Shown: positions 1 to 64,000 of the stretch, in pieces | Position numbering within the stretch: the first letter of the stretch is position 1 | Layout: every line of letters begins with the position of its first letter | NCBI GenBank assembly: GCA_023134135.1 | Contig: JAGLVB010000005.1 | Span: 19,715-83,714 of the forward strand | Length of the DNA stretch: 64,000 nucleotides | Origin: Candidatus Aenigmatarchaeota archaeon | GTDB taxonomy: Archaea; Aenigmatarchaeota; Aenigmatarchaeia; QMZS01 | Direction: 5' to 3' | Program-made: the position numbers and the translations under genes | The notes under the pieces: generated by a model | The model's database searches: none | What the model saw: only the letters and a program-made list of their open reading frames with translations | What the model was told of the DNA's origin: nothing

Positions 1-2
1 GG

Positions 3-257
3 GGATACAGAGCTATCAGAAAAAAAGACTTTGAAAAACTTAATTTAAAGAGCAATGATTTCACAATAGAAACGGAAATGAATTTAAAGTCAATAAAAAA
101 TGATTTCAAAGTGGGGCAAATAAACACACCTCTACTTCCCCGTTGCGGAGGGATTAAAGAAAGTAAATTTATCTGGGATGTAAAAAGCTGGATAAAAATC
201 ACCAAAATGGTTTTGAAATTCAAAGTTGCATCAAAATCACATAAACAGTGTATCTAA
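3..257 (+). CDS. C-terminal fragment of a GT2-like glycosyltransferase (5' end outside window)
   Basis: The frame is open from the window edge to TAA at 255-257. It translates GYRAIRKKDFEKLNLKSNDFTIETEMNLKSIK..., like the C-terminal part of dolichyl-phosphate-sugar-type GT2 enzymes. It is absent from the ORF track because it has no start. Confidence 0.4.
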   Translation, partial: GYRAIRKKDFEKLNLKSNDFTIETEMNLKSIKNDFKVGQINTPLLPRCGGIKESKFIWDVKSWIKITKMVLKFKVASKSHKQCI

Positions 258-1298
258 AAATATTTTTAAACTTTTCTTTGTATTCCATTTAGGATTCAGA
301 CCATTGTATTTTTTTGCTTTTTTCAAATCTTCCTTTAAATTTAATTTGTCCTGTGAAATGCAATAAAAGTTTTTCCTTTTCAGGTGAAATTCTCCAAGAT
401 ATTCCTGCTCGGTCTGGTTTTTTGTTGGAACAAACAAAGCTTTTCTTCCGGTTTCAGCAAGGTCCATGATAGTAGAATACCCGCTCCTCGTTACAACTAT
501 TTTACTTCTATTCAAGAGTTCTTCTCTTTTACTATTTTCAAGATAAGAATATATTTGCGCGTTTCCTCTTGTCTCTGAAAACTTTTTCTCAGGAGTTCCC
601 AAACTTACAACAATTTTCCCATTCAGTTCCCCCACCTGATTTAAAACAGTTTCCTCAAAAACTTTCCTCTGAACCTCAGGTCCTGAAATTGATATGAAAA
701 CATCCACATCTTCTTTTAGATTTCTTTTATGAAAACTGGAAATCGCCCCGAAATAAACAATTTTGTTTTTATTGAAAAATTTCAGGTTATGACTTAAATC
801 ACCGGACAAAGAATTCTCAAAATCCGGAAAATCAGGCACAAGAATTTTATTAAATTTTTTCTGCAACTTGGAATTAAAATATTCAGTAAAATAAGTCATT
901 CCAAAAGGCGCGATAAATCTTAATTGATGCGCGATGAAATAAGAAGGAACTTTTGAAAAAATTCCATACTTTGAATCTGAAACAATTAATTTTATTTTTT
1001 CTTTTCTTACAATCTTTTCAATCTGCTCATGCTCTTTTCTTATATTATTTAATATTGCGGGAAGACAAAAAGAAAATTTTAAGAAAAAAAACGAAGGGTT
1101 TTTTGTGAAAGGTTGCGGGTAATCAGGAATATCTATAAATTTTACATTTTCCTCTATCAGACTATGCCTTGCTGCCACCAAGGTTCTCCCTGTGGAAACA
1201 ACAAAAATTTCATTTTCTTCCGCAAGTTTTTTTATGATTGGAAGGCTTCTCGTTAAGTGCCCCAAACCCCAGGAACAAACCGCATATAGGATTTTCAT
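237..1298 (-). CDS. Glycosyltransferase, GT1/GT28-like (MJ1255-type)
   Basis: 353-aa ORF. N-terminal ILYAVCSWGLGHLTRS motif is typical of MurG/UDP-glycosyltransferase-like GT-B proteins. It lies in a glycosyltransferase cluster. Confidence 0.6.
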   Translation of the reverse strand: MKILYAVCSWGLGHLTRSLPIIKKLAEENEIFVVSTGRTLVAARHSLIEENVKFIDIPDYPQPFTKNPSFFFLKFSFCLPAILNNIRKEHEQIEKIVRKEKIKLIVSDSKYGIFSKVPSYFIAHQLRFIAPFGMTYFTEYFNSKLQKKFNKILVPDFPDFENSLSGDLSHNLKFFNKNKIVYFGAISSFHKRNLKEDVDVFISISGPEVQRKVFEETVLNQVGELNGKIVVSLGTPEKKFSETRGNAQIYSYLENSKREELLNRSKIVVTRSGYSTIMDLAETGRKALFVPTKNQTEQEYLGEFHLKRKNFYCISQDKLNLKEDLKKAKKYNGLNPKWNTKKSLKIFLDTLFM

Positions 1299-1420
1299 AA
1301 TGAATAAATGAAATTAATTTTATTAACCGCTGGTAAATTTATATTTTGGATAACCCTCTCAAGAACTCAGGGATTATTACAGACCTCATAATTTAATTTG
1401 AAAAATACTAAATCACCTGC

Positions 1421-2128
1421 TTATTTTTTATAATTTTTTCTGGTATAACCATCAACCGAAATATTTAAATTATATTTACTTTTAAGCACATTTATCAACC
1501 AATTAATTAATGTTTTTACAAGACCGCATTCTTCATATCTGCGCATGGAAAATAATACTTTCATTTTTGAATCATACTTTAGTTTTCCTTTCTTTTTGAG
1601 TCTTAATGGTAATTCAAAATCATCTCCTGCATTATAATTCTTGTACCCTCCAACAGAAAGAAATTGTTTTTTTCTAAAAGCCATATTTGCTCCAACTGTT
1701 AAATAAACCTGAAAATAATATACAATTTGTATGCCAGTATTTAAAAACTTAAGATATAAACGATTCTTAAATGTATTTTCAAGCGGTTCCTGTTTACCAT
1801 AAAAACATATAAATTTATTATTTTTAAAATTCTCTTTTATCCTCTCCAGCCAATCCTTATGAACCAGACAATCAGCATCAGTTGTTGCAATTAAATCATA
1901 TTTCGCCAACTTAACGCCATCATTTCTTGCGCCGCCAACACCCTTGCTTTTTTGCTGGATTACTTTATCCGCATATTTTTTCGCAATTTTTACGGTTTTA
2001 TCTTTGCTCTGTCCGTCAACAACAATAATTTCATATTCCTTTCTAGGAAGAGTTTGATTTAACAAAGATTTGAGACAGTTCTCAACATTTTTTTCTTCAT
2101 TGTAAGTTGGAATTATTACGGATATCAT
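1421..2128 (-). CDS. Glycosyltransferase family 2
   Basis: ISVIIPTYNEE start, VVDGQSKD and TDAD (DxD) motifs of GT-A fold GT2 enzymes. Confidence 0.85.
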   Translation of the reverse strand: MISVIIPTYNEEKNVENCLKSLLNQTLPRKEYEIIVVDGQSKDKTVKIAKKYADKVIQQKSKGVGGARNDGVKLAKYDLIATTDADCLVHKDWLERIKENFKNNKFICFYGKQEPLENTFKNRLYLKFLNTGIQIVYYFQVYLTVGANMAFRKKQFLSVGGYKNYNAGDDFELPLRLKKKGKLKYDSKMKVLFSMRRYEECGLVKTLINWLINVLKSKYNLNISVDGYTRKNYKK

Positions 2129-2132
2129 AATA

Positions 2133-3119
2133 TTAATTGATTATTGAATTATATAATTTTAAGTGTCTGTCGGCAACTTTACCCGCATCATATTTCTTAA
2201 TAAAATCATTAATTTTTCTAGTATTTTTTTGATTGGGTAATAACTTTTGAATTAATTTTTCTATATCATCCATTTCTTCAAAATAAGAGATATTATTTCT
2301 AAATACTTCTTTAAATTCAGGTATATCTCTAGTAAGAACACCCAATCCTGTTGATAATGCTTCAAGGAATACAATAGGCATGCCCTCTGCATAAGAAGGA
2401 GATAAAAACAAATCTGCACCGCAATAAGCTTCGGTAATATCATCCACAAAACCCAGGAATTGAATATTTCCTTTGCAATTCTTTTTTAATTTATTAATTC
2501 TAAAATAATCTTTTGAAAAAATAGAATATGGCATGGAACCCACCCAAATAAATTTTATATTGGGTTTATTGTATGTTTCTGCAATTTTTATGAAATCATC
2601 TATTCCTTTTCTTGGCGTTTGCTGCGCAACATTCAAAATAACTTTTTCATCTTTAGAAATACCGTATTTTTTACGAAATATTTTTCTTTTATCCGAAGAA
2701 TATTTAAATTTATTTAAATCTATGCAATTTGGGATAACACTTATCTCGGTTTTTACACCCAAATCAATTAATTCCTTTTTGCAAATATTAGAGACCGCAA
2801 TAATATGGTCATAAGAATTATACATTTTTTTGTAGAAAGATTCAAATTTTAATCCCCCCTGAAAATTACTTTGATTGAGTCTTGGCGTTGAATGAGCCGT
2901 AATAATTTTTGTGCCCTTTGCGATTTTTTTATAAAATATTGCTTTAGGTCCAAAAGTATGAAAATGTATAATATCAAAACACCGTTTATTAGAGTTCCAT
3001 AATGGACTGCATACCTTCTCCAACCCTTTATACAAATACTGCGCTGCAGTGGAGCATCCAAGATATTTCAACCACCCGGAATCCTCAACAACAAAATTGA
3101 TACTTATTTTTCCATTCAT
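2133..3119 (-). CDS. Glycosyltransferase family 4 (group 1)
   Basis: C-terminal SPSYAEGMPIVFLEALSTG segment matches the GT4 E-x7-E region. GT-B length. Confidence 0.8.
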   Translation of the reverse strand: MNGKISINFVVEDSGWLKYLGCSTAAQYLYKGLEKVCSPLWNSNKRCFDIIHFHTFGPKAIFYKKIAKGTKIITAHSTPRLNQSNFQGGLKFESFYKKMYNSYDHIIAVSNICKKELIDLGVKTEISVIPNCIDLNKFKYSSDKRKIFRKKYGISKDEKVILNVAQQTPRKGIDDFIKIAETYNKPNIKFIWVGSMPYSIFSKDYFRINKLKKNCKGNIQFLGFVDDITEAYCGADLFLSPSYAEGMPIVFLEALSTGLGVLTRDIPEFKEVFRNNISYFEEMDDIEKLIQKLLPNQKNTRKINDFIKKYDAGKVADRHLKLYNSIIN

Positions 3120-3169
3120 CTTCCACCCGTTCTCATAATTATTAGATTATGACCTATTGTCCTCATAAT

Positions 3170-4477
3170 TTATTGTATAAAATTATTATTTTTAACATAA
3201 TCCCTTGCTGATTTTATACAGGCATCCATATTCAGATATTTATATTCTGAAAATCTGCCGCACAAATCAATTCCCAATCCTTCAAAAAATTTATGAATTT
3301 TGATTATGTTTTTTTCATATTCCAAATCATAAACAACATAAGCGTATTTTAATCTTATGATTTTCCGATAACAGACAAGATTTTTATCAATTATTTTTTT
3401 ATCATCCAAATCATCTATTACTTTTTTTATAATCTCATCATCTTTCATCCTGGAAATATTATCTCCATCATTGAAAGTTATCTCAGCCACAACAGAAGAT
3501 TTTCCTTCAGGGGTCATATAGAAACTGTTGTTTTTAGGGAAAACAATCCTGTGAGGCAATACATTTCTATTAGGAATATAAAGCCAGTGCAAATCATTTA
3601 ATTTATCAGTATCCAACCCAAGCATCACAGTTATCAATGAATTGTATTTCAATTTATTTATTGCATTAATTATTTCTTCCGGCACTTCATCCAGCAGGTT
3701 TACTAAATCAATCAGAGGCATTGTTGAAACAATCTGGTCAAACACTTTTTTTTCATTGTTTCCATAAACAACCCATTTCCCCTCTTCCTTTTTAATTGAA
3801 GTTATCCTGAATTCTTTAGTTATCTTGTCTTTTATTTTTTCTTCCAGCGGATGTATCAATGCCTGTATCCCTCCCTGTTTAGGATAATGAAAATAAGACT
3901 GGTGGGTATAACCCTCTGTCTCTATTCCAAGAGAAGATTTTATAATATCTTCGGATGGGGGTTTTGGTATCCTGCCATCAACCCAAAAAGTTGCCATATT
4001 TTCTGTTTTGAAATTCCATATTTTTTCATTATAAGGTATCATATACTTCTCAGCAATTCCTTTTCCAAAAGTCTGGTAAATCCATTCATTGAAGTTTTTC
4101 GGGGTATTATATTTCCGATTCAGGGTTTTTATAAATCCGTTCAAACATTCAAAATTATCCTCTTTTGGCAATCCTGACAATCCATTCTCAAATGGATATT
4201 TAACAAAACGGTCTTTGTAAAAAATCTTTGTATTCCTTTTACTCCTTACTTTATTATCCCCCAAAATATCTAATTTAAAATTTAGAATTCCCTTGTCTTT
4301 TGAAAAGATAATATGCCCCCCCGCAATATCAAAGGTAAATCCATCTTCCTGTATTGTCCTGCAGAGACCCCCGCATTCATTGTTTTTTTCAAGTATTTCA
4401 AAATCAAGGTTTTGTTTCTTCAGCAAATATCCTATAGTCAACCCGGTAAGACCTCCGCCAAGGATACCTAAACCCAT
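3170..4477 (-). CDS. FAD-dependent oxidoreductase (amine oxidase / UDP-galactopyranose mutase-like)
   Basis: N-terminal GILGGGLTGLT...LEKNNECGG dinucleotide-binding motif. 435 aa. Adjacent to glycosyltransferases. Confidence 0.7.
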   Translation of the reverse strand: MGLGILGGGLTGLTIGYLLKKQNLDFEILEKNNECGGLCRTIQEDGFTFDIAGGHIIFSKDKGILNFKLDILGDNKVRSKRNTKIFYKDRFVKYPFENGLSGLPKEDNFECLNGFIKTLNRKYNTPKNFNEWIYQTFGKGIAEKYMIPYNEKIWNFKTENMATFWVDGRIPKPPSEDIIKSSLGIETEGYTHQSYFHYPKQGGIQALIHPLEEKIKDKITKEFRITSIKKEEGKWVVYGNNEKKVFDQIVSTMPLIDLVNLLDEVPEEIINAINKLKYNSLITVMLGLDTDKLNDLHWLYIPNRNVLPHRIVFPKNNSFYMTPEGKSSVVAEITFNDGDNISRMKDDEIIKKVIDDLDDKKIIDKNLVCYRKIIRLKYAYVVYDLEYEKNIIKIHKFFEGLGIDLCGRFSEYKYLNMDACIKSARDYVKNNNFIQ

Positions 4478-4509
4478 TTATAAATTCAGATAAAAATTTA
4501 AGTGTTGTT

Positions 4510-4935
4510 TTAAGGTATATTTATTCTCCTTTTATAGGTCGGCTCAACAACAAATTTATCACCCTCTACGCTCGGTGCCTTTACTAAATAAAATGTTAAG
4601 GGACCATATTCTTTTGGGTCATCTAGGGATAGTATCCTGTGTATTTCTCCGGGTTTTACTTTCAATATATCCTTTGGTTTCATCTCACACTCTTCCTCTT
4701 CATTTACCAACAAAGTACCTAAACCCCCAATCACTGTATAAACCTCTTCCATATATTCATGATAATGCGGCTGATGATGCTCCGGGATATATTCAGATAA
4801 ACTATCAAATGCTATTTCAAGGTTTGGATCCCCATTCCAATAACCATGGTAAGGAGAATAAACAATACCTGCTCCATCTTCTCTAAATTTTTTTCCAAAA
4901 TCATCTAAAGGATTCCATTTTCTAATATTTACCAT
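4510..4935 (-). CDS. Cupin domain protein
   Basis: HHQPHYHEYMEEVYTVIGGLG matches the cupin motif 1 pattern (HxH...E...G). 141 aa. Confidence 0.6.
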   Translation of the reverse strand: MVNIRKWNPLDDFGKKFREDGAGIVYSPYHGYWNGDPNLEIAFDSLSEYIPEHHQPHYHEYMEEVYTVIGGLGTLLVNEEEECEMKPKDILKVKPGEIHRILSLDDPKEYGPLTFYLVKAPSVEGDKFVVEPTYKRRINIP

Positions 4936-5001
4936 TAATAAATGGTTATAATCTAATATATATAGTTTTCGGTAATGGAATATATATTATTAAGTATCTA
5001 T

Positions 5002-5511
5002 TTAAATCCCAAACGAAATTGTTTTATCTAGTTTATCTTTCTTTTCCCTGGTTAAAAAGCCAATCTTGTCCCTGAAAATTTCGCACCTGCTTTTTCCCTC
5101 AATATACAATGAATAATATCCGCCACTATTATAAATTACTGAATTTACATTCTCAGAATCCAAAAGTTTTTTTAGATTTTCAAGTTGTTCTCTTTTACCG
5201 GACATCCTTATAATTCTGGTTACAATTGATATTGAACTCTTTCCCTCAAAAAATCCTCTTAAAAAACCAGTTCTTTCACCTTTATTCTCTAAATCAGGAA
5301 TTTTGGTCTTGTCAATGCCAAAATTTTTAATTAAATTTTTTCCAGTTATCTTAACTGAATAACCTCTCGAAGTGCTTTTCATAGTTGCAAGAGCTATCAG
5401 GCTGCAAATCAGCTCAGCAAGTTCCTTTCTTTTTGTCTGAATCTCAATTATATTCTTTGATTTCACTGAACCGCATGAATAAAGCAAACCAATAAGTTCA
5501 AGATTTTCCAT
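5002..5511 (-). CDS. Free-standing LAGLIDADG-like protein
   Basis: Two LAGLIDADG-type helices (LIGLLYSCGSV near the N-terminus and GFLRGFFEGKSS mid-protein) in a 169-aa ORF. No host gene or intein context. Confidence 0.4.
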   Translation of the reverse strand: MENLELIGLLYSCGSVKSKNIIEIQTKRKELAELICSLIALATMKSTSRGYSVKITGKNLIKNFGIDKTKIPDLENKGERTGFLRGFFEGKSSISIVTRIIRMSGKREQLENLKKLLDSENVNSVIYNSGGYYSLYIEGKSRCEIFRDKIGFLTREKKDKLDKTISFGI

Positions 5512-5589
5512 AATATATATTCAAGTATAATCAGGATTACTGGGAATTTCCTGTTATTTTTGCCTAACCTAAATTAATTATATTTAATT

Positions 5590-6009
5590 ATGCAGGAAAG
5601 ACAAGTTGCTCATAAGATGGATATAAAAGCCGCAAATAGCGGAAAATATGTTCAGATAGACAGAACCTCTGAAGAAGACAAATATACGCCAAATTATGTT
5701 GAAATGGAAGATGGGAAGAAAATTTCAAGAGTGAGGATTATGGCGACAGTTCTGGACAAATATGTTTCTGAAGATGGAAATTACGCCAGCCTGACACTTG
5801 ACGACACTACAGACACAATCAGGTGCAAAATATTCAAAGAACTTGATATAATTGAAACTATTGAAAAAGGGGATTTAGTTGATCTTGTTGGGAAACTAAA
5901 AGAATACAATGAGGAACGGTATATACAACCAGAAATTATGGTGAGAATAGAAAATCCAAATTTTGAGGTTTTGAGAATACTTGAATTGAAGAAAAGCGTG
6001 ATTAATTAA
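5590..6009 (+). CDS. OB-fold nucleic-acid-binding protein (RPA/Stn1-like)
   Basis: ISRVRIMATVLDKYVSEDGNYASLTLDDTTDTIRCKIF...GDLVDLVGKLKEYNEERYI is the typical OB-fold pattern of small archaeal RPA-like proteins. Confidence 0.45.
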   Translation: MQERQVAHKMDIKAANSGKYVQIDRTSEEDKYTPNYVEMEDGKKISRVRIMATVLDKYVSEDGNYASLTLDDTTDTIRCKIFKELDIIETIEKGDLVDLVGKLKEYNEERYIQPEIMVRIENPNFEVLRILELKKSVIN

Positions 6010-6057
6010 TGATATTTAATATTATTGGTTTATTATACAAAATAATTTTGAGATATT

Positions 6058-6804
6058 ATGGAACAAAATAAAACAGTATTAATAACTGGTGCCTCATCGG
6101 GTATAGGCAAAGAAATTGCAATTCAATTGGCTAAACAAAATATAAAAATTTGTATCAATTTTTCAAAATCAAAAGAAAAAGCGGAAGAAGTACAACAAGA
6201 AATTGAAAAATTCGGCGGTAAAGCAGTTATTTTTCAAGCCGACATTTCTAAAGAAGATGAGGTTAAAAAAATGTTTGATTTTGTTTTATCTAAATTTGGC
6301 GCACTTGATATTTTGATAAACAACGCAGGAATTGATATCCCTGAATCAATTGAAACTTATAATTATGAAAATTGGAAAAAAATATTTGATGTTAATTTAA
6401 ACGGAAAATTTTTATGCACAAAATATGCAATCTCTTTACTTAAAAAATCATCAGCACCCAGAATTATTAATATTGCCTCGCGTTTTGCTTTGAAACCATT
6501 TGAAGAAGCGAGCGCTTATTGTTGCGCTGAATCGGGTATAGTTATGTTTACACAAGTATCTGCAATAGAGCTATCAAAATACAATATCAAAGTAAATACT
6601 ATTAGTCCGGGATTAACCAAAACACCTCTAACTGAAAATATTTGTACTGAAGAAGATTTTGATAATTATGCAAAAAGAAATCCTTCTAAGAGAATTGGAA
6701 AACCCTCGGATATTGCAAATGCTGTTTTATTTTTAATTTCAAGTAAATCCGAATTTATTAATGGAGAAAATATTAATGTGAGTGGCGGTATTCTATTAAA
6801 ATAA
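6058..6804 (+). CDS. Short-chain dehydrogenase/reductase (FabG-like) with atypical active site
   Basis: TGASSGIGKE cofactor motif and NNAG are present. The catalytic region reads SAYCCAESG instead of Y-x-x-x-K. Confidence 0.8.
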   Translation: MEQNKTVLITGASSGIGKEIAIQLAKQNIKICINFSKSKEKAEEVQQEIEKFGGKAVIFQADISKEDEVKKMFDFVLSKFGALDILINNAGIDIPESIETYNYENWKKIFDVNLNGKFLCTKYAISLLKKSSAPRIINIASRFALKPFEEASAYCCAESGIVMFTQVSAIELSKYNIKVNTISPGLTKTPLTENICTEEDFDNYAKRNPSKRIGKPSDIANAVLFLISSKSEFINGENINVSGGILLK

Positions 6805-6847
6805 TTCAAATATTTAAATTCATAAAAAATAAAGGAATCAACAAAAT

Positions 6848-7780
6848 TCAGAAAACAGAAAATGAACTCAATACCACAAATTTGATTATATAAAACAAAG
6901 TCAAATCTATTACCAACAGCATGCCAATATATTTAAGCCCCGCAAGTTCTTTTCCTTCCTGAATCAATCCAATCAATATCCCGCCGAATATTGAAGATAT
7001 AATCATCATGGCTATGGAATAATAAAGAAGAAATTCCTCAGATAAATTAACGCCAGACATAGTCAATTGAATTGCTCCTGTTGCCATTGGCTCATCAGGC
7101 AGAACGCCCCCCAGACCGATTAATGTTTCAGTTAGAAACAATGATGCTGAATACAACAAAGGAGCTCCAAAACTCAACGCAAGAAATATAAACATTGAAT
7201 AAGCAGTCACCTGCGCTTTTATCTCTTTCCTCAACATAGAAGTGCTTTTTATATCATCAGCGAGACCTTCAAGCAACAGAGAAAGACTGCTGCCCTTTAC
7301 AATTCCTTCCACTATCAGATTTGATGTTTTCCTTAAAACCGGAGAATTTATTTTCGCAGGGATTGCCTCAAAAGCATCTTTTATCTGCCGCCCCACAATC
7401 AAAAATTTCCCAGCTTCATTTATCTGTTCGCTAAGCGGACCAAACTCCGGTCTGGCACTCACAAGCAAAGCTTTCTCTGGAATTAACCCCGCTCTTAAAT
7501 TAGAAGAAATTAATCTCAATGCGTCAGGCAACATCTCATCCGCCAAAGAAGCCCTCTTGTTTGAAACCATCACCAAAGTAAGATGCATTATACCTTCAAC
7601 AACAAGCAAAATCACCAAAGGAATTATGCAATAAATCCATCCAAAGAAAAGATATAAAGTCAACCCAAATATTAAAAATATCAATGGAAGCGAAGAGGTA
7701 ATTTTAATGAATGTATCGCTCTCCATCTTTATCCCACTATATTTTATATATTTCTTAACCCACTCAGCATACCTTCCCAT
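6848..7780 (-). CDS. Type IV filament platform protein, single T2SSF domain (TadC/FlaJ-half-like)
   Basis: Polytopic membrane protein with a soluble T2SSF-like segment (LRLISSNLRAGL...). Immediately downstream of a similar gene and the secretion ATPase. Confidence 0.7.
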   Translation of the reverse strand: MGRYAEWVKKYIKYSGIKMESDTFIKITSSLPLIFLIFGLTLYLFFGWIYCIIPLVILLVVEGIMHLTLVMVSNKRASLADEMLPDALRLISSNLRAGLIPEKALLVSARPEFGPLSEQINEAGKFLIVGRQIKDAFEAIPAKINSPVLRKTSNLIVEGIVKGSSLSLLLEGLADDIKSTSMLRKEIKAQVTAYSMFIFLALSFGAPLLYSASLFLTETLIGLGGVLPDEPMATGAIQLTMSGVNLSEEFLLYYSIAMMIISSIFGGILIGLIQEGKELAGLKYIGMLLVIDLTLFYIIKFVVLSSFSVF

Positions 7781-7782
7781 AA

Positions 7783-8613
7783 TTATTCTATCCGGGGTCT
7801 TTTTGATTTAACAACCCCTATAAACACAAACTGGAAAACAACAATAACCAACAATATCAATGCTAAAAGCCCTTCATTTATCGCAAAATTAGAAAAAAAT
7901 GAAAGGATAATCAGGAAAGTGATTCCTATTGAAGGTATTATTATTGCAAAAATCATATACACTAAAGCGAGGGAATTTAACTGACCCCCATACATCTTAA
8001 TTTTAGTCTTCTGTTCAAGAGAATATTCTTTCACAAGTTCTTCAATAGTGCCTGAAAGATCAGAACCTGAACGAATAGCATTAAGTATCTGCCAGAGCGC
8101 CCTTCTAAAATTTATGCTTGGATTTTTAATCATCAGCTCTTCAAGAGCCTGCGTTTCAGAAACCCCATATGAAATATTTCTTACCAATTTTGAAAATTCA
8201 ACAGACACTGCGCCGTAATCTGATTTGCTCAACGAGACAAAAGAATCATAATTATTAATTCCTGACCTCATCTCAACCAGCAAATGCCTTAAAGAAAAAA
8301 GAAGATTTGCTTCAATATCCAACACTCTCTTTGAAACAATCATGCTTGGACCTAAAAGATTATATATAAAAACAACTGCTGATATAAAGACAGGAATAAA
8401 AACCACAAAACCTATAAAATTACCTCCCGGACTCACAATAAAATTAAATAAAAGCATGATAATCAAACCAAAGAATCCGAAAAAGAATGAAGTTATTATT
8501 GATTTGCCAAGATATTCATCAGCAGATACCTCCATCTCAGCCTGTTTCAACCTGACACTTAAACTTGGAAATAAGGGAAGTAAAAGTTTCCCTATTTTTT
8601 TCGCCCTTTTCAT
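7783..8613 (-). CDS. Type IV filament platform protein, single T2SSF domain (TadB/FlaJ-half-like)
   Basis: Membrane protein with a T2SSF-like soluble segment (LRHLLVEMRSGINNYDSF...ALWQILNAIRSG). Its stop lies 2 nt from the next start, and its start overlaps the ATPase stop. Confidence 0.7.
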   Translation of the reverse strand: MKRAKKIGKLLLPLFPSLSVRLKQAEMEVSADEYLGKSIITSFFFGFFGLIIMLLFNFIVSPGGNFIGFVVFIPVFISAVVFIYNLLGPSMIVSKRVLDIEANLLFSLRHLLVEMRSGINNYDSFVSLSKSDYGAVSVEFSKLVRNISYGVSETQALEELMIKNPSINFRRALWQILNAIRSGSDLSGTIEELVKEYSLEQKTKIKMYGGQLNSLALVYMIFAIIIPSIGITFLIILSFFSNFAINEGLLALILLVIVVFQFVFIGVVKSKRPRIE

Positions 8614-10088
8614 TTTATTTTTTTCATCAATTTCTCCGGGTCTTTTATATAAGAAGTTATATATCTCTCAACAGAATCCGCATCTTTAATCTTTTTTTTA
8701 ACCAAATATTCGAGCACTTTTTTGCGGTTATCAAGTTCTTTTGCTATTCCTATATCATCAAATCCCGTCAATATCTTTAACTTATTAATAGCTTTCCTGC
8801 TTTCATGATATTTAAATATCTGATCTGATTTAGGATTCCATTTATACAATATGTTTATTTTCTCGAAATTTTTGCCTTTTGAAAATGGTATCTCAGCTAT
8901 TTCATAAACTCTCCTTATACCTTTTCTCCTATCCCTAAACATAACAACAAACAAATCTATTGCATCAAGCAGGGTTTCAGGAATGGATATTGGGGGATTA
9001 ATTAATCTCCTGTAAGTCTGAACCGCGGTATCAGCATGAATGGTTGAATAAACACTATGACCTGTGTGCATAGCTTCAAATAATACTTCCGCCTCCCTGC
9101 TTCTCCTTATTTCACCAACTATTATCCTGTCCGGTCTCATCCTAAGGGAGTTTACAAGCAAATCCAGCATATCAATCTTACCCTTCCCTTCCTGATTTGG
9201 TTCTCTCGTGATCATAGGCACCCAATGCAAAAAACCAGGCAATTTTATTTCTCTTGTATCTTCTATTGAGATTATCCTTTGGTTTGGCGGGATAAATGGC
9301 ATCAGACTTGTTAAAAAACTTGTTTTTCCGGTTCCGGTTCCCCCAGATACAAGAATATTTAATTCATATTGGATTGACAGCCAAAACAAAGCCGCAACTT
9401 CAGCATCAAGGGTTTTATTTGAAATAAATTCTGAAATTGTCCACGGAATCTTCCTGAATTTCCTGATTGTTATTGTATTCCCGTCATTTGAAATTGGGGC
9501 TAAAGTGGCATTCACCCTGTCGCCGTTCGGAAGATGAGCATCCAGTAAAGGAGTAAGATTTGTAATCTGTCTCCCAACTTTTCTCCCGATAATTGAAGAA
9601 TAATTCAGTATTTCATCTTCGCTCTTTGGAGTTATATTTGTAACAAGCCACCCGAATTCCCTATGATACACCTGCGCAGGTTCTTTGCTTGAATTAATTA
9701 CCACTTCTTCAAGCGCTGGATCCTTCAACAGGATTTCCAACCTGCCCAAACCAAGCATCTCATGAACTATCATTCCAACCATATAATTTTTCTTGTTTTC
9801 TTCAATTTTTGGAATAAGTTTTTCCACTTCATTTCTCGCTTTATCTCTGAAATCATCACTTATCTTTTTCTTTTTATCCAAAGTGTTATAAGAAACCAAT
9901 TGGAGTTGGGTTATCAATCTCTCTTTAATTTCTTCGTATACTGCTCTGGTGCCTTCATCCAATTCCAAAAAGTTGATAATATAATTTGTAACAAACCCAT
10001 CTTTGCTTTTTGAAATCTCTACATCCACGCTATAATCCTCCAATCCAATCTTGTACTTACTTAACATGCTCCACCGATATTTTTCCAA
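8610..10088 (-). CDS. Type II/IV secretion-family ATPase (FlaI/VirB11/TadA-like)
   Basis: Walker A SGGTGTGKTS, Walker B/Asp box RPDRIIVGEIR, His box GHSVYSTIHA. 492 aa. Confidence 0.9.
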   Translation of the reverse strand: MEKYRWSMLSKYKIGLEDYSVDVEISKSKDGFVTNYIINFLELDEGTRAVYEEIKERLITQLQLVSYNTLDKKKKISDDFRDKARNEVEKLIPKIEENKKNYMVGMIVHEMLGLGRLEILLKDPALEEVVINSSKEPAQVYHREFGWLVTNITPKSEDEILNYSSIIGRKVGRQITNLTPLLDAHLPNGDRVNATLAPISNDGNTITIRKFRKIPWTISEFISNKTLDAEVAALFWLSIQYELNILVSGGTGTGKTSFLTSLMPFIPPNQRIISIEDTREIKLPGFLHWVPMITREPNQEGKGKIDMLDLLVNSLRMRPDRIIVGEIRRSREAEVLFEAMHTGHSVYSTIHADTAVQTYRRLINPPISIPETLLDAIDLFVVMFRDRRKGIRRVYEIAEIPFSKGKNFEKINILYKWNPKSDQIFKYHESRKAINKLKILTGFDDIGIAKELDNRKKVLEYLVKKKIKDADSVERYITSYIKDPEKLMKKIK

Positions 10089-11271
10089 ACAATGATTTCT
10101 TATATTTAATTAAATTGTGGTTTTCCAGTATCTCCAGCCACTCTTCTATTTTTTCCTCATCAATATTTAATCTTTCTTCCAGTTCTTTCATATTTGTCTC
10201 TTTTTTCCTTAAAAGATCTAAAAGTTTATCAACCTTTGTCTCAATTATATTTCCAATCACACCTTCATCTTCAGTTGAAAAAATATTTCTCGCCATTTTG
10301 TTCAATATTACGCTCCTCGTAACAACACCTACAACTTCTTTATGACTCATAACCGCAATACAGCCCGATTTGTGCAGATGCATACTAAGTATTGCTTTTG
10401 AGAGGCTATCTCCTTTAGCCAGACATATAAGATTGCCAATAATATCTCCTGCTTTTAGTTTTGCAATTTTTTTCTTTTTCCTCAATACATTAAGTATATC
10501 CGGGAGAATAATCAAACCTACAACTTTTCCTTTTTTTGAAATAAAAATGCCATTGCACTTCTTTTCAGAAAACATTCTCACCACCTCAACAACCGGAGAT
10601 TCAATATCCATAATCTCCGCTTTTTTCATAACCTCAGCAACAGTTACCGCATCCAATACATCTCTTCCGGATTTCTTTGTGTTTTTTTTAATTAATTGAT
10701 TCTTTGTTGTTTCATTCATTTTCTCCGACATTCTTCCCCGTTGCCTAGCAACGAGGGAAGATGCATCATTCGTTTTTGTGAATGAATGAAATGATGCACC
10801 GTCTTTTCTGACGAGTGTTCCTTTTTCTTTTGCAGTTGGTTTTTTTATTTCTTTTTGTTTTGTTTCCTTGGTAATTGCTCTTTCTATCTCCTTTGGTTTT
10901 GTTTCTTTGGTTACTTCTTTTGCAATTGGTTTATTTTTTTTTGTGGGGGTTGACTTCCTGAATAAAGACATAAATTTAGATTTAATATTGCTTCCCAATT
11001 TATTTTTATCTTCATTGAGTGACAACGTATGTTTGGATTTTTTTGGTGATTTTTTTTCATCAATTCTTTTAATTTTAGAATTGGAGTTCTTTGTTGAGGG
11101 TTTCTTTCTGGCTGCAGGTTTCGATTTTTTTATTGGTTTTGTTTTCCTTGCAACAGATTTCTTTGATCCTGTTTTCTCTGTTTGTTTTGATTTAACGGTG
11201 TGTTTTTTTAATTTTTCCTGTTTCTTCAATAACTCATTTAATCTGTCTGTAATATCATCTTCCTTATCCAT
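10057..11271 (-). CDS. Lysine-rich protein with CBS-pair domain
   Basis: N-terminal ~190 aa are K-rich and low-complexity. Two CBS-like modules follow (VAEVMKK...GLIILPDILNVL and GVVTRSVILNKM). The tail is possibly winged-helix. Start placed at the MDKEDD Met; the track ORF extends to 11304 and would overlap the divergent gene. Confidence 0.6.
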   Translation of the reverse strand: MDKEDDITDRLNELLKKQEKLKKHTVKSKQTEKTGSKKSVARKTKPIKKSKPAARKKPSTKNSNSKIKRIDEKKSPKKSKHTLSLNEDKNKLGSNIKSKFMSLFRKSTPTKKNKPIAKEVTKETKPKEIERAITKETKQKEIKKPTAKEKGTLVRKDGASFHSFTKTNDASSLVARQRGRMSEKMNETTKNQLIKKNTKKSGRDVLDAVTVAEVMKKAEIMDIESPVVEVVRMFSEKKCNGIFISKKGKVVGLIILPDILNVLRKKKKIAKLKAGDIIGNLICLAKGDSLSKAILSMHLHKSGCIAVMSHKEVVGVVTRSVILNKMARNIFSTEDEGVIGNIIETKVDKLLDLLRKKETNMKELEERLNIDEEKIEEWLEILENHNLIKYKKSLFGKISVEHVK

Positions 11272-11292
11272 AATTACCTTTAACTTATAATT

Positions 11293-11688
11293 ATGAAAGC
11301 CCAAGTGTCTATAGAATTCCTGATGGTCGTGGGTATTGGGATAATTATTGTATCTTCATATGTTGTTTACAGTTACCATGCTATTTATTCTTACAAAATA
11401 AACACAGATGTTAGCATCACTAAAGATGCGCTTAAAAAAATAAGCGAGAATTCAAATTTTGTTTTCAACCAGAGAAAACCCGCAAAGCATACAATCACCA
11501 TATGCCTGCCTGAAACTATAACCGGATGCTCATTGAACAACACTATTCTTGCATGTCATATAGGGGATAAAATGATATATGAAACCTCAGAAGTAAACCT
11601 AACCGGATGGATTCCCAACAATTCAGGATGTTATGAAATAAAACTGGTTGCTGAAGATACTTATGTAAATCTTGTTAAACCTGAATAA
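11293..11688 (+). CDS. Pilin-like protein, class III signal peptide (DUF361/Epd type)
   Basis: N-terminus MKAQVSIEFLMVVGIGIIIV: a short charged leader, Q-x-S-x-E-F, then a hydrophobic helix. Confidence 0.7.
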   Translation: MKAQVSIEFLMVVGIGIIIVSSYVVYSYHAIYSYKINTDVSITKDALKKISENSNFVFNQRKPAKHTITICLPETITGCSLNNTILACHIGDKMIYETSEVNLTGWIPNNSGCYEIKLVAEDTYVNLVKPE

Positions 11689-11695
11689 TATTAAT

Positions 11696-12064
11696 ATGAA
11701 AGCGCAGGCATCTGTTGAATTTTTGGTTTTGGTTGGGATATTGAGCCTGATATTTGTGATTATATTCGGTTATTCCGGAGGATATTACTTTTATTCAGAA
11801 AAACTGAAAGTTGAAGAAACATATGAAAATATATGCGATACAGTGAAACTCGAAATAGAAACCGCTCTTGAAGTAGGGCCTTATTACAGCCGTACTTTCT
11901 ATCTTGAACCCGGAGACCACGCAGTTTCAATACAAAATTATGAAGTTATTGTCAGCAAAGATAATCTGATAAAAATCTGCTATATACCGATAAATATCTC
12001 GGCAAATCTAAATAATGGTGAAAATACTATAATATATAATGAAACGGGCGTTTCCTTTGTATAA
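11696..12064 (+). CDS. Pilin-like protein, class III signal peptide (DUF361/Epd type)
   Basis: MKAQASVEFLVLVGILSLIFVI at the internal ATG 11696. The track ORF starts at 11672. Confidence 0.7.
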   Translation: MKAQASVEFLVLVGILSLIFVIIFGYSGGYYFYSEKLKVEETYENICDTVKLEIETALEVGPYYSRTFYLEPGDHAVSIQNYEVIVSKDNLIKICYIPINISANLNNGENTIIYNETGVSFV

Positions 12065-12506
12065 AGGTCAGATTTTCTCCTTTGACTTCCTTATTGCCTG
12101 TTCAATATTTATACTTGTTCTTGCGATTCTGATTAGTCATATTGGGTATAATACCATGCAACTAAATGAATTAAAAGAAAAGCGCGAATTGACTCAAAGC
12201 GGTTATAAGCTAAGTGAAATATTTTTTATGGAAGGGTATCCAAAAAACTGGAATGTTAGCAATGTTGAAATTATAGGTCTGCAGACAAACAACCGGATTG
12301 ACTGGAACAAATTAAAAGAACTTGAAAACCTTGGATACCAGAAAAGTCTGATATTGCTTGGTCTTAAATATGATTATAACCTGACTATTGGAAATTATAC
12401 TTTCGGAAAAAATCCTGAAAATGCGTCTTCAGCTTTTATAATAAACCGTGTTGGAATTCTAAATTCATCTGTTGTTTCTATACAGGCGGTAATTTTTAAA
12501 ATATGA
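12039..12506 (+). CDS. Pilin-like protein, class III signal peptide
   Basis: MKRAFPLYKGQIFSFDFLIACSIFILVL: KGQ-x-x-S-x-D-F plus a hydrophobic helix. Overlaps neighbours in operon fashion. Confidence 0.6.
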   Translation: MKRAFPLYKGQIFSFDFLIACSIFILVLAILISHIGYNTMQLNELKEKRELTQSGYKLSEIFFMEGYPKNWNVSNVEIIGLQTNNRIDWNKLKELENLGYQKSLILLGLKYDYNLTIGNYTFGKNPENASSAFIINRVGILNSSVVSIQAVIFKI

Positions 12507-15211
12507 GAGGTATGGTTTTTTCTCTTGATATAATAATCGGAATTTCTGTTCTGATAGTTGTACTTACCTCAAGCTATTATCTTTTCTCAGTTCCTGAAGT
12601 TCATGAAGAAATTGAATATGAGCAAATGAATCTGTTGTCAAATGATTTCCTGAATTCAATGGCTGAAATAAAAGTATTTGAAGCCGCAAACCAGAGCGAA
12701 ACAATAAACAATATGATAACAAATAATAATCTGACTGAAGATGAACTGGAATTGAGCGTTCTTGATCTTGTCTTAACTTACTGGGGAATATACAAAGATG
12801 AAAATGATTTGTTAAAAAAAGAAATTGCCGAAAATATAACTGAAGAAATAATAAATTCAATCTCAATTTTAGACAACCTTGAGTTTAGTTTAATTATAGG
12901 AAATGATTTAATCACGGGAAATCATTCTAACAGTTCAGAATCTTTATCTGTATCCAGCCTGATTGAAAACACTTATGGTTCAGGACCGAAATATGGCTAT
13001 ATTGCAAGAGCATATTTAAGTGGGATTAAAACAAACAAATCAAGGTATCTATATTTTGGGGGATTTGTTGGGCAGGGTAATTTAAATTTTAACCTGAACA
13101 TCCCGGAAACCGCAGGAGAGATTATGTCCGCTTATATAGAAGTTTACTCAGGTTCAAACTTTTCATTGTATATCAACGGGAATTTCTCCGGGAATTTCTC
13201 GCCTGACAATACAACTGGAAACTTCAGCGCAAATATAAAAAGCGCAGATATTAATTTGTCAAACTTCATAAAAGGAAATAACACAATTGAGATTAATTTC
13301 AACTCCGCAAATATTACCGAGCAATATCTTGGAGGGGGTTTCCTTAAAGTGGATTATAATTCAACAGAACTTTACGAGGAAAAAGAATCCGGGAAGATGA
13401 AATATTATTTCCCTGGAATTAAAGGAATCATGAACCTTTATGATGGATTTTATGTTAATGGTGATTTGAATAATATTTCTGTCTATTTGCATTATTATAA
13501 TAATATAACCGGCAGTGTATTTTATTTAACAATCGCAAATGCAACAATTTTTGAGAGCAATAATACAGGAGAAATAAATATTACTCTAAATAATTCAGAT
13601 ATAAATTCTTCAGTAACCAGTGCTGGACTAAGCTATACAAATATCAGTAAAACAACAATTCCTTTAAGATTTGGTATAAGATCTATTGACTTTATGGAAC
13701 AGGAAACTGGAAATGCAGATATTGTTTTGATAACCGATGTTTCAGGAAGTATGGCTTATTGTGTGGAAAACAATAGTGATTGTTCCTCAGGCAATCAAAG
13801 AATTGACTTGGCAAAACAACTGGATAAAGAATTTATTGAAATTATCCTTAATACCACAGGGAACAGAATTGGTTTAGCGGACTATAGAGATAAGGTTGAA
13901 AGTAGTCATTCCTTATCAACAAACAAAACAAGTTTATTTGAGCAAATAGATAAATATGAAGCTGAGAAAGGAACCTGCATTTGCTGTGGGCTAAACGAAG
14001 CTTATGAAATGTTAGAACCTCCAAAGAGCAATTCTTCAAGGCAGAGGTTTGTAGTTATAATGACTGATGGTATACCAAGCCATAAGTGTGCAGACTCAGG
14101 GTGTGAAGGGATTAAAACTAAAGGTGTATTTAAAGGTGATTGTTATGGTTGCACTTATTGCTGTCCTGCTGACCCGGATACTGGGTCAAATTGCGATTGC
14201 CCAACTTCTCAGAGTTGTGGTGAATGTGGTTGTTATTCCTGGTCTGGTTGGTGGTGTCATATACACCCAACTTGTTGTGAGCATACTTGCAGTTGTACTT
14301 GTGAATCTTGTTGTCAACAAAGTTGTAAATGCAGTTGCGAAATGCAAAATGCAAATTTCTCAAGTTGCAGGCTCCACAATGATTTAAATACAACGGTGCA
14401 TTCAATAGGTTTTGGTCCTATCGCAAACTGCCAGATGGGAAATACAACACTAACTGCAATAGCAGATTGCGGAAATGGAAATTATTATGCCAGCCAGAAT
14501 TCCTCTGAACTGCAGGAAATTTACAGAAATATTGCTGCATCAATTGTTTCAATAAGTTATACAACCCAAAAAATCAGTGTTGAAGGAAATATTAGCCTGA
14601 CAGGAAATATTCTTTATAATGATTCTTATATGGAATTTTTTTATAATGAATCAAAACCAGAATTTGATTACGGTGAATTTTCTATATCTTTTGAAGAAAA
14701 TTGCATTGACTCTATATGCACCCTGAAAAAGAACCCGGAAACGCAGGTACTGGAAGCAAAAGTAACTTCTTACTCGGCTGATTACTGGACAAACCTGCTT
14801 GTCCTTACCAATTCCACCCCTGAAAATATAACAATATATAATTTATCAACATATGGATTTTATGAAAACCTTGGAGACCCATTTATATTGGATATTCCTG
14901 TTGAAAAAATATCCAATGAGATAAACAGCATTTACATATTTCTAGGAATAAATGAAACAGACAGAATATCTGGTTTAAATGACAGCAAATTGATATATTC
15001 ATTAAAAGTCCCAGGTTCAGTTAATTATGGCGATATATTTAACAGCTCTTACAATGCTGAAGAAGATGCAAAACAAAGACTGAAAGATAGCATATATAAT
15101 CTGACAGGGCAAAACATTTCAATTCTTACCAATACAGACACCAATGTTATAAGAGGTATAAGAACAATATCAGATGCAAACCTTGTAAAGTTTGTAATAG
15201 GGAAAAAATAA
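12503..15211 (+). CDS. Large pilin-like vWA-domain protein with cysteine-rich insert (tip adhesin candidate)
   Basis: N-terminus MRGMVFSLDIIIGISVLIVVL is pilin-like. vWA MIDAS DIVLITDVSGSM and VVIMTDG are present. The 96-aa insert has 23 Cys. Roughly 40 N-x-S/T sequons by eye. Confidence 0.8.
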   Translation: MRGMVFSLDIIIGISVLIVVLTSSYYLFSVPEVHEEIEYEQMNLLSNDFLNSMAEIKVFEAANQSETINNMITNNNLTEDELELSVLDLVLTYWGIYKDENDLLKKEIAENITEEIINSISILDNLEFSLIIGNDLITGNHSNSSESLSVSSLIENTYGSGPKYGYIARAYLSGIKTNKSRYLYFGGFVGQGNLNFNLNIPETAGEIMSAYIEVYSGSNFSLYINGNFSGNFSPDNTTGNFSANIKSADINLSNFIKGNNTIEINFNSANITEQYLGGGFLKVDYNSTELYEEKESGKMKYYFPGIKGIMNLYDGFYVNGDLNNISVYLHYYNNITGSVFYLTIANATIFESNNTGEINITLNNSDINSSVTSAGLSYTNISKTTIPLRFGIRSIDFMEQETGNADIVLITDVSGSMAYCVENNSDCSSGNQRIDLAKQLDKEFIEIILNTTGNRIGLADYRDKVESSHSLSTNKTSLFEQIDKYEAEKGTCICCGLNEAYEMLEPPKSNSSRQRFVVIMTDGIPSHKCADSGCEGIKTKGVFKGDCYGCTYCCPADPDTGSNCDCPTSQSCGECGCYSWSGWWCHIHPTCCEHTCSCTCESCCQQSCKCSCEMQNANFSSCRLHNDLNTTVHSIGFGPIANCQMGNTTLTAIADCGNGNYYASQNSSELQEIYRNIAASIVSISYTTQKISVEGNISLTGNILYNDSYMEFFYNESKPEFDYGEFSISFEENCIDSICTLKKNPETQVLEAKVTSYSADYWTNLLVLTNSTPENITIYNLSTYGFYENLGDPFILDIPVEKISNEINSIYIFLGINETDRISGLNDSKLIYSLKVPGSVNYGDIFNSSYNAEEDAKQRLKDSIYNLTGQNISILTNTDTNVIRGIRTISDANLVKFVIGKK

Positions 15212-15217
15212 GAAATA

Positions 15218-18200
15218 TTATGAAAGAAACCAGATATTATTAAATTTCTTGAATTCAATTATTTCTTTTCCACTTAAACTTCCTGCTTTTTGGTAAGGTT
15301 TTACTGGAATTTCTAAACTAATAGTTGCTTCTCTTGGTAAAGTGTTAATATCTATTCCTTCTAAAGATAATTCTCCCTCTATATAGAACCAATTCTTTTT
15401 AAATTTCTCCTTAGATTTTTCATAGGGTAACCAATAAATAAATGCCCTTTTAATATCAATTCCTGTATTTAAACTATCATCCACTTTTATTTTCCATTTC
15501 CAAGGTTCATGATAAAACCAAAAATTTCTGAATTCTTTAAAAGTTACTTTATCTTTTCCTTCTTTATCTGCAATCTTAAAATATAAAAAAGCTGATTTAT
15601 TTATGTCCTTTTTTTGGTAATCTTCGGGTAATTCAAAGCTCCCTAAGATAGTAAACTTGGTATTATCCTTTGAATGTTTACTTGAATAAACTATTTTTAT
15701 CTTTTTAATCAAGAAAGATTCCATTGATTTTGGAACAACTTTGAAAGTTGCCATGTCTTCTTTAACATTTCCACTTTTATCAGTTGCTACGACCCTTAAT
15801 ATGTGTTTAGTTTCACCTAAATATTTACCTAAATCTATTGAATATTCAGTATAAACTTCTTCGTCTAAATAAAGTTTTACTTTCGGATTTAGGTCACAAA
15901 TATCACTAACTGCATAATTTATTAGTACTGGTTCTTGTTTATTTAAATAAATAATTTCCTTTGGTGAAATAATATTTACTTCTGGAGGACAAGTATCTAT
16001 TACAGTAACAGTTGAATTGCCAATTCCTATTCCTCCATCATCATCAATTATAAAGATAGCAACTGTATAATTATTTGCAATACAGTATTTATGATTTCCT
16101 TTAATATTATCCATTCCATTTCCTTCTTCAATGGTCCCTTCGTCAATTGTTCCGTCGCCCCAATCAATTTTAGCAGTATGAGTATCTAACAAACCGAGAT
16201 CATTAAAAGAAGCATTTAATGAAATCACATCTAAACAGCATTCAACAGTTTGATTTAAAATAGTTTCAATTATTGGAGGAACATTTTTGACTGTAATATT
16301 AGCAATGTCGGTAGCAGTAAATTCTCCATCGTTGATTTCTAATTTAACTATACCACTATAATCATCATCCCAAGTATAATTAACAATTGGGTTAATTGAC
16401 CAACCGGTATCCCAAATTCCATCATTATTAAAATCCCATCTATATTGAAGAACATCTCCATCAGAATCGTAAGAACCAGAACCATTAAATGTTATTGAAG
16501 AGCCCTCATAATTTTCATAAGGACCATTAGCATCTGCTATTGGCTGTAGATTCTTCTTTATTTTAACTGTTTTTTGTACTGAATCTCTTATTCCATTATC
16601 ATCCACTACAGTTAATATTACACTATAATTAGCTGGAGAAGAATAAAAATGGGTAACCACCTCTCCATTTTCTATTTCTCTATCTCCAAACTTCCATCTA
16701 TAAGAAACAATTAAACCGTCTGAATCATAAGAGGAAGAAGCATTAAAGGTTATTTCTTTGTCAACTATAATATTTTCTGAAGAATAGGTAAATAATGCAA
16801 CAGGAGGTTGATTTATATTAATTATTTCATTCACATTAGGAATTTTTTCCTCGTCTATTTCCCCATCTCCATCATAGTCTATACTCATTGTATAGTTTAT
16901 AACATTTGACTCTATTTTAACCAAAACTCTTGTATTTTTGGTTATTGATATATTTCCAAATTTTGTTATAGAAATATTATTTTCAATTGGTGAAACTTTT
17001 GTGAATTTGAATTTACCTGCATCATATGCGTCTATCCTAACAGAATAAATAATGTTTATTGGCAAGTAGAATATCTTCGTCTCATTTGTTATAAATATGC
17101 TTGCATTTGGTATTTCATTTGTTCCGTTGTCTGAGATAATCCTATTGTATTGATCAGTGATTGTAACATTTATAGGGCACTCAAAGATAAGCACATGATT
17201 ATATATACCAAAATTGATTATTGCTTGTTCATCAACTTTATAATTCTCACATGGTTCTATCAACGGATAGTCATCTAACGACTTCTTTAGAAGTCCCATA
17301 TAATAAGGAGTGTCACCAATTCCATCATTATTTGTGTCTGATTCAGCATAATCATCCCAATAATTTCCTATATAATTTTTGAATTGTATATTATTGTAAA
17401 TATAATCTATTTTTAAAGGGGAAGAATCCCAAAAAGATGATTCTGCATCAGGACATAGAACTGGAAGAATTCCTTTGTTATTTATAAAATTATTAGGAAG
17501 AATTTTGTTACCGTATGAGTCAAACAGATTTATTACTTTCTTGTTGCTTACAAAAGTATTCTGTATTACATTATTTTCAACACATGGTATGGCAAAGGCT
17601 GCATGTCCCGAAGGACCTTTTAAGACAACCCCAAAATCATTTGAGTCTATTTCATTATGTGCTATTATATTAAAAGAAGAACCATAAATATGAACCCCAA
17701 AATGATTATTTAGTATCTTATTTGAGGATATACTGCAACGATGACAGGATGGACCAATATGTATCCCAGCAGGTTCTGACCACCAAGAACCTTTTGCACC
17801 CTCAATAGTAAACCCACTTATTTTTACAGGTCCCCATAAGGAATGCACAAAGAATACATCAGTATTTTGGTCTTTAGCTTGAACCAGCGTATCCTCAGGA
17901 TTTCCAGAAGTTGATTTAATAGTTAGTGATTTAGAAATATCCACATTTTCTACATAAATCCCGGGATCAACTATAATTGTATCTCCATTTTTTGTATTGG
18001 AATCATCTATTGCAGCTTGAATTGTTGGAAAGTCCTCGCCGGTATCAAGATTGTGAATTGGTAATTTTGTTGATTCAAAATAAGTCTCAAAAGGTTCCAT
18101 TAGAGGATAATTATCGCCACCAGATTCTATTATGTAGGGACTATCTCCAAGTCCATCTCCATCTCCATCAACTCCTTCATAATCCTCCCAATAATTACCT

Positions 18201-18859
18201 AAATAGTTTGTGTAAGTGTTACCTTTATAGGTATAGATTATTTTTTCTGGGTAATTCCAGAGATTAAATTCACTACCAAAACCATTAAGTTTATCTCTAA
18301 AGTTATTGAGGTAAGCTTTGTTATTTTTTGGGCACCAACAGCCACCCTCCACACAAATACCAATTAGACCTATGTTAAATTTGTTTGGTCCAATAGTGTT
18401 CCTATAAATTTTGTTATCGGTAGTTGGAGTTAAACTAATTCCTATGTTGTTATTCGCTATGATATTGTTTTTGATTGTGTTATTGCTTGAAACTATTGTA
18501 ATTCCAGTTAATGGACCCATCTTTCCATTAGCTCCTTCAACTGTAAACCCATCTATAGTTACATAATCCGCAGTTACTACAAAAACAGAATCCTCTGAAT
18601 TCTTAGCTTGAACAATCGTCTTTTCAGCTCCATTTTCTGATTTTATAGTTAAGTGATCTTTACTGACTTTAATATTTTCTCTATAACTCCCATCTCCAAT
18701 AATTATAATATCTCCAGAATTTGCAGCATCAACTGCTGCTTGAATAGACGAATACTCATCAGGTACATATAAAATTACTGCAGAGACTACTTCTACAAAA
18801 CTCAAACTAAAAACAAATGTAATTATTAACAATATAATTTTTTTATTTGGTGTTCCCAT
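15218..18859 (-). CDS. Secreted surface protein: two right-handed beta-helix (NosD/PbH1-like) modules plus PKD domains
   Basis: Signal peptide present. Each helix module shows beta-helix repeat patterns (NNTIKNNIIANNNIGISL) and ends in DGDGDGLGDSPY or DTNNDGIGDTPYY. PKD signatures are FNASSSYDSDG..YRWKFGD, FNGSGSYDSDG..YRWDFNNDG and IDWGDG. Confidence 0.8.
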   Translation of the reverse strand: MGTPNKKIILLIITFVFSLSFVEVVSAVILYVPDEYSSIQAAVDAANSGDIIIIGDGSYRENIKVSKDHLTIKSENGAEKTIVQAKNSEDSVFVVTADYVTIDGFTVEGANGKMGPLTGITIVSSNNTIKNNIIANNNIGISLTPTTDNKIYRNTIGPNKFNIGLIGICVEGGCWCPKNNKAYLNNFRDKLNGFGSEFNLWNYPEKIIYTYKGNTYTNYLGNYWEDYEGVDGDGDGLGDSPYIIESGGDNYPLMEPFETYFESTKLPIHNLDTGEDFPTIQAAIDDSNTKNGDTIIVDPGIYVENVDISKSLTIKSTSGNPEDTLVQAKDQNTDVFFVHSLWGPVKISGFTIEGAKGSWWSEPAGIHIGPSCHRCSISSNKILNNHFGVHIYGSSFNIIAHNEIDSNDFGVVLKGPSGHAAFAIPCVENNVIQNTFVSNKKVINLFDSYGNKILPNNFINNKGILPVLCPDAESSFWDSSPLKIDYIYNNIQFKNYIGNYWDDYAESDTNNDGIGDTPYYMGLLKKSLDDYPLIEPCENYKVDEQAIINFGIYNHVLIFECPINVTITDQYNRIISDNGTNEIPNASIFITNETKIFYLPINIIYSVRIDAYDAGKFKFTKVSPIENNISITKFGNISITKNTRVLVKIESNVINYTMSIDYDGDGEIDEEKIPNVNEIININQPPVALFTYSSENIIVDKEITFNASSSYDSDGLIVSYRWKFGDREIENGEVVTHFYSSPANYSVILTVVDDNGIRDSVQKTVKIKKNLQPIADANGPYENYEGSSITFNGSGSYDSDGDVLQYRWDFNNDGIWDTGWSINPIVNYTWDDDYSGIVKLEINDGEFTATDIANITVKNVPPIIETILNQTVECCLDVISLNASFNDLGLLDTHTAKIDWGDGTIDEGTIEEGNGMDNIKGNHKYCIANNYTVAIFIIDDDGGIGIGNSTVTVIDTCPPEVNIISPKEIIYLNKQEPVLINYAVSDICDLNPKVKLYLDEEVYTEYSIDLGKYLGETKHILRVVATDKSGNVKEDMATFKVVPKSMESFLIKKIKIVYSSKHSKDNTKFTILGSFELPEDYQKKDINKSAFLYFKIADKEGKDKVTFKEFRNFWFYHEPWKWKIKVDDSLNTGIDIKRAFIYWLPYEKSKEKFKKNWFYIEGELSLEGIDINTLPREATISLEIPVKPYQKAGSLSGKEIIEFKKFNNIWFLS

Positions 18860-18922
18860 AATTTATTTTTTATTCATATTATTCAAAATCTTAAACATAA
18901 ACATATTATTTTGTTAAGTATT

Positions 18923-19741
18923 ATGAGAGTGGATAATTTTATTTCAGCATTTTTTTTACTAATTTTCTTTTTAATTCCAATCCATGCTATAGATATTACA
19001 ACAATTTCTTTTTCTCAAAACATAACTGAAATTTTACCATGTTTTACAGCAGATAAAACTAAAATATTTGTTACACATTTTTCAGCAGAAAAAAATGAGA
19101 CTAAAGAAGTGCCAATTTATATTACAAGCGTTAGTAATCTATCAGAAGTTGTTGTTTTTATCAAGTATAATAATAAGGTAATAAAACCTGATTATATCTC
19201 TGATGGAAACTTTAACATTAGTTATATGGTTGAAGATGAAATAAAAATAAATCTTAACTTAAACGAAACTTTTACAGGAGATTTTTTGTTGGCAAAGATT
19301 TTTTTTAAAGCAATAGGTGATGGAGGAGAAAGCACTTCTATTACTATTGAAGTTGACAAGTTTCTGGATAATAATTCAAATGAAATTATTTACTTAACCT
19401 TGAATGGTATGTTTAGCATAAACCTTGAATATGCGGAAGAAACAAAAGATTCTGAAGGAGGGGTGGACTCCAGTCTTGAAGGTCTAATAAACTCAGACAA
19501 TCCCGCAGAATATGCTGAAAAAAATAATCTTGAATTTGAAGACGGAAAAGTCAAAGTTGTGATGGAGACAAATGATTCAAAAGAAGAAAAATTTGTAAGC
19601 ATAGATGAACTCAACAATCTTACAAACAATGAAACCATCACAAGAATCAGCCCTTACAGGGAGATTCCTGTAAAAGAAATAATTATTATACTTGCAATTA
19701 TAATCCTGTTAATTATTCTTATTTTAAAACTTCGAAGATGA
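18923..19741 (+). CDS. Cohesin-like domain protein with C-terminal membrane anchor
   Basis: Signal peptide present. Cohesin-like beta-sandwich pattern (VPIYITSVSNLSEVVVFIKYNNKVIKP...FLLAKIFFKAIGDGGESTSITIE). Acidic linker, C-terminal TM plus KLRR. ATG at 18923; the track uses TTG at 18911. Confidence 0.5.
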   Translation: MRVDNFISAFFLLIFFLIPIHAIDITTISFSQNITEILPCFTADKTKIFVTHFSAEKNETKEVPIYITSVSNLSEVVVFIKYNNKVIKPDYISDGNFNISYMVEDEIKINLNLNETFTGDFLLAKIFFKAIGDGGESTSITIEVDKFLDNNSNEIIYLTLNGMFSINLEYAEETKDSEGGVDSSLEGLINSDNPAEYAEKNNLEFEDGKVKVVMETNDSKEEKFVSIDELNNLTNNETITRISPYREIPVKEIIIILAIIILLIILILKLRR

Positions 19742-20967
19742 AAGGGGTTTTGTTTTCAGTGATATTTACGCTTATTTTAATAGTTGTCCTCTCTCTGGTA
19801 TTATTGCAAAGAGAAAATGTTTCTTATGAAAGACATAATATATTTTTAACCCAGGAAATCAAGGATTTGAAATACACTTATAACAGCATTGAAAGAAGTA
19901 TCCACATATTATCAGATGTCACTGTAAAAAGAGCTGTAATTTCATCTTTAAATGAGATTATAGACAGCGGAAGTTTTTTTGCGGATAACAAAACAGAAGA
20001 GAACCTTCTCGAACTTATCTGGAACGGAACTTTGAACGGGACAAATATTTCCGGAATGGGGGATAATACTTTAAGCAATAGCATATCCGAACTTGAAATA
20101 TTTTATAAAGACACCAAAGATTATGATATAAGCATAAACCTTAAACAAAGCAAAATATCGCTAGACAACTCTTTTTACATCCTGTTTAGTGCAACTGCTG
20201 AGATTAATATTTCTAAAGAAGGACTTGCAAGGATTTCCAAAGAAGTTGAAATAATTGAAAAGGTATGGATTGATGATTTTGAAGACCCTCTTTATCTTAT
20301 AAATATAACTGCGGGCAAAGGTTCCAGAAAAATAAAGAAAAGCGAATATATTGGTGATTTTTCAGAATTGATTTTAAGCGGAAATACTGAAAGCGGGTGG
20401 TGTTATGGGGAACTTGTAATTACCGATAATATAACAACCATTCCTGATAAAGATGAAAAGATTGCTGTTGTTGCAACTGCTTTGATTTACTCTCCCTCTG
20501 AAATAAATGATTTTTGCGGAATAATCTCTGAAAGCAATTTTCCTGCAAATGTTACAATACCCCGTCTTAAAAATAATAATGCAACAACCATATTGATTGA
20601 CAATTCAAACATTTTACTGTCCGGGGGGAAAGGCAAAGTCTGGAATATAAGCAATTTTATTAAACATGTTGATAACAAAAGATATATAAACTCAACCTCA
20701 GGTCCGAGTTTCTTTGACAGGATGGAAGGAAAAAATTACTGCTCCTATTGTTCAGCAAATCGCAGTGTTGGGTTGGAAAGTTTTGCTGATAAAAATGAAT
20801 TGTTAAGTTACGGGATTGATGTGGAAGTGGATGCAACAAATATTGAATATCTTTATATGAATATTACCTCTGGAGTTGATGTTGGACTGGATGAAAGTAA
20901 CACCGGAGTTACTGAGTTTAAATATTTTAGGATTGATGAGGATTCGATTGAGAGGTATTTTAAATAA
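19738..20967 (+). CDS. Pilin-like/N-terminally anchored extracellular protein
   Basis: MKGVLFSVIFTLILIVVLSLVLL N-terminus (KG followed by a hydrophobic helix). The sequon-rich 409-aa body has no recognisable domain. Confidence 0.45.
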   Translation: MKGVLFSVIFTLILIVVLSLVLLQRENVSYERHNIFLTQEIKDLKYTYNSIERSIHILSDVTVKRAVISSLNEIIDSGSFFADNKTEENLLELIWNGTLNGTNISGMGDNTLSNSISELEIFYKDTKDYDISINLKQSKISLDNSFYILFSATAEINISKEGLARISKEVEIIEKVWIDDFEDPLYLINITAGKGSRKIKKSEYIGDFSELILSGNTESGWCYGELVITDNITTIPDKDEKIAVVATALIYSPSEINDFCGIISESNFPANVTIPRLKNNNATTILIDNSNILLSGGKGKVWNISNFIKHVDNKRYINSTSGPSFFDRMEGKNYCSYCSANRSVGLESFADKNELLSYGIDVEVDATNIEYLYMNITSGVDVGLDESNTGVTEFKYFRIDEDSIERYFK

Positions 20968-20998
20968 CAAGATTTATTTATAATTGAATAACTTAATA

Positions 20999-21691
20999 AT
21001 GAAAATTCATAAAAAGAACAAAGTATCAAAAAAGGATTTGTTAATTGCTATTCTTTATTTAGAGATATTAGTTTCTGCTTTTATCCTACCTCTAATGGGT
21101 TTTTATTCTGTATTGGGATTAATTTTAAGTGAGGTATTTTATATAATACTGGCTTATTGGCTCCACCCAAAATTAAAAACCTTAAATCCAACTCAAAAAC
21201 GAAAGTTTAATTTAGGTATTATAATCCTATTCATATCTTTAAATTTAGGTATTATTTTAGAGCCTTATTCCCTTATAAACGGAACTTATCCAACTATAAA
21301 AAGTATCTCTTCTTACATCACATTGCCTGCATTATTTAGCTTGTTTATTTTAACAAGTCATTCACTTAATCACTTAGAAAAAATTGCCAAAGAAGCTATG
21401 GAATATATAAGTAAAATTATGATCATAATAACCTTTTTATTTCTCATAATTTCCAATAATATTTTATTCTCACAAACAGTAATTGAAATAATTGTAATTG
21501 GTATTTGCTTTATTTTAGTTTCTGGGGTTATTGGAATAGCTTATCTTTATGAAAAAGTTGATTCCAAAAAAAACAAATCTGATTTAAGAAAATCTTTGCT
21601 GTTCTCATATTCATTCTTTTTGTTATTACTCGTTTTTATGATGACTTCACTTTCAATCATAACAAATCTACCATTATCTCTTATTTATTAA
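20999..21691 (+). CDS. Polytopic membrane protein, unknown function
   Basis: At least six hydrophobic segments. ATG at 20999; the track uses TTG at 20984. Confidence 0.5.
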   Translation: MKIHKKNKVSKKDLLIAILYLEILVSAFILPLMGFYSVLGLILSEVFYIILAYWLHPKLKTLNPTQKRKFNLGIIILFISLNLGIILEPYSLINGTYPTIKSISSYITLPALFSLFILTSHSLNHLEKIAKEAMEYISKIMIIITFLFLIISNNILFSQTVIEIIVIGICFILVSGVIGIAYLYEKVDSKKNKSDLRKSLLFSYSFFLLLLVFMMTSLSIITNLPLSLIY

Positions 21692-21730
21692 TCTGAAAAT
21701 GTAAAAATAAATTGAATCAAAAAATTAAAA

Positions 21731-22138
21731 TTAGTTATGTATAATTGCAGTATCTGTGTGTGTTAAAGTACTTAACCTATCTACATAAGTTAAATTCATA
21801 TAGATGTCTGACGTACTTGTATCACTTATATTTATTTTAAACTGCTGATTTGCCGATATATTCATGAGTGCAACACCTTCTATACTACAAGTTCCTCCGC
21901 TAATAGTGCAGCCTACATTATTCAAATCTCTGGGACCATTTTTGATTATTAAATCACCTTCAGCATAATCCACATATGCAAATTTTGAGAAACAAGGACT
22001 GCAAGGCATTGCTGAACTGCTTGGATTAAATACCCCCATTGAATAAAGCGCTGCTATTGCTATTACAACTATCGCTATTGCGATACCATAAGTCATTAGA
22101 TATTCTAAGGAAACTTGTCCTTTTCTTGTATCAATCAT
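21731..22138 (-). CDS. Major pilin candidate, class III signal peptide (DUF361/Epd type), paralogue 1
   Basis: MIDTRKGQVSLEYLMTYGIAIAIVVIAIAALY. 135 aa. The first 51 aa are identical to the neighbouring paralogue. Confidence 0.8.
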   Translation of the reverse strand: MIDTRKGQVSLEYLMTYGIAIAIVVIAIAALYSMGVFNPSSSAMPCSPCFSKFAYVDYAEGDLIIKNGPRDLNNVGCTISGGTCSIEGVALMNISANQQFKINISDTSTSDIYMNLTYVDRLSTLTHTDTAIIHN

Positions 22139-22163
22139 AATTAAGTGTGTTTTATATATAATA
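21996..22163. repeat. 168-nt block identical to 22495-22662 (tandem duplication, period 499 bp)
   Basis: Direct comparison of the two pilin loci. The block covers 25 nt of 5' flank plus about 47 codons. Outside it the copies diverge. Confidence 0.9.
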
Positions 22164-22229
22164 ATCCCTTTTAAATTGAAATTGGTTAATTTAACAGAAA
22201 ATTAAAAATCCAGAAAATAAAAATCAAAA

Positions 22230-22637
22230 TTAGTTGTGTATTGTTGCTATGTCGGTGTGTGGTAATCCGCTCAAGGCATCAGTATAACTTAAAGTCAGGG
22301 GTACATTCTGCTCGGTTTTATTACCTAGAGTTATTTTAAATTGTTGATTTGCTGATAGGTTTACTAAGGCAAAACTGTCAATATTGCAGGTTCCTCCAGT
22401 AACATTACAATATACATTTTCCAAAGCCCTAGGTCCATTTTTAATCATTAACTCGCCATCAGCATAATCCACATATGCAAAACTTGAGAAACATGGACTG
22501 CAAGGCATTGCTGAACTGCTTGGATTAAATACCCCCATTGAATAAAGCGCTGCTATTGCTATTACAACTATCGCTATTGCGATACCATAAGTCATTAGAT
22601 ATTCTAAGGAAACTTGTCCTTTTCTTGTATCAATCAT
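22230..22637 (-). CDS. Major pilin candidate, class III signal peptide (DUF361/Epd type), paralogue 2
   Basis: Same N-terminal 51 aa as 21731..22138 with a diverged C-terminal globular part. 135 aa. Confidence 0.8.
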   Translation of the reverse strand: MIDTRKGQVSLEYLMTYGIAIAIVVIAIAALYSMGVFNPSSSAMPCSPCFSSFAYVDYADGELMIKNGPRALENVYCNVTGGTCNIDSFALVNLSANQQFKITLGNKTEQNVPLTLSYTDALSGLPHTDIATIHN

Positions 22638-22662
22638 AATTAAGTGTGTTTTATATATAATA
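22495..22662. repeat. Second copy of the 168-nt identical pilin 5' block
   Basis: See 21996-22163. Confidence 0.9.
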
Positions 22663-22728
22663 CCCTTTTTAAGGGAAAATTGGTTGATTTTATAACTATT
22701 GCGTGGAAACTAAATGAAATATTCTAAA

Positions 22729-24009
22729 TTATTCAAGTAGCCATTTCCACAAAGGAACAACTCTTATAACAAATCCATCCTGTTTAATTTCCTCTTCTTC
22801 ATCATAACTGATAATCAATAACTCCCTGCATTTCAATTCTTCGGATGCTTTAACTAAACCTTTAATTTCCCTTTTTCGCGTATCATCATCTTCAAGAGAA
22901 TAACAAACCTGAATTAATTGTTTAACTTTCAGTCCATCTTTTACAACAAAATCAACTGCGCTATTTATTCCATTCCAGAAATATAAATCCAATCCGGGAT
23001 TTATTGCTTGTTTTCTTTTTAATTCCAAAAAAACAACATTCTCAATTATCCTTGTTTTATTGTCAAACATTGGCGGAGAAATAGCGTTCACCAGCCCCGC
23101 ATCTATCGCATAAATTTTTTTTGGCGAAATCAATTGTATTTTTGTTTTGTAAGAAAAAGGGAATAATTGAAAAATAAGATATGATTCTTCCACATAAGAA
23201 ATATAATTTTTTATTGTATGCACGCTTTTAACATCAAATAAATTTTTAAGTTTATTGTATGAAATTTCTTTTGAACAATTTGAAATAATATAATTTATAA
23301 TTTCTTTCAATGTTTTCGAGTATTTTATATTGTATCTTGTTACTATATCTTTTCCAATAATTCCATTATACAGGGTTGTTAGATAATTTTTGTTTTCTTT
23401 GTATTTCAAAACTTCTGGAAACCCCCCTGTTTTCAGATAGTCTCCAAGATATTTTTTTATACTGCCTATTCTTTTTGGCAGATAGATATCTTCCCGAGAT
23501 ATTTTAAAATCTTTGTAGTTCAAAAATTCTCTAAATGAAAAAGGATAAATTTGTATTTCATTATATCTTCCTGTAAGATGCGTCGCCAATTCCTTGCTTA
23601 ATAATTTTGCATTGCTTCCTGTAATTACTAAATTATATCCCTGTCTTTGCAACCGGTTTACAAATAATTCCCATCCTTCTATATTTTGTATTTCGTCAAA
23701 AAACAGGAATTTAAAATTTCCATAAATTTCGTGCAAGGTTTCAATAATTTTGTTGCTATCTTCAATTGATATTCTGGATAATTTTTCATCATCAAAATTA
23801 ACATAAGCAAACTTTTCTTTTTCAAGCAATTCGAGTGAAAAAATTGATTTCCCGCATCTCCTGATTCCTGTTATAACTTTGATTAATTTAGTTTTCTTAA
23901 ATTTTTTCATTACTGGGAGAATTTCTCTCTCAATTAATTTCTGTTTTTTTGTTTCTTTTAATTCCTCTTTTTGAAGAATTAAAATCTTTTTAAGTTCTTC
24001 TTTATTCAT
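22729..24009 (-). CDS. AAA-type ATPase with DUF4143-like C-terminus (COG1373 family)
   Basis: P-loop GIRRCGKS, Walker B FLFFDEIQ, and the GGFPEV motif typical of this archaeal ATPase family. Confidence 0.75.
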   Translation of the reverse strand: MNKEELKKILILQKEELKETKKQKLIEREILPVMKKFKKTKLIKVITGIRRCGKSIFSLELLEKEKFAYVNFDDEKLSRISIEDSNKIIETLHEIYGNFKFLFFDEIQNIEGWELFVNRLQRQGYNLVITGSNAKLLSKELATHLTGRYNEIQIYPFSFREFLNYKDFKISREDIYLPKRIGSIKKYLGDYLKTGGFPEVLKYKENKNYLTTLYNGIIGKDIVTRYNIKYSKTLKEIINYIISNCSKEISYNKLKNLFDVKSVHTIKNYISYVEESYLIFQLFPFSYKTKIQLISPKKIYAIDAGLVNAISPPMFDNKTRIIENVVFLELKRKQAINPGLDLYFWNGINSAVDFVVKDGLKVKQLIQVCYSLEDDDTRKREIKGLVKASEELKCRELLIISYDEEEEIKQDGFVIRVVPLWKWLLE

Positions 24010-24018
24010 AATATATAT

Positions 24019-24058
24019 TGCAAACTATTTATATAAAGTTTGCATTACACTGCAAACT
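24019..24058. promoter_or_regulatory. Inverted repeat TGCAAACT-N10-AGTTTGCA bracketing a TATA-like element, plus a third TGCAAACT copy
   Basis: Copies at 24019-24026, 24037-24044 and 24051-24058. The spacer ATTTATATAA lies about 20-30 nt upstream of the ATPase start (24009, minus strand). Confidence 0.5.
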
Positions 24059-24158
24059 TTTTAATACTCCTATAGACCAGAAATCTTACAATTTATAACC
24101 CTTTTTTGATATAAATCACTTAAAAATGACAATAAGCCACATATAGGGACAACAAACC

Positions 24159-24722
24159 CTAAATAAAATTCATTAACCCGAACAATCCAATCGCTATCAG
24201 AAAAATAAATACCCATGCTTTGGGGTTGTAATTGAAAATCTTTGAACCATCGAGAGGGGGAAATGGCAATAAGTTAAAGATTGCAAGCCAGATATTTATT
24301 TGCGCGGCAAGGAATAATATAGGTGAATTAAACACAAACACCAAATACAACAAAATTGCTCCAAGAATAATATTTGCAACAGGACCTGCGGCGGAAATTT
24401 TGAAACTGGCGTCTCTCATTTTTTCCCTGCTTCCAACAAGTCCCGCTGAGATTACCACGGCTCCGGGGGCGGCAAATATAAATCCTCCAAGAGAAGAAAC
24501 AATTGCAATCAACAAACCAGTAGGCCACATCTCGAATTTTGCGCTAAACCCTAATCTCTTTGCAACCTGCCTGTGAGCCAGTTCATGAGTTATAAAACTA
24601 ACGCCAATTATAAACAAAAACATCAGGAAATATTCTAAAGAAACCATTCTCACCGCAATCATAAACGCCAGACTCAAAGCAAACCACGAGATAATAATAT
24701 CCTTTAATTCAGTATTGTCCAT
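24159..24722 (-). CDS. Peptidase M50 (site-2 protease-like) membrane metalloprotease
   Basis: HELAHR zinc motif within a TM segment and the NLLPFPPLDGSK motif. Confidence 0.8.
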   Translation of the reverse strand: MDNTELKDIIISWFALSLAFMIAVRMVSLEYFLMFLFIIGVSFITHELAHRQVAKRLGFSAKFEMWPTGLLIAIVSSLGGFIFAAPGAVVISAGLVGSREKMRDASFKISAAGPVANIILGAILLYLVFVFNSPILFLAAQINIWLAIFNLLPFPPLDGSKIFNYNPKAWVFIFLIAIGLFGLMNFI

Positions 24723-24783
24723 AATTAAACCTTTTAAAAAAACATTAATTGCTCTGCAATTATTTAAATTTAGGATAAAATAT

Positions 24784-26007
24784 CTATTTAAACAAAGACA
24801 TAATCCATGAAATTAAATTCATAAAAAACGCAATTAAAGGATTTTGATTGGTGTCTGTTTTAATTATTTCTCCGGGAATATTTTCCACGCACGGAATTTC
24901 TCCCTTCCAATCGCAGAAGAATACCTTTGCGTAGTATTTCGCTGAATCTCCTTTTATAACTATGCCCGCTTCCCTGTTCTTTTTTGGCGAATGCTTATTC
25001 CAGTTTATGCTTGACACTAAAACCGTTGTGTTATCTATAATCACGCCCTTGTTATGAATTTTCTCGAGATTGGTTTTATCAAGATTAATGAGCCTTGCTT
25101 CAAGATTTAAGTTTTCTTCTTCCGCTATCTGATTTACATATTCCACTGTGTGATAATTGCTAACCGGATTTTTCCTATCAATATTATACCAGTAACTATC
25201 AAGCAAAATTTTAACATCAACTCCTTCTCTTGACTTGTTTATAACTTTCTCAAGGAAAAGGCTCGGCGTTTCATCAACAGAGCCATCCTTCTTTGAACCC
25301 CAATATTTGTAAATATACATCTGCTGGATATAAATTGAAGTATCTGCCGACTCTATCAATTCCAAAATATCATCAATTGCATTTGGGGCAAATATTGAAT
25401 AGACTTCCTGATTTCTGAATCTTTCAGGTTCAATTCCAGGGCTATAATACCCAACCTCAGGATTGCATGCAGTTTTATAATCATCAAGTTCGCACACAAA
25501 TTCTTCAGAAATTTTTAAGTCACCAAAAAATGTTTTTAGAAAGTCATTTGCGGTTTTGTCATCCTCAACAACCGCGCCCCATCCCCGATTTCCAAAAGAA
25601 GGGTTTCTGGAAAATCCGGTGTAACCAAAATTCTCAGATGCAATTAAAACAGAAGAATTATCCTTGATTATGTATTTTGCGTGATGAAAACCCTCGCCAT
25701 CATAAAGAACAACACGAATATTATTTTCTTTCAGTCCGCACAAAATTTTCTTCTCAGCTAATTTCATACCGCTCACAGGAACATTCTCAACTAACAGGAT
25801 AATCTCAGTATTATCTTTTTTCTCAATCAGGTCTGCAATGCAGGGATTAGTGAATTCATAAACCGCGATATACAAAGAAGAATAATCTGAAAGAAAATTC
25901 TCAAGAGATTCATAACTGCAATCAGGGTTTACAAATGTTGTTACTTCAGCAGCATTAACAGGTGTTATTGCTAAAACAAGGATTAATAAAATTAATTTGC
26001 GGTTCAT
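24784..26007 (-). CDS. Secreted phospholipase D-superfamily protein (two HKD motifs)
   Basis: Signal peptide present. HHAKYIIKD and HNKGVIID are both H-x-K-x4-D motifs, each followed by a (G/S)S-x-N-type segment. Hydrophobic C-terminus. Confidence 0.8.
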   Translation of the reverse strand: MNRKLILLILVLAITPVNAAEVTTFVNPDCSYESLENFLSDYSSLYIAVYEFTNPCIADLIEKKDNTEIILLVENVPVSGMKLAEKKILCGLKENNIRVVLYDGEGFHHAKYIIKDNSSVLIASENFGYTGFSRNPSFGNRGWGAVVEDDKTANDFLKTFFGDLKISEEFVCELDDYKTACNPEVGYYSPGIEPERFRNQEVYSIFAPNAIDDILELIESADTSIYIQQMYIYKYWGSKKDGSVDETPSLFLEKVINKSREGVDVKILLDSYWYNIDRKNPVSNYHTVEYVNQIAEEENLNLEARLINLDKTNLEKIHNKGVIIDNTTVLVSSINWNKHSPKKNREAGIVIKGDSAKYYAKVFFCDWKGEIPCVENIPGEIIKTDTNQNPLIAFFMNLISWIMSLFK

Positions 26008-26070
26008 TATAAGAGTTATAAATTAAAAATATACTTTTGGTAATCCCTATAACCTAAATCAAACTAACTT

Positions 26071-27189
26071 ATGGAGAGGCTCAAAACAGAATACCGCGGG
26101 TTTACACTTTACAATGCGGGTCTTCCTGGTTTTCCAAGAAACTTTACGAGAGATGGCATAATATCCGCAATTCTCTCCAGAGATTCCAGGATGCTTGAAA
26201 ACCAACTTAATTTCTGCACTTATGAACAAGGAGTAACCAAAAATCCTAATAACGGGGAAGAACCCGGCAAAATATCTCATGAATACCCGGAAGTGACTAT
26301 TGGAAAATTATCAACTAAATTCAGCGCCTGCGACACAACTGCCTTGTTCCTGATAGGGCATAAATTTTACATTGATTTAACCGGGGATAAAAGTCTGGCA
26401 GAATACCAACAAAAAAGTATAAAAAACGCAATTAAATATATTCTCTCCCACCTCAATCAGGATAATCTGTTTATGGAAGATCCAAAATTCTGCGATGGAA
26501 AAAGATTTGCAACAAAGACAACCTACTGGAAAGATTCTGAAATAATTAACCGGAAGAACGGAGAACCTGTTTATCCAATATGTTATCTGCTGGCTCATAT
26601 CCAAAATATGTGCGGGATGAGATGTGCAGCAAAAATATTAAACTCAAAATATTTTAGGATTGCGGAAAAAATGAAGAAAAGCATTGAAAAATTATTCAAT
26701 CCAACCTCTGATAATTTTTATATTGCTGTTGACAAAAAAGGTCCTATCGAAGCAGTAAGTTCTGACTTCCTGCATATGTTATTTTATCTTGAACCCGGAG
26801 ACCTGAAAAACAAACAACTGGAGGGAATTATTGAAAACTCAAAAAAAATTGAAACTAAACTGGGATACCGGACACTTGAACCTGAATTATCAGGAAAAAC
26901 AAAATCCGAATACCACACAAAAACAGTCTGGCCTTTTGAACAGGCAATAATAAATAACGGAGCAATAAAACACAGGCTTTGGGTGGAAAGGCATGGATTT
27001 GCAGGTCTTGCAAAAAGCCTGAGGTATGTGGAAGAAGTAAGTTCAAGAGTTATATCTAGATTGGATACTGACCCGGAAATATTTGTTTTAGGCAATCCTA
27101 AAACTGAAAAGGGAGGTTGCGACCCTCAGTTATGGACTATTGCCGCGAAAAAATATTTTAAGAAATTTAGGTATCATCACTTTATTTGA
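26071..27189 (+). CDS. Glycogen debranching enzyme C-terminal-like (alpha/alpha)6 glycoside hydrolase
   Basis: Pattern resembles amylo-alpha-1,6-glucosidase-type domains (TYWKDS, TVWPFEQA). Assignment from memory only. Confidence 0.5.
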   Translation: MERLKTEYRGFTLYNAGLPGFPRNFTRDGIISAILSRDSRMLENQLNFCTYEQGVTKNPNNGEEPGKISHEYPEVTIGKLSTKFSACDTTALFLIGHKFYIDLTGDKSLAEYQQKSIKNAIKYILSHLNQDNLFMEDPKFCDGKRFATKTTYWKDSEIINRKNGEPVYPICYLLAHIQNMCGMRCAAKILNSKYFRIAEKMKKSIEKLFNPTSDNFYIAVDKKGPIEAVSSDFLHMLFYLEPGDLKNKQLEGIIENSKKIETKLGYRTLEPELSGKTKSEYHTKTVWPFEQAIINNGAIKHRLWVERHGFAGLAKSLRYVEEVSSRVISRLDTDPEIFVLGNPKTEKGGCDPQLWTIAAKKYFKKFRYHHFI

Positions 27190-27220
27190 AGATAATTAAA
27201 ATATATTTCATTGTTGTTTT

Positions 27221-29596
27221 ATGAAAAAAATTGCGTTAATATTCTTATTTCAATTTTTGTTATTTCCCTGTTTTGGGCAGATTGTGATTAATGAAATAAG
27301 GTACAATCCTACAACTGAACAAGGAAGTGATTATTACTCAGAATGGATAGAAATCTATAATCCAACAAATGATTCTATAAATTTGAGTGATTGGGAACTT
27401 TGCGGAAAAGAATTATTGGCTGGATATCTTAATCACACAAGTTCTGGAGGGGAAGGACCTTATTTAGATAAAGGGATTATCTTCCTACCAAAACAGTATG
27501 CAATTATTACAGACGGTGGAAGTGGAACAAAAGTTTATCAGTACTTTAATATCCCTAATGACTCTTTGGCTTTGCATGTTGATTCGTCAACATTATGTAA
27601 AGGAGGCCAAGGTTTAAGCAATTCCGGAGAAACAATAAATCTGACAGATAATTTTGGTAATCTAATAGATTCTGTAACTTATGATAGTACTTGGGGTGCA
27701 AATGGAGATGGAAATTCTCTTCAAAGAATTAACCAAAGCCAAAATCTTTCTAACAATCCAACAAACTGGATTGCCCTTCCGCCAAGTCCGGGAGAACAGA
27801 ATTTTTATGAAAATGCGACATTGGAACTTTTAGATATTTCAACAGAAGAAGAAATTTATGCCAATAAGACAACAATAATTCTTGTTAAAATATTAAATCG
27901 CGGAAAAGAGAATGCAACAGATATTTCTGTTAATCTGTCTATAAACAACATTTATAATAATTCAGCAACAGTAAATATCTCAGGAATAAATATTGCAGAA
28001 ATTCAATTTGAATGGATCCCAACCCATTCAGGAAATTATACAATACTTGCTTCTTTGGATGGACAAACTATAAATAATACAATTTCTGTTTTACCCCAAA
28101 TCCAGAAAAATACAACTTTGGATATTTGCCTTGAGACTAAAATTCTTTTGGACTTGGAATATACTTCACTATTTAAAATCACAATTGAAAACAAAGATAA
28201 TTGTTCAGTAAAAGATAATATAACAATTCAATATAACATCACAAACTCAACATATGAACTGATAAAAGAAAATAATTTTACCCGCGAGATTGGTTGCAGC
28301 GGGTATTCAAATACAGGGGAATGGACTCCAAACCAGACGGGAAATTTCACGCTTTGCGGGAGAATAATAAATGTAACAACCAACTTCAACAACACGCCGG
28401 TTTGCAAAAATATAACTGTGATTAATCCAAAAACAATTCCCTGCAATTTAACTATCAAAATTTCATCTCCTCTAATTTGGTCTGTAAATGAAAAATCAAA
28501 ATATTATATTTTCGTAAATGATTCTTCTGGAAATTATTCAGACAAGCAGATAGAAATAACTTACTGGATAGAAGATTATTTTGGAAATTATATAAAGAAA
28601 CCTTACATTACTACAAGTATAGAAACAAATGAAAACAAGTCAAGAGATTACACCCCAAAACTTGACTGTGGAACAGCAGTTTATCTGATAAAAGCAAATA
28701 TAACAAACACATACTGCAATGATACAACTCAGGAAGATAATTTAGCTGAAAAAATGATTCTCCTTATTGGAGATAAAGAATGCGAACCATGCCCCACCTG
28801 CAAAAAATGCTCTTCTTCGGAAAAGAAAGAATCCGTAAAACCGTCAAATCTAAATATTGATATTTTAAATTTAACAGACATTTTAGCCAGAAACCAGGAA
28901 TTCACAACTACTGTAAAACTCAAAAACAATTTTGGGAAGAAAATCTCATTTGAAATTTATTCTTATATTTTTGACGGTTCTGATTGCTTAACGGGTAGTT
29001 GGCTGGCAAATCTAAAGAAAATTAAATTAAATAAAGATGGAGAAAGAATAATTAATCTAACAAATAAAGTTGAAAAAGATGTCAAGCCATGGTATTATTT
29101 TTTTAGAATTAAAATAAAATTGGAAGATGGATCTAAGATAGATAAAACAGAACAAATTAAAATTACAAACAAAATTTTAAAGAGTAAAAAAGAGATGAAA
29201 GAAATCCCAAAACTAAATATATGGGATGATGAAAAATTAAGAATTAACCTGTCTGATTGCAAAGGGTGCAAGATGATAATAGTCGGTCCTGATTTTTACG
29301 CAATCACCGGCAGGAAATACAGGGTCTTCAAAGATTTTGGGAGATACTATATCTTTGCCATTAAAGACAGCGAGGTAATCCTCAATGAAACTTATTCGTG
29401 GGGAAAAGAAGAAAGGTTGGATAATTCAGAAAACACATTTGCAAATAAAAATCTCAATCAACCATCCAACAAAACAACCAATAAAATAACAGGAAAAGTT
29501 TCTGAAATAAATTCTGATTGGACTAAAGAATTTCTCAGTAAATTCATTGAATTGTTTTCACCTTTAATTAAATTGATGGAGGAATCAATACAGTAA
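27221..29596 (+). CDS. Secreted lamin-tail-domain (LTD) protein with multiple Ig-like/CARDB-like repeats
   Basis: Signal peptide followed by IVINEIRYNP...SEWIEIYNPTNDSINLSDWEL, the LTD signature. Sequon-rich 791-aa body. Confidence 0.7.
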   Translation: MKKIALIFLFQFLLFPCFGQIVINEIRYNPTTEQGSDYYSEWIEIYNPTNDSINLSDWELCGKELLAGYLNHTSSGGEGPYLDKGIIFLPKQYAIITDGGSGTKVYQYFNIPNDSLALHVDSSTLCKGGQGLSNSGETINLTDNFGNLIDSVTYDSTWGANGDGNSLQRINQSQNLSNNPTNWIALPPSPGEQNFYENATLELLDISTEEEIYANKTTIILVKILNRGKENATDISVNLSINNIYNNSATVNISGINIAEIQFEWIPTHSGNYTILASLDGQTINNTISVLPQIQKNTTLDICLETKILLDLEYTSLFKITIENKDNCSVKDNITIQYNITNSTYELIKENNFTREIGCSGYSNTGEWTPNQTGNFTLCGRIINVTTNFNNTPVCKNITVINPKTIPCNLTIKISSPLIWSVNEKSKYYIFVNDSSGNYSDKQIEITYWIEDYFGNYIKKPYITTSIETNENKSRDYTPKLDCGTAVYLIKANITNTYCNDTTQEDNLAEKMILLIGDKECEPCPTCKKCSSSEKKESVKPSNLNIDILNLTDILARNQEFTTTVKLKNNFGKKISFEIYSYIFDGSDCLTGSWLANLKKIKLNKDGERIINLTNKVEKDVKPWYYFFRIKIKLEDGSKIDKTEQIKITNKILKSKKEMKEIPKLNIWDDEKLRINLSDCKGCKMIIVGPDFYAITGRKYRVFKDFGRYYIFAIKDSEVILNETYSWGKEERLDNSENTFANKNLNQPSNKTTNKITGKVSEINSDWTKEFLSKFIELFSPLIKLMEESIQ

Positions 29597-29601
29597 AATA
29601 T

Positions 29602-30252
29602 TTATAAATCAGACTTCCTTTTTTTCAATAGGTAAATAAAATTTTTTATTCCTTCAAAAACAGTTACTCCTTTTCTGTAAACAGGCGACTCTATATTAAT
29701 TGTAGTATATTTTAATTTATTTTTGCCAACTTCATAAATAATCTCGCTTTCAATGTGGTAACATTTTGCCTTCAGATTCATTTTTTTGACTGCCTCCACT
29801 GAAAAAGCTTTGTACCCGCTTTCAGTATCTTTTAATTTTGTCCCGCAAATAAAATTTGTAAGATTGTTCAGGCAAAAATTTCCAAACTTTTTAATCCACG
29901 GATATTTTTCAAGATTTCTTGAGCCAAGAACAAAATCATAACCTTCTTCTATTTTCTTTACAAATCTTGGAATATCTTCGGGCGAATGTTGCAAATCCGC
30001 ATCCAAAGTAACTATTATATCAGCGCCAAGAAATATTGCTCTTTTAATTCCTTTCCTCTTTGAATACCCAACACCTTGGTTTTTTTTATTTACCAATACT
30101 TTAGCCCCTTCCTTCCTTGCCAGTTCGCCAGTGTTATCCTTAGAACCATCATCAATAACCACTATTTCATCCACAAATTTTCTGGTTCTTTTCACAACCT
30201 CTGCGATTGTCTTCTCTTCATTATAAGCGGGAATAACTGCAATTACTTTCAT
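29602..30252 (-). CDS. Glycosyltransferase family 2 (dolichyl-phosphate sugar synthase-like)
   Basis: MKVIAVIPAYNEE, VIDDGSKD and LDADLQH motifs. Start placed at the internal Met; the track ORF to 30288 would overlap kae1. Confidence 0.85.
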   Translation of the reverse strand: MKVIAVIPAYNEEKTIAEVVKRTRKFVDEIVVIDDGSKDNTGELARKEGAKVLVNKKNQGVGYSKRKGIKRAIFLGADIIVTLDADLQHSPEDIPRFVKKIEEGYDFVLGSRNLEKYPWIKKFGNFCLNNLTNFICGTKLKDTESGYKAFSVEAVKKMNLKAKCYHIESEIIYEVGKNKLKYTTINIESPVYRKGVTVFEGIKNFIYLLKKRKSDL

Positions 30253-30262
30253 TATATTATTT

Positions 30263-31204
30263 ATGAAAGTTATAGGAATTGAAAGCACAGCCCATACTTT
30301 TGGAATCGGGGTGGTAGATGAGAAATTTAATGTGCTTGCTGACGAGAGAGTGCATTATTCCCCGAAAGAAGGTATAATTCCCATTGAAGCCGCGCAATTC
30401 CATGAAAAAAATGCCGCAGGACTTCTTAAAAAAATAGAGGATAAAATTGACCTGAAAGAGATAGATTTAATAGGGCTTTCTTTCGGACCCGGACTGCCGC
30501 CATGTCTATATTATGGTCTGAAATTTGCGAAAGACCTGTCAAAGAAATTGGGAAAACCTTTGATTAGCGTAAATCATTGTCAGGCGCATATAGAAATAGG
30601 AAAAATAATGACTATGCTGAAATCACCTGTTACTTTATATGTTTCCGGCGGCAATACCCAGATTATTTATGAAAATGAAGGTTACAAAATTCTTGGCGAA
30701 ACTCAGGATATTGGAATCGGCAATGCAATAGATAAACTTGGGCGGGCAGCCGGGTTGAGTTTTCCGGCAGGTCCGAAAATTGAAAAAATTGCAAGAAAAG
30801 GGAAATTTGTTATGTTGCCATATTCAGTAAAAGGAATGGACTTAAATTTTTCAGGAATTTTATCTGAATCAATAAGAAGATTTGAAAAAGGAGATAACAA
30901 AGAAAATATATTTTACTCTTTTCAGGAAGTCTGCTTTGCAATGCTTACTGAAATAACTGAAAGAGCAATCGCGGCAACAGAAAAAAAAGAATTGTTGTTA
31001 GTTGGCGGAGTTGCCCAGAACAACAGACTTCAGGAAATGCTGGAAATTATGTGCAAAGACAGGAAAGCAAAATTTGAGGTTGTGCCAAAAGAATTTGCCG
31101 GAGACAACGGGACGATGATTGCAATGACTGCTTTGGTGAATTACAGAGCTAAAAAATTAGGAGAAGTTGAAATAAAACCTAATTGGAGGGTTGATAATAT
31201 ATAA
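30263..31204 (+). CDS. kae1: tRNA N6-adenosine threonylcarbamoyltransferase Kae1
   Basis: MKVIGIESTAHTFGIGVV, VNHCQAHIE and LYVSGGNTQ motifs of the Kae1/TsaD family. No Bud32 fusion. Confidence 0.9.
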   Translation: MKVIGIESTAHTFGIGVVDEKFNVLADERVHYSPKEGIIPIEAAQFHEKNAAGLLKKIEDKIDLKEIDLIGLSFGPGLPPCLYYGLKFAKDLSKKLGKPLISVNHCQAHIEIGKIMTMLKSPVTLYVSGGNTQIIYENEGYKILGETQDIGIGNAIDKLGRAAGLSFPAGPKIEKIARKGKFVMLPYSVKGMDLNFSGILSESIRRFEKGDNKENIFYSFQEVCFAMLTEITERAIAATEKKELLLVGGVAQNNRLQEMLEIMCKDRKAKFEVVPKEFAGDNGTMIAMTALVNYRAKKLGEVEIKPNWRVDNI

Positions 31205-31219
31205 ATAATTATTATTATT

Positions 31220-31507
31220 ATGGCAAAACAAGAATTAAAAAGTATTGGTGTGCTAAGTTTCGCAGTGGTTCTTGGATTAATGGAAGCTCTAATTGGTCTG
31301 GTAATGGGAATCTTTATAGCAGTAGGCGGAGTATTGATTGGCTCTATGCTTGGTGGAGCTGCTGAGGGAGGAATAATCGGAATATTTGCAATAATAGTCT
31401 ATCCAATAATGTTTTTCATAATGGGTTTCCTCGGAGGAGCAATTGTTGCATTAGTATACAATTTCGTTGCTGACAAATACAAAGGAATTGAATTGGAATT
31501 TATATAA
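31220..31507 (+). CDS. Small glycine-rich membrane protein
   Basis: 95 aa with three hydrophobic, glycine-zipper-like segments. Confidence 0.45.
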   Translation: MAKQELKSIGVLSFAVVLGLMEALIGLVMGIFIAVGGVLIGSMLGGAAEGGIIGIFAIIVYPIMFFIMGFLGGAIVALVYNFVADKYKGIELEFI

Positions 31508-31537
31508 TTTGTTTTTAATTTTCTTTTTTATGTTATT

Positions 31538-32305
31538 ATGAATTTAGGAGATAGTATAAACAAGGGTTTAATATTTTGCATTAATCCGAAAAGATGGTTT
31601 CCTTTTTTCCTGATGGACCTGCTGGGATTGTCGCTTATTCTGGGTATTTTCAACAACGCAAATTTATTTAGTTCACCGAATATTTTATCAGGAATTTATG
31701 TATTTTCCATTATGTTTTTGGAAATTATTATAGTATCTATTTTATTGTTTGTTATAAACCTTGTGCTTAAAGGCGCAGTCATACATCAAAGCTACAAAGA
31801 AAAAGAATATAAAAAAAGTTTTTTAAATTCCTACCGCAAAATACCCTCATTAATCATGGCAAGTATAATTATAATTGCAATAAATCTGTTCGCGATTTCA
31901 ATACCTTACTTTGGATTAATTTTTATATTTATATCCATTCTTGCGTTCTATTTTGTATACCAAAATATAATCATAAAAAATATGGGATTTGCCAATAGTC
32001 TCGAATATTCATTTGAGTTGTTCAAAAAGAGATGCAGTTCTCTGATAATAATTTATTTTGCTCTTGGTATTTTATCCTGCATTCTCAGCCTGATGTTTTC
32101 AATACCTTTAATTTATATGATTTTTACAATATTAATTTCCGGAGGGGAAATTGTATTAAATCCTATAACCGCCATCAGTTTAAATCTTAATGAATTATTT
32201 ATCTGCCTTTTAATAAGCATGATTGGGAAATCCATATCGCGGGTTTTTTACATAAAAACGCAAACTGAAATTTATTTGCAGATTATAAAGAAAAAAGCAA
32301 AATAA
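31538..32305 (+). CDS. Polytopic membrane protein, unknown function
   Basis: 255 aa with five or six TM segments. Confidence 0.45.
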   Translation: MNLGDSINKGLIFCINPKRWFPFFLMDLLGLSLILGIFNNANLFSSPNILSGIYVFSIMFLEIIIVSILLFVINLVLKGAVIHQSYKEKEYKKSFLNSYRKIPSLIMASIIIIAINLFAISIPYFGLIFIFISILAFYFVYQNIIIKNMGFANSLEYSFELFKKRCSSLIIIYFALGILSCILSLMFSIPLIYMIFTILISGGEIVLNPITAISLNLNELFICLLISMIGKSISRVFYIKTQTEIYLQIIKKKAK

Positions 32306-32337
32306 AGGGTTTTATATTATATTTTTAAAATAATTTT

Positions 32338-32703
32338 ATGGTAGAAGTAAGAACCCTTAAAGAAGGAAATTATATCAAAATAGATGGAGAACCCTGCAAA
32401 ATTATAAATAAAACAAGCGGAAAGACTAGTAAACACGGCGGAGCTAAGGCAACTGTAATCGCTGTGGGTGTTTTTGACGGAAAAAAAAGGGAATATGTGG
32501 GTCCAGTGTCTTCAAATGTGGAAGTTCCAATGATTCTAAAAAAGAAAGGACAAGTGGTAAGCGTTCAGGGAGATACAGCCCAAATAATGGATCTGGAATC
32601 TTACGAAATGTTTGATTTGTCCACTGGAGGAGAAAAACTAAAAGAAGGAGAAGAAGTCGCATATATTGATGTAGAAGGGAAAAAAGCTTTATTTAACAGA
32701 TAA
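32338..32703 (+). CDS. eif5a: Translation initiation factor 5A (aIF5A)
   Basis: GNYIKIDGEPCKI...GKTSKHGGAKA contains the hypusine loop. 121 aa. Confidence 0.9.
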   Translation: MVEVRTLKEGNYIKIDGEPCKIINKTSGKTSKHGGAKATVIAVGVFDGKKREYVGPVSSNVEVPMILKKKGQVVSVQGDTAQIMDLESYEMFDLSTGGEKLKEGEEVAYIDVEGKKALFNR

Positions 32704-32747
32704 TTTTAATTTTATAAATCTTTATAGCAAATTATTTTAGAGATATT

Positions 32748-33074
32748 ATGAACAAACAAGTTATTATTTTAAGCATGGCTCTTATTCTCCTGATAAGTAT
32801 TATCTATTTTTTTGCTCCCGGAACTTATCAAAACGATTTCAACTGTAATACTTATTGCACCCTGCAATATTGGGATGGAGGTGTTTGTGAATGGCCTATC
32901 TTTATGGAAAAAGATAAATTTGAAGCGTGGGTAATTAAAATAAACAAACCTGAATTAACATTTCCATATTCCAGTGTTATGAATATGGGTCCGTGCGTGG
33001 TGAAAATTTTTAGTTCTCATTCCATCCACTGCGGCAGCGAAGGTCAATGCAATTGTTACTGTTTCAATAAATAA
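32748..33074 (+). CDS. Small secreted cysteine-rich protein
   Basis: Signal/anchor helix, then 9 Cys in about 80 aa, ending GSEGQCNCYCFNK. Confidence 0.4.
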   Translation: MNKQVIILSMALILLISIIYFFAPGTYQNDFNCNTYCTLQYWDGGVCEWPIFMEKDKFEAWVIKINKPELTFPYSSVMNMGPCVVKIFSSHSIHCGSEGQCNCYCFNK

Positions 33075-33081
33075 AAATAAT

Positions 33082-33753
33082 CTAAAAAATTCTGAACTTT
33101 GCCTTCTCAATTCCTTTTTCAGTAATCTCAATTTCCGCTTTTTTTCCTTCAGGCAAACTCCGGTGTTTTCTCAAAATTGCAAGTCTCCGGTTGTCATCAA
33201 CTTTTTTCAGTTCAATCAAACACTTGCTCCAATATTTTACAACATCTCTTCCGGACAATTCTATTTCATCTGAGTTCACAGAATAAACCTGATTTGTAAT
33301 CATAACTGGTATATCCTTTTCCTTCGCCAAAAAAGACAAGAATGCGAGTTGCTTTGCAAGAGCTTTATTTATTTCCGTGAAATTCTCTTTGTTAATTTCA
33401 AGACGATACAACGAAACAACAGAATCAACAATGATTAATTTTAAATCCAAATCCTTCAATTTCTGAACTACTTTTATCTGCTCTTTGAAACTGGATGGAT
33501 TTTGATATAAAATATGTTTTAGGTCTTCTTTGGTTCCGCCCATCTGAAAAAATCTCTCTGTTGAAAAACCATTCTCTGTGTCTATATACCCGACTTTTCC
33601 TTCCTTCAGACCTGATAAAGCAAACAATAAAGTTAAATTTGTTTTCCCTGAACCCGGAGGTCCGTACACATTTGTTATTGCTCCATGCTCTATGCCTCCG
33701 TTCAACAAAGTATCAATAACTTCTGCTCCTGAAGACAATCTGTTTATCTGCAT
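33082..33753 (-). CDS. radB: DNA repair and recombination protein RadB
   Basis: GGIEHGAITNVYGPPGSGKTNL Walker A, LIIVDS Walker B. 223 aa with no N-terminal HhH domain. Confidence 0.85.
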   Translation of the reverse strand: MQINRLSSGAEVIDTLLNGGIEHGAITNVYGPPGSGKTNLTLLFALSGLKEGKVGYIDTENGFSTERFFQMGGTKEDLKHILYQNPSSFKEQIKVVQKLKDLDLKLIIVDSVVSLYRLEINKENFTEINKALAKQLAFLSFLAKEKDIPVMITNQVYSVNSDEIELSGRDVVKYWSKCLIELKKVDDNRRLAILRKHRSLPEGKKAEIEITEKGIEKAKFRIF

Positions 33754-33783
33754 AACTTAACTTCTTTAAGAAATATATCTGAG

Positions 33784-34383
33784 TTACTTAAGATATTTCC
33801 ACCCCTCATTAATTACAGGAATTCCTCTCAATACGCAGGTTATTACCACTAAAACAATCAACGGTGAAATTATGTCATGAATTAACTGAGAATTTATTGT
33901 AAGGCTTGCTGTTAAAAACATAAAAAGCATCATTTTTGAGATTCCATAAAATCCCCTCATCGCCCGAGAACTTACAATTAATTTGCCTGTTTTCGTTTTA
34001 ATCATGTCATAAGTTCCCTTTTGTTTCATAAGCGCCTGCGCGCGTATTAAATCAGTAATCATACCTCTTGAAATTACTATTAAAGGCGCCCACAATGGAA
34101 CAAGACCTAACGACAGGAAGAACAACCAGAAAGATAATTCTGTAATCCTGTCTGCAATTACATCCACATGACTGCCTATTTTTGTTTTTAGATTAAACTT
34201 TACTGCAACCCACCCGTCAAGAAAATCCATGAAAAAAATAATCAGACACAATAATATTGCCAGATTCTTTAGAAATATATCTCCATAAAGCAGGATTAAT
34301 ATATAAACAGGCAATAACAATACGCGTGCAATAGAAATTGCATTCGCAAAGTTAAAGAAAGGTATCTCTTTCTTTTTATCCAT
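33784..34383 (-). CDS. CDP-alcohol phosphatidyltransferase
   Basis: MDFLDGWVAVK...GSHVDVIADR fits the D-x2-DG-x2-A...G-x3-D-x3-D motif. Polytopic. Confidence 0.75.
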   Translation of the reverse strand: MDKKKEIPFFNFANAISIARVLLLPVYILILLYGDIFLKNLAILLCLIIFFMDFLDGWVAVKFNLKTKIGSHVDVIADRITELSFWLFFLSLGLVPLWAPLIVISRGMITDLIRAQALMKQKGTYDMIKTKTGKLIVSSRAMRGFYGISKMMLFMFLTASLTINSQLIHDIISPLIVLVVITCVLRGIPVINEGWKYLK

Positions 34384-34443
34384 AAACCTAATTGTTCTTA
34401 TTTTTATAATTTAATCATATCTAACTGTCTGACTAATAATTAT

Positions 34444-35094
34444 ATGGAACTAAAACTTGATTTGCATATACACACAAAATATTCCAATGATGGGTTTATG
34501 GGAATTCCAGAACTTATCAAACAGGCAAAAAAAAGGGGGCTGTCAGGTATTGCAATTACAGACCATGACACCTGCAAGGGTTTGGATGAAGCCTTGAAAA
34601 TCGGAAAAAAAGAAAAGTTTCTTATTATCCCTGGCATTGAAATAAAATCAAAGCACGGGGACATTCTTGGTCTTGGTATTACAACTCCAGTCAAGCGCGG
34701 GATGAGCGCAAAGGAAACTGTTTCAAAGATACATGAACTCAGCGGGATGGCAATTGCCGCTCATCCTTATTCACTGGTTTTCCATCCGAGCGGAGTAGGA
34801 GGGAAAGTGAAAACTGCGGGGTTCGATGCAATTGAAATTTTTAACTCAAGAACTTATTATAGCAATAAGATTGCTGAGCAAACAGCTGAAAAATATGGTC
34901 TCTCAAAAGTGGCGTCAAGCGACTCGCATCTTATTGGAGAAATCGGAAATTCATATACAATCGTAAACTGCAAGCCGGATATTAAATCAGTCCTGAATGA
35001 AATCAAAAACGGGAGAACAAAAACAGTTGGGAGACTAACACCATTAAAATCAATTATGAATTGGTATTATCTGCGTCTTAAAAGAAGTTTGTAA
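34444..35094 (+). CDS. PHP-domain metal-dependent phosphoesterase
   Basis: LDLHIHTKYSNDG, AITDHD and the SDSH motif. Confidence 0.8.
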   Translation: MELKLDLHIHTKYSNDGFMGIPELIKQAKKRGLSGIAITDHDTCKGLDEALKIGKKEKFLIIPGIEIKSKHGDILGLGITTPVKRGMSAKETVSKIHELSGMAIAAHPYSLVFHPSGVGGKVKTAGFDAIEIFNSRTYYSNKIAEQTAEKYGLSKVASSDSHLIGEIGNSYTIVNCKPDIKSVLNEIKNGRTKTVGRLTPLKSIMNWYYLRLKRSL

Positions 35095-35178
35095 ATTATC
35101 CTTTGAGATATTTTTGATTTCAAAATTTCTATCTAAGATGTTTTAACTTTAAAAAATTCTACCTTAAAAGTTTACTCT

Positions 35179-35973
35179 TTAAAACTCTGAATCTTTTTTA
35201 CTATTTGAATTTAAAAATTTCTCCGCCACAGAATGCTCTTTGCTGGTATTTATTGGAAGCCACACTGAAGAAGGAATAATCATTGAAGTCACTTTTCTGT
35301 CTTTTGCCAAATCAGGCAAAACCGCCTGTTCAAATTCAGGATTATCTTCAGAATCCAAATCAATCTTCTTTTCTATCTCAGAATAAACTTCAGGTTCAAT
35401 CACATAAAATGCGGTATTTGTGTATTTTTGTATAAAAGGTTTTTCAACAAATTCAGTAACAAACTGTTCTGAATCTATTTCTCCAACACCATAAGGATAT
35501 TCAGTGCCTGAAGTAAATAATGCGGTTACAAGAATATCTCTGTTCTCAGTTCCGTGCAAATGATGCAAAAGCAGTTTTATCGGCAAGTTTCTGTCAAGAT
35601 ATAAATCATCAGGATAACAAACAATTGCTCTTTTGTTCCGGTCAATTTTATTGTTCGTCAAAGCATATTTTAATGCTTTTCCGCGACCTTTCATGGTTTC
35701 AGGCTCCACCGAATAAATCACTGTAATCCCGTATTTTGAACCGTCACCAATATGAGCCTCAATTTCTTCATGTTTGTATCCGAGCAAAAAAACAAAGTTT
35801 TTAAACCCGGAATTTTTTAAAAATTCCAAAGTGTAATCTATGAGACATTTTCCATTTAATTCCAGAAGAGCTTTTGGTTTATCAATTTTACCCATTCTCT
35901 TTGCTCTTCCACCGGCAATTATGATTACTTGCGTATTTTCTATCTCCTTCTTGATATTTTCAAGATTATCCAT
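35179..35973 (-). CDS. Sugar-phosphate nucleotidyltransferase
   Basis: VIIIAGGRAKRMG...KPKALLELNGK signature. Start set at MDNLENI because the track extension to 36033 would run into the tRNA gene. Confidence 0.8.
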   Translation of the reverse strand: MDNLENIKKEIENTQVIIIAGGRAKRMGKIDKPKALLELNGKCLIDYTLEFLKNSGFKNFVFLLGYKHEEIEAHIGDGSKYGITVIYSVEPETMKGRGKALKYALTNNKIDRNKRAIVCYPDDLYLDRNLPIKLLLHHLHGTENRDILVTALFTSGTEYPYGVGEIDSEQFVTEFVEKPFIQKYTNTAFYVIEPEVYSEIEKKIDLDSEDNPEFEQAVLPDLAKDRKVTSMIIPSSVWLPINTSKEHSVAEKFLNSNSKKDSEF

Positions 35974-36008
35974 ATAATTAATTAAATTTAAATTAACAAT
36001 CAATTTAT

Positions 36009-36185
36009 GGGCCCATAGTGTATTTGGTAACATGCTGCCTTCGCAGGAACCTTCCTACTTTTGTGGAACAAAAGGAGGCACCATTTGCAAAGCAAATGAG
36101 TGTTCTTTCTCAAAAGAAAGGAATAATTTTCGGAAATGGCAGAGACGCTGGGTAATAATTCTGGTATCGACTCCCAGTGGGTCCA
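36009..36185 (+). tRNA. tRNA-Ala (anticodon CGC) with intron at 37/38 and 13 extra nt in the T-loop
   Basis: Acceptor stem GGGCCCA/TGGGTCC gives G3:U70, with discriminator A. D arm is GTGT-ATTTGGTA-ACAT. Anticodon arm is CTGCC-TTCGCAT-GGCAG after removal of 36046-36136. T stem is CTGGG/CCCAG with loop TTCGACT after removal of 13 nt. The exons sum to exactly 73 nt. Confidence 0.8.
36046..36136 (+). other. tRNA-Ala intron (91 nt, canonical 37/38 position, bulge-helix-bulge)
   Basis: The central 4-bp helix (36040-43 with 36131-34) is flanked by the 3-nt bulges CA|G and AA|T. The body folds into three consecutive hairpins. Confidence 0.7.
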
Positions 36186-36338
36186 TTTAAACTTCAAAAA
36201 GTTTAATCATTTACCCTATCTTCGCATTTACACAATTTATCAGCTCGATAGGCTTTTATTGGTTGACTTGGTTAAAATATCCGCACCACGAAAAAGAAAA
36301 ACCATTAAAAAAGAAGATTGTTACTTTATTTTAGAACC

Positions 36339-36677
36339 TTAACATTCCAATTTATATTTTATAATCATCTCTCTTTCCCCATTTTTATCAATTATTTCTT
36401 TTACTTTTGGGAAAGAATCTATTAGGTTTTCTTCTAAACCCTTTTTATCTTGTAAATAATTTCTATAATTGTTTACAGCTTGTTCTATAGTAGTATTCCC
36501 TCTTGATATATCTAATACATAAGCTATTATTTCATGTGGTAGTCCATCTTTACCATAAACTTCTTCATAAACATTACCAAGTGCGTCAAGATCATCAAGA
36601 CGCCCTGTTAACCCCTCTTTCACTGCCTTCATAACCACTTCGAGTTCTTCCTTACTCATATCTATAAAATCAACCAT
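36339..36677 (-). CDS. Hypothetical protein
   Basis: 112-aa ORF with acidic, coding-like composition. No motif recognised. Confidence 0.4.
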   Translation of the reverse strand: MVDFIDMSKEELEVVMKAVKEGLTGRLDDLDALGNVYEEVYGKDGLPHEIIAYVLDISRGNTTIEQAVNNYRNYLQDKKGLEENLIDSFPKVKEIIDKNGEREMIIKYKLEC

Positions 36678-36726
36678 AATTACATTACGAAAAATTTAAA
36701 TACTCATTAATGGTGAAAAACCAAAA

Positions 36727-38031
36727 TTATTTCCTCTGTCTGTTATCAATATCTCTTATAAACCTGTCAAGGATATCCACGAATTTCTTGACATAACTTC
36801 TTGTTACTTCCACATCCCTCTCAGGAATTTTATTGATTTCTTTCTCGGCGACTTTTTTCATTCCAATCACCTTATCAAATACTTCAAGATAACTCTTTGG
36901 CAAATAATTCTTTTCAATCAACTCTTTTTTTATTGCCCCCGGAAGATTTTTTGGATCCTGCGGAAGTTTATCCACTTTCTTAAGAGCCATGATTGTTGAT
37001 TTCAATAAAATCTCGTAGTTTTTATCAATAAGCACTCTCTTCTTTTGGTTCTGGAGCGACTGGTAAATCTTTCGCATTTCCTTCACATAGTCCTCCGCTT
37101 TCTCAAGGAATTCATCAACTTTAGCTCCTGTGACTTCCTTTACTTTTTTGTGCTCAACATCTTTTCTGAACTTAATAACTTTCTCAAGAAGTTTATAATA
37201 TTGTCTTGGGAGCATTTTTGTATCAACCAGATATTCCTTAACCGCTTTTGGGGTGGCTTTTGGATCAGGAACCTGTTTTCCAAGATACATCAAAACTGCC
37301 TGCGAAGAATTAAGCATCGCGTAATAGCAGTCCTCAGAAACCTGATATAATCTAACATTTTTTGCCCTCTCAATTTTCTTTGGGGCGGAAATCATCAATA
37401 ATTCGATGGATTCCAGACTTGCTGGAATTTTTCCTCTTTCCAGAAGTTTTTTCATTGGGATAAAAAATCCCTGGTCATACAAAGCCCATCCATCTCTCAG
37501 GACAGTCATTAATAAAGGATGCGAAACTCTGACCATATCCCAAAATTCTGTTATGGTCCACGGAGGTTGTATGTGCAGTCTTGAATCTAGTTTTTTTGCG
37601 GTTTTAAAAAGATTATCAGCAACAGATTCCTTAAATTCATCGGTGATTCTCATTTTTGTATCATCAAGCAAAATAAGAACATCCAGATCGCTTTCTTCAG
37701 TAAAATCTTTTCTTAGATAAGAACCAAAAACAAATATAGTCTTTACCATATCCTTGTATTTCTTTAAGCATTGTTTTTTAAATTCTTCTGCCTTCTCAAA
37801 AACCTCCTTTTTTATCTTTTCTTTCTGTTTTTCAGTAAGTTCCTTTTTTTTAGGTTTGGAAATTGCTTTTGTCTGTTTTTTAGAAATAATTCTCTTATTC
37901 TCCTGTTTTTTGGAAGCAAGTGCCTTAGTTGCAGGTTTTTTTCCTGTTTTTGCGGTTTTTATTGCTTTAATTGGCTTTTTACTGCGTTTCACAACAGTTC
38001 CCCGCTTTTTAGCAACTTTCTTGATAGCCAT
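36727..38031 (-). CDS. Lysine-rich tail + minimal nucleotidyltransferase (MNT) + HEPN-like fusion protein
   Basis: N-terminal about 70 aa are K/A/P-rich. FVFGSYLRKDFTEESDLDVLILLDD is the NTase G-S...D-x-D motif. Downstream helical repeats contain FRKDVEH (R-x4-H). Confidence 0.65.
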   Translation of the reverse strand: MAIKKVAKKRGTVVKRSKKPIKAIKTAKTGKKPATKALASKKQENKRIISKKQTKAISKPKKKELTEKQKEKIKKEVFEKAEEFKKQCLKKYKDMVKTIFVFGSYLRKDFTEESDLDVLILLDDTKMRITDEFKESVADNLFKTAKKLDSRLHIQPPWTITEFWDMVRVSHPLLMTVLRDGWALYDQGFFIPMKKLLERGKIPASLESIELLMISAPKKIERAKNVRLYQVSEDCYYAMLNSSQAVLMYLGKQVPDPKATPKAVKEYLVDTKMLPRQYYKLLEKVIKFRKDVEHKKVKEVTGAKVDEFLEKAEDYVKEMRKIYQSLQNQKKRVLIDKNYEILLKSTIMALKKVDKLPQDPKNLPGAIKKELIEKNYLPKSYLEVFDKVIGMKKVAEKEINKIPERDVEVTRSYVKKFVDILDRFIRDIDNRQRK

Positions 38032-38083
38032 AATAGATTAAAATAGTATATAAGTAGTTTATCTTTTTAAAAAAAAAGAATAT

Positions 38084-38644
38084 ATGAAAGAAATGAAATT
38101 CGTGAACGACGGAATCTTAAAACAAGAAATATATGATTATCTAGCCAATAAACTAAAAGATATAAATTTCGAAGACATTGAAGTCAATTACCTACCTACA
38201 AATATCAGAATATTAATCCACACAACTCAACCCGGGGCTATTATAGGTCCTGGCGGAGAAAAAATAAGCAGATTAACAGAAGAGATTAAAAAAAGATTCA
38301 ATATAGAAGCGCAGGTAGATATAAAAAGGATTGACCGTGATATAGTAGTTCCAAAAACAATAGCTTCCAATATCGCAAGAGGTATCGAAAACAAAAAACA
38401 TTACAGAAGACTTGCGGATTATCACCTCAATAAGATAATGAGACATGATAATGTGCTTGGAGCGGAAATAATTTTGGATGGATTAATTACAGGTTCAAAA
38501 ACAAGAAAAGACAAATTCGCAAAAGGCTATATGAAAAAATCCGGATCTCTTGTTGAAAAATATGTTAAATGCGGCATAGCAACAGCCCACCCTGCAATAG
38601 GCTCCATAGGCGTAAAAGTAAGTGTATATATAAAGCCTGAATAA
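38084..38644 (+). CDS. rps3: 30S ribosomal protein S3 (uS3)
   Basis: KH-domain segment IRILIHTTQPGAIIGPGGEKISRL and C-terminal domain GAEIILDG...GSIGVKV. Confidence 0.85.
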   Translation: MKEMKFVNDGILKQEIYDYLANKLKDINFEDIEVNYLPTNIRILIHTTQPGAIIGPGGEKISRLTEEIKKRFNIEAQVDIKRIDRDIVVPKTIASNIARGIENKKHYRRLADYHLNKIMRHDNVLGAEIILDGLITGSKTRKDKFAKGYMKKSGSLVEKYVKCGIATAHPAIGSIGVKVSVYIKPE

Positions 38645-38645
38645 T

Positions 38646-39473
38646 TTACCTGTTCTTCAGGTATTTTCTCAATCTTTTTATATCTTTTTCAGAATGTATG
38701 TTGAAAATTGGGGTATTTATAATATACCCGCTCATCGCTCTTCGTTCTATAAGTTTTGGGTATACCTCTTTTTGCAATTCCCATTGTATTCTTCCTTTTG
38801 GAATATAATCAAATATTTGCTTATCGCATACGGCGGCAAAAGCGGAAATCAAAGTTTTCTTGCCTGTTTTTTTCTCCTCATGCTTAATAATTCTTGAACC
38901 TATCATTGAAATATTGCCGTATTTTTTCGTGGTTGAAGTTGGGACAACGGTCAGAGTAACAAGACTTCTAAGAATAGTCTGATTCATATTATGCCTTTTC
39001 ATTAACTCAAGGAAATCCAAGTCATAATATTGATCTATCGGCAAAACAAGAAAGTTCTGCGGAAGTTTATCTCTTATAAGTTCAAGAGTTTTTGCATTTC
39101 CCAGTTCTTCTTTTTCTTCAATATATTCTATATCCGCATCAGGATATCCCTCAGAAAGATTTTCAAAACAGGTGTTTACAACTTCTTTTTGTCCAACAAT
39201 AAAAATCTTCCCGAATTCAGAAAGTCTTTCAAACAACAAATCTAAAAGAGTTTTATCCTGCTTCACCGGAATCAAAAACTTAAATTTATTGTTCAATTTC
39301 AATTTATCGGGGTTTCCCCCCGCAAGAATAACTGCAACACTTGAATTCTGTAGGTATTTTTTAATGCATTCTTCCATAAAACCCGACCTTGAATCAAAGT
39401 TTAGATTATCTATAAATTTATCCGCGTGTTTCAGCAGTTCAGAATCAATAGTGAGAGAAATCCTTTTTTTCAT
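38646..39473 (-). CDS. Ribbon-helix-helix (CopG-like) domain fused to nucleotidyltransferase-like domain
   Basis: N-terminus MKKRISLTIDSELLKHADKFI...FMEECIKKYL is RHH-like. It is followed by VAVILAGGNPDKL and a GT-A/NTP-transferase-like body. Confidence 0.55.
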   Translation of the reverse strand: MKKRISLTIDSELLKHADKFIDNLNFDSRSGFMEECIKKYLQNSSVAVILAGGNPDKLKLNNKFKFLIPVKQDKTLLDLLFERLSEFGKIFIVGQKEVVNTCFENLSEGYPDADIEYIEEKEELGNAKTLELIRDKLPQNFLVLPIDQYYDLDFLELMKRHNMNQTILRSLVTLTVVPTSTTKKYGNISMIGSRIIKHEEKKTGKKTLISAFAAVCDKQIFDYIPKGRIQWELQKEVYPKLIERRAMSGYIINTPIFNIHSEKDIKRLRKYLKNR

Positions 39474-39553
39474 AATTAAGCCTTTTATTTGTTAACTGAT
39501 ACAAAATACTAAGAAATTGGGTATTTGTTTATTATATATATCTATTCTATATT

Positions 39554-40048
39554 ATGACAAATAATGAACTTAAAGGAATTTCCCCTGTAATAGCAACAAT
39601 ATTAATGGTAATGATTACAGTTGGTTTAGTGGCGTTCAGTTACAGTTGGTTTACAAGTATAGCAGAAACAGGAAAGAAATCATCAGATGAATTTCTTACT
39701 GAAATGGAAAAATCTTCTCAAAGTTTTAATATAGCAACCGCTTATGAATGTACACCTAATGTAATCTGCTTTGCATTTCAGGCATATTCAAAGAACAAAT
39801 ATAGCATCTCACCAAATAATAGCCATGTCACAGCATATCTTAATGATGTACCTGTAGTTATTGGAAACTGGACTGGAGGTATAGGTGGTACTGAGTGTTA
39901 CAATGCCACAAATAAATTATCTGAAGGAGAAATTTGTTATGGTTATGTAAATGCAACCAGTGGAACCTGCAATTCTGGAGATATGCTTTCATTTAGAATA
40001 GAGCATAGTTGGGGAGCAAAAAAAACAAAATCCATTTTATGTAAATAA
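39554..40048 (+). CDS. Archaeal type IV pilin (DUF1628/archaellin N-terminal-type signal)
   Basis: MTNNELKGISPVIATILMVMITVGLVAFSYSWF: a KG cleavage motif plus the conserved hydrophobic helix. Confidence 0.75.
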   Translation: MTNNELKGISPVIATILMVMITVGLVAFSYSWFTSIAETGKKSSDEFLTEMEKSSQSFNIATAYECTPNVICFAFQAYSKNKYSISPNNSHVTAYLNDVPVVIGNWTGGIGGTECYNATNKLSEGEICYGYVNATSGTCNSGDMLSFRIEHSWGAKKTKSILCK

Positions 40049-40072
40049 TTTTGATTTTTTAATAATATATTT

Positions 40073-40864
40073 ATGAGATTAAAGGATTTGCTGAAAAATA
40101 TATTAACTAAAGAAGAATTGGAGATTGCGCCATCGGGTTTTGATATGATAGGAGATTTGGCAATTATAAAACTTAACGAAGAACTTAAAAGGAAAGAGAG
40201 AAAAATTGCGGAACAACTCCTGAAATTAAAACAAATAAAAACCGTTCTGAAAAAAGAAGGGAAAGTTGAAAACGAATTCCGGGTTAGAAAATATAAAGTC
40301 ATCGGGGGCGAAAATACAAAAGAAACTTTGCACATAGAATTTGGGTGCAGATATAAACTTAATATTGAAACCGCATATTTTTCCCCAAGGCTTGGAAATG
40401 AAAGAGAAAGAATTACAAACCAGATTAAAGACGGAGAAAAAATACTTGTGATGTTTGCGGGGATTGGACCATACGCAATTCAGATTGCAAAATACAGGAA
40501 TGTTGATATATGGGGGGTTGAAATAAATCCTGAAGGAATTAAATATTTCAGGGAAAATGCAAAATTAAATAAAGTTGAAAAGAAAATTAAAATATTTGAA
40601 GGAGATGTCAGAAAAATAGTTTCTAGGTGGGAAGATAAATTTGACCAGATAATCATGCCTCTTCCAAAAGACGCGGAAACTTTTCTTGATGTTGCTAAAA
40701 AAGTTTCCAAGAAAAATACAATAATTCACTTGTATATGTTTGCGGACTCAAAAGAAGAAGCAATTGAAAAAATCAGTTATGATATTGAAGTTGTTGACTG
40801 CGTTGAATGCGGGGGGTACTCAAAAAGCACTTCACGCTATTGTATAGACTTTAGGTTTAAATAA
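40073..40864 (+). CDS. trm5: tRNA (guanine37-N1)-methyltransferase Trm5/Taw22-like
   Basis: AYFSPRLGNERERI and VMFAGIGPYAI motifs. 263 aa, so it lacks the N-terminal D1 domain. Confidence 0.8.
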   Translation: MRLKDLLKNILTKEELEIAPSGFDMIGDLAIIKLNEELKRKERKIAEQLLKLKQIKTVLKKEGKVENEFRVRKYKVIGGENTKETLHIEFGCRYKLNIETAYFSPRLGNERERITNQIKDGEKILVMFAGIGPYAIQIAKYRNVDIWGVEINPEGIKYFRENAKLNKVEKKIKIFEGDVRKIVSRWEDKFDQIIMPLPKDAETFLDVAKKVSKKNTIIHLYMFADSKEEAIEKISYDIEVVDCVECGGYSKSTSRYCIDFRFK

Positions 40865-40867
40865 GTA

Positions 40868-41446
40868 ATGGGGTTCAGAATTGATAAAGAAAAGGCGATG
40901 AGAAAATATGATTATGCCTTGAAAAAAAAGAAAGTTGACAAACCAATAATTCCTCTCCTCGATTATATTAACTCAATGAAAAAATATTACACAACATCCA
41001 GTTGCTCAGGGAGGACAATATTGTTGCATGAATTTGGGAAAAGGAAAATAGATACTAAATTTATTGTAAAAGAACATGAAAGCGTTGACATAGATAAATT
41101 CATGAATATAAACCTCAATGAGATGGAAGGCAAAATCTGGTTAAAACAAGAACCCTTCATAATTCACATTGTTGGAAAAACTTTGGAGAGCGCTAAAAAA
41201 GTGTTGGAGGTTGGCATGAAATCCGGACTAAAACACAGCGGGATTTTTGTTTTCAAACCGGACAGGTATATTCTTGAACTTAATGGAAATCAGAGGCTGA
41301 GCGTTCCCATCATAGAAAAAGGGAAAATGCTCATTCATCAGGATTATTTTATTTATCTGCTATCCCTCGCTGACGAGAAAATGAGGAAAAATGAAGTGAT
41401 TTGGAAGAGTTTTGAAAGAAATTTAAGGTCAAAATTCAGGGAATAA
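40868..41446 (+). CDS. taw3: tRNA wyosine-derivative methyltransferase Taw3
   Basis: YYTTSSCSGR motif and SGLKHSGI segment typical of Taw3/TYW3. Adjacent to the trm5-like gene. Confidence 0.75.
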   Translation: MGFRIDKEKAMRKYDYALKKKKVDKPIIPLLDYINSMKKYYTTSSCSGRTILLHEFGKRKIDTKFIVKEHESVDIDKFMNINLNEMEGKIWLKQEPFIIHIVGKTLESAKKVLEVGMKSGLKHSGIFVFKPDRYILELNGNQRLSVPIIEKGKMLIHQDYFIYLLSLADEKMRKNEVIWKSFERNLRSKFRE

Positions 41447-41466
41447 TATTTTTGAGTATTTGAATT

Positions 41467-41772
41467 ATGCTAAGCAAAAAGGAAATTGTTGAGAAAAGGA
41501 TAAATATCCTGTTTAAACTCGGGGAAGAAGAGTTGAGAAAAGGGAATTTTGACAGAACAAAGAGATATATTAAACTGGCAAGGAAAATCGGGATGAAATA
41601 CCAGTATACTCTGCCAAGAGAGCTGAAAAGGAAGTTCTGCAAAAAATGCAGTCTGTTATTAATCCCGGGAATAAGCTGCGCGGTTAGGCTGAACAAGAAC
41701 ACAAAGACAAGAGATATTAAATGTTTTAATTGTAATTATATTAGAAGGTATCCATATGTTAGGAAAAATTGA
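41467..41772 (+). CDS. rnp4: RNase P protein component 4 (Rpp21/Rpr2)
   Basis: RYIKLARKIGMKY...RKFCKKCSLLLIPG...CFNCNYIRRYP zinc ribbon. Confidence 0.85.
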   Translation: MLSKKEIVEKRINILFKLGEEELRKGNFDRTKRYIKLARKIGMKYQYTLPRELKRKFCKKCSLLLIPGISCAVRLNKNTKTRDIKCFNCNYIRRYPYVRKN

Positions 41773-42145
41773 ATCGAAATTGGGAAAAACAGCTGCAAAA
41801 CTTAGCGGCGAGAAGATTGTAGAATACCCTGAGTGGGCAAAATTTGTTAAAACCGGCATAAACAGGGAAAAATCACCTCAGAGTGAAAACTGGTGGTATT
41901 TAAGGTCTGCATCAATATTGAGAAAGATTTATCTTAAAGGACCTATTGGGGCTGAAAAACTGTCAAAAGAATATGGAGGTCTTCAGAACAGAGGAAGCAA
42001 ACCAGACAGATTTAAGAGAGGTTCAAGGAAAATTATTAGAGTGATTATGCAGCAGCTTGAAGATAAGAATCTTGTTAAGAAATCAGAGAATTTGAATAAA
42101 GGGAGAATAATTACCAAAGAAGGATTGGGGTATTTGAGTGAGTGA
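41756..42145 (+). CDS. rps19e: 30S ribosomal protein S19e (eS19)
   Basis: PEWAKFVKTG...ENWWYLRSASILRKIYL...GSRKIIRVIMQQLE. Confidence 0.9.
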   Translation: MLGKIESKLGKTAAKLSGEKIVEYPEWAKFVKTGINREKSPQSENWWYLRSASILRKIYLKGPIGAEKLSKEYGGLQNRGSKPDRFKRGSRKIIRVIMQQLEDKNLVKKSENLNKGRIITKEGLGYLSE

Positions 42146-42167
42146 TTAGAATTAGGATGTAATAATT

Positions 42168-42674
42168 ATGAAAAAGAAAATTAATGAACTTTTTGAAGAG
42201 CCAAAAATAGAAGAAGGTAAAGATTTTATCGATATGCAACATAAATGGAAAGATGCAATGAGACAGATTTTAGATAGAGTTGGAATAAATTCTCCGTATA
42301 GCAATTCTATGGATATTTATTCTGAACTAATAAGAGCCCATAAAAAGATATTCGGTGATGAAAAACATGATTCTAACTGGATGGGATTTGGAATGGGTCC
42401 CTCAAGAGCACAATTAGATACCTACTTATTGATAAGAATCCATGGAACATTAAAATGTTTGATGGAACGAGGAACTGATTTAGAGGAAAGCTTTTATCAG
42501 AATGAAAACGAGATTATAGAAACAAATCAAGAGAAAGAGATAGCAAAAGAAGATTTTAAAGAAATTGATATGTCAGAACTTCCAGATGAATTTAGAAAAC
42601 AAATTAAAGAAAAATATGTAAAAAAATGCTTTGTAAACAGCGATGGAATTTATAGAGTTAAAATCCATAAATAA
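42168..42674 (+). CDS. Hypothetical protein
   Basis: 168-aa ORF. No motif recognised. Confidence 0.4.
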   Translation: MKKKINELFEEPKIEEGKDFIDMQHKWKDAMRQILDRVGINSPYSNSMDIYSELIRAHKKIFGDEKHDSNWMGFGMGPSRAQLDTYLLIRIHGTLKCLMERGTDLEESFYQNENEIIETNQEKEIAKEDFKEIDMSELPDEFRKQIKEKYVKKCFVNSDGIYRVKIHK

Positions 42675-42744
42675 GAAAATCAGCATATTTTAGCTTAACA
42701 ATTTCTTTTGAGTATCATATCAATAGTTATCCTGTTTTTATATT

Positions 42745-43026
42745 ATGAAAATAGAAAAAAAGGTTCAGCAGGAATATTTTGAAAATGTAACAGAAGGCAA
42801 GAAACGTTTTGAGGTTAGACTGGCGGATTTTAAGTACAAGTCTGGTGATACTCTGGTTCTAAAGGAACAAAAACAAGGAACTAAAGAACTAACTGGGAGA
42901 AAAATAGAATGTGAAATATTATACAAATTCAATACAAAAGATATGGAGAAATTTCATACAAAAGAAGAAATAGAAAAATATGGATTTGCAATACTGGCGA
43001 TAAGAAAAAAGTTCAAATTTACTTAA
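42745..43026 (+). CDS. ASCH/DUF3850-like small PUA-fold protein, copy 1
   Basis: MKIEKKVQQEYFENVTEGKKRFEVRLADFKYKSGDTLVLKE resembles the DUF3850 pattern. Confidence 0.6.
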   Translation: MKIEKKVQQEYFENVTEGKKRFEVRLADFKYKSGDTLVLKEQKQGTKELTGRKIECEILYKFNTKDMEKFHTKEEIEKYGFAILAIRKKFKFT

Positions 43027-43097
43027 GTTACAATTTATAACTTTATTTATGAAAATAGAAAAACACTCGTCGTTCCGACGGTGCATTGTTTTATATT

Positions 43098-43358
43098 ATG
43101 AAAATCGAAAAGAAGACTTGGCCTGAACTCTTCCAGAAAATTCTCGATGGAAAGAAAACCTATGAACTACGTCTTGCGGATTGGGAATGCAGTGAAGGGG
43201 ACATTCTGGTTTTGAAAGAATGGAATCCTGACACAAAAAAATACACCAGAAGAATCCTTGAGAAAAAAATAACTTATGTCCTTAAAACAAAAGATTTAAA
43301 ATACTGGTCTAAAGAAGAAATAGAAAAGTTCGGGTTTCAGATAATTTCTTTCAGATAA
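43098..43358 (+). CDS. ASCH/DUF3850-like small PUA-fold protein, copy 2
   Basis: MKIEKKTWPELFQKILDGKKTYELRLADWECSEGDILVLKE. Paralogue of copy 1. Start at ATG 43098; the track gives 43086. Confidence 0.6.
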   Translation: MKIEKKTWPELFQKILDGKKTYELRLADWECSEGDILVLKEWNPDTKKYTRRILEKKITYVLKTKDLKYWSKEEIEKFGFQIISFR

Positions 43359-43394
43359 AAAAGATTGCATGAAGGCAATTATTTTCTGAACATT

Positions 43395-44270
43395 TTATTC
43401 AATCTTTTTTAGCAATATGGATTTAATATTATCAAACATTGATTTATAAGTTTCATCATATTCAACTATTGGTATCATATCTGTTAATGCTTTTGCAAAT
43501 TGTTTATCAAAAGGTATTTTCTCAATAAGATCCAATTTATTTATTTTTGCAAATTCCTCAATTTTAGCGGTTTGATTTAAATTAAGGTCAAATTTGTTGA
43601 TTACTATTCCAGCGGGAATTTTGAAATGAGCAATAACCTCTAAAGCTTTCTTCATATCAGAAAAACCTGAAGGTGTGGGTTCAGTTACAAGGACCGCATA
43701 ATCAGACCCAGCAACCGAGGCTATCACAGGACACCCAATTCCCGCCGCAGAATCAATAAACATCACCTCCGCATCAAAGCCCCTTTCTCTTGCTTTTTTC
43801 TTTACTTCAAAAACCACTTTTCCAGAACCTGATTCCCCAGGATTTAATTGCGCTGAAACAACCTCAAACCCGTATTTTGTGTTTGCATAACCTATTTTTG
43901 CGTTATTCACTTTTTTCATGGAAATTGCATTCTGGGGGCAAACAAGTTCGCACATCCCGCAACCTTCGCAACTAAATTCTTTTAGCTTGGGTTTATTATT
44001 TTCCCAGTCTATTGCATTAAAATGACATTCATTAAAGCATTTCTTGCAGGAATTGCATTTGTCCAAATCAAATACTGCTTTTTCATTTGTTGATATATCC
44101 TTCCACTCCGCATATTCGTCCGCGCCCAAAACCAAAGAAAGATTTGAAGCATCTACATCGCAATCAGCGCAAATTATTTTTTTATCTTTTGAAAAAGATA
44201 CTGCTAATGACGCCGCAATACTGCTTTTTCCAACACCCCCCTTGCCAGAAAGAATTGTTATTAATTTCAT
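43395..44270 (-). CDS. MinD/ParA-type P-loop ATPase with inserted 2x[4Fe-4S] ferredoxin motifs
   Basis: SGKGGVGKSS deviant Walker A, plus CNSCKKCFNEC and CEGCGMCELVCP cluster motifs. Confidence 0.8.
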   Translation of the reverse strand: MKLITILSGKGGVGKSSIAASLAVSFSKDKKIICADCDVDASNLSLVLGADEYAEWKDISTNEKAVFDLDKCNSCKKCFNECHFNAIDWENNKPKLKEFSCEGCGMCELVCPQNAISMKKVNNAKIGYANTKYGFEVVSAQLNPGESGSGKVVFEVKKKARERGFDAEVMFIDSAAGIGCPVIASVAGSDYAVLVTEPTPSGFSDMKKALEVIAHFKIPAGIVINKFDLNLNQTAKIEEFAKINKLDLIEKIPFDKQFAKALTDMIPIVEYDETYKSMFDNIKSILLKKIE

Positions 44271-45106
44271 TTTACAATCACCCTCAATAAATTTGAAATT
44301 TGTTCATGAATAATCGGACTGCCTTTTGAATAATTATCAACTATCTCTTTAGAATAAGGTATTTCACAAATAATTGTTAACCCATACTTTTTTGCCAAAT
44401 CCACTATAATTTGTCTATTACCCATATCCGACCTGTTTAAAACAATATCTGAATTTATATTCAGTCTTTTAAGAAGTTGCAGGATTATTTCAAGATCATG
44501 TTTCCCTAAAGGCGTTGGTTCAGTCACCGTAAAAACATAATCGCACATTTCCAAAGCCGCAATAACAGGACAATGGGTTCCGGCCGCAGTATCTATAATC
44601 ACATAATCATATTTTTCCTTTTCCTGTTCAATTATTTCATTTAAGGAATTCACAACAAATTCAGATACAGGTTCATTGGCTTTTAATTCGCCTGATAAAA
44701 AATTAATATTGTAATTGCTTCCTGTGAAAATTTGACCAATCTCTTTTTTATCCCAACTGATTGCATCCACAGGACATTTAAATACGCAACTCCCGCAACC
44801 ATTGCACTGTGATTTCATAAAAATCGGGTATTGTCCTTTTATAGAAACAATCGCGTTAGATTTGCAAACCGTCCCGCACAAACCGCATTGAGCGCATTTT
44901 TCAAAATCCCATTTTGGTATTCTTTGTTTAACTGATTGAAAGAAATCTCTTTTAATGTCCAAAAGCAAATGATCATTGGGACAATCAACATCCGCATCAA
45001 CCAAAAGAACTTTATTCTCCTTTGCCAGCTGATAAACAAGAGCTGTGGCTATTGTTGATTTTCCTGTTCCTCCTTTTCCCCCTGTGATGCCGATTACTTT
45101 AACCAT
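44267..45106 (-). CDS. MinD/ParA-type P-loop ATPase with inserted 2x[4Fe-4S] ferredoxin motifs (paralogue)
   Basis: TGGKGGTGKST, CAQCGLCGTVC and CNGCGSCVFKCP. Start at MVKVIGITGG; the track ORF extends to 45154. Confidence 0.8.
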   Translation of the reverse strand: MVKVIGITGGKGGTGKSTIATALVYQLAKENKVLLVDADVDCPNDHLLLDIKRDFFQSVKQRIPKWDFEKCAQCGLCGTVCKSNAIVSIKGQYPIFMKSQCNGCGSCVFKCPVDAISWDKKEIGQIFTGSNYNINFLSGELKANEPVSEFVVNSLNEIIEQEKEKYDYVIIDTAAGTHCPVIAALEMCDYVFTVTEPTPLGKHDLEIILQLLKRLNINSDIVLNRSDMGNRQIIVDLAKKYGLTIICEIPYSKEIVDNYSKGSPIIHEQISNLLRVIVK

Positions 45107-45132
45107 ATATTCTTTGACAATAAAAATTAAAC

Positions 45133-45879
45133 TCAATGGCTCTCCTGACCGCAACTCTGCGTTTGATCTTCTAATCTATCCAGATTTTCAATAACTTCTT
45201 TAACAGTGCTATAAGGTCCTGTTTTTAATGCCATGCCTTTTTCTTCAATCAGTTTAATAGCTCTTCCTCCAATATCTTTTGCAAAAATTGTTGTAGGATT
45301 TAATGTTTCTTCAATCTGGTCTATCGGGCTTTTACTTGGATCTATATGACTTAAATTATTCTCAATTATCTCCAGTTCTTTTTTTTCTGCATCATAAACC
45401 CCAAAGAAAGGCGCACTGCCAAAATGCCCTGAAATATCTGAATTCAGTCCGTTATCATTCAGCAATGGAAAGAAAATTCTCTCTCCCGCACTTTTTTCTT
45501 TTTGAAATATGCCGAAATGAGATGGCGCAACTTCACCAATTTCTTCCAAATTGTCATTCACAAATGCCTCAATTGCATCTTTTACCTTTCCCGAAGCCTG
45601 ATAAGAAAATATTCCCAATTTACCCAAAACCGCAGTTGCATTAGGTCCAAGATTCCCGGTAATTACTGCTTTTACACCCAATTCGCCTATCTGTTGAGCG
45701 GCTCTTATGCCAGCGCCATGTCCCTGAATTGCGCCCTGGTTTTCCACTGCTTCAATTTTACTAATATCTTCAGTATCAACAATTAAAAAATATTTGCATC
45801 TGCCAAACCTTTGATCAATCAAACTCTCGATTGTATTGTTTTCTGAGCTAATTGCAACCTTCATTTTTTTAACTCCCAT
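45133..45879 (-). CDS. Tandem NifX/NifB-like (dinitrogenase FeMo-cofactor-binding fold) domain protein
   Basis: First domain MKVAISSEN...FGRCKYFLIVD...AVITGNLGPNA. Second domain ISGHFGSAPFFGVYD... Confidence 0.65.
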   Translation of the reverse strand: MGVKKMKVAISSENNTIESLIDQRFGRCKYFLIVDTEDISKIEAVENQGAIQGHGAGIRAAQQIGELGVKAVITGNLGPNATAVLGKLGIFSYQASGKVKDAIEAFVNDNLEEIGEVAPSHFGIFQKEKSAGERIFFPLLNDNGLNSDISGHFGSAPFFGVYDAEKKELEIIENNLSHIDPSKSPIDQIEETLNPTTIFAKDIGGRAIKLIEEKGMALKTGPYSTVKEVIENLDRLEDQTQSCGQESH

Positions 45880-45894
45880 AAATAACTATTATTT

Positions 45895-46209
45895 TTAATT
45901 TGACAATTTGTAAGCGGCTCCAAAGCCTATAACCAATATCAGGATTGCAACAATTGAAGGCAGGTAATATTCAGAAAGAGTTATTTGTAAATTCATGCCT
46001 GAATTATAAAACAGATAAAGCAAAAGAGTGAATATCAAAACAATGCATCCAAAGATAGCCTGATTGTTCTGCACATTAATTACCAGAAAAACAAGTCCCC
46101 CGATTATAAGCAAAATTGACAAAGAAACTGGCTCCAACTCAGTGATTATTCCGAACAGGAATATCGCGCATAAAAGAGCCACCAACCCAACAACTTCTTC
46201 AGTCTTCAT
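45895..46209 (-). CDS. Small membrane protein
   Basis: 104 aa with three hydrophobic helices. Confidence 0.4.
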   Translation of the reverse strand: MKTEEVVGLVALLCAIFLFGIITELEPVSLSILLIIGGLVFLVINVQNNQAIFGCIVLIFTLLLYLFYNSGMNLQITLSEYYLPSIVAILILVIGFGAAYKLSN

Positions 46210-46231
46210 AAATATTTATTAATAATAGATT

Positions 46232-46438
46232 ATGTCAATTGAAAAAAAGATTCTTAATCTTATTGCAGAAAGGCAGGTAATTTCTACAGAAGAACTTGTA
46301 AATGAATTAAAAGGAACCGAAAAACACACTTTGATGGCTGTGGTTGGGGTGCTTAAGGAAAAAGGGTTTGTATGCTCCTCAAACCTGTTATCCCCAACAA
46401 CTCTGGTGATTACAAGCAAAGGACGAAATAGTGTATAA
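46232..46438 (+). CDS. Small winged-helix-like protein
   Basis: 68 aa. ILNLIAERQVISTEELVNELKGTEKHTLMAVVGVLKEKGFV is HTH-like. Preferred over the antisense ORF 46219..46419. Confidence 0.45.
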   Translation: MSIEKKILNLIAERQVISTEELVNELKGTEKHTLMAVVGVLKEKGFVCSSNLLSPTTLVITSKGRNSV

Positions 46439-46476
46439 CAAATACTTAAAATTAATCAATAATAATTATATATATT

Positions 46477-47892
46477 ATGGAGAAAGACGAACTTGCAAGA
46501 TTAAAGGAAAAATTTAAACTAAATTTTTTCCAGATTGAAAAACTGCTCGGGGCATATAATGAAAGGATAAATTCCATTGAAAAAAATAATTCCCTGATTA
46601 AAGCAACTGACAAAAAAGTAAATATTATAAAAAAGGATTCTGATGAAATCAATAAAAAAGTGGAAAATAAAATTGAGGATTTTGAATCAATAGCAAAAGA
46701 AAACAAAAAAGTGATTATTGACATTGAGATAGAGAGAGATCAATTGCGCATGGATCTCCTCGCCAAAACCAAAAACCTTGAAAATATTTTTAATGAAAAA
46801 GTTATCAATATGAATAGCAGTTCATTAGCAACAGAGAAAAAAATGGTTGAGTTTACCAAAACCCGTATGGCTGAATTCAATAAACAAATCAGCAGCACAA
46901 TAGCCAAAAAAGAATTAGAATTTAAGGAAATGGAAAACTTAATAAATAAAAAAATTAAAAGAGTTGAAGTCCTCGATTCAAAACTGCCAAAAATGGAAGA
47001 CCAGATAAATAAATTCAATAAAAATTATCAGGATTGGAGAATTTTCAGTATAAGTCTCGAAGAAGATAAAAAATTATATCTTGAATTGAGAAAAGTTGTT
47101 CTCGGGTCCATAGAAAAATTAAAGAATCTTGAAAATGTATTTAACCAAAACATTGAAGAATTTGAAGAAATCAACAACAGAATTGAAGGAAATGAAAAAA
47201 CATACAAAGAAATGTCTGAAAAAACAAAAAATGAAATGGTCAGACTAGATGAAAAAAGCAACAACCTTGAAAAAAGCGTTGAAGAATATAAAATCAAATT
47301 GAAAGACAGGCTGACAAAAAGATTTGAAGAACTTGATTCCAAATTTGAAAATGAAATAAAAATAAAAATTCAGGAACAAGATAATCTGCTTAGCGATTAT
47401 GGGAACAGATTCACAGAAATGGAACAAAAGTTTAATGAACTTGAAAATAATGCGATACCGAAAAAAATAGACGAAGAATTTAAGATCAAACTGAAAGACC
47501 GGCTGACAAAAGGATTTGAAGAACTTGATTCTAAATTTGAAAATGAAATAAAAGTAAAAATTCAGGAACAGGATAATCTGCTTAGCAATTATGGGGGTAA
47601 ATTCATAAAAATGGAACAAAAGTTTAATGAACTTGAAAACAAAGTTATACCAAAAAAAATAGATGAAGAATTTAATGAAATGCTGGTAATCTTAAGAGAT
47701 AAACTAAAAGACCTCGTAACCTTAAATGATTTTGAAAAAATCCGCGGTGAACTAAGGACTAAAATAGAACAAGTAAGAATGCCTGAAATAACCCCTATGG
47801 AATCAAAAATATCCGCAATAGAAAAGGATTTAGAAGAAGTTAAAAGATTATTGAGAGGTCTTTCGCAGAGACTGCCTGTGGTTTTGGAATAA
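46477..47892 (+). CDS. Long coiled-coil protein with internal 64-aa tandem repeat
   Basis: 471 aa with E/K/N-rich, heptad-like composition throughout. Duplicated segment at 47290-47673. Confidence 0.6.
   Translation: MEKDELARLKEKFKLNFFQIEKLLGAYNERINSIEKNNSLIKATDKKVNIIKKDSDEINKKVENKIEDFESIAKENKKVIIDIEIERDQLRMDLLAKTKNLENIFNEKVINMNSSSLATEKKMVEFTKTRMAEFNKQISSTIAKKELEFKEMENLINKKIKRVEVLDSKLPKMEDQINKFNKNYQDWRIFSISLEEDKKLYLELRKVVLGSIEKLKNLENVFNQNIEEFEEINNRIEGNEKTYKEMSEKTKNEMVRLDEKSNNLEKSVEEYKIKLKDRLTKRFEELDSKFENEIKIKIQEQDNLLSDYGNRFTEMEQKFNELENNAIPKKIDEEFKIKLKDRLTKGFEELDSKFENEIKVKIQEQDNLLSNYGGKFIKMEQKFNELENKVIPKKIDEEFNEMLVILRDKLKDLVTLNDFEKIRGELRTKIEQVRMPEITPMESKISAIEKDLEEVKRLLRGLSQRLPVVLE
47290..47673 (+). 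repeat. Two in-frame tandem 192-nt repeats (about 90 percent identical)
   Basis: Aligning 47290-47481 with 47482-47673 by hand gives 20 differences in 192 nt. Confidence 0.9.
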
Positions 47893-47934
47893 AATTTCTC
47901 TGAGTTATTTAAAATTTAATTATTATTTAATAAT

Positions 47935-48627
47935 ATGGAGACTATTGAATACAAACCCGGAACTGAAGGATTTTCTGAGTATATAAAAGCCATCCTCCCA
48001 ACGGAAGATTGTAGAAGTCAATGTAAAACCGCAGATGGAATATCTGAGTATTATCAAACCCTGAGAGCTGAAGAATTAATTCCTCAACACCACAATCCAG
48101 ATACAAAAAAACTTGAGAGAATTGTAGAACAATTAAGAGAAAATAATGGGCTAATAAATCAATACGCCACTGAAATAATTAATGATGCCGCAATTTATGA
48201 TAACGGAGAAATGGAAGACCATATAAACTCCTTAGGAATGAAATGTTTTTTCTTCAAAGAACTTTATAGAAATAATAAGTTTTGGTTAAACGAAGCAGAA
48301 AACCAACTTGAAGCAACACCTTCTTTGGAACTTATGGAAAAACTTGAAGATGAAGGTTTAAGCGGGTATATTTTAGATATATATGAACCTACTAAATTTA
48401 AACATATCCCCGAAGCTAAAATAAATCCAAGAGATTTGAGTAAACTCAGAGAATATGGATTAATTACTGATACAGTCAACTGCAGTTCAAGAGAAGAAGG
48501 TAGTGCTATTAGCGGATATTCAAAATTTTTTATTGAAGATGAAAAAGGCGAACCTTATGTAAAATTAACCTCTAAAGGCGACCGTGTAGGTTTAGCTTTA
48601 GAATGGAAAAGAGAAAATAAAGAATGA
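47935..48627 (+). CDS. Hypothetical protein
   Basis: 230-aa ORF. No motif recognised. Confidence 0.4.
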   Translation: METIEYKPGTEGFSEYIKAILPTEDCRSQCKTADGISEYYQTLRAEELIPQHHNPDTKKLERIVEQLRENNGLINQYATEIINDAAIYDNGEMEDHINSLGMKCFFFKELYRNNKFWLNEAENQLEATPSLELMEKLEDEGLSGYILDIYEPTKFKHIPEAKINPRDLSKLREYGLITDTVNCSSREEGSAISGYSKFFIEDEKGEPYVKLTSKGDRVGLALEWKRENKE

Positions 48628-48734
48628 TTTTCTTTTGATGTAAATATCCCCTTTCTCGCAAAGTTTTGTAATATATATAAAGTTTTTTCTTTTGGGGTAA
48701 AGACCTTTTCTTTTTTTTAAAAGAAAAGGGTTTT

Positions 48735-48914
48735 ATGGGAGGAAAGAAAGTAACCGGGGCAACTTTTGAGAGATTGTTCAAAAACGTGTTTGTTTGCCTT
48801 AAATGCAAGCACAAGCTGAGATCAAACCCTCAGAAAATAAAATCCGGGGATATAAAATGCAGAAACTGCGGATATTCAAAATTTAGACCAAAATCCAAGG
48901 AAGGCAGAAGATGA
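48735..48914 (+). CDS. rpl40e: 50S ribosomal protein L40e (eL40)
   Basis: 59-aa ORF below the track cutoff: MGGKKVTGATFERLFKNVFVCLKCKHKLRSNPQKIKSGDIKCRNCGYSKFRPKSKEGRR. It has a C-x2-C...C-x2-C zinc ribbon and sits upstream of rpl29. Confidence 0.7.
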   Translation: MGGKKVTGATFERLFKNVFVCLKCKHKLRSNPQKIKSGDIKCRNCGYSKFRPKSKEGRR

Positions 48915-48942
48915 TATATTTAAAAACAAATATAATTAAATT

Positions 48943-49137
48943 ATGGCTATATTAAGACAACATGAGATTCTGAAAATGCAGACAGAAGAAAAACTGAAAA
49001 AAATAAAAGAATTTAAACTGGAACTTGCAAAAGAGAGAAGCAGTGTTGCTATTGGCGGTACAGTTAAAAACCCGGGGAGATTAAAAGAAATCCGGAGAAC
49101 TGTTGCCAGAATAAAAACTTCATTAAATAATGAGTGA
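48943..49137 (+). CDS. rpl29: 50S ribosomal protein L29 (uL29)
   Basis: 64 aa. LRQHEILKMQTEEKLKKIKEFKLELAKER...IRRTVARIKT. Confidence 0.8.
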   Translation: MAILRQHEILKMQTEEKLKKIKEFKLELAKERSSVAIGGTVKNPGRLKEIRRTVARIKTSLNNE

Positions 49138-49438
49138 TATTTGTCCCATTTGCGGTTTACCTAAAGATATTTGTGTTTGTGAAACAGCTGTAATAGAAGA
49201 GCAAAAAATTGTGATTTACACCGCAGAAGGTCGGTTTAGGAAGAAAATAAGCATAATCTCTGGAATTGACCCTAAAAACGTTGAAATTAAGCAATTACTG
49301 AAAAAATTCAAGCAGACTCTTGCCTGCGGGGGAACAATCAAAAAGAAGGAACTCTGGCTTCAGGGAGAACACAAAGAGAAATTAAAAGAATTGCTTATAA
49401 AAGAAGGATTTAAAAAAGAACAGATTGAGATAAAATAA
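49130..49438 (+). CDS. sui1: Translation initiation factor SUI1/aIF1
   Basis: N-terminal CPICGLPKDICVCE zinc knuckle and the SUI1 core KKFKQTLACGGTIK. Confidence 0.85.
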   Translation: MSDICPICGLPKDICVCETAVIEEQKIVIYTAEGRFRKKISIISGIDPKNVEIKQLLKKFKQTLACGGTIKKKELWLQGEHKEKLKELLIKEGFKKEQIEIK

Positions 49439-49457
49439 TTTAAAACATCATATATAA

Positions 49458-49727
49458 GTGATTGATATAAATATTAATATAGCTTACACCTTGTTTGGTA
49501 GAATAAAAGGAATTCCAGACATAGAAATTGCATTAAATTATAAAGAGGTGTATAATAAAAAATTAACCGGTAAACTAAACGAATTCCTTGGATTTTATGA
49601 TAAGTTGAACAGAAAACCAAAAAGGCGTGAAATGATGACGGGACTATATACTTTCAATATAGATTATGAAACAGGATGCTCAGAAGGTAAAGAATACCTT
49701 CAAAATCTAAAAAACAAACACAAGTAA
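49458..49727 (+). CDS. Hypothetical protein (GTG start, weak)
   Basis: 89-aa ORF beginning with GTG. No motif recognised. Confidence 0.3.
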   Translation: MIDININIAYTLFGRIKGIPDIEIALNYKEVYNKKLTGKLNEFLGFYDKLNRKPKRREMMTGLYTFNIDYETGCSEGKEYLQNLKNKHK

Positions 49728-49749
49728 CTTATTCTGTTATTTTTGAATT

Positions 49750-51036
49750 ATGGAACTAAAAAAACCTGAAAGAGCGCAGACAATAAAATATTACTCAGAT
49801 GAAAAACTGCAGGAAATTATGTGTAAATTTGGGATGAACCGGGAAGTTGTTGCCCGTAATGTTGATGGGATGTATTTCAAAAGACCCACAACAATATTCT
49901 ACCCAAATGATATTGCAAGATTAACTGAACGAGGAGCAGTCTCCTTTCACGGCTCTGTGGAACGATGGAGGAATCCTTTGCTGATAGACGAAAGAAACTA
50001 CGACGAATTAAGAACAGGCTTTGATTGGGTAATTGATATTGATTCAGGCCTGGGTATGGAAGAAGCAAACATCGCAGCTTGTCTTATAAGAAATTTTATT
50101 GAAAAATACAACTTAAAATATATCCTGAAATTTTCCGGGAGAAGGGGATTTCATTTCTGCGTATTCTGGGAGAATTTTCCGGCGGAAGAAATCCTTGATG
50201 ACAAAGAAATCAGATTATTATACCCAGTACTTCCAAAAACCCTGTCAAATTATCTCAGGGAACAAATTAAAGAAGAACTCTGGGATAAACTTGTGGAACA
50301 CGCCGGGTCAATAAAAGAACTGACAAAAGGCGAAGCCATAGAAGATAAAAATCCTTTCAAATATGTGGAAGTTGAAAAAGATTGGAGTTCAAGACATCTA
50401 TTCAGGATGCCTTATTCTCTCCACGAAAAAACAGGTCTTGCATCTATCTTAATTGAACCTAGCAAACTGGAAAAATTCAAAGTTGAAGACGCAAAAATGG
50501 AAAATGCGGTTTTCAAAGAGATTAATACTGAAGGAACTGATGCAAAAAGATTAATAGTTGATGCCTATGACTGGTTTGAAAGAAGGAGAGAAAAACCAAA
50601 AGAAACTCAGGCACCCACTCTAATGGAATCCTACAAAGATAGGGTTGAAGAAGGGAACTTTCCCCCCTGCATTCAGAAAATTCTTGAAGGAATTCCTGAC
50701 GGAAGAAAAAGAAGCGTGTTCACACTCACAACTTTCTTAAGGAGTTGCAACTGGCCAATGCTTGAAGTTGAAAAAACCGTTATGGATTGGGGAAAGAAAG
50801 TCGGGTTAAAAGAAAATTATGTTAGAGCCCAGTTAATCTGGCACAAAAAACAAAACAAAAGAATCCTTCCCCCAAACTGCAGCAATGGATCTTTCTACAG
50901 GGATGTTGGAATATGCCAACAGGTTCCTCTCTGCGAAAAGATAAAAAATCCAATTAATTTCGCAATTATTAAACAAAGCGGGGGGAAGAAAAAAAGGAAG
51001 AGGAGAAAAAAGATTTTACCCAAAACATCTTCATAA
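49750..51036 (+). CDS. priS: DNA primase, fused PriS catalytic domain and PriL-type Fe-S C-terminal domain
   Basis: AEP motifs WVIDIDS, FSGRRGFHF and HLFRMPYSLHEKTG. The C-terminal FPPCIQKIL...RSC...PPNC...GICQQVPLCEKIKNPINF resembles the PriL-CTD cysteine pattern. Confidence 0.8.
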   Translation: MELKKPERAQTIKYYSDEKLQEIMCKFGMNREVVARNVDGMYFKRPTTIFYPNDIARLTERGAVSFHGSVERWRNPLLIDERNYDELRTGFDWVIDIDSGLGMEEANIAACLIRNFIEKYNLKYILKFSGRRGFHFCVFWENFPAEEILDDKEIRLLYPVLPKTLSNYLREQIKEELWDKLVEHAGSIKELTKGEAIEDKNPFKYVEVEKDWSSRHLFRMPYSLHEKTGLASILIEPSKLEKFKVEDAKMENAVFKEINTEGTDAKRLIVDAYDWFERRREKPKETQAPTLMESYKDRVEEGNFPPCIQKILEGIPDGRKRSVFTLTTFLRSCNWPMLEVEKTVMDWGKKVGLKENYVRAQLIWHKKQNKRILPPNCSNGSFYRDVGICQQVPLCEKIKNPINFAIIKQSGGKKKRKRRKKILPKTSS

Positions 51037-51093
51037 AATAATCTTTCAAATTTAACTCCGCAATTTTATTTAATTCATTCCAATCATTGTAAT

Positions 51094-52389
51094 TTATCCA
51101 TCAATCTCTTTCCCGAACAACTCAATAAATTCTTCCTCTTTTCCTTTCTCGATTTTACCGCCTGCGGCTTCTTTGTGACCTCCGCCACCGCCACCAAGTT
51201 TCCCGCAGATTCTAGAAACTATTTCGTCCAAATCAATCCCGGGCATCTTTGACCTCGTGGACAACTTTATTCCATCTTCCGCATGGGCAAGCCCAACAAC
51301 AATCTTCTTATCAATAGTCCCATTTATCAAAATCGATGCTATGGTCCCAATCATATTTTCATCCACTTTATCTTTTGCATTCAGGAACAAAATATTTTCG
51401 GTCTTGGGGAATTTCTTCATATTCCTTTCAGCCCACGCCAGATAACCGGAAAGTTTTCTCCCGTATTCCCGCCTTACTTCAGTGAGTATTTCCATATTTC
51501 CGTCCAGCATCTCAAAGACTTCTTCATATTTTTCAAGTCTCCCAAATGAATTGAATATTGTTGAGAACTCAAGAGCATCCATAAACTCTCTTGGTTGGTT
51601 TGTAAGAATGTAAATGCTTGAAAAAATATTTGCGGGCTCCTCAATATTATTGCTTATCCTTTCTTTGATTATCTCGAGGGATAACTTCTTTTTCTCTTCT
51701 TCTGAAAGATCATAATAACTTTTAATTTTGCCATTGTGATGCAACTCTATATCCAACTCTGATAGAAACTGAACAACTTCAGAATGACCATTCAATGGGA
51801 AAAAATTCGCCCTGGACAAAGTCTCGTGTATTGGTCTGTTCACATGCCCGAATATATTCAGACCCGGCTCGGTTTTTAATCTCCCAATTTTTTCAGCCAA
51901 CACCTTTACTTTTTTATTCTCATCAATATCAATCTGGTGGTCTCCGATAGAACCCACCACCGCGTAATCTATAAGTTCATCATATTTCCCGAGTTCAGAA
52001 ACAAATAAATAACAAACTCCGGCCCCGCATAATTCCTTACCTTCAAGACAGGGATTTACCTGAATTATATTTTCAGGAATCTTAACTTTCTCAGGAACAT
52101 GGTGGTCGAGAATAACAATCTCTTTATCTTTTGGAAGCAGACTTAAATATCCGGAACCCAAATCAGAAAATATTATCAACTCAAAATTGCCATCATCAAA
52201 TTCTTTTTCAATCTCTTCAATTATCTCCGAAGAAATTTCCTTTACAATTTTTATTTTTATATCCTTGTTCTCTTTCTTCAGGGCGTCAGATAAAATCTTC
52301 GCTGAACAAAGACCATCGCAATCATAATGGGAAACAAGCAATATTTTATTTGCATTTTTTACCTTGAGAACAGCTCTGCTAAAGTCCAT
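51094..52389 (-). CDS. RecJ/GAN-like DHH-family phosphoesterase
   Basis: HYDCDGLCS, ILDHH, and the DHHA1 motif GGGGGGHKEAAGG. Start at MDFSRAV; the track gives 52428. Confidence 0.8.
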   Translation of the reverse strand: MDFSRAVLKVKNANKILLVSHYDCDGLCSAKILSDALKKENKDIKIKIVKEISSEIIEEIEKEFDDGNFELIIFSDLGSGYLSLLPKDKEIVILDHHVPEKVKIPENIIQVNPCLEGKELCGAGVCYLFVSELGKYDELIDYAVVGSIGDHQIDIDENKKVKVLAEKIGRLKTEPGLNIFGHVNRPIHETLSRANFFPLNGHSEVVQFLSELDIELHHNGKIKSYYDLSEEEKKKLSLEIIKERISNNIEEPANIFSSIYILTNQPREFMDALEFSTIFNSFGRLEKYEEVFEMLDGNMEILTEVRREYGRKLSGYLAWAERNMKKFPKTENILFLNAKDKVDENMIGTIASILINGTIDKKIVVGLAHAEDGIKLSTRSKMPGIDLDEIVSRICGKLGGGGGGHKEAAGGKIEKGKEEEFIELFGKEIDG

Positions 52390-52415
52390 TTTAATACTTA
52401 AATAATTTATATAAT

Positions 52416-52700
52416 ATGGGAGACCCAATTTTTTACAATGGTAAAAAAGTAGCCGATTACAATACTCGTCATATTAAAAGTGGTCTTAAATCCGGTTATC
52501 AGACTATTTACATATTTGAAGGTTTAAAATCTTTAAAAAAAATTCTGAACGCGCCAGATATAGATTATGTCCAATATGGTGGTTGGGAACCTGAAAGTGA
52601 AATAGGTAAAGAATCTATACCTGTTTTCATGGAGAAATTGGGAAATAGTTTAGCAGTCTATTTTTCACTTGAAGCCCAGCTGGCAAACGAAAACAGATAA
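52416..52700 (+). CDS. Hypothetical protein
   Basis: 94-aa ORF. No motif recognised. Confidence 0.35.
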   Translation: MGDPIFYNGKKVADYNTRHIKSGLKSGYQTIYIFEGLKSLKKILNAPDIDYVQYGGWEPESEIGKESIPVFMEKLGNSLAVYFSLEAQLANENR

Positions 52701-52725
52701 TCCTTATAATTAATCACTTATAATT

Positions 52726-53172
52726 ATGGAAGTCCTGATGATTGTATTAATTACTATTACTGTTACCTTACTGCAAACATTAATCCAGAAAAAATTAATG
52801 GATGTTGATTTGGTCAAAGCCCTGAAAACGGAAATGAAAAAAACAAATCAGGCTATGAAGACTGTGAGTAAAGAAATGAAAAACACTAAGGAGGGCGAAG
52901 CGCCAAATACTAAAAAACTAAATGAATTAATGTCGAAAAGCGTTGGAATCCAGAAGAAAATGATGGGGCAGACAATGAAACCTATGATGATATCCAGCCT
53001 TGTTGTTTTTGTTGCTTTTTATATAATACCAATGTTCTTTAGCGGAGCTGTTTTGAACCTTCCTTTTTCCATTCCTTTTATTGGAAATCAACTTGGATGG
53101 TTGGGAATATTTATACTTACTTCCATCATTTCAGGTCTTATTTTCAGGAAAGTTTTTGATGTTGGGATGTAA
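52726..53172 (+). CDS. DUF106 family membrane protein (archaeal YidC/Oxa1/EMC3-like)
   Basis: TM1 followed by LQTLIQKKLMD, a lysine-rich coiled segment, then QTMKPMMISSLVVF and further TMs. The pattern matches the MJ0480-type family, from memory. Confidence 0.6.
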   Translation: MEVLMIVLITITVTLLQTLIQKKLMDVDLVKALKTEMKKTNQAMKTVSKEMKNTKEGEAPNTKKLNELMSKSVGIQKKMMGQTMKPMMISSLVVFVAFYIIPMFFSGAVLNLPFSIPFIGNQLGWLGIFILTSIISGLIFRKVFDVGM

Positions 53173-53273
53173 TTTGATTTAGTTGTCCTGAAAATGGAAG
53201 AATTTATCATGCTATTGGTTAAAATAAAATTGTTCCTTTCAGACCAGCTACAAACAAAATTTAGATAAATCCC

Positions 53274-53499
53274 AGTTCACGCAAAAATGAACGTGAACTC
53301 AAAGTTCATCTGGAAATGAAGTTCATATTTACTGCATTTGGAGGGACACCTTTGTTTCACGTGGAACCCTCAACTTCACGTCTCGTACATGCGAATAATC
53401 CCCATATATTACTATAAACACCCAAATACTGAAGTTCACACCTCATCTCAAACAGGTTCACAAATCAAAAAAAAACTTCCTGTGAAGTTCATGTGAACT
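53274..53499. promoter_or_regulatory. Array of AGTTCAC(G/A)-type motifs in direct and inverted orientation
   Basis: Nine exact GTTCA/TGAAC pentamers start at 53275, 53288, 53294, 53304, 53321, 53434, 53456, 53487 and 53494. Variants are the dyad GTTTCACGTGGAAC (53354-53367) and ACTTCACG (53373-53380). All lie in a 368-bp intergenic gap. Confidence 0.6.
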
Positions 53500-53540
53500 T
53501 AATTCCCTTAAATAGCGTAATTTATTAGACAATTATTAAT

Positions 53541-54242
53541 ATGGAACACAAATTTTATGACTTAAATGCGTCTGTAAATATTGAGAACTTATTGGAGAGA
53601 GCAGAAACTCTTGGATTAACCGGCATCTGTCTGGTGATGAATTCCAATGAAAATCTGGAAGAATATTTAACAAAAATTCAGGAGCTTAAGAAAAAAACAG
53701 ACCTTGATTTGATTACTGGAGTTCTCATTCAAGAAGATCAAAACAACATCCTGAAAAAAGCAAAAGAATTGAGAAGAAAAGTTGAAGTAATACTCGTCTC
53801 AGGAGGGAATTATGAAATAAACCGGCTGGCATGTTCTTCGGATTATATTGATATTTTATGCCACCCTGAAAAAGGCAGGCACGATTCCGGGTTGGACCAT
53901 ATCTGCGGCAGGGAAGCAAAAATCCACAACACAATCATAGAATTAAATTTTAGGGAACTATTGTTATCAAAAGGGATGGAACGGATAAGAGAATTAAACA
54001 AAATGAAAGAGATTCTCAGATTATGCCTCAGACTAAAAACAAAATTTATTGTGAACTCCGGGGCAGTTGAATTATTTGAATTGAGAAGTGGAAAAGAACT
54101 GTCAAGTTTATCTTTCTGCCTTGGAGCAGAAATGTATGATGCCTTAATTGCAAACTCAGAACTCGCTGAGAAATTAATTTTTAAGAACAGGGAAAAACTA
54201 AAACAACCGCTGGACTCTGTTTATGTTGAACATGGAAAATAG
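53541..54242 (+). CDS. rnp3: RNase P protein component 3 (Rpp30)
   Basis: PHP/TIM-barrel-like pattern (FYDLN start, GLTGICLV, DILCHPE). Followed by the Pop5 gene, as in many archaea. Confidence 0.7.
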   Translation: MEHKFYDLNASVNIENLLERAETLGLTGICLVMNSNENLEEYLTKIQELKKKTDLDLITGVLIQEDQNNILKKAKELRRKVEVILVSGGNYEINRLACSSDYIDILCHPEKGRHDSGLDHICGREAKIHNTIIELNFRELLLSKGMERIRELNKMKEILRLCLRLKTKFIVNSGAVELFELRSGKELSSLSFCLGAEMYDALIANSELAEKLIFKNREKLKQPLDSVYVEHGK

Positions 54243-54591
54243 AACCAGGACACTGCCCTCTTCCTGCAGAGAGAAAAAAAGATACCTCATATTCAGAGTT
54301 ATCTCTGACCGGAAAATAGAATTTGAAGAATTGATTAAAGCTATTTTTAGCAACACAATTAATTTATTCGGGAGCTTAAGATTCGGACAAACAAATTTCA
54401 GATTCCTTCAGGAATTATATGACTCCAAACAACAGATATTTGTATTGAAGTGTCTTCCAAAAGATGTTGAACTTGTGAGACTTTCCCTTGCATTGATACA
54501 TGAAATCTATGGGAAAAAAGTCTGCATTATGTCGCTTGGAGTTACGGGAACAATTAAATCAGCGAGGAATAAATATTTGGATAGTATTTAA
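54232..54591 (+). CDS. rnp2: RNase P protein component 2 (Pop5)
   Basis: REKKRYLIFRVISD start and the C-terminal VTGTIKSARNKYL pattern typical of Pop5. Confidence 0.7.
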   Translation: MENRTRTLPSSCREKKRYLIFRVISDRKIEFEELIKAIFSNTINLFGSLRFGQTNFRFLQELYDSKQQIFVLKCLPKDVELVRLSLALIHEIYGKKVCIMSLGVTGTIKSARNKYLDSI

Positions 54592-54607
54592 TTAAAAACA
54601 TAAAATT

Positions 54608-55159
54608 CTAGGGGCATTCTACAGGACAATTAATAGCATCTTCTCCAATCGCGGAATCGCAATATCCATTGCCGCAACAATAAGTTATATTGCAATCCAA
54701 AGCACAACCTTCGGAACATTCTTTTGGGTCGCAATTAGCGTCCCCGCAAAAATTGACATAGCCCACAACAAATATATCCCCTGACTCGCAGTCACCTATT
54801 ATTTTTATCTCTGAATCATCAGGCGGCTTCACAGCCAACTCAAAAGTAACAGTTTCCCCAATATCCAACACATTATCCCCGGAATAAGTATAAACTAAAT
54901 GGTTGCCTGAAACATATATAAGAAAATTATCCAGATTTAATTCAGTGCCTCCGGTATTCACAATAGTTATATTTCTTGAAACAACTTCCGAAATCATAAA
55001 ATTTGACATCTGATTGCAATATTTAATTCTTTCTTCCTGTTCCAAACTCTCGCCTGTTTTATATAAAGTGGTCTGGTAAAAAACCAAAGTCAATGAAAGA
55101 ATAACAATCACAATACTTATCAAATAAATTTCTCCAATTATAACATTAACGCCCCTCAT
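54608..55159 (-). CDS. Pilin-like protein with C-terminal cysteine-rich module
   Basis: MRGVNVIIGEIYLISIVIVILSL N-terminus. The C-terminal 48 aa hold 12 Cys, including CGNGYCDSAIGEDAINCPVEC. Confidence 0.55.
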   Translation of the reverse strand: MRGVNVIIGEIYLISIVIVILSLTLVFYQTTLYKTGESLEQEERIKYCNQMSNFMISEVVSRNITIVNTGGTELNLDNFLIYVSGNHLVYTYSGDNVLDIGETVTFELAVKPPDDSEIKIIGDCESGDIFVVGYVNFCGDANCDPKECSEGCALDCNITYCCGNGYCDSAIGEDAINCPVECP

Positions 55160-55207
55160 TATTTAATCTGTATTATGTTATACAAATCATTAAACATAGT
55201 TCCAGAA

Positions 55208-56431
55208 TCATTTAATATACTTCTCGAATAAATTAAGCCAGTCAAGCAATAATCTGGTAATTAGGAAATTATCCTTTATATGCAGATAACCTTTAGACCC
55301 AAATTCTATTCTTAATGAATCATCTTTCAACAATTTTATCACACTCTCGCCAAAACCTTTTATATCATCAGGTTCATGGAGATACCCATTTTCTGAATCA
55401 ATTACCTGTAAAGGAATTCCACCTACCTTTGAGGCTACAACAGGAGTTCCTTTGAATAAAGCCTCTGACACAGTTAACCCAAATCCTTCTTTTATTGATT
55501 TCTGGATTACAACTGAAGAAGCTCTTTGCAGAGCATTAACAAGAGCCTCATTTTCAACAAGAATCACTTTAATGTCCCTCTTATACTTGCTTTTTTCCGC
55601 CTTTTTCTCAACCTTTTTAAATAAACTCTGCCCTTCAGGATCATCTGAAGCAAGAGAACCCAGCAGAACCAATTGACAGTTTACTCTTTTCCTCACATAT
55701 TCAAATATCTTAATAACTCCGATTGGATCTTTCCATTTATCAAACCTTGACACCTGAGAGATAATTGGTTTGTTGTCATAAATTCCATATTTCCCTAAAA
55801 TTCTATCAACCGCTTTCTCTGATAAAAATCTGTTTTTTTGCGACAAAGGGTCTATTGCAGGATAAATAATATTCTGCGGTATTGATAAATTTTTCCTGTA
55901 TTCTTCCTTTGAAATAACCACACTGTCATATTTTTCAATAAAGGGTTTCAGATAATTCCACACTTTTAGATTTGGATGGGATATGTCAATGTGAAGCCTG
56001 AATATCCAGGGTTGCTTCTTTTTGTAAAAATTAATCAAAGGCAATGGTTGCGGGTCATGAACAATAACCAAATCATGATGGGTATGCTGATTGCATAAAT
56101 GGGTGAATGTGGAAAATCTCCTGTTTGTCTCGCAATATAGATCTTTCTTTCTGTCGGATAAATTTATTTTTTCTCCCTGCAAAGCATTATGAAATTTTTT
56201 GGTAATTCCAAAAAAATCCGGAGTGCCATGCAAAATTCTCCACCCAAAATCTATTCCAACTTCATCAAATAAAAATACAAGATTATTCAAAAGATCTGCG
56301 ACACCTCCGCCCTGATAAGTTGAACTGATACAAACAATATGTTTATCTGAAAACTTTTCCGCCTTTGAATAAATTTCATCCATCACTGCCTTACCAACAA
56401 TATTTCGATAATCTTTCAAATTCCTAACCAT
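55208..56431 (-). CDS. GT4 glycosyltransferase, trehalose synthase (TreT)-like
   Basis: N-terminal STYQGGGVADLLNNLV...GWRILHGTPDFFGITKKFHNALQG resembles TreT-type enzymes, from memory. C-terminal GT4 motif EGFGLTVSEALFKG. Confidence 0.6.
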   Translation of the reverse strand: MVRNLKDYRNIVGKAVMDEIYSKAEKFSDKHIVCISSTYQGGGVADLLNNLVFLFDEVGIDFGWRILHGTPDFFGITKKFHNALQGEKINLSDRKKDLYCETNRRFSTFTHLCNQHTHHDLVIVHDPQPLPLINFYKKKQPWIFRLHIDISHPNLKVWNYLKPFIEKYDSVVISKEEYRKNLSIPQNIIYPAIDPLSQKNRFLSEKAVDRILGKYGIYDNKPIISQVSRFDKWKDPIGVIKIFEYVRKRVNCQLVLLGSLASDDPEGQSLFKKVEKKAEKSKYKRDIKVILVENEALVNALQRASSVVIQKSIKEGFGLTVSEALFKGTPVVASKVGGIPLQVIDSENGYLHEPDDIKGFGESVIKLLKDDSLRIEFGSKGYLHIKDNFLITRLLLDWLNLFEKYIK

Positions 56432-56482
56432 CTATTATAATAGTTATTTTTATATAATAAATTCTTTGATTTTTATTTAATT

Positions 56483-56547
56483 GGTTAATTATTCTGAAAA
56501 ATCACGGGTAAATATTCTCAGAATTATGGTTAAATATTTTTAGAATT
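56483..56547. promoter_or_regulatory. Three direct repeats GGT(T)AA(A/T)TATT(C/T)T..AGAA(T/A)T spaced 21-24 bp
   Basis: Copies start at 56483, 56507 and 56528, 50-115 nt upstream of the TreT-like start (56431, minus strand). Confidence 0.4.
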
Positions 56548-56569
56548 TCAACTAAGTAATTTCATAAGT

Positions 56570-57634
56570 TTAACTAAGAGTTCTCAGAATTTCACCAAAT
56601 TCCTTGTTGGTTCTTATCCCTGTGTCTAAAAAATGCGTTTTGCATCCCTCTAATTTTTCAAGCAAATATTTTTTCTTTTTTATCTGTTTCCCATTCCATT
56701 TGCAAATTTTGTGAATATCATAATACAGGAAATAATCCTGCTCAGCTCTTATTTGATTTATAAATTCCAAGAGATAACCAAATTTTTTATTTGATTCTTC
56801 TTCCAGTTTTACGCAGAATTCAGGGGAAGCAAAATTTCCTGTAAAGATTTTGCCAATTACATTCAACCTATTCCCGCAATTATCGCACTTATCATTCCAA
56901 CCTGTTTTGCGAAAACCGCATTTCTGACAGTAAGAAAGATAATCAAATTGTTCAAGCAATGAATCCGTCCTTTTGCAACCGCGGGTTACTCTCCCAAAAA
57001 TCCTGAAATAATGCCTCCGGCAATAAGAAAAAATTGGAGTGAAAGCCATATCATATCTTGAAAAAATCTTCATTGCAGAAGAGATAAATATTCTAAGACC
57101 TAACTCTTTATAAAAATCAGTCTTCAAACTTCTTATCCCATATCTCCTTAAGCAAGTCAGTGGCGAAGTGCCGCATAGAGGGGCTGTGTCTGTTGCGGTT
57201 AAAGCAACAATTCCTTTGTTCCTAATTGATTTCGCGGCAGAGTCAAGAAAGTAAATTGATGAGCCAAATGGGTCAAGGTCAATAAAATCAAATAAGTTTT
57301 CGAGCAACAATTTGTTTGCATCTTTATTTTCTATTCTTACTTCAAGTTCATTGAGTTCTGCGTTTTTCTTCATAACCTTTGCGGTGTTTGGATTCTGGTC
57401 ATTCAAAACAACTTCCGAATCTTTCAGCACGGATTTATATCTCAATCCCCTCGCTCCTGAAGCAGCAAGGCAGTCGCATATTTTTTTTGGTTTCAGGACT
57501 GAAATTATGAGTTCAGAAAGATCTCGGTCAAATTTCATCTCCGGATTATAGAAAACACTCATCTTTTTTGTTAATTCTTCATCAACAGGAACTTTGAGTT
57601 TTATATCTCCCTCCTTGACTGTCTTGAGTTTCAT
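56570..57634 (-). CDS. trm1: tRNA (guanine26-N2)-dimethyltransferase Trm1
   Basis: VFYNPEMKFDRDLS, DPFGS, and the C-terminal CQKCG...CDNCG zinc motif. Confidence 0.85.
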   Translation of the reverse strand: MKLKTVKEGDIKLKVPVDEELTKKMSVFYNPEMKFDRDLSELIISVLKPKKICDCLAASGARGLRYKSVLKDSEVVLNDQNPNTAKVMKKNAELNELEVRIENKDANKLLLENLFDFIDLDPFGSSIYFLDSAAKSIRNKGIVALTATDTAPLCGTSPLTCLRRYGIRSLKTDFYKELGLRIFISSAMKIFSRYDMAFTPIFSYCRRHYFRIFGRVTRGCKRTDSLLEQFDYLSYCQKCGFRKTGWNDKCDNCGNRLNVIGKIFTGNFASPEFCVKLEEESNKKFGYLLEFINQIRAEQDYFLYYDIHKICKWNGKQIKKKKYLLEKLEGCKTHFLDTGIRTNKEFGEILRTLS

Positions 57635-57729
57635 AAATTATTAATATTCAATTTTCTTATCATGCACACTATATTGATTTTATCTCCTTTTCGGGTTCCT
57701 TAATAAAAATATCCATATAATTCTTCTCA

Positions 57730-58482
57730 TTATTTTTCTTTGAAATATTCTAAATTTTTCCTTATTTTAAGAACAAGTTTTATGAATTTCTCAGAATCCA
57801 AGAGTTTTAAATTTCTTTCTTCAGGCAAATCAATTTTTAAAATCTTCTTTATTTTTCCAGGTCTTTTTGTCAATATTGCGACTTTGTTGGAAAGAAAAAC
57901 CGCTTCCGAAACATTATGAGTAACAAAAATTACTGTTTTTTTTGTTTTTCTCCAGATTCTGTTTAATTCTGTATTCAGTTTTAGCCTTGTTGGTTCATCC
58001 AAAGCCCCAAAAGGTTCATCCATTAACAAAACTTCCGGCTCGCAGATTAATGCTCTTGCAATCGCCACTCTCTGCTTCATCCCCCCGCTTAAATCCTTTG
58101 GATAAACATTTTCAAATTCTTTCAGGTCAATTAGTTTTAAAAGTTTTTTTGCTTTTTTATATGATTCTTCCTTTGCAACTCCTTTAATTTCCAAAGGTAA
58201 AATAACATTATCAATAACATTTCTCCATTCCAATAAATTATGTTCCTGAAAAACATAACCAACTTCAAAATCTTCGGGTTTTAGTATTTCTCCATTTGTT
58301 GAATTTATTAGTCCTGCGATAATTTTCAGGATAGTTGTCTTCCCGCAACCGCTTGGTCCAACAATTGAAAAAAAGTCCCCGCTCTCAACTTTAAATGAAA
58401 CTCCATCCAGAGCCTTAACTTCCTTTTCCTTCGAGGTATACGTTACCCCTATATCCTTAACTTCTAACAACATCTTTTTCAC
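57730..58482 (-). CDS. ABC transporter ATP-binding protein (NitT/TauT family)
   Basis: GPSGCGKTT Walker A, LSGGMKQRVAIARAL signature, LLMDEPFGALD Walker B. Confidence 0.9.
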   Translation of the reverse strand: MKKMLLEVKDIGVTYTSKEKEVKALDGVSFKVESGDFFSIVGPSGCGKTTILKIIAGLINSTNGEILKPEDFEVGYVFQEHNLLEWRNVIDNVILPLEIKGVAKEESYKKAKKLLKLIDLKEFENVYPKDLSGGMKQRVAIARALICEPEVLLMDEPFGALDEPTRLKLNTELNRIWRKTKKTVIFVTHNVSEAVFLSNKVAILTKRPGKIKKILKIDLPEERNLKLLDSEKFIKLVLKIRKNLEYFKEK

Positions 58483-59236
58483 CTTTATTTTTATACCATG
58501 GAATCATCAAACTTTCCAAAACATCAATAATTAAATAGAGAACAATACCTAAAACAGTTAATTGTAGGATTGCCACGAAAACCTGCGGTGTATTCATTAA
58601 ACCCGCAGCATAAATCGTCAAATAACCCAATCCTGAATTTGCTCCGATGAATTCACCCACAACCGCCCCGATAACCGCTAAAGTTATTCCTGTTTTGAAA
58701 GCGGCAAATAAGACCGGCAAAGCCGCAGGAAGTTCAACAAATCTGAAAATCTGCAACCTGGTTGCCTTGCAAATTTTCATTAAATCCAGCAGGTTTTTAT
58801 CAACACTCCTTATCCCAACAATTGTATTTACCAATATTGGGAAGAAGACAATCAATGCAACAATAACAATCTTTGACAAAGGACCAAAACCAAACCAGAT
58901 TACAATTAATGGAGCCAAAGCGATTTTAGGGGCTGTCTGGAGAGCAACCAAATAAGGAGACAGGGTTTGCTCCACCTGTTTTGATTTTGCAATAAAATAA
59001 CCCGGGATTAATCCAAGCAAAACGCCAATTATAAACCCTGCGATAGTTTCGTACAAAGTAACTAAAGTGTGATTTAATAATAAACCGCTTTTAAGCAAAA
59101 AATACCACTCAATAAAAACAGTTTCCGGTTGGGGCAGGATAAATTCAGGGAATTTAAAAATGAAAATTACAGACTTCCAGAGAAGGACAAATAAAATAAA
59201 AACCAAAATCTGCTGGAAGATTATTTTTCTGTTCAT
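58457..59236 (-). CDS. ABC transporter permease (NitT/TauT family)
   Basis: Six TM segments and an EAA-like loop (KICKATRLQIFRFVELPAALP). Confidence 0.85.
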   Translation of the reverse strand: MNRKIIFQQILVFILFVLLWKSVIFIFKFPEFILPQPETVFIEWYFLLKSGLLLNHTLVTLYETIAGFIIGVLLGLIPGYFIAKSKQVEQTLSPYLVALQTAPKIALAPLIVIWFGFGPLSKIVIVALIVFFPILVNTIVGIRSVDKNLLDLMKICKATRLQIFRFVELPAALPVLFAAFKTGITLAVIGAVVGEFIGANSGLGYLTIYAAGLMNTPQVFVAILQLTVLGIVLYLIIDVLESLMIPWYKNKGEKDVVRS

Positions 59237-59319
59237 AATAAATTACCAATTCTATATTCATCAATTATCATTGTGCATTTTTCTGGTCAATATATAAAAA
59301 GAAAATAAAAAATTTAGAA

Positions 59320-60333
59320 TCATTTTGGAACAAATTCGTCTGTATACATTTCTGAGATTGGGGTTTTCTTGGTTATTACTCCTAAATCGAATAGTGTGTC
59401 TTGTGTCATTGTCCATTGGTTTTTATTGAATTGACCTAATGAATATATCTTTGGTTGAATAGAATCCTTTGCAAATAGTTTCCAAATAGCTAATGATATA
59501 TCTCTCTTTTTTGCTGCTTCTGGATTTAACTTTATATAAATATCGATTGCTTTCTCTGGATTATCAACAGCATATCTTAATCCTCTATCAGTTGCCCGCA
59601 CAAATTTCCTGATTAATTCCGGATTGTTTTTCAGTGTTTTTTCGTTGGTTATTACAACATTAGAGACTAAATCTGCATTGTAATTCTTTGCATACATAAT
59701 ATTGCTTTCTATTTTCATATTATCAAGTATACTCTTTTCGGTTATATGCCCTCCTATTGCATCAGCTTTGTTTTCCAATAATGTAGGTATGATTCCAGCA
59801 CCTACGGGAACAAAAGTTACACTATCTAAGTCCACACCAGATTTATATAAAATAGCTTTAGCAGATAAATAAGGTGGACTGCCAATTCCGGGCACTGCAA
59901 TTTTTTTCCCAGTCAAATCTTTTGGTTCAGTAATCCCAGAACCTTTCTTTGCCAAAATATTGAACATATTTGTATGTTCAATCTGATATACTGCGATTAT
60001 AGGAATATCTTTAGATTTAGCTGTAATTATTGAACAACCAGATGCATATCCAAGTTGAATATTGTTTGTGCCAACTTGTTCTATTGGTCCCATTGATCCT
60101 TTTGGACTATAAGTCATTTCGACATTTAATCCTTCATCTGCATAATATCCTTGATCTATTGCGCAGTAAAACGGTGTCCATATTGGTATTGCAATGAAAG
60201 GCATCATCACTGTAACATCTTCCGTCTCCGAAGTTGTTGTATTTCCGCCATAGAAACCAATTCCTATCACGGCAATTATTAGAACCGCTAAACTGATTGC
60301 TCCGTACATCAATGTATTGTTTTTCTTTGCCAT
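59320..60333 (-). CDS. ABC transporter substrate-binding protein (NMT1/THI5-like), paralogue 1
   Basis: N-terminal anchor MAKKNNTLMYGAISLAVLIIAV and an SsuA/THI5-like body. Upstream of the permease and ATPase genes. Confidence 0.7.
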   Translation of the reverse strand: MAKKNNTLMYGAISLAVLIIAVIGIGFYGGNTTTSETEDVTVMMPFIAIPIWTPFYCAIDQGYYADEGLNVEMTYSPKGSMGPIEQVGTNNIQLGYASGCSIITAKSKDIPIIAVYQIEHTNMFNILAKKGSGITEPKDLTGKKIAVPGIGSPPYLSAKAILYKSGVDLDSVTFVPVGAGIIPTLLENKADAIGGHITEKSILDNMKIESNIMYAKNYNADLVSNVVITNEKTLKNNPELIRKFVRATDRGLRYAVDNPEKAIDIYIKLNPEAAKKRDISLAIWKLFAKDSIQPKIYSLGQFNKNQWTMTQDTLFDLGVITKKTPISEMYTDEFVPK

Positions 60334-60366
60334 ATTAATATTTGAATTTAATGGTTATATAACCGT

Positions 60367-60386
60367 GTGGTGAGGGAGACCACCAC
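60367..60386. promoter_or_regulatory. Palindrome GTGGTG-N8-CACCAC immediately upstream of the TATA-like box of binding-protein gene 1
   Basis: The minus strand reads ...GTGGTGGTCTCCCTCACCAC-ACGG-TTATATAA-(23 nt)-ATG. Confidence 0.5.
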
Positions 60387-60487
60387 AGAAATACCTATAA
60401 CAATATTTTTATTTAAATGGAGTTAAACTTTTACCCTGCTAAAATTTAATTGAGGATTCATTGAAGTTCTAAATTTATTCTCAAATA

Positions 60488-60507
60488 CCCCATCCTTTAG
60501 GTTGGGG
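60488..60507. repeat. GC-rich hairpin CCCCATCC-TTTA-GGTTGGGG preceded by AAATA
   Basis: 8-position stem with one T:T mismatch. Related copy at 60614-60633. Confidence 0.6.
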
Positions 60508-60613
60508 ATTGAAATCCACTAAAAACAAAAATACTAATGGTTAAGAAAGCGAATCACTGCGTATGATGGATATGTAAAGAGGGTGGTTAAATATTTTGAC
60601 TAATTTTTAAATA

Positions 60614-60633
60614 CCCCGTCCTTCAGGTCGGGG
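60614..60633. repeat. GC-rich hairpin CCCCGTCC-TTCA-GGTCGGGG preceded by AAATA
   Basis: Same architecture as 60488-60507, with a compensatory A:T to G:C change at stem position 5. Confidence 0.6.
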
Positions 60634-60655
60634 AACTTTATTGTTTTAAGTCAAT

Positions 60656-60677
60656 ATATACCTATTCTTAGGTATAT
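60656..60677. promoter_or_regulatory. Palindrome ATATACCT-N6-AGGTATAT
   Basis: Same dyad as the two copies at 62902-62944. Lies 31 nt downstream of the stop of binding-protein gene 2. Confidence 0.5.
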
Positions 60678-60708
60678 TGGAAAATTTAGATAAAAACTAA
60701 AAAATGGA

Positions 60709-61731
60709 TTATTTTGGAACAAATTCGTCTGTGTAAAACTGGTTCACATCTGTTTTCCTATCTATTGCGCCAGCATCAAACATCTGGTCTTGCTTCTCTG
60801 CCCACTTATCTTCTGAAGGTAAATGAAAGATTGGCTTTCCGTTTGCATCTTTGTCAAACCCTCTTTCAACCATTGATTTCCAGATTGCTAAATGCAAACC
60901 TCTTTTTTCAGCTGCTTCGGGATTGTATTTGATATAAGCATCAGTAGCTTCTTCGGGATGTTCCACAGAATATTCCAAGCCTTTTTGAGTTGCTCTTACA
61001 AATTTTTTAACTAGGTCTGGATGTTCATTAATTATTACATCGCTCGTAAAAAGATAAGTCCTTCCTATAGTTGTATAATCACTGGCACTTATCTCATTCA
61101 TTTTTCCACCGCTAATAGCTTCTGCTACAATTTTTTGAGGTAAATAAGCTGCAAAAGCATCAGCATTTCCAGATAAATGCGTTGAAATTACAGCTCCGCC
61201 AACATATAAAGGCTCTATCTGATTAAAATCTTTACCTGACTGCGTAAGCATTATTTTTGTTGCTGTAGCAATCGTTACTGTAGGACCAGGAAATGCAATT
61301 TTTTTGCCTATTAAATCATCGGGTTTGGTAATACCTAATTCTTTTTTTGAGTAGATTCCAAATAAATTTTTCTGAATAATTCTCTGAATATTTACTATTG
61401 ACATATCTTGTAATCTACCCACAAGTGCTTCGGTATCACCTGAATATCCAAATTCAACATTGCCTATAGCGATTTGTTTTGTCACGCCAACACCACCTTC
61501 CGTGCTATACTGAAAATTCACATCCAAACCCTCTTCATCATAATAGCCATTCGCAGCAGCAGCATAAAAAGGCGCATAGCCAACATTCGGCGTGAAACCG
61601 AACATCAAAGTAACTTTCTCTGTTTCTGAAGTCTCTGTATCTCCGCCATAGAAACCAATTCCTATCACGGCAATTATTAGAACCGCTAAACTGATTGCTC
61701 CGTACATCAATGTATTGTTTTTCTTTACCAT
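60709..61731 (-). CDS. ABC transporter substrate-binding protein (NMT1/THI5-like), paralogue 2
   Basis: Start set at MVKKNNTLMYGAISLAVLIIAV, matching paralogue 1. The track ORF extends to 61812. The C-terminus YTDEFVPK is shared. Confidence 0.7.
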   Translation of the reverse strand: MVKKNNTLMYGAISLAVLIIAVIGIGFYGGDTETSETEKVTLMFGFTPNVGYAPFYAAAANGYYDEEGLDVNFQYSTEGGVGVTKQIAIGNVEFGYSGDTEALVGRLQDMSIVNIQRIIQKNLFGIYSKKELGITKPDDLIGKKIAFPGPTVTIATATKIMLTQSGKDFNQIEPLYVGGAVISTHLSGNADAFAAYLPQKIVAEAISGGKMNEISASDYTTIGRTYLFTSDVIINEHPDLVKKFVRATQKGLEYSVEHPEEATDAYIKYNPEAAEKRGLHLAIWKSMVERGFDKDANGKPIFHLPSEDKWAEKQDQMFDAGAIDRKTDVNQFYTDEFVPK

Positions 61732-61763
61732 ATTAACATTTGAATTTAGGGTATATATAACTG

Positions 61764-61785
61764 TGTGGTGGGGGAGACCACCACA
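61764..61785. promoter_or_regulatory. Equivalent palindrome TGTGGTGG-N6-CCACCACA upstream of binding-protein gene 2
   Basis: Same position relative to TATATATA and the ATG at 61731. Confidence 0.5.
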
Positions 61786-61792
61786 GTTTTGT

Positions 61793-62389
61793 TTAAATAT
61801 TTCCAAATACAATCAATCTTTCTTTTGGATTATTGACAATGGAATTTATAAAAGGCTCTTTTTTTCTTAAATTCTCCTCAAACTTTTTTTCATTAAAAAC
61901 CACTCCATCTATTTGCAGATTTAAAATAATAGATATTTCTCTGCAAAACTTTGAAATTAATTTTTTATTTGAGGTAACAAATAAAACATCCAAATCTGAC
62001 TTTTGGTTTGCTGAACCCCTTGCATAGCTTCCAAATACGAAAATATATTTGCATGAAGAAACTATTTCTTTGTTATTCCTTACAAGAGTTATAAAATTTC
62101 TGCATTTTTCATATTTTGCTGCTCTTTTTTCAAGATAGAGCTCATTTAGAACTGGGATAAGCAAATTATATTCATATCCAGAAATAAATGAATAATAAAC
62201 TTCTTTTCCTTTTCTTTCTTTTTTTAGAATCTTACAATTTACAAGGGATGTCAGGATTTTTGAACACAGGGATAAACTCATATTTAATTCTCTTACTAAT
62301 TTATGCAAATAACAATTTTCAGAAGAATAAATCTCAAACAAAATTTCTAATTTTCTTTTTGTTAACGGCAATAATTTTGTAACATTCAT
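61793..62389 (-). CDS. Winged-helix + minimal nucleotidyltransferase (MNT) protein
   Basis: N-terminal HTH-like segment (RKLEILFEIY...KILKKERKGKEVYY), then FVFGSYARGSANQKSDLDVLFV, the NTase motif. Confidence 0.7.
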   Translation of the reverse strand: MNVTKLLPLTKRKLEILFEIYSSENCYLHKLVRELNMSLSLCSKILTSLVNCKILKKERKGKEVYYSFISGYEYNLLIPVLNELYLEKRAAKYEKCRNFITLVRNNKEIVSSCKYIFVFGSYARGSANQKSDLDVLFVTSNKKLISKFCREISIILNLQIDGVVFNEKKFEENLRKKEPFINSIVNNPKERLIVFGNI

Positions 62390-62877
62390 AATAATCCCAC
62401 CATCTCATTCATCAAATTTCTAACTCTTTCTAAAATCCGTTCTGCCTGTTGTTTTGTAATTGTCTTCCAGGATATGGGTTGGTAAAGAGCTTTGTTTCTT
62501 TCCAATCTTATCCCATCAATTTCATTTAAATTTTTAAGACCGTTTATAGTCTTATCCAGTTCTTTTGCGAATTGAGCGGAAATTACTTTCTCTTTAAGTA
62601 ATGCTGTAAGCAAGCATTTGTGGTTCTTTGAATAATAACCGCAGTATTTTACAAGTAAAGCATTTGTTGCAAAAAATAAAACCTGATAACTTTTGATTAC
62701 AGACCAATAAAAATACCCATTTTCCAAATCAGAGAAAGCAGAACCAAGGTCTTTTTGCGCTCTTATTAAGTATTCTTTGAATGATTCTTTATCAATTGGT
62801 ATATATGCTTTAACTCGCTCACAATCCCTAAAATCATTTTCAATTGCTTTTTCATTTTTTGGAATATTGCTATTCAT
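62386..62877 (-). CDS. HEPN domain protein (partner of MNT)
   Basis: 163-aa helical protein overlapping the MNT gene by 4 nt. HEPN-like layout (YWSVIKSYQVLFFATNALL...NHKCL...RLERNKALY). Confidence 0.6.
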   Translation of the reverse strand: MNSNIPKNEKAIENDFRDCERVKAYIPIDKESFKEYLIRAQKDLGSAFSDLENGYFYWSVIKSYQVLFFATNALLVKYCGYYSKNHKCLLTALLKEKVISAQFAKELDKTINGLKNLNEIDGIRLERNKALYQPISWKTITKQQAERILERVRNLMNEMVGLL

Positions 62878-62901
62878 ATTACTATTTACTATTTTAGATA
62901 G

Positions 62902-62944
62902 ATATACCTGTTTTTAGGTATATATGTACCTATTTTTAGGTATA
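62902..62944. promoter_or_regulatory. Two adjacent palindromes ATATACCT-N6-AGGTATAT and (G)TACCT-N6-AGGTA
   Basis: Located 25-67 nt upstream of the HEPN start codon (62877, minus strand), overlapping the likely TATA region. Confidence 0.55.
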
Positions 62945-62952
62945 GTGAAGTA

Positions 62953-62973
62953 CCCTGTGCCAAGAGCACAGGG
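62953..62973. repeat. GC-rich hairpin CCCTGTGC-CAAGA-GCACAGGG preceded by GTA
   Basis: Perfect 8-bp stem. Same general style as the 60488 and 60614 hairpins. Confidence 0.55.
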
Positions 62974-63223
62974 CGTCCTAATAATTAAATCTCAAATAAT
63001 TTCATTTGTTTTATAATTTCTTTTCTTCCTTACCTTATTATATATTCTTCGATTACTTTTTTATTCCCTCATCCATATGCCATAACCTGTTTTTTTCTTC
63101 CATACAAAATCACTCTCTCTAATTCCTTCAAATCACGCACCTCAATTCTCGGAATCCTCATGCCCATTTTTTTATCTTGTTTTTAAACTATAAATAATGC
63201 GAGAAGAAGACCCCACAAGATAA

Positions 63224-64000
63224 TTACAACTTTTCAATTAATCCAAAAAGATTGGTGCATATTACTTTGCATCCATCAATTATTTCTTCTCTTTCTTCAC
63301 CTTTATGAAAAACAACAAAAGCGGTTTTTGGTTTATATTTTGCTATAAATGATTTCAAACTTTTGTTAATTTTGACGGAAGTCTTAACCTCTATAGGTAT
63401 AATTTCTCCTTCTTTCTCTATTATAAAATCAACCTCTGCTTTTGCTTTTGTGCTCCAGTATTTCACTGAGAAATTCTTTTTTAATAGCTCCATCAAAACA
63501 AGATTTTCAAGTATTTTATCTTCCGGCTCTGAATTAAAATTCTTTATAATGCTGTTTCTCAACCCAACATCTATGAAATAAATTTTCGGTCTTTTTGTAA
63601 TCTCCTTGAGTTTATTTGTGTAAAATGGGGGCACAGTTTTGATAACATAACTTTTTTCCAATGCATCAAGATATTTTTTTAAGGTAATAAAAGAGATATC
63701 TAATTTAGAGGATAATTTTTCATAAGATACAATATTTCCCAATCCGACTGCTAAATAATTGAGTAATTTTTCCAAACTGCCCATGTCTTCTATTGAGAAA
63801 GTTTGCATCACATCTTTTAAAATCAAGGTTTCTTTAAGATTATTAAGAATATCCTTTCTAATTTCAAAATCTTCTTCCAATACAACTTTTGGATAACCGC
63901 CATAGTTGGCGTATTCCCAAATAACTCTTTCTTTAATTTTTTCAGTCATTTCTTTCAGTTTTTTTGCTCTCAGAATTTCATGAAGGGAAAAAGGAAAAAG
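63224..64000 (-). CDS. AAA-type ATPase with DUF4143-like C-terminus (COG1373 family), N-terminus outside window
   Basis: The frame stays open upstream of the listed Met to the window edge (…LFPFSLHEILRAKKLKEMTEK…). This aligns with IYPFSFREFL in the paralogue 22729..24009. GGYPKV motif present. Confidence 0.7.
   Translation of the reverse strand, partial: LFPFSLHEILRAKKLKEMTEKIKERVIWEYANYGGYPKVVLEEDFEIRKDILNNLKETLILKDVMQTFSIEDMGSLEKLLNYLAVGLGNIVSYEKLSSKLDISFITLKKYLDALEKSYVIKTVPPFYTNKLKEITKRPKIYFIDVGLRNSIIKNFNSEPEDKILENLVLMELLKKNFSVKYWSTKAKAEVDFIIEKEGEIIPIEVKTSVKINKSLKSFIAKYKPKTAFVVFHKGEEREEIIDGCKVICTNLFGLIEKL

Follow-up and report, generated by a model that had tools for sequence, protein, structure and literature searches.

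Gene content of the locus

The window analyzed here is a stretch of 64,000 nucleotides from an 84-kb contig of a Ca. Aenigmatarchaeota MAG; the archaeon is tiny and probably symbiotic. Positions 6848-22637 of the window contain a 16-kb gene cluster, organized as tight operons in which neighboring ORFs overlap by 4-26 nt. A sequence-only reading had described a type IV filament locus, and all of the genes that it listed (those for an ATPase, two platform proteins, a CBS protein, pilin-like proteins, a vWA protein, a NosD/PKD protein, a cohesin-like anchored protein, and two 135-aa paralogues) were found where it had placed them. The cluster is predicted to encode a type IV pilus, that is, a motor and pilin subunits, with an adhesin-bearing tip.

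The motor genes are located on the minus strand. The assembly ATPase (485 aa; 8610..10067, with an alternative ORF start at TTG 10088) contains a T2SSE domain (Pfam E=1.2e-36), and its Walker A (SGGTGTGKTS), Asp box, Walker B, and His box are all readable; by its sequence, it is a secretion ATPase of the hexameric type in which the catalytic motifs are intact. The presence of an ATPase gene and the Walker A string quoted for it in the sequence-only reading are both confirmed. Its scores against PDB sequences are 236 bits for afGspE, 204 for FlaI, and 172 for CpaF; in a neighbor-joining tree with these three solved references (EpdL itself left out), the DPANN ATPase clade groups with the CpaF of Tad systems in 95-100% of bootstraps (200/200 at most), apart from FlaI, afGspE, and another ATPase type of DPANN.

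The ATPase gene is co-transcribed, as the operon reads, with two half-size platform genes, each encoding one T2SSF domain, as had been claimed. The 276-aa product of 7783..8613 (minus strand, TadC-like position; Pfam E=9e-16) covers positions 4-248 of the FlaJ model, and the 310-aa product of 6848..7780 (minus strand, TadB-like position; E=3.5e-12) covers positions 264-550; because of these alignments, the adjacent genes are identified as the N- and C-terminal halves that, by sequence, jointly constitute one FlaJ/TadC-type platform. In a set of 80 related DPANN loci, BLAST matches to the N- and C-terminal halves are found in 76 and 71 loci, respectively.

The same operon encodes a 404-aa cytoplasmic accessory or regulatory protein (10057..11271, minus strand; the ORF extends to TTG 11304), with a Lys-rich N-terminal region, CBS domains (E=3e-9, in two stretches), and a C-terminal winged HTH (wHTH) with weak TrmB/ArsR/DUF4423 matches; the CBS match bears out the earlier annotation, and the wHTH is additional to it. 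A 55-aa wHTH domain, for which the best profile matches are LrpA (1I1G; 4.6e-6) and the Lrs14 family, is encoded directly upstream of the ATPase gene in 72 of 77 loci; the CBS sensor module is found in this lineage.

The pilin-like genes

The locus encodes seven pilin-like precursors: three small proteins, a 902-aa protein, a 409-aa protein (p409), and two 135-aa proteins. We infer a division of these into 'major' (the 135-aa pair) and 'minor' pilins. The minor-pilin operon is divergent from the motor operon and contains the genes for the three small pilin-like proteins, the 902-aa vWA protein, a cohesin-fold protein, and p409, all on the plus strand.

Minor pilin-like 1 (131 aa, MKA|QVSIEFL; 11293..11688) has orthologues in 37/80 loci with the consensus K-[GAS]|Q-x-[AS]-x-E-Y. 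Minor pilin-like 2 (122 aa, MKA|QASVEFL; 11696..12064, in an ORF from TTG 11672) has BLAST orthologues in 18/80 loci with the consensus |Q-x-[SG]-x-E-F, one of which (locus L010) matches Pfam DUF7266 at 32 bits (cut-off 27.6). Minor pilin-like 3 (155 aa, YKG|QIFSFDFL; 12039..12506) has its acidic residue at +6; its orthologues, in 35/80 loci, share K-[GAS]|Q-[IV]-[FW]-S-x-D, and one has a weak DUF7287 match.

The large modular pilin-like protein (902 aa, MRG|MVFSLD; 12503..15211) is a predicted adhesin. Its earlier description as a pilin-like vWA protein holds: residues 406-527 match VWA_2 (5e-11) and VWA (4e-9) above threshold, and the MIDAS motif is complete (DVSGS at 412, then GT and TDG). 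The protein also contains a Cys-rich insert (24 Cys within 120 residues) and 42 N-x-S/T sequons. The family shares the N-terminus K-[GA]|x-x-F-[ST]-L-D, and its adhesin modules are interchangeable from locus to locus: VWA is present in 19 of the 63 proteins at the large-pilin operon position (a count that also takes in further large pilin-like ORFs from these loci), the others having LVIVD, Reelin-B, GEVED, or CARDB, and the large pilin of the closest relative (locus L089) has DUF2341.

The last pilin-like gene of the operon, p409 (409 aa, MKG|VLFSVIF; 19738..20967), is a seventh that was absent from the pilin list of the sequence-only reading. Its family (1713 representatives) has the N-terminus K-G|hydrophobic-x-[FY]-[ST]; the acidic residue after the cleavage site has been lost in p409 only. 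Orthologues are found in 32/80 loci and in every case close the minor-pilin operon. The AF2 model, confident in the N-terminal half only, contains a helix (2-77) and a three-stranded sheet (pLDDT 80-95), the C-terminal half being unmodelled; Foldseek gave no significant match for it. Downstream, 20984..21691 (plus strand) encodes a polytopic membrane protein of 235 aa (called as 230 aa) that has neither a Pfam match nor a GxGD motif and is therefore not an A24 peptidase; a homologue (41% identical) is located 3' of p409 in L089 only.

The two 135-aa major pilin paralogues, A (21731..22138) and B (22230..22637), both on the minus strand and 73% identical, have the RKG|QVSLEYL N-terminus previously ascribed to them. 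Their family is present as a stand-alone gene in 40/80 loci, mostly adjoining the platform genes, and has four invariant residues (Q7, E11, L13, and G17); its profile matches solved archaeal pilus subunits (AapB of the Aap pilus, 8Q30, E=8e-6; also 8FJ5, 6NAV, and 6W8X) across both the helix and the globular domain. The 25 nt upstream of the ATG are 100% identical in the two genes (TATTATATATAAAACACACTTAATT at 22139..22163 for A, directly upstream of its ATG, and the same block at 22638..22662 for B, both on the minus strand) and have a TATA-like core; this block is the putative promoter of each gene. The identity continues with one synonymous difference to about +190, beyond which the genes have diverged (dS 0.03 before vs 1.2 after); both genes have T-rich ends.

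Cleavage sites and peptidase

Orthologues from the 80 DPANN loci share the cleavage-site motifs of the pilins in the window at each alignment column, so these motifs are not attributable to chance. Some of the homologues have been named 'UPF0333 family' by JGI. The claimed class III (DUF361) pattern therefore stands as a conserved motif; its Pfam score, however, is weak and sub-threshold in the window. Against the curated Class_IIIsignal (PF04021) cut-off of 23.7 bits, both 135-aa pilins score 16.5 bits and the three small pilins have no score; among the orthologues, a match at E<=0.1 is obtained for 3/42 of the major and 24/91 of the minor pilins, with one, a minor pilin-like 1 orthologue from L022, reaching the cut-off (23.8 bits). 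Pfam lists and a GxGD motif scan identified no Peptidase_A24 in the window, as had been reported, or in the rest of the 84-kb contig. The proposal that the pilins are of the EppA-dependent type is not supported: neither this cluster nor any of the 80 related loci has a linked EppA.

The cohesin-fold and NosD/PKD proteins

The membrane-anchored 272-aa protein (18923..19741, plus strand; ORF from TTG 18911) contains a Sec signal peptide, a cohesin module (~30-170), a small alpha/beta domain, and a C-terminal TM helix. Its 'cohesin-like' label is upheld by fold: the AF2 model (pLDDT 78.9) has the A. fulgidus cohesin 2XDH as its top Foldseek match (E=3.5e-10, TM 0.79), and dozens of type I cohesins come next in the ranking (rmsd 2.2-2.6 A). 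It is not upheld by sequence, for which the Pfam and PDB searches gave no match. In relatives the gene is likewise located between those for the large pilin and p409; it is operon-internal only in this Aenigmatarchaeota clade. The adhesin and the cohesin-fold protein (the latter only 49% identical) share 49-75% identity with their counterparts in the closest relative vs 87-92% for the neighboring genes, that is, they evolve much faster.

The 1213-aa product of 15218..18859 (minus strand) is a secreted surface protein whose beta-helix and PKD domains, as previously noted, are above threshold (NosD 5e-14, PKD_4 1.8e-36). Its position between the large pilin and cohesin genes, its adhesin-type domains, and its signal peptide would suit a dedicated adhesin of the pilus; we consider this distinctly unlikely, given that the gene is on the opposite strand, the signal peptide is Sec-type rather than class III, and no homologue occurs in the 80 related loci. 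Because the gene is missing from L089, the closest relative, whose flanking pilus genes are 87-92% identical, and also from L085 and L087, all three with operons that are collinear in other respects, it is a lineage-specific insertion and not a conserved pilus component; the description of the locus as 'loaded' with dedicated adhesins is therefore overstated.

Comparison with related systems

A recurring module is found in the 80 DPANN loci: a five-gene minor-pilin operon, the gene order wHTH protein-ATPase-platformN-platformC, and a stand-alone major pilin. In the loci of at least 15 kb (n=44), 41 have the split platform, 39 at least three and 33 at least five pilin-like genes, and 26 the major pilin family. 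The label 'Epd/Tad-like' is largely correct. It is supported by the platform divided into two single-domain genes, the pilin N-termini (K-G|Q-x-x-x-E-Y/F, that is, Q at +1 and E at +5, then Y/F), the five minor pilin-like genes including a large adhesin pilin, and the grouping of the ATPase with CpaF and not with FlaI or afGspE; it is not supported by EppA linkage or by the type of major pilin. Epd/Flp pilins are ~70 aa and consist of a helix only, whereas the major pilin here is a 135-aa globular, AapB-like archaeal pilin. The split platform defines the Epd-like/System 1 type, which is present in DPANN (PMC6668835; 10.64898/2026.04.22.720090). We estimate a probability of roughly 80% that the cluster is a type IV pilus gene set of an archaeal Epd/Tad-related branch, in a form that is conserved across DPANN.

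Alternative functions

The best NCBIfam matches of the ATPase and platform are the FlaI and FlaJ models, as would be expected for an archaellum (motility) system; however, the scores are far under the equivalog cut-offs (291 vs 550 bits for FlaI, 46 vs 550 for FlaJ), the platform is split, the DPANN ATPase clade is separate from FlaI in every bootstrap, and no archaellin, FlaH, FlaF/G, or FlaC/D/E genes are present anywhere on the 84-kb contig. An archaellum, the identity against which the sequence-only reading had proposed beforehand that its filament be checked, is refuted by these observations and retains almost no probability. Also very unlikely is a short pseudopilus (T2SS- or bindosome-like) that displays or secretes surface proteins, with the cohesin-fold protein as a cargo docking site: the five-member minor-pilin set resembles T2SS pseudopilins, the operon of this clade includes the cohesin-fold gene, and archaeal binding proteins widely bear class III signal peptides (10.64898/2026.04.22.720090), but the locus encodes no substrate-binding protein with a class III leader, the window contains no dockerin motif or Pfam dockerin, the cohesin gene is confined to one Aenigmatarchaeota clade, and the dedicated, duplicated, separately promoted pilin matches filament-forming pilins.

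We also regard as unlikely, if less so, that the filament serves chiefly as a competence pilus, taking up DNA to feed a nucleotide-auxotrophic cell, and not as an adhesion organelle. Pilus genes are among the reported essentials for natural transformation of Methanococcus maripaludis (PMC10133366), DNA import through these pili has been proposed in DPANN papers (PMC9563170), and the locus has one ATPase only, as in Tad systems, which are reported to both extend and retract (PMC11300603). Against this, neither the window nor the conserved module contains a linked gene for a DNA-binding pilin, a ComEC-like channel, or a nuclease, and the conserved large pilin bears protein- or glycan-binding modules (vWA/MIDAS, LVIVD, CARDB, DUF2341). 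The DNA-uptake and adhesion roles are not mutually exclusive.

Proposed mechanism

In the mechanism that we propose for an adhesive pilus, a class III signal peptidase from another part of the genome would remove a basic leader of 3-9 residues ending in K/R-G/A from all seven precursors. The five minor pilins would prime assembly as a complex that is finally located at the tip, with the vWA pilin as the exposed adhesin and p409, as the sole minor pilin without an acidic residue at +5/+6, as the cap; this role, likened to that of GspK/PilX in bacteria, is suggested by just two features, the missing acidic residue and the gene position. The 135-aa pilins would then polymerize beneath the tip complex, driven by the ATPase; the wHTH/CBS protein may tie expression or assembly to the cellular adenylate status, and the NosD/PKD gene would be a later insertion outside the machine.

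Via the MIDAS site, the filament would anchor its cell to a surface that is most plausibly a host cell, with the binding specificity set by the adhesin and cohesin modules, both of which evolve fast. A part in host interaction has been proposed for the conserved T4P loci of DPANN (PMC11291902), and a host-contact role is likewise inferred in the literature (PMC11291902, PMC5498576). The cluster is of a known kind and resolves it well: the same machine has been noted before across DPANN, and loci of this type are in the literature (Hamm 2024; Sivabalasarma and Albers 2026). The present analysis adds the complete pilin set and a model for a tip adhesin with which the cell may attach to a host.

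The assembly motor

Our ORF map and profile searches bore out the gene list of the sequence-only reading. Four minus-strand genes in this map overlap or abut one another, that is, those for a winged HTH (wHTH)/CBS protein, an ATPase, and two platform proteins. The ATPase (8610–10067, −) matches T2SSE (E=1.2e-36) and has all of the catalytic boxes: the motifs GGTGTGKT, IEDTRE, IIVGEIR, and STIHA are legible in the sequence, so the Walker A, Walker B, Asp, and His boxes are in place. Each platform gene encodes one T2SSF domain that scores above the Pfam cut-off; the first product (7783–8613, −) aligns with positions 4–248 of the FlaJ model and the second (6848–7780, −) with positions 264–550, and therefore the two genes encode the N- and C-terminal halves of one platform. 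A free-standing LAGLIDADG-type ORF (5002–5511) lies beside the platform genes; in locus L002, the closest relative, an intact copy of 169 aa (82% identical) occupies the same position, together with 86- and 79-aa LAGLIDADG-like ORFs (4100–6175).

Two other assignments of this motor were considered. The first, raised in the sequence-only reading as the outcome that would overturn it, is an archaellum operon, which would be recognized by FlaI and FlaJ equivalogs accompanied by archaellins, FlaH, and FlaF/G; the scores fall below the cut-offs (FlaI, 291/550 bits; FlaJ, at most 46/550 bits), and the contig encodes no archaellin, FlaH, FlaF/G, or other archaellum accessory protein; this assignment was rejected. 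The second is the ‘euryarchaeal clade 2’ type of ATPase, suggested by raw scores against solved structures in the PDB that are highest for afGspE (236 bits), followed by FlaI (204 bits) and CpaF (172 bits). Quartet and neighbor-joining (NJ) analyses contradict this type. An NJ tree was calculated from 318 shared columns of 30-odd DPANN ATPases, CpaF, FlaI, afGspE, and the 641-aa second ATPase of locus L017, which is linked to Pilin_N-type pilins; in this tree, the DPANN clade is joined with CpaF in 200 of 200 bootstraps, against FlaI, afGspE, and the second L017 ATPase. The grouping is retained at 95–100% with gamma distances or when only slow sites are used, and it is the second L017 ATPase, not the type found in the window, that occupies the position of afGspE. 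The placement is consistent with a position on the Tad/Epd side; with CpaF as the reference for that side, and not EpdL or another clade 1 sequence, it does not prove membership. It also fits with reports that two distinct type IV pilus (T4P) systems are present in Micrarchaeota and in cluster-2 DPANN.

A conserved module in DPANN archaea

We fetched 80 loci that encode relatives of the ATPase (47–92% identity) from Aenigmatarchaeota, Nanohaloarchaeota, Woesearchaeota, Pacearchaeota, Iainarchaeota, Micrarchaeota, and Parvarchaeota, called their ORFs, and compared these with the proteins encoded by the window. Three units recur: a five-gene operon that encodes three small pilin-like proteins (pil1, pil2, and pil3), a large pilin, and a 409-aa pilin-like protein (p409); an operon with the order wHTH protein, ATPase, N-terminal platform half, C-terminal platform half; and a stand-alone gene for a major pilin, mostly located just after the platform genes. 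In the 44 loci that span 15 kb or more, the platform is split in 41, at least three pilin-like genes are present in 39 and at least five in 33, and the major pilin family is detectable by BLAST in 26.

Several of these loci have additional features. One Micrarchaeota contig (L069, JABWCK010000003) carries the module (minor-pilin operon and wHTH–ATPase–platform operon) twice, complete and side by side; in L017 (Nanoanaerosalina), a second T4P cluster (1247–3172 and neighbors), the ATPase of which is 35% identical, lies beside the conserved one. Downstream of the pilus locus in L087 (Aenigmatarchaeota), the segment 8358–14174 encodes several KaiC-like ATPases, a fusion of KaiC with a small GTPase, and a Roadblock/LC7 protein; these families have been noted earlier as neighbors of archaeal T4P loci. 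A ‘Methanosarcinales archaeon’ contig (L063) carries the whole DPANN-type module, and on a ‘Colwellia polaris’ contig (L077) only the ATPase and its wHTH neighbor were detected; the presence of a DPANN-type pilus ATPase suggests that both contigs are mis-binned in public MAGs.

The protein encoded upstream of the ATPase

The gene directly upstream of the ATPase gene (10057–11271, −) encodes a protein with a Lys-rich N-terminus, CBS domains, and a C-terminal winged HTH. An iterated HMM seeded with its C-terminal 70 residues (10057–10269) identifies a 55-residue wHTH domain, with the motif I-x-T-x-x-D-x-L...E-E-W-x-x-I-L-E...Y-P-x-x-G, in 72 of the 77 proteins encoded at this position (L002–L081). 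The domain is C-terminal in 49 of the proteins and N-terminal in 19, and its partner may be CBS (Aenigmatarchaeota), a long coiled coil (e.g., in the Nanohaloarchaeota locus L059), or two to six TM helices. The profile matches archaeal DNA-binding domains, including LrpA (1I1G, 4.6e-6), and the Lrs14 family in 29 of the 72.

Proteins of the coiled-coil type probably correspond to ‘CCP’, for which Hamm et al. (2024; PMC11291902) drew a parallel with the viral attachment protein sigma-1. The coiled-coil forms all lack a TM segment, and the L059 example has no signal peptide; these features favor the cytoplasm, where a regulatory or motor-associated role seems more likely for these forms.

The true start of the CBS protein is uncertain because its Lys-rich N-terminal extension of 200 aa is missing from the 236-aa ortholog in L085, a related locus. 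If translation begins at ATG 11271, the start codons of this gene and pil1 are only 21 nt apart (11272–11292), and both promoters must therefore overlap coding sequence; in its longest form, starting at TTG 11304, the ORF would extend into pil1.

Seven pilin-like genes

Seven genes of the locus encode a class III-type N-terminal motif that is conserved across the 80 loci; one of these, p409, had not been entered as a pilin in the sequence-only reading. Aligned orthologs show that the motifs are sharply conserved and family-specific (in the following, a slash precedes position +1). The small proteins are pil1 (11293–11688, +; MKA/QVSIEFL; consensus K-[GAS]/Q-x-[AS]-x-E-Y), pil2 (11696–12064, +; MKA/QASVEFL; consensus /Q-x-[SG]-x-E-F), and pil3 (12039–12506, +; YKG/QIFSFDFL; consensus /Q-[IV]-[FW]-S-x-D). 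The 902-aa large pilin (12503–15211, +) has the N-terminal motif MRG/MVFSLD (consensus K-[GA]/x-x-F-[ST]-L-D), and p409 (19738–20967, +) with MKG/VLFSVIF (consensus K-G/hydrophobic-x-[FY]-[ST], without an acidic residue). Two 135-aa proteins (21731–22138 and 22230–22637, both −), which we infer to be the major pilins, close the locus; both contain RKG/QVSLEYL (consensus K-G/Q-[AS]-A-x-E-Y-L-M-T-Y-G-W), and Q7, E11, L13, and G17 are invariant in the 42 sequences of their family. Short Q/E-Y (Flp/Epd-type) pilin ORFs are absent from the window.

The N-termini carry a conserved motif like that of the DUF361/UPF0333 type (Q at +1, QxSxE), to which they had been assigned from the sequence. The Pfam Class_IIIsignal model (PF04021), proposed with that claim as the search that could refute it, gave a divided answer: the motif is conserved, but the scores are below the cut-off (16.5 vs 23.7 bits for the major pilins of the window), and the three small window pilins have no match to this model in the Pfam search. 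At E≤0.1, 3 of 42 major and 24 of 91 minor pilin orthologs match; a single pil1 ortholog attains the PF04021 cut-off, and a pil2 ortholog is above that of DUF7266. We accept the class III reading because the motifs are conserved, because several homologs are annotated by JGI as ‘UPF0333 family’, and, as stronger evidence than the Pfam scores, because the profile of the major pilin family aligns with solved archaeal pilus subunits across both the helix and the globular domain. This similarity is remote, ranging from E=8e-6 (8Q30, the Aap pilus of Sulfolobus acidocaldarius) to 0.17 among 8Q30, 8FJ5, 6NAV, and 6W8X; 8FK7 is matched as well. The PF04021 model does not cover this pilin family.

The two major pilins are 73% identical as proteins. 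In their DNA (21731–22163 and 22230–22662), the 25 nt upstream of the ATG are identical, and only one synonymous difference occurs up to about +190; beyond this point the paralogs are old and diverged, with dS of 1.2 (synonymous sites saturated) vs 0.03 and dN/dS of 0.23. A nearly identical 5′ part joined to a diverged remainder is the pattern of gene conversion and suggests that conversion has been confined to the promoter and the conserved N-terminal helix. The 25-nt block, with a TATA-like element directly before the ATG, would provide each pilin gene with its own promoter, as expected of abundant subunits. A gene for an AAA_14/DUF4143 ATPase (22729–24009) adjoins the major pilin genes, as one does in locus L065; such genes recur on the contig and also occur in locus L083 (1068–2423 and 7472–8629), and their position beside the major pilins is probably a coincidence.

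The statement that the window encodes no prepilin peptidase holds for the whole 84-kb contig, in which Pfam lists and a scan for the GxGD motif reveal no A24 peptidase. Neither EppA, the dedicated 9-TM peptidase that Epd-like loci often include, nor another A24 peptidase was found beside the 80 related loci, with the exception of one doubtful polytopic GGGD protein in L066. Two polytopic ORFs (20984–21691 and 31538–32305) were considered as the missing peptidase and rejected (no Pfam match and no GxGD motif).

Outside the locus, the window contains two more stand-alone genes that encode class III-like N-termini, one of the Pilin_N/DUF1628 type (39554–40048, +; ELKG/ISPVIATILMV; PF07790, E=4e-4) and one for a 183-aa protein (54608–55159, −; MRG/VNVIIGEIYL); these may be part of a second pilus system, the motor of which is not in the window. 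Adjacent HEPN and nucleotidyltransferase genes of the toxin–antitoxin type (61793–62877; Pfam lists) are located near the right end of the window, and tRNA and Rfam scans of the window were empty.

The large pilin and p409

In the large pilin, VWA_2 (43.6 bits vs a cut-off of 27) and VWA (37.2 vs 23.8) are both above threshold, and the MIDAS (DxSxS, T, D) is complete, with DVSGS at 412, GT near 491, and TDG near 521. The protein has 42 N-x-S/T sequons and a unique Cys-rich insert, that is, 24 Cys in 120 residues (~525–620), located inside the vWA domain and beside the MIDAS loop; none of its homologs exceeds 11 Cys in the corresponding stretch. VWA is present in 19 of the 63 large pilin-like proteins encoded at this operon position, and others have LVIVD repeats, Reelin-B, GEVED, CARDB, or a beta-propeller. 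The MIDAS motif is found in about half of the 26 members of the BLAST-defined family, and the members of ~620–670 aa lack it. Even in L089, the closest relative, the architecture has changed: the ortholog has 1439 aa (vs 902 aa in the window) and contains VWA_2 and DUF2341, a domain in clade 1 loci that was singled out by Makarova et al. Judged from these domain assignments, the large pilin is modular across loci.

The p409 family is large: at E≤1e-3 it comprises 1713 representatives, which fall into two length classes. The structural model is confident for residues 1–180 only, which form a 76-residue N-terminal helix, two more helices, and a three-stranded sheet; this modeled region is compatible with a pilin-type head. 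A Foldseek search of the PDB returned nothing significant, and we dropped a fold assignment because the NTF2-like matches are insignificant (E>0.05) and half of the model is at pLDDT <50. By analogy with GspK and PilX, which are minor pilins without the acidic residue, we propose that p409 might be the pilus cap because its gene is invariably the last in the operon and the protein has no acidic residue at +5/+6.

A cohesin-fold protein and an inserted gene

The gene between those for the large pilin and p409 in related operons encodes, in the window (18923–19741, +), a protein of 272 aa (276 aa if counted from TTG 18911) with a Sec signal peptide and a C-terminal TM anchor. It had been described as cohesin-like; that description fails by sequence, with no match to Pfam Cohesin or the PDB, and succeeds by fold. 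An AlphaFold2 model (16 homologs, pLDDT 79) has the nine-stranded beta-sandwich and gives 95 Foldseek matches in the PDB at E≤0.001, and the top matches listed are cohesin modules: the best is the non-cellulosomal cohesin of Archaeoglobus fulgidus (2XDH; E=3.5e-10, TM 0.79), and type I cohesins follow at 2.2–2.6 Å; across these matches, to residues ~30–170, TM is 0.72–0.79. A six-frame regex scan of the window revealed no dockerin-type Ca-binding repeat with an EF-hand-like loop; the DYDGDGEIDEE loop of the NosD/PKD protein, considered as a dockerin, is off pattern.

The gene for this NosD/PKD protein, a 1213-aa secreted beta-helix protein (15218–18859, −), interrupts the plus-strand operon, which then resumes and is followed by the gene for a 235-aa polytopic membrane protein (20984–21691, +). 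The NosD/PKD, cohesin-fold, and 235-aa proteins have no homolog in the 80 loci. Searches with the cohesin-fold and p409 proteins identified closer Aenigmatarchaeota relatives, in which pil1, pil2, pil3, the large pilin, the cohesin-fold protein, and p409 are encoded by one contiguous operon without the NosD/PKD gene; this is so even in L089, where the ATPase, platform, and small pilins are 87–92% identical to those of the window. The NosD/PKD gene is therefore a recent insertion, and the cohesin gene is a clade-specific but genuine member of the operon. Between the window and L089, identity is only 49% for the cohesin-fold protein (9216–10004 in L089), compared with the 87–92% of the flanking pilus genes.

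Comparison with known filament systems

The defining feature of Epd-like filaments, or System 1, is that the platform is divided between two single-domain genes, as found in the window; such filaments are reported in methanogens, Thermococcales, and DPANN (Denise et al.; Sivabalasarma and Albers; PMC6668835, 10.64898/2026.04.22.720090). Like the Methanococcus maripaludis Epd system (Makarova clade 1), the locus encodes its platform in a pair of single-T2SSF genes and has one ATPase, five or more genes for minor pilin-like proteins together with large adhesin-like proteins (DUF2341 in the L089 ortholog), and pilins in which +1 is Q and +5 is E. It differs from Epd in that the major pilin has a globular beta domain (135 aa, vs ~70 aa and helix-only), PF04021 is sub-threshold, a wHTH accessory gene is present, and EppA and a MinD/TadZ-like ATPase are absent from the locus. 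No MinD/FleN (TadZ-like) ATPase gene is in the locus itself; two ParA/CbiA-type Fe-S P-loop genes (43395–45154) are located 21 kb away in an unrelated context. With the bacterial Tad system (Flp; CpaF/TadA, TadB, TadC, TadE/F, and TadG), the locus shares the grouping of the ATPase with CpaF, a platform encoded by two half-size genes, the E5-Y6 pair of the Flp motif in the pilin N-terminus, and a vWA-bearing pilin-like protein that recalls TadG (PMC4858521). Unlike Tad, it lacks a secretin, TadZ, TadD, and TadV, its major pilin is globular and not Flp-like, the N-half gene precedes the C-half gene, and the context is an archaeal single membrane. The label ‘Epd/Tad-like’ in the sequence-only reading holds for the split platform and is in line with the CpaF grouping; against full membership are the globular major pilin, which is not of the ~70-aa type, and the lack of EppA or another A24 peptidase on the contig and of a linked MinD/TadZ.

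Other counterparts are the conserved cluster-2 DPANN T4P loci with coiled-coil proteins (Hamm et al., 2024; PMC11291902) and the ‘Tad-like’ clusters of Undinarchaeota and Nanohaloarchaeota (PMC9563170), with the same ATPase and TadC-like pair; this pair is common to Aenigmatarchaeota, Nanohaloarchaeota, Woesearchaeota, Pacearchaeota, and others, and a coiled-coil protein is encoded before the ATPase in Nanohaloarchaeota loci. One of those reports names filament proteins for just one of two locus types, and another states that pilins were not annotated. In our analysis, the minor pilins are assigned to a five-gene operon and the major pilins to one family, the protein encoded before the ATPase is recognized as a wHTH protein, and CBS replaces the coiled coil in the lineage of the window.

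Individual proteins resemble parts of other systems. The profile of the major pilin family remotely resembles AapB (8Q30) and the subunits in 8FJ5, 6NAV, and 6W8X, but the Aap system has a single platform gene and an ATPase of another group. The fusion of a pilin N-terminus to a vWA/MIDAS module is as in PilB of Streptococcus sanguinis (PMC8179133), and one acid-less member in a minor pilin set is as in GspK/PilX; these bacterial modular or tip adhesins and tip proteins (PilB, PilY1/PilC, and GspK of the T2SS tip) have no detectable sequence relationship to the archaeal proteins beyond vWA, and the archaeal protein is far larger, has a Cys-rich insert, and would be located at the tip. The cohesin-fold protein differs from 2XDH and the type I cohesins in that it is membrane-anchored, lies inside a pilin operon, and has neither a Pfam Cohesin match nor a dockerin partner in the window.

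Discussion

From the gene content, motifs, synteny, and fold matches we infer a working model of the filament. The leader peptides would be removed by an unlinked peptidase, the five minor pilins would prime assembly with p409 as the cap and the vWA pilin as the exposed adhesin, and the 135-aa pilins would then polymerize; the wHTH/CBS protein could regulate the system. The MIDAS site might mediate attachment to a host or a surface, and binding specificity might reside in the fast-evolving adhesin and the cohesin-fold protein. DNA uptake is plausible as an additional role.

T4P and Tad-like loci in DPANN are already in the literature (PMC11291902; PMC9563170; 10.64898/2026.04.22.720090), and therefore our parts list and tip-complex hypothesis are incremental. 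The system is not a new kind, and the value of the analysis is in annotation and hypotheses; the extras specific to this lineage are the operon-internal cohesin, the Cys-rich vWA insert, and the inserted NosD/PKD gene. The DPANN archaea comprise known obligate and suspected episymbionts, and little is understood of how they find and hold their hosts. In the ultrasmall Saccharibacteria, type IV pili drive episymbiosis (PMC11623550).

The window and the 80 loci provide a parts list that comprises a single family of major pilins, a set of five minor pilins, a pilin with modular adhesin domains, and an accessory protein with a wHTH domain, together with the hypothesis that host specificity resides in the adhesin pilin and the cohesin protein and the prediction that pilin processing depends on a peptidase encoded elsewhere. 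Tentatively, and with a probability of about 0.3 for the combined proposal, the five-gene operon would encode a DPANN-wide host-recognition tip complex to which one Aenigmatarchaeota clade would have added a cohesin ‘plug’. If so, host range would be determined by exchangeable adhesin modules (among them vWA/MIDAS, DUF2341, and LVIVD), the cohesin module, membrane-anchored and quick to evolve, would work as a plug together with a type IV pilus, and the coiled-coil proteins that have been likened to viral attachment fibers would instead be cytoplasmic wHTH regulators of the pilus machine.

Follow-up and report, generated by a model that had tools for sequence, protein, structure and literature searches.

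A cysteine-rich arm beside the MIDAS of a pilin-like vWA protein in a DPANN type IV pilus locus

Several pilus adhesins carry a vWA domain. PilB of Streptococcus sanguinis, a protein of 420 amino acids, is a type IV minor pilin of modular build that includes a vWA module (7b7p; PMC8179133). In Pseudomonas aeruginosa, the type IV pilus tip-associated PilY1 has many cysteines spread through its vWA domain, and its disulfides, together with the vicinal disulfide of vWF A2, have been proposed to control mechanical behaviour (PMC9210963). The 2016 census of archaeal type IV pili named vWA only for ArnB-type regulators, and we found no description in the literature of a vWA pilin from DPANN or other archaea, or of its cysteine-rich insert. 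Little is known of how DPANN archaea, which live attached to other archaea, recognise their hosts and hold on to them.

We analysed a window of 64,000 nucleotides, i.e., the whole stretch of DNA presented above, from a tiny symbiotic archaeon of the DPANN that is close to Aenigmarchaeota. The type IV pilus gene set at the locus includes T2SSE, two T2SSF and several pilins with class-III signals, and the gene of interest lies among them:

6848-10088, minus strand: pilus assembly genes identified with Pfam, two T2SSF/TadC-like (6848-7780 and 7783-8613) and a T2SSE ATPase (8610-10088)
11293-12506, plus strand: three small pilin-like genes preceding the vWA gene in its operon (11293-11688, 11696-12064 and 12039-12506), from sequence and synteny
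12503-15211, plus strand: gene of the pilin-like vWA protein, 902 amino acids (ORF, Pfam VWA_2, AF2, 286 homologues)
12503-12586, plus strand: class-III-signal-like N-terminus and pilin α1 helix, MRG followed by MVFSLDIIIGISVLIVVLTSSYYLF (sequence; AF2 helix 2-28)
18911-20967, plus strand: downstream partners, proteins of 276 and 409 amino acids, 57-59% identical to the products of L001 genes

The N-termini of the three upstream genes (MKAQVSIEFL, MKAQASVEFL and KGQIFSFDFLI) are pilin-like, and the order of these genes is kept, at 54-63% identity, in the independent assembly L001. The 276-residue downstream protein has a signal peptide and a C-terminal TM helix, and the 409-residue one is pilin-like (MKGVLFSVIFTLILIVV); their L001 counterparts stand directly downstream of its vWA gene. 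Among the ORFs of the window that were scanned, none was identified as a peptidase A24 gene. An earlier note on this DNA had called the vWA protein pilin-like and giant. Its place in a type IV pilus locus agrees with the first term; at 902 residues it is large rather than giant.

The full-length AF2 model (mean pLDDT 84) arranges the protein as an N-terminal hydrophobic helix, a helical bundle, a β-sandwich, the vWA domain and a C-terminal β-sandwich. The start of the sequence, MRG followed by MVFSLDIIIGISVLIVVL, is compatible with a short charged leader ending in glycine and then a hydrophobic α1 of about 20 residues (helix 2-28 in the model); the family consensus is KGxxFxLDAxIA. Pfam Pilin_N and Class_IIIsignal gave no match for this protein, and they match the neighbouring genes weakly. 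The protein has 32 cysteines and 42 N-glycosylation sequons in total, and is predicted to be extracellular and glycosylated.

The vWA domain has the following parts outside the insertion:

13715-14572, plus strand: vWA domain including the insertion, residues 405-690 (Pfam; AF2; Foldseek matches to vWA pilus adhesins)
13736-13750, plus strand: MIDAS motif DxSxS (D412 V S414 G S416), with D412, S414 and S416 invariant in 53 sequences
13973-13987, plus strand: MIDAS Thr491 followed by the CICC motif (C492, C494, C495), from conservation
14042-14071, plus strand: strand βD with MIDAS Asp522-Gly523, FVVIMTDG (AF2 strand 514-521)
14333-14386, plus strand: canonical helix α5, residues 611-628 (AF2 helix 611-628, pLDDT above 90)
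14393-14413, plus strand: strand βE, VHSIGFG (AF2 strand 631-637)

Residues 406-527 were matched by the Pfam profiles VWA_2 (43.6 bits, cutoff 27) and VWA (37.2 bits, cutoff 23.8) (PF00092/PF13519), and a VWA_3 tail at residues 628-662 scored below threshold. In the AF2 model the α/β Rossmann-like fold runs from βA (405-412) through α7 (667-683) and is intact on either side of the insert (pLDDT around 85-95); Foldseek matched many vWA structures with a probability of 1.00. The MIDAS is complete in sequence (D412-x-S414-x-S416, T491, D522). Among the 53 sequences G523 is also invariant, and T491, C492, C494, C495, D522, G636, F637 and G638 are conserved in at least 90%. The short loop after DxSxS carries C420 and C427, and we refer to it as arm 1.

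The earlier note had described a segment of 96 residues with 23 cysteines, encoded at 14081-14368 (plus strand) between the strands VVIMTDG and VHSIGFG. Translation gave exactly this string (24% cysteine), which makes up residues 527-622 of the 902-residue ORF at 12503-15211 (plus strand), and both Pfam and the AF2 placement of βD, α5 and βE agree with its position. The cysteine-rich insertion is thus real, with limits that differ slightly from those first drawn. According to the alignment and the AF2 model, the insertion proper spans residues 524-610 (nt 14072-14332, about 87 residues, 21 cysteines) and starts directly behind the MIDAS D522-G523 of βD; residues 611-622, the last 12 of the segment, are the beginning of canonical α5. 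This helix bears C612, the conserved NANFSSC with the sequon N618, and C622, and it aligns with DAIQAAC of the relatives with short connectors. C529 and C622 form an ancestral pair of cysteines already present in relatives with a connector of 31 residues. The canonical vWA fold has no counterpart to the insertion, as had been noted. Since it starts just past the MIDAS Asp-Gly, the insertion should lie on the MIDAS face, where it could cap or shape ligand binding, in line with the earlier suggestion. Its parts are:

14072-14194, plus strand: conserved base of the arm, residues 524-564, IPSHKC..GC.G....F..DCYGCTYCCPADPDTG..C (invariant columns in the A2 connector alignment)
14195-14317, plus strand: hypervariable core of the arm, rich in cysteine and tryptophan, residues 565-605 (many indels among close relatives)
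14273-14344, plus strand: two tandem 12-residue units, CCEHTCSCTCES and CCQQSCKCSCEM, with the motif CCxxxCxCxCE (nucleotide identity)

The segment has three CC pairs (residues 553-554, 591-592 and 603-604) and six CxC motifs. Against a background of 1.4% cysteine in the 68 ORFs of the window, 23 or more cysteines in 96 residues have a probability of about 1e-21; the stretch of 96 residues that comes second in the window has 11. In the full-length model, the pLDDT of the arm is 79-90 at its base, dropping to around 60-70, and falls below 50 at residues 569-603 (43 for the connector modelled alone). The core contains 7.3% tryptophan, no lysine or arginine and no N-glycosylation sequon, and has gained cysteines in even steps among close relatives. 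The 87 residues of the insert include 3 W, 3 Y, 1 F and 4 H. Tryptophan is enriched around 17-fold, and histidine amounts to 4.6% vs 0.7% elsewhere. None of the 42 sequons of the protein falls within the insert (4.5 expected, P = 0.011). The enrichment in tryptophan and the absence of sequons fit an exposed binding patch. The two tandem units are identical at 23 of 36 nucleotides (z around 4.4), and no other in-frame pair of the gene matches as well; in the alignment, the first unit is missing from the relatives with 19 cysteines.

An artefact of assembly or a frameshift, or else meaningless low-complexity filler, might produce such a segment. Its GC content is 41.7% vs 33% for the whole gene, and ORFs in other frames overlap it at 14067-14387 (plus strand) and 14130-14405 (minus strand), as such an artefact would have it. 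Yet the identical 902-residue protein is present on four contigs, orthologues from independent assemblies keep the 23 cysteines in frame, and behind the insert the vWA fold picks up again in the same frame. One such orthologue (P0002) comes from an independent Logan assembly, is 69% identical and has the same synteny; it retains all 23 cysteines, as does another relative (P0015). Tandem-repeat DNA is absent from the segment, where TRF returned only one weak match of 20 bp; contrary to the earlier note, the segment is not low-complexity DNA. The four contigs with the identical protein and the orthologues with 23 cysteines refute the artefact, including the misassembly which that note had named as fatal to its observation, and we give this explanation a negligible probability. 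An origin of the insert by tandem repeats or slippage is also ruled out at the DNA level, save for what would be an old duplication of 36 nucleotides. Motifs of inteins or mobile elements are absent and both the reading frame and the fold continue, and this reading was rejected.

The family to which the protein belongs consists of pilin-like vWA proteins in type IV pilus loci across DPANN archaea, and counts at least 327 loci in species-representative genomes. Its βD-α5 connectors form a nested series: 31 residues with 2 cysteines, 62-70 with 7, 80 with 13, 90-97 with 17-19, and 108 with 23, the protein of the window being the extreme of the steps of 2, 7, 13, 17, 19 and 23 cysteines. A reading as a common, already described subfamily insertion, which the earlier note had foreseen, is therefore half right: shorter versions are common in a large DPANN subfamily, and we found no description of them in the literature. 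In relatives the βD-α5 loop houses a nested BNR-type propeller, the other loop flanking the MIDAS, after DxSGSM, has cysteine-rich inserts with up to 10-11 cysteines, and some members of the family have a DUF2341 module in the loops around the MIDAS. The propeller and the cysteine-rich inserts indicate that the loops flanking the MIDAS are hot spots for variable modules. When compared with P0002, the arm conserves 23 of 23 cysteines and is 66% identical at the other positions, vs 62-68% elsewhere in the protein. Hence, among close relatives we saw no faster substitution in the arm than in the rest of the protein, and its diversification appears from the alignments to proceed through indels.

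The search with the insert alone, which the earlier note had advised as a means to find the module elsewhere, covered 1.84 billion representative proteins and matched only two (P0012 and P0033), both of the same family; the composition filters of HMMER may hide weak cysteine-rich matches in such a search. A profile of 14 connectors from the A2 alignment scored nothing in a set of 5.8 billion proteins, not even known members of the family, and carries no information either way. Searches with five variants of the connector in Pfam at E ≤ 10 (which includes knottin, hevein (CBM18), granulin and Fer4), and with the insert or connector in the PDB, by sequence and by profile, gave no match beyond one chance match (E 5.5). 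Judged from the search of 1.84 billion proteins, the insert is no free-standing module, shows no evidence of being mobile and is confined to the pilin-like vWA family.

The cysteines of the whole vWA domain are even in number in 110 of 117 homologues and at 66 of 67 GTDB loci, counts in which kinship is shared and which are not phylogenetically independent. They range from 6 to 32 and include 14, 18, 22, 26 and 30, which are not multiples of 4. When the number in the connector is odd (7, 13, 17, 19, 23), it is always complemented by the three cysteines of CICC. The other surface proteins of the window have mostly even numbers too (4, 2, 14, 4, 4, 4, 18, 8, 6 and 12). A bias towards even numbers of cysteines is an accepted signature of disulfide pairing (PMC3177088; PMC2823432). 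The even count in the domain thus fits disulfides, around 13 in this protein, and argues against a metallothionein-like cluster.

The earlier note had preferred the latter, a metallothionein or metal cluster, to a disulfide-stabilised loop. In such a site next to the MIDAS, either metallothionein-like or a Fe-S/Zn cluster, thiolates would be maintained by a reducing habitat and would serve metal capture, mineral attachment or metal-gated adhesion. The 24% cysteine with CC, CxC and CxxC motifs and the enrichment in histidine are what one would expect of it. Possibly the habitat is anoxic: the metagenomes that contain relatives are from hydrothermal sites and hot springs, and genes of ferredoxin-type Fe-S proteins lie nearby, both weak hints of anaerobiosis. 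Besides the even counts that are not multiples of 4, several observations speak against such a site. The insert contains aromatics, unlike classical metallothioneins, as well as histidines, and it is a loop of an exported protein of 902 residues, predicted to be extracellular and glycosylated; it matches no family in Pfam or the PDB at E ≤ 10, and the even parity speaks, indirectly, against cysteines that ligate metal free of any constraint to pair. The histidines of the arm are not conserved among relatives (CHIHPT, CHWHPT, CHSYPT). The only stretch similar to the ferredoxin motif CxxCxxCxxxCP, CYGCTYCCP, is CYGWGCCCP in close relatives, and the change from CYGCTYCC to CYGWGCCC in these sister forms means that a fixed ligand geometry is not kept. 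We consider a metal-thiolate site very unlikely.

The location, conservation, stepwise series and parity of the cysteines and the absence of the module elsewhere are direct observations. Beyond them, we think it fairly probable that the insert is a disulfide-stapled, tryptophan-rich and glycan-free arm beside the MIDAS, which tunes the recognition of a ligand or host in a way akin to the arms of PilB and RrgA. The arm is the βD-α5 loop of a vWA domain, borne by a pilin-like protein and enlarged in a lineage-specific manner. As this loop begins right after the MIDAS aspartate, it would project from the metal-binding, i.e., ligand-binding, face. Its 21 cysteines (residues 524-610), C612, C622 and the three of CICC would all be paired, and the resulting 13 or so disulfides would make a rigid knot, resistant to heat and protease, with a conserved base and a hypervariable, tryptophan-rich, unglycosylated tip. 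Like the arms that flank the MIDAS of PilB and RrgA, it could build and diversify the ligand-contacting surface around the metal ion and thereby set the specificity of binding; the vWA protein would sit at the tip of the pilus and the ligand would presumably be a component of the host cell surface. The arm grew step by step through indels, with one or more probable tandem duplications, and its cysteines were always added in even numbers.

The knot might instead be a purely structural staple that steadies the MIDAS loops against heat, proteases and pulling force and makes no contact with the ligand. The parity of the cysteines is consistent with this explanation, the arm has a conserved base that is putatively cross-linked to CICC, and thermophilic archaea commonly have surface proteins rich in disulfides (PMC3177088; PMC4858521). 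A mere staple leaves unexplained the variation of the tip by indels among close relatives, its richness in tryptophan and lack of sequons, and the binding-type modules (propeller, DUF2341) around the MIDAS of relatives, and we regard it as unlikely.

The three CC pairs, and CICC adjoining the MIDAS Thr, might also form strained and possibly vicinal disulfides that isomerise or open under pilus tension or reduction and so gate the MIDAS. Cys1669-Cys1670 of vWF A2 and Cys147/Cys152 of PilY1 are proposed precedents for such a switch sensitive to force or redox conditions (PMC9210963). But neighbouring cysteines need not bond each other, no retraction ATPase was identified at the locus, and the arm is poorly modelled by AF2 (low pLDDT), which makes this explanation highly improbable. 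More broadly, it would come as a surprise to us if the roughly 26 cysteines of the MIDAS face (arm and CICC) were a redox-, force- or metal-responsive element rather than a static knot. If they were, the arm might switch between a thiolate or metal-bound state and a disulfide-locked state in a reducing, metal-rich habitat, turning adhesion to the host on or off, and the protein would be a redox- or metal-gated extracellular adhesin of a sort that has no archaeal precedent.

The pilin-like vWA family defined here is found across DPANN, and its variable parts lie in loops around a metal-dependent binding site, where they occur as cysteine-rich arms, as a nested propeller or as a DUF2341 module. 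The arm of the window is the most extreme cysteine-rich one that we have seen, which makes it a concrete candidate for a determinant of host specificity. Organisms that are probably anaerobic thus appear to build heavily disulfide-bonded surface proteins, which raises the question of how these are oxidised. Genes of DsbA, VKOR or thioredoxin-type proteins, or of other thiol-disulfide oxidoreductases, were absent from the around 50 ORFs scanned in the window, which is part of the genome.

The nearest solved structures in Foldseek include PilB (7b7p, E 5e-11), PitA, Mfa5, RrgA and GBS104, and PilB is also a weak match in sequence. Like PilB, the protein of the window has its gene in a type IV pilus locus and combines an N-terminal pilin(-like) module with a vWA domain whose MIDAS is canonical. 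Arms flank the MIDAS of PilB, and the insertion follows D522 directly. The protein thus seems to have the layout of PilB, a vWA domain grafted on a pilin module, and is a putative adhesin. It differs in being archaeal, in its 902 residues with additional β-sandwich domains, and in an arm of 21-23 cysteines with no predicted regular secondary structure; PilB is bacterial and lacks a cysteine-rich arm, and the term "disulfide" does not occur in its paper (PMC8179133). RrgA (2ww8), GBS104 (3tvy), PitA (7w6b) and Mfa5 (6tnj) have the vWA domain at the tip of sortase or type V pili, whose assembly systems are unrelated to that of the window. They too have insertions (arms) around the MIDAS that are thought to shape ligand binding, but these arms are β-hairpins or β-sheets, not cysteine knots. 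In integrin β-subunits, the specificity-determining loop of the βI domain is a disulfide-bonded insertion in a domain of the vWA type, beside the MIDAS, and determines ligand specificity; it has a single disulfide, lies in another loop of the fold and is eukaryotic. PilY1 is not a pilin and its cysteines are dispersed, whereas the protein of the window concentrates around 26 in one loop and CICC. Metallothioneins, knottins, hevein/CBM18 and granulin have a similarly high density of cysteines with CC and CxC motifs, and hevein has aromatics between its cysteines, as does the insert. Yet the insert lacks the hevein signature C-x(4,5)-C-C-S-x(2)-G-x-C-G, and it differs from these small disulfide-rich domains in matching no family model and in not occurring as an independent module elsewhere. 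The feature elaborates a known design, the MIDAS-flanking arms of pilus adhesins, and does not amount to a new kind of system.

The stretch at 14081-14368 (+) translates exactly into the 96 residues and 23 cysteines that had been described from the sequence, and corresponds to aa 527-622 of a 902-aa pilin-like protein (ORF 12503-15211, +) with 32 cysteines in total. With a background cysteine frequency of 1.4% (68 non-overlapping ORFs in the window), the probability of at least 23 cysteines in 96 residues is around 1e-21; the second densest stretch in the window contains 11 per 96 residues. Pfam matches (VWA_2/VWA at aa 406-527, end of the vWA domain at aa 628-662) flank the segment, which therefore interrupts the domain between VVIMTDG and VHSIGFG, as proposed. 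Most of the segment is indeed insert, but aa 611-622 are the start of helix α5, and the inserted material is aa 524-610. Since it begins one residue past the Asp-Gly of the metal-dependent binding site (MIDAS), it emerges on the MIDAS face.

The earlier note was concerned that the insert might be a misassembly in low-complexity DNA. The DNA of the segment is not repetitive, and the identical protein is recorded on four contigs, one of them an 84-kb ENA scaffold. All 23 cysteines are kept in homologue P0002, from an unrelated Logan assembly (69% identity, shared operon order), and in homologue P0015 (Aenigmarchaeota MAG), which excludes an artefact. ORFs in other frames or strands overlap the Cys-rich region (14067-14387, +; 14130-14405, -) and a CBS-HTH gene (10868-11290, +); they are most likely spurious, resulting from higher local GC or lying antisense to real genes.

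In the AlphaFold2 model (53 homologues as input, mean pLDDT of 84), a short MRG leader and a long N-terminal helix (aa 2-28) are followed by a helical bundle, a β-sandwich, the vWA domain and a C-terminal β-sandwich. The vWA domain has the canonical elements before the insert (βA 405-412, α1 433-449, βB, βC, an α-helix at 493-504, βD 514-521) and after it (α5 611-628, βE 631-637, up to α7 667-683). The MIDAS residues D412, S414 and S416 are invariant in the family, and T491 and D522 are conserved at 90% or more. Where α5 begins, all members with a long βD-to-βE connector have the motif NAN[FWY]SSC, containing an N-[FWY]-S sequon (14354-14362, aa 618-620, here NFS) that is missing in short-connector members.

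HMMER searches with the insert alone against 1.84 billion representative proteins retrieved two sequences, both from the same family. Hence, the insert was not found as a module elsewhere and, as far as sequence searches can tell, this arm is not portable. A profile search of a larger word-indexed database returned zero matches and was uninformative. The vWA protein itself is widespread: a word-indexed search gave 286 significant homologues, and GTDB species representatives encode at least 327 loci, in Aenigmarchaeota, Woese-, Pace-, Nano-, Micr-, Parv-, Nanohalo- and Altiarchaeota. The nearest relatives are annotated as Aenigmarchaeota (top species-representative genomes LH_S7 and LH_S6, 57-58% identity). 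Across the family the connector forms a graded series in length and cysteine number.

Length and cysteine content of the βD-to-βE connector in the family
31-32 aa, 2 Cys: short-connector relatives
62-70 aa, 7 Cys: majority of Aenigmarchaeota-type members
about 80 aa, 13 Cys: intermediate forms
90-97 aa, 17-19 Cys: intermediate forms
108 aa, 23 Cys: window, P0002 and P0015

The highest count among the 67 measurable GTDB loci was 17, and the window is thus the extreme of a trait common in the family. The pair C529 and C622 is present already in relatives with connectors of only 31-32 residues. In an alignment of 14 long connectors, both the base (IPSHKC..GC.G....F..DCYGCTYCCPA.P.TG..C) and the end leading into α5 (C.C.CE.QNAN[FWY]SSC) are conserved. 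The core between them (aa 565-605) varies by indels and coincides with the stretch left unplaced by AlphaFold (pLDDT <50 at aa 569-603). Two adjoining 12-residue units of the arm, CCEHTCSCTCES and CCQQSCKCSCEM, are identical at 23 of 36 nt, the best in-frame self-match of the gene. The 19-Cys forms lack the first unit, which makes it probable that part of the last expansion was a tandem duplication.

The parity of the cysteines is, in these sequences, the decisive evidence on whether they bind each other or a metal. Counting starts at the MIDAS strand and runs through the whole remainder of the vWA domain, with any nested inserts; 110 of 117 homologues then have an even number (range 8 to 32), as do 66 of 67 GTDB loci that were fetched independently (range 6 to 24). 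These counts share ancestry; among distinct length/count states, 88 of 95 are even. An excess of even counts is the established signature of disulfide pairing (PMC3177088; PMC2823432). In the long forms, the count of the connector alone is odd almost without exception (7, 13, 17, 19, 23), and the conserved CICC directly past the MIDAS Thr adds three cysteines, so at least one bond must join the arm to CICC. The group of homologue P0044 lost two cysteines together, reducing CICC to one Cys, and sister groups have CYGWGCCC in place of CYGCTYCC, with shifted positions and a constant number.

The earlier note had favoured a metallothionein or metal-cluster site, and the evidence goes against this preference. 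Sets of Cys4 metal sites would require multiples of four, which the observed domain totals (14, 18, 22, 26, 30) are not. Trp, Tyr and Phe occur in the insert, whose His are not conserved and which matches no family model or solved structure in Pfam and PDB. Export is predicted for the protein, which has 42 N-glycosylation sequons, and the window's other putative surface proteins likewise have mostly even cysteine counts. Together with parity, these points lead us to read the arm as a putative knot of around 13 disulfides, made of its 23 cysteines and the three of CICC. A metal-thiolate site is improbable, and we retain it because the habitat may be reducing.

Both loops flanking the MIDAS are insertion hot spots among relatives. 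The loop after DxSGSM (arm 1) is short in the window protein (C420 to C427). It is Cys-rich, with up to 10-11 Cys right after DVSGSM, in five homologues with a short βD-α5 connector (P0043, P0099, P0107, P0112, P0097). The loop after the MIDAS Asp (arm 2) hosts a nested BNR/Ycf48-like β-propeller of about 300 aa in other homologues (P0052, P0055-P0059, P0062-P0063, among others; 1190-1230 aa; Micrarchaeota, Pacearchaeota and others), flanked by short Cys-containing linkers akin to the base and end of the Cys-rich arm. Three homologues encoded outside the window (P0006, P0007 and P0010, 1164-1451 aa) were compared over query aa 1-507 and 620-902. They are 70-75% identical over aa 1-507, which exceeds the identity of the full-length orthologues, carry a 360-630-aa module nested between α4 and βD (with DUF2341 in P0006 and P0010), and have only a short 2-Cys connector after βD. 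In the P0006 group, the DUF2341-containing module measures about 600 aa, and the identity over aa 1-507 is 75%. This pattern suggests module swapping or recombination between adhesin genes of closely related genomes.

The gene lies in a pilus locus. A divergent set of genes lies upstream: two for T2SSF/TadC-like proteins, one for a T2SSE ATPase and one for the CBS-HTH regulator, the last located between the ATPase gene and the pilin operon. Within the operon, three genes for small proteins precede the vWA gene; the N-termini of these proteins resemble class-III signals (MKAQVSIEFL, MKAQASVEFL, KGQIFSFDFLI). Downstream are genes for a 276-aa protein, conserved and membrane-anchored, and for a pilin-like protein of 409 aa. 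Other features of the window are:

10057-11304 (-), CBS and winged-helix (TrmB/DUF4423-like) regulator-like protein, Lys-rich in its N-terminal ~200 aa, a region that is probably disordered
15218-18859 (-), 1213-aa surface protein, NosD/parallel-β-helix, three PKD domains, 14 Cys
21731-22138 and 22230-22637 (-), tandem 135-aa pilin genes beyond the 276-aa and 409-aa genes, 4 Cys each
54608-55159 (-), 183-aa protein, pilin-like at its N-terminus (MRGVNVIIGEIYLISIVIVILS), without Pfam family
32748-33074 (+), small protein of 108 aa, hydrophobic segment at the N-terminus, 8 Cys, without Pfam match
43395-45879 (-), two neighbouring MinD/ParA-type P-loop proteins and a Nitro_FeMo-Co (NifB/X-like) protein
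5002-5511 (-), free-standing 169-aa ORF with a LAGLIDADG_3 homing-endonuclease-like domain

The NosD/PKD gene, on the opposite strand, separates the vWA gene from its conserved downstream partners. As these partners directly follow the vWA gene in L001, an orthologous locus from an independent assembly, the NosD/PKD gene appears to have been inserted into the pilus operon. The tandem 135-aa pilins, probably the major pilins of the locus, are identical in their first 50 residues (MIDTRKGQVSLEYLMTYGIAIAIVV...) and diverge in their C-terminal halves (80% DNA identity, 328/408 nt; weak Class_IIIsignal match). The 183-aa protein is also a Cys-rich surface protein, with 11 Cys in the ~60 residues of its C-terminal tail, including CGNGYCDSAIGEDAINCPVEC. 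The P-loop pair has ferredoxin-like 4Fe-4S inserts with 11 and 12 Cys (the Pfam scan covered the first of them and the Nitro_FeMo-Co protein), a weak hint, with the latter gene, of an anaerobic lifestyle. Archaeal housekeeping genes include Kae1, aIF5A, RadB-like, Trm1, Trm5/TYW2, TYW3 and Rpp21.

Trp is enriched around 17-fold in the arm and its core lacks Lys and Arg. The arm is the only such long stretch of the protein free of N-glycosylation sequons (0 versus 4.5 expected, P = 0.011). These features fit an exposed contact surface. As the best explanation we infer, at each step, that the arm may be a rigid extension of a MIDAS loop stapled by disulfides, that it would help to form the surface with which an adhesin borne on the pilus binds its ligand, and that its remodelling between lineages might change specificity, presumably toward components of the host surface. 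A purely stabilising staple is unlikely; it explains less well the variability and composition of the tip. A force- or redox-sensitive switch is a conceivable and attractive refinement, given the three CC pairs and CICC of the region; the literature discusses such behaviour for vWF A2, with its vicinal disulfide, and for PilY1, whose vWA is Cys-rich (PMC9210963). The arm is a good experimental handle on host recognition in DPANN and on extracytoplasmic disulfide formation in these organisms.

What is new is an archaeal, DPANN-wide family of pilin-like vWA proteins, of which we found no description in the literature searched (the 2016 census of archaeal T4P mentions vWA only for ArnB-type regulators), the use of loops predicted to be densely disulfide-bonded as variable arms, and the extreme 23-Cys version of the window. 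The latter is not a new kind of system, since pilus vWA adhesins with arms around the MIDAS are a known design. The solved structures nearest to the model include the pilus adhesins PilB, PitA, Mfa5, RrgA and GBS104. PilB, a type IV minor pilin of S. sanguinis, carries a grafted vWA module, and the window protein follows the same logic, with a short arm 1 after DxSGSM and the Cys-rich insert as arm 2 after the MIDAS Asp.

Follow-up and report, generated by a model that had tools for sequence, protein, structure and literature searches.

A conserved ORB-centred element upstream of rpp30-pop5 in Aenigmatarchaeota: a candidate Orc1/Cdc6-bound, origin-like site

The gap upstream of rpp30 and its motif cluster

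The stretch of DNA analysed here (hereafter the window) comprises 64 kb from an Aenigmatarchaeota (DPANN archaea) MAG. Within it, an intergenic gap of 368 bp (53173-53540) separates an EMC3/TMCO1 (DUF106) gene (52726-53172) from the gene for Rpp30 (53541-54242), which is followed by pop5 (54223-54591). Genes for a primase (49750-51036) and a DHH/DHHA1 GAN-like protein (51094-52428) lie 0.75-3.5 kb to the left of the gap, and the identities given to these neighbours in a first-pass annotation of the window (DUF106, Rpp30, primase, RecJ/GAN-like) proved to be as stated. The GAN-like DHH gene stays beside the EMC3 gene in three related loci (L008, L010, L012), in one of which (L012) a faint Prim-Pol gene also adjoins the pair. 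The same annotation had reported no orc1/cdc6 gene in the window, and neither a Walker-A screen nor Pfam scans recovered one; the P-loop ORFs of the window consist of a RadB/Rad51-like protein, a T2SSE ATPase, two Mrp/ParA-ferredoxin proteins and an ABC ATPase. Likewise, orc1/cdc6 was not found within 4-10 kb in any relative or near the related module of locus L036 (see below), with 5-10 kb covered around the second module (L077).

The gap holds exactly nine GTTCA/TGAAC pentamers, at 53275 (+), 53288 (-), 53294 (-), 53304 (+), 53321 (+), 53434 (+), 53456 (+), 53487 (+) and 53494 (-). Given 141 copies in 64 kb, approximately 0.5 would be expected per 226 bp (Poisson p ~3e-9), and no other 226-bp interval of the window reaches this density, such that the original count of nine within 226 bp, against fewer than one by chance, is borne out by our recount (53275-53498). 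Furthermore, when all 512 strand-collapsed pentamers are ranked for local clustering, the top three clusters of the window all fall inside the gap; GTGAA/TTCAC occurs there 8 times against 0.34 expected, and ACGTG has 4 of its mere 5 copies in the window there. The three arrangements that had been singled out are also present, namely the inverted pair AGTTCACG-N10-CGTGAACT (53274-53299), the variant dyad GTTTCACGTGGAAC (53354-53367), and the dyad AAGTTCA-TG-TGAACTT (53485-53500), which was described as near-perfect and is in fact a perfect 7+7 inverted repeat. The suggestion that most copies extend to AGTTCAC(G/A) was overstated: four of the nine read AGTTCAC, and the others are AGTTCAT (three), GGTTCAC (one) and CGTTCAT (one). 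The array is better described as a half-site, TTCAC/GTGAA, together with a palindrome of 9-11 bp, rTGAA-S-TTCAy, and the cluster is a real, conserved non-coding DNA element of ~230 bp (53274-53500).

Architecture and conservation of the element

Every relative whose Rpp30 is at least 57% identical has a non-coding element of 200-260 bp, to which the array belongs, immediately before rpp30-pop5, and this element occupies the orthologous position across Rpp30 identities of 57-100%. The rpp30 side is constant, and the gene on the left varies, with at least five different neighbours among relatives. In a comparison of five close relatives, 2 of 28 columns vary in the ORB (the origin-type block described below), 7 of 71 in the motif copies and 43 of 159 in the rest of the element, whereas 31 of 55 four-fold degenerate sites of rpp30 do so; the last 42 nt before rpp30 contain 6 variable columns. 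Judged by these counts, the element is under purifying selection and evolves much more slowly than rpp30 four-fold sites. The most conserved block among relatives is the dyad at 53354-53367 together with its flank, and the half-sites and palindromes hold fixed distances across clades even where the spacer between them cannot be aligned.

At its left end, the element begins with an extension (53274..53309) that carries AGTTCACG (53274-53281, plus strand), ATGAACGTGAACT (53287-53299, comprising two minus-strand half-sites) and AAGTTCAT (53302-53309, plus strand). This extension is mainly confined to the clade of the window (L003, L004, L007); L005 is missing the first site, and another gene adjoins the element there. 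Relatives of the L008 type have just ATTTCACATAAAAATGAAC in this stretch, and part of the extension consequently looks like a local duplication of ~30 nt. There follows palindrome P1 (53316..53326), ATGAAGTTCAT, an rTGAA-S-TTCAy site whose TGAA-S-TTCA core is retained in 11 of 12 aligned sequences (the exception, L005, reads TGAAGTTCG). In every clade P1 is found 39-44 nt to the left of the centre of the ORB dyad, and its central base alternates between G and C among relatives. The ORB-like element itself occupies 53331..53367 on the minus strand and consists of the dyad GTTCCACGTGAAAC (53367 to 53354), AAA, and the G-rich string GGTGTCCCTCC.

To the right of the dyad, half-site H1 (AACTTCACG, 53372..53380, plus strand) lies 14 nt from the dyad centre, an offset of +14 or +15 in 11 of 12 sequences. 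The spacer that follows (53381..53423) has kept its length and not its sequence, which is unalignable between clades: H1 and H2 are 60-62 nt apart in the window clade, L006, L008, L057, L010 and L012, and 52 nt apart in L014 and L052. Block C (53423..53440, plus strand) comprises an A/T-rich, TATA-like CAAATAC and then half-site H2, TGAAGTTCAC; its pattern AAAwwTw..rAAGTTCAC recurs in every clade, at +74 to +76 (+66 in L014), and the L008 and L010 version of the block, GTTCACGTGA, forms a mini-ORB-like dyad that points the opposite way to the ORB. A further plus-strand half-site, GGTTCACAA (53455..53463), is present in the window clade only, and is not seen in L006, L008, L010, L012 or L014. 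Palindrome P2 (53482..53492), GTGAAGTTCAT, overlaps half-site H3 (GTGAAC, 53493-53498), the two together forming the dyad AAGTTCATGTGAACTT of the first-pass annotation (region 53482..53500). The spacing between P1 and P2 is 164-167 bp in the window, L006, L008, L057, L010 and L012, and the stretch left between H3 and the ATG measures 42 nt in the window clade and 20-23 nt in L008, L010, L012 and L006. A 52-aa ORF overlapping these features (53338-53496) was rejected as coding sequence, given that a 1-nt indel inside it among close relatives would shift the frame.

Downstream of H3, the interval 53507..53540 (plus strand) is the probable core promoter of rpp30-pop5, with TATA-like CTTAAATA at 53507-53514 and an A/T-rich run extending to the start codon (ATG, 53541). 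This assignment is drawn from the near-leaderless promoter geometry typical of the genome (TATA centre at approximately -25, ATT before the ATG), compared with which the TATA centre of rpp30 sits at approximately -30. A bacterial promoter and terminator scan was set aside as uninformative, the host being an archaeon.

A pattern scan of metagenomes returned 55 matches, ten of which are true Rpp30-linked elements (nine confirmed via an adjacent rpp30 match, the tenth, L066, ending at a contig end). Three others are archaeal ORB-type matches (L036, L065, L074), and the remainder fall in coding sequence of unrelated contigs, including six high-GC ones with parS-like (G)TTCCACGTGAAAC. The same pattern gave no matches in viral contigs. 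L036, an unrelated intergenic region of an Aenigmatarchaeota-like contig, carries two ORBs in direct orientation together with TGAAGTTCA and GTGAACTTCAC. The genes that follow the modules of L036 and L074 encode mevalonate kinase and an ABC ATPase, L074 being a distant copy located before the ABC ATPase. As the same vocabulary recurs in L036 and L074, the ORB and its half-sites appear to travel together. The ancestral arrangement, L15e-rpp30-pop5, is without the element, which suggests that the appearance of the element coincided with the loss of the former promoter context of rpp30-pop5. The L016 sequence breaks within P2/H3 and continues as unrelated, GC-richer DNA at the contig end; the sequence at this breakpoint showed no similarity to the compared sequences and no match to RNA families.

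The ORB match and an origin-like reading

A common archaeal ORB motif, TCCA[CG]T[TG]GAAA[TC][GA]AAGGGGT, has been compiled for Ori-Finder 2 (PMC4164010). The minus-strand 20-mer TCCACGTGAAACAAAGGTGT (53365 to 53346) agrees at 18/20 positions with this 'Common' motif, and equally with the Halobacteriaceae and Methanomicrobia motifs of the same source. It is the single best ORB match in the 64 kb (the runner-up scores 16/20), and 0 of 30 shuffles reached 18. The block also fits GTTCCAGTGGAAAC-AAA----GGGGG (PMC1868953) and the Pyrococcus invariant TTCC...GAA (PMC1904270). Among relatives, every Rpp30-linked element has one copy scoring 17-18/20, its position and orientation unchanged, whereas 60 kb of related loci without the element contain no ORB match of 16/20 or better. 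Variation at the dyad centre (CACATG, CATGTG) falls at positions where the ORB consensus is itself degenerate, and L006 carries GGGGG as its G-string. A chance origin of the 18/20 match is, on these comparisons, unlikely. The first-pass annotation had judged the likeness to ORBs to be only loose; however, the dyad at 53354-53367 read with its flank on the minus strand gives an 18/20 match that is unique in the window. Its proposal of iterons or an ORB cluster is partly supported: one full ORB is present, but the AGTTCAC copies are half-sites and palindromes around that ORB, not ORBs themselves.

In studied archaea, a monomer of the initiator Orc1/Cdc6 binds the ORB with fixed polarity. The reading that we favour, with a probability of roughly 45%, is that the element is an Orc1/Cdc6-bound, origin-like site that also carries the rpp30 promoter; its main rival is a multi-site operator. 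The fixed distances, a spacer conserved in length only, the lack of an Rfam match and the lack of covariation argue for a DNA-protein complex rather than an RNA, and the flipping of the central palindrome base between G and C, without complementarity between copies, points to sites for a dimeric protein rather than to RNA helices. Under the origin-like reading, the ~230 bp of double-stranded DNA would act through protein binding, with Orc1/Cdc6 docking on the minus-strand ORB (dyad plus G-rich flank) and the weaker half-sites being filled by further Orc1/Cdc6 copies or by a dimeric partner protein. If the element is an origin, the spacer could serve as an unwinding or loading zone. The complex of DNA and protein built in this way, fixed in its geometry, would constitute a chromosomal origin at which replication would fire, or an origin-like Orc1 site, of this Aenigmatarchaeota lineage. 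Since the right end of the element overlaps the rpp30-pop5 promoter, the complex would probably also affect transcription of these genes.

Several features link the element to archaeal oriC of Sulfolobus (oriC1), Pyrococcus and haloarchaea: an asymmetric TCCA...GAAA dyad within 20-36 bp, AAA, and a G-rich string, placed in an intergenic region, once per 64 kb. The replication genes nearby may be a further parallel. The shorter related repeats around the ORB resemble the mini-ORBs of Pyrococcus and Methanothermobacter, and the sequence-tolerant spacer beside the dyad recalls the Sulfolobus DUE, which proved largely insensitive to mutation (PMC12141716). Other features differ. The element has a single full ORB, no distinct AT-rich DUE, no adjacent orc1/cdc6 and no skew switch; its extra repeats are TGAA-S-TTCA palindromes, with half-sites in the reverse order to the ORB dyad; and it is tied tightly to the rpp30 start. 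A literature search on DPANN replication origins found no papers, and both skew methods and adjacency to orc1 often fail in this group, as its members are uncultivated and their genomes usually fragmented.

In model origins, a pair of inverted ORBs is required, one on either side of the unwinding region (PMC12141716), whereas each Rpp30-linked element contains exactly one ORB of at least 16/20 and no inverted pair; the flank opposite the ORB offers at best the mini-ORB-like block of L008 and L010. A duplex-stability profile revealed no distinct AT-rich unwinding element, although at a genomic GC content of 33% the test has little force. AT content over the 75 nt to the right of the dyad is 59-79%, compared with 65-74% for the locus, and the least stable 40-mer in most relatives is the promoter-proximal stretch, not the spacer. 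A skew check, proposed in the first-pass annotation as a way of recognising an origin, gave no polarity switch at the site: left of it, GC3 skew is +0.27 for minus-strand genes and +0.01 for plus-strand genes (p = 9e-6), and right of it, where just 10.5 kb are available and power is low, the values are +0.17 and -0.01, so that the asymmetry keeps the same sign on both sides. The plain GC-skew profile tracks gene orientation, and 10 of the 12 genes right of the site would be head-on to a fork leaving it.

By way of analogy only, the arrangement also recalls bacterial oriC, where high- and low-affinity DnaA boxes may offer a comparable mode of work: one strong site and many weaker sites in both orientations are held at fixed spacing beside a region to open, yet the initiator family and the motif differ. 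A more elaborate proposal, which we regard as improbable, is that this DPANN lineage has a minimal single-ORB origin in which a fixed scaffold of TGAA-S-TTCA palindromes, bound by a second origin protein, takes the place of another ORB. Such an origin would be uncoupled from orc1/cdc6 and form one unit with the promoter of the RNase P protein operon, and, its ORB dyad being nearly identical to parS, a single nucleoprotein site could serve both initiation and segregation. Irrespective of this, a conserved, ORB-centred element of defined geometry is a concrete and testable candidate for the replication start of Aenigmatarchaeota, and 53331-53367 with its flanking palindromes provides a short DNA probe for binding tests with recombinant Orc1/Cdc6.

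Alternative readings of the element

Foremost among the alternatives, and somewhat unlikely in our estimation, is that a dimeric, possibly higher-oligomer transcription factor binds the palindromes and half-sites, loops or wraps ~165 bp of DNA, and controls rpp30-pop5, the ORB resemblance being either coincidental or the mark of an Orc1 paralogue acting as a regulator. The element always adjoins rpp30 (in four clades, 20-23 nt separate H3 and the ATG) while its upstream neighbour varies, and given that it never separates from rpp30, a cis-regulatory role for this gene fits at least as well as an origin. Moreover, 20 nt are too short for BRE/TATA at the usual distance, and hence the rpp30 promoter must lie within the element. 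The conserved TATA-like box immediately before H2, the constant P1-P2 spacing, the likeness of palindromes with a free central base to dimer sites, and the appearance of the element with the loss of the L15e-linked promoter context all agree with such control. The multi-site operators that oligomeric regulators of archaea use, e.g. Lrp/FFRP-type sites such as TGAAAWWWTTTCA for FL11, likewise combine TGAA/TTCA palindromes, several sites over 150-200 bp and promoter overlap; however, half-sites in the element are spaced by 1 nt rather than 3-5 nt, no regulator gene is linked, and the ORB block has no counterpart in them. Indeed, the constant neighbours are rpp30 and pop5 alone, and no regulon is visible, as no other palindrome or ORB copy precedes any gene in the 64 kb. 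Control specific to rpp30 is also difficult to reconcile with the modules of L036 and L074, which precede unrelated genes (mevalonate kinase, ABC ATPase). For a simple operator, a 37-nt block that equals the ORB in strength of conservation and lies 180 nt before the start codon would be unusual, and the improbability of the ORB match by chance weighs in the same direction. Should the element not be an origin, it would represent an unusual ORB-type site recruited to the control of RNase P protein genes, which, if true, bears on the roles of Orc1-type proteins outside replication.

We attach little credence to the idea that the conserved block acts as RNA, whether as a small ncRNA (e.g. one transcribed on the minus strand from the TATA-like box of block C) or as a structured 5' leader of rpp30-pop5 that RNase P itself might recognise. 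The conserved length of ~200 nt next to RNase P protein genes is suggestive, in the window, L006, L008 and L010 a run of T5-6 comes after P1 on the minus strand, and RNAalifold energies fall below those of column-shuffled controls (z = -5.5 and -2.8 for the plus and minus strands, respectively). The T-run is nevertheless missing in L012, L014 and L052, single-sequence folding z-scores are just -1.8 and -1.7 for the two strands, and the spacer keeps its length but no pairing. The sole consensus helix pairs two self-complementary palindrome copies and shows no covariation, the central bases being G/G in the window and L010 and C/C in L012. At gathering thresholds, Rfam matched neither the window nor any of 8 related loci, nothing noteworthy appeared in the gap at E up to 10, and ARAGORN found no tRNA-like gene. 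A structured RNA, which the first-pass annotation had named as the finding to set against its interpretation, thus draws no support from Rfam, folding or alignment. RNase P RNA in particular was rejected, with no Rfam match and no P4-type pairing visible by eye.

A centromere-like partition site, in which a parS-type dyad and the half-site array nucleate a ParB- or SegB-like complex, seems to us fractionally less credible again. Plasmid centromeres are typically arrays of short repeats in mixed orientation, and in this respect the element conforms. The minus-strand sequence GGTTCCACGTGAAACA (53368 to 53353) agrees at 15 of 16 bases with the optimal parS of B. subtilis, TGTTCCACGTGAAACA (PMC8299390), and the 16-bp parS palindrome TGTTNCACGTGAAACA scores 15/16 at the same position. 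In addition, six high-GC metagenome matches (L022-L025, L030, L034) contain (G)TTCCACGTGAAAC and resemble bacterial parS inside ORFs. However, relatives break the palindrome on one side (CACATG, CATGTG and, in L036, CATAAG, seen as TTCCACATGAAAT, TTCCATGTGAAAT and TTCCATAAGAAAT) while keeping TCCA...GAAA, and they conserve an asymmetric G-rich flank that parS does not have. The host is an archaeon and, to our knowledge, canonical ParABS is essentially bacterial. None of 19 window proteins scanned against Pfam gave a ParB-like match, and the ParA-like genes of the window are of Mrp type, as all carry ferredoxin domains.

Lastly, a mobile-element remnant or target, or a chance low-complexity repeat, is scarcely credible: an IS605-type TnpB gene left of the element in L010 and the break of L016 into unrelated DNA would fit the former, but conservation largely refutes it (the element keeps its orthologous position under purifying selection wherever Rpp30 identity is 57-100%, and it occurs once per 64 kb and in none of the viral contigs), and the pentamer cluster statistics rule out the latter. 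That the archaeal ORB dyad is nearly identical to bacterial parS is a minor curiosity that merits a closer look.

A conserved motif cluster upstream of rpp30-pop5

The motif cluster in the 368-bp gap between the EMC3/TMCO1 gene (DUF106; 52726-53172, plus strand) and rpp30 (53541-54242, plus strand) is real and functional. The first-pass annotation had described a dense array of GTTCA/TGAAC pentamers here, and this description holds: the gap contains exactly nine, spanning 53275-53498, against an expectation of about 0.5 per 226 bp given the 141 copies in the whole window. When all 512 strand-collapsed pentamers were scanned for their densest 226-bp stretch in the window, the three most extreme clusters all fell inside the gap, namely GTGAA/TTCAC (8 observed versus 0.34 expected), GTTCA/TGAAC (9 versus 0.50) and ACGTG/CACGT, for which 4 of the 5 copies in 64 kb lie at 53291-53380. 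All three arrangements singled out by that annotation (an inverted pair, a near-perfect dyad and a variant dyad) were recovered, while its repeat unit, worded as an extended AGTTCAC motif, is better given as a half-site TTCAC/GTGAA plus a 9-11 bp palindrome, rTGAA-S-TTCAy; three of the window's four copies of TGAASTTCA sit in the gap. ACGTG/CACGT is nearly missing from the remainder of the window (1 copy), and this genome seems to avoid the CACGTG core elsewhere, possibly as a consequence of restriction avoidance.

Identical copies of the locus are found in GCA_030631635.1 and one Logan assembly, and the close Rpp30 relatives among species-representative genomes are MAGs of Candidatus Aenigmatarchaeota (G+C of the window is 32.6%). 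We gathered rpp30 upstream regions from relatives with Rpp30 identities of 41-96%, and ran one DNA-pattern scan on metagenome contigs. With the exception of locus L016, all relatives with Rpp30 of at least 57% identity carry, immediately ahead of rpp30-pop5, a recognisable homologue of the element, 190-260 nt long (53274-53500 in the window), and the metagenome scan yielded ten further Rpp30-linked copies, with the adjacent rpp30 confirmed for nine and the contig of the other (L066) ending too early. The left neighbour varies: the window clade and L012 have EMC3, L005 an unrelated ORF, L008 a glycosylase, L010 an IS605-type TnpB gene and L014 a cation ATPase. The TnpB gene of L010 (2071-3213, minus strand; OrfB_IS605 and Cas12f1-like_TNB), plus some 580 nt of additional DNA, separates EMC3 from the element. 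L016 (GCA_023659955.1, JAGXOJ010000010.1, 1-150), closely related to L010 (rpp30 94% identical in nucleotides), shares no more than the final ~35 nt ahead of the ATG; the break lies inside the rightmost palindrome and half-site (cctgTGAAC), beyond which unrelated, GC-richer DNA, with neither an Rfam match nor similarity to the other collected loci, runs to the contig end. An insertion, a rearrangement or a break in the assembly within the element could explain this.

The element is absent from all examined relatives with Rpp30 at 50-53% identity, where a gene of uncharacterised product abuts rpp30, and at 41-43%, where the order is L15e-rpp30-pop5 with a gap of 35-43 nt, and is thus a derived feature of one subclade. 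The abutting genes (L017 1069-1992, L018 2683-3939, L019 2222-3241) encode products of 307-418 aa at the element's place, with no Pfam match for those of L017 and L018 and no recorded family for that of L019; AliA/AliB genes are close by in all three loci, joined in L018 and L019 by PolD small-subunit genes. Among five close relatives, variable columns amount to 2/28 in the core block, 7/71 in the motif copies and 43/159 in the other columns of the element, compared with 31/55 at four-fold degenerate sites of rpp30. Purifying selection acts on the whole element, most strongly on the motifs.

An origin recognition box at the core

The most conserved block, ACTGyATTTGtAGGGACACCyTTrTTTCACgTGGAAC (53331-53367), includes the variant dyad and reads GTTCCACGTGAAAC-AAA-GGTGTCCCTCC on the minus strand; the euryarchaeal origin recognition box (ORB) consensus is GTTCCAGTGGAAAC-AAA----GGGGG (PMC1868953), and TTCC and GAA are invariant in Pyrococcus ORBs (PMC1904270). 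The 20-mer TCCACGTGAAACAAAGGTGT (53346-53365, minus strand) matches the common ORB motif of Ori-Finder 2, TCCA[CG]T[TG]GAAA[TC][GA]AAGGGGT (PMC4164010), at 18/20 positions, and the Halobacteriaceae and Methanomicrobia motifs equally well. The second-best match in the window is 16/20, none of 30 locally shuffled windows reached 18/20, and no match of at least 16/20 occurs in ~60 kb of related loci that lack the element. Exactly one ORB (17-18/20) is present per Rpp30-linked element, always with the dyad toward the spacer and the G-rich end away from it. The variants CACATG and CATGTG in relatives affect the dyad centre, where the ORB consensus is itself degenerate, and the full GGGGG string is present in one locus (L006). 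Judged by these matches, the element core is a predicted ORB.

Counted from the dyad centre of the ORB, palindrome P1 lies at -44/-39, half-site H1 at +14, H2 at +74 to +76, palindrome P2 at +121 to +128 and H3 at +132 to +136. These positions are constant in most clades, including several with unalignable DNA in between; the 60-nt H1-H2 stretch (the spacer) keeps its length and not its sequence, and the P1-P2 distance is 164-167 bp in six lineages. The palindromes switch between G and C at their central base, and the copies lack complementarity to each other. Fixed geometry and such switching are marks of a protein-DNA complex.

Candidate origin, operator or other function

We give the highest probability, roughly 0.45, to the reading that the element is an ORB-centred Orc1/Cdc6 binding platform; as such it would overlap the rpp30-pop5 promoter and be a candidate replication origin, or an origin-like site, of this Aenigmatarchaeota subclade. 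In its favour are the ORB match and the array of related short sites, a spacer beside the dyad that is length-conserved yet sequence-tolerant, the single copy in 64 kb, and the nearby primase and GAN-like (DHH/DHHA1) genes. Against it, each element has only one full ORB, whereas Sulfolobus oriC1 requires both ORB2 and ORB3 (PMC12141716), and the AT content of the spacer is not above that of its surroundings. Moreover, searches bore out the earlier remark that the window lacks orc1/cdc6, and found none in the relatives' loci or within 5-10 kb of the ORB-containing module of L036. The skew switch that an origin might leave, proposed as a check, is not seen: the strand asymmetry of GC3 skew has the same sign in 1-53000 and 54600-64000, with minus-strand genes at +0.27 and plus-strand genes at +0.01 to the left (p = 9e-6), and at +0.17 and -0.01 to the right, where only 10.5 kb give limited power. 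If this bias stems from replication, it suggests that the whole window lies within one replichore. An origin here would be unusual for its known kind in having only one ORB, a scaffold of palindromes and no orc1 linked to it.

A multi-site rpp30-pop5 operator, bound by a dimeric regulator, is a possible though less probable explanation. The rpp30-linked element is never parted from rpp30, which counts against an origin, and its right end must hold the rpp30 promoter, because in most clades H3 is separated from the ATG by only ~20 nt. The metagenome scan also revealed three additional archaeal contexts; the ORB and half-sites thus travel together without being tied to rpp30 in every lineage. 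In L036, Aenigmatarchaeota-like as judged by its mevalonate kinase, the intergenic region before that gene carries two direct ORBs (16/20 and 17/20) with TGAAGTTCA, ACTTCACATGAAG and GTGAACTTCAC; in L074, a distant core copy accompanied by roughly nine TTCAC/GTGAA sites precedes an ABC ATPase gene; and in L065 the ORB lies within inverted repeats. The L065 region (700-900, on a 28% GC contig) places an 18/20 ORB in a long inverted repeat (atgagac...gtgggacaa / ttgtccc...gtctcat), after which come three direct GGGACAACT repeats and the gene of an uncharacterised protein; the whole resembles a replicon origin, be it from a plasmid, a virus or a different DPANN lineage.

A non-coding RNA or structured leader is very unlikely, and we rejected the element as RNA: folding z-scores are modest (about -1.7 to -1.8), the gap has no Rfam match at gathering or permissive thresholds and no tRNA-like gene, and the sole consensus helix joins two copies of the self-complementary palindrome with no covariation. 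A 52-aa ORF in the gap was likewise discarded, since close relatives differ inside it by a 1-nt indel that would disrupt it. We also consider very unlikely a parS-like partition site, a reading suggested by the ORB dyad (53353-53368, minus strand), which is identical to the optimal B. subtilis parS at 15 of 16 positions (PMC8299390). Six high-GC matches from the pattern scan (L022-L025, L030, L034) are parS-like (G)TTCCACGTGAAAC sequences in bacterial-looking ORFs. We know of no earlier remark on the likeness of the ORB and parS consensus sequences. A mobile-element remnant or chance is scarcely credible.

Other features of the window

The 428-aa primase (49750-51036, plus strand) has weak Pfam matches to DNA_primase_S (residues 106-233) and DNA_primase_lrg (277-339), suggesting a putative PriS-PriL fusion; in combining small- and large-subunit signals in one protein it resembles the fused primase described in Nanoarchaeum equitans (PMC2643942). 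The window's longest stretch without an ORF of at least 100 aa is a 720-bp gap at 42675-43394, with no Rfam or tRNA match. Adjacent genes at 61793-62877 (minus strand) encode a nucleotidyltransferase (Polbeta/NTP_transf_2, 198 aa) and a HEPN protein (163 aa), by Pfam matches in the identical locus L001, and likely constitute a HEPN-MNT toxin-antitoxin pair.
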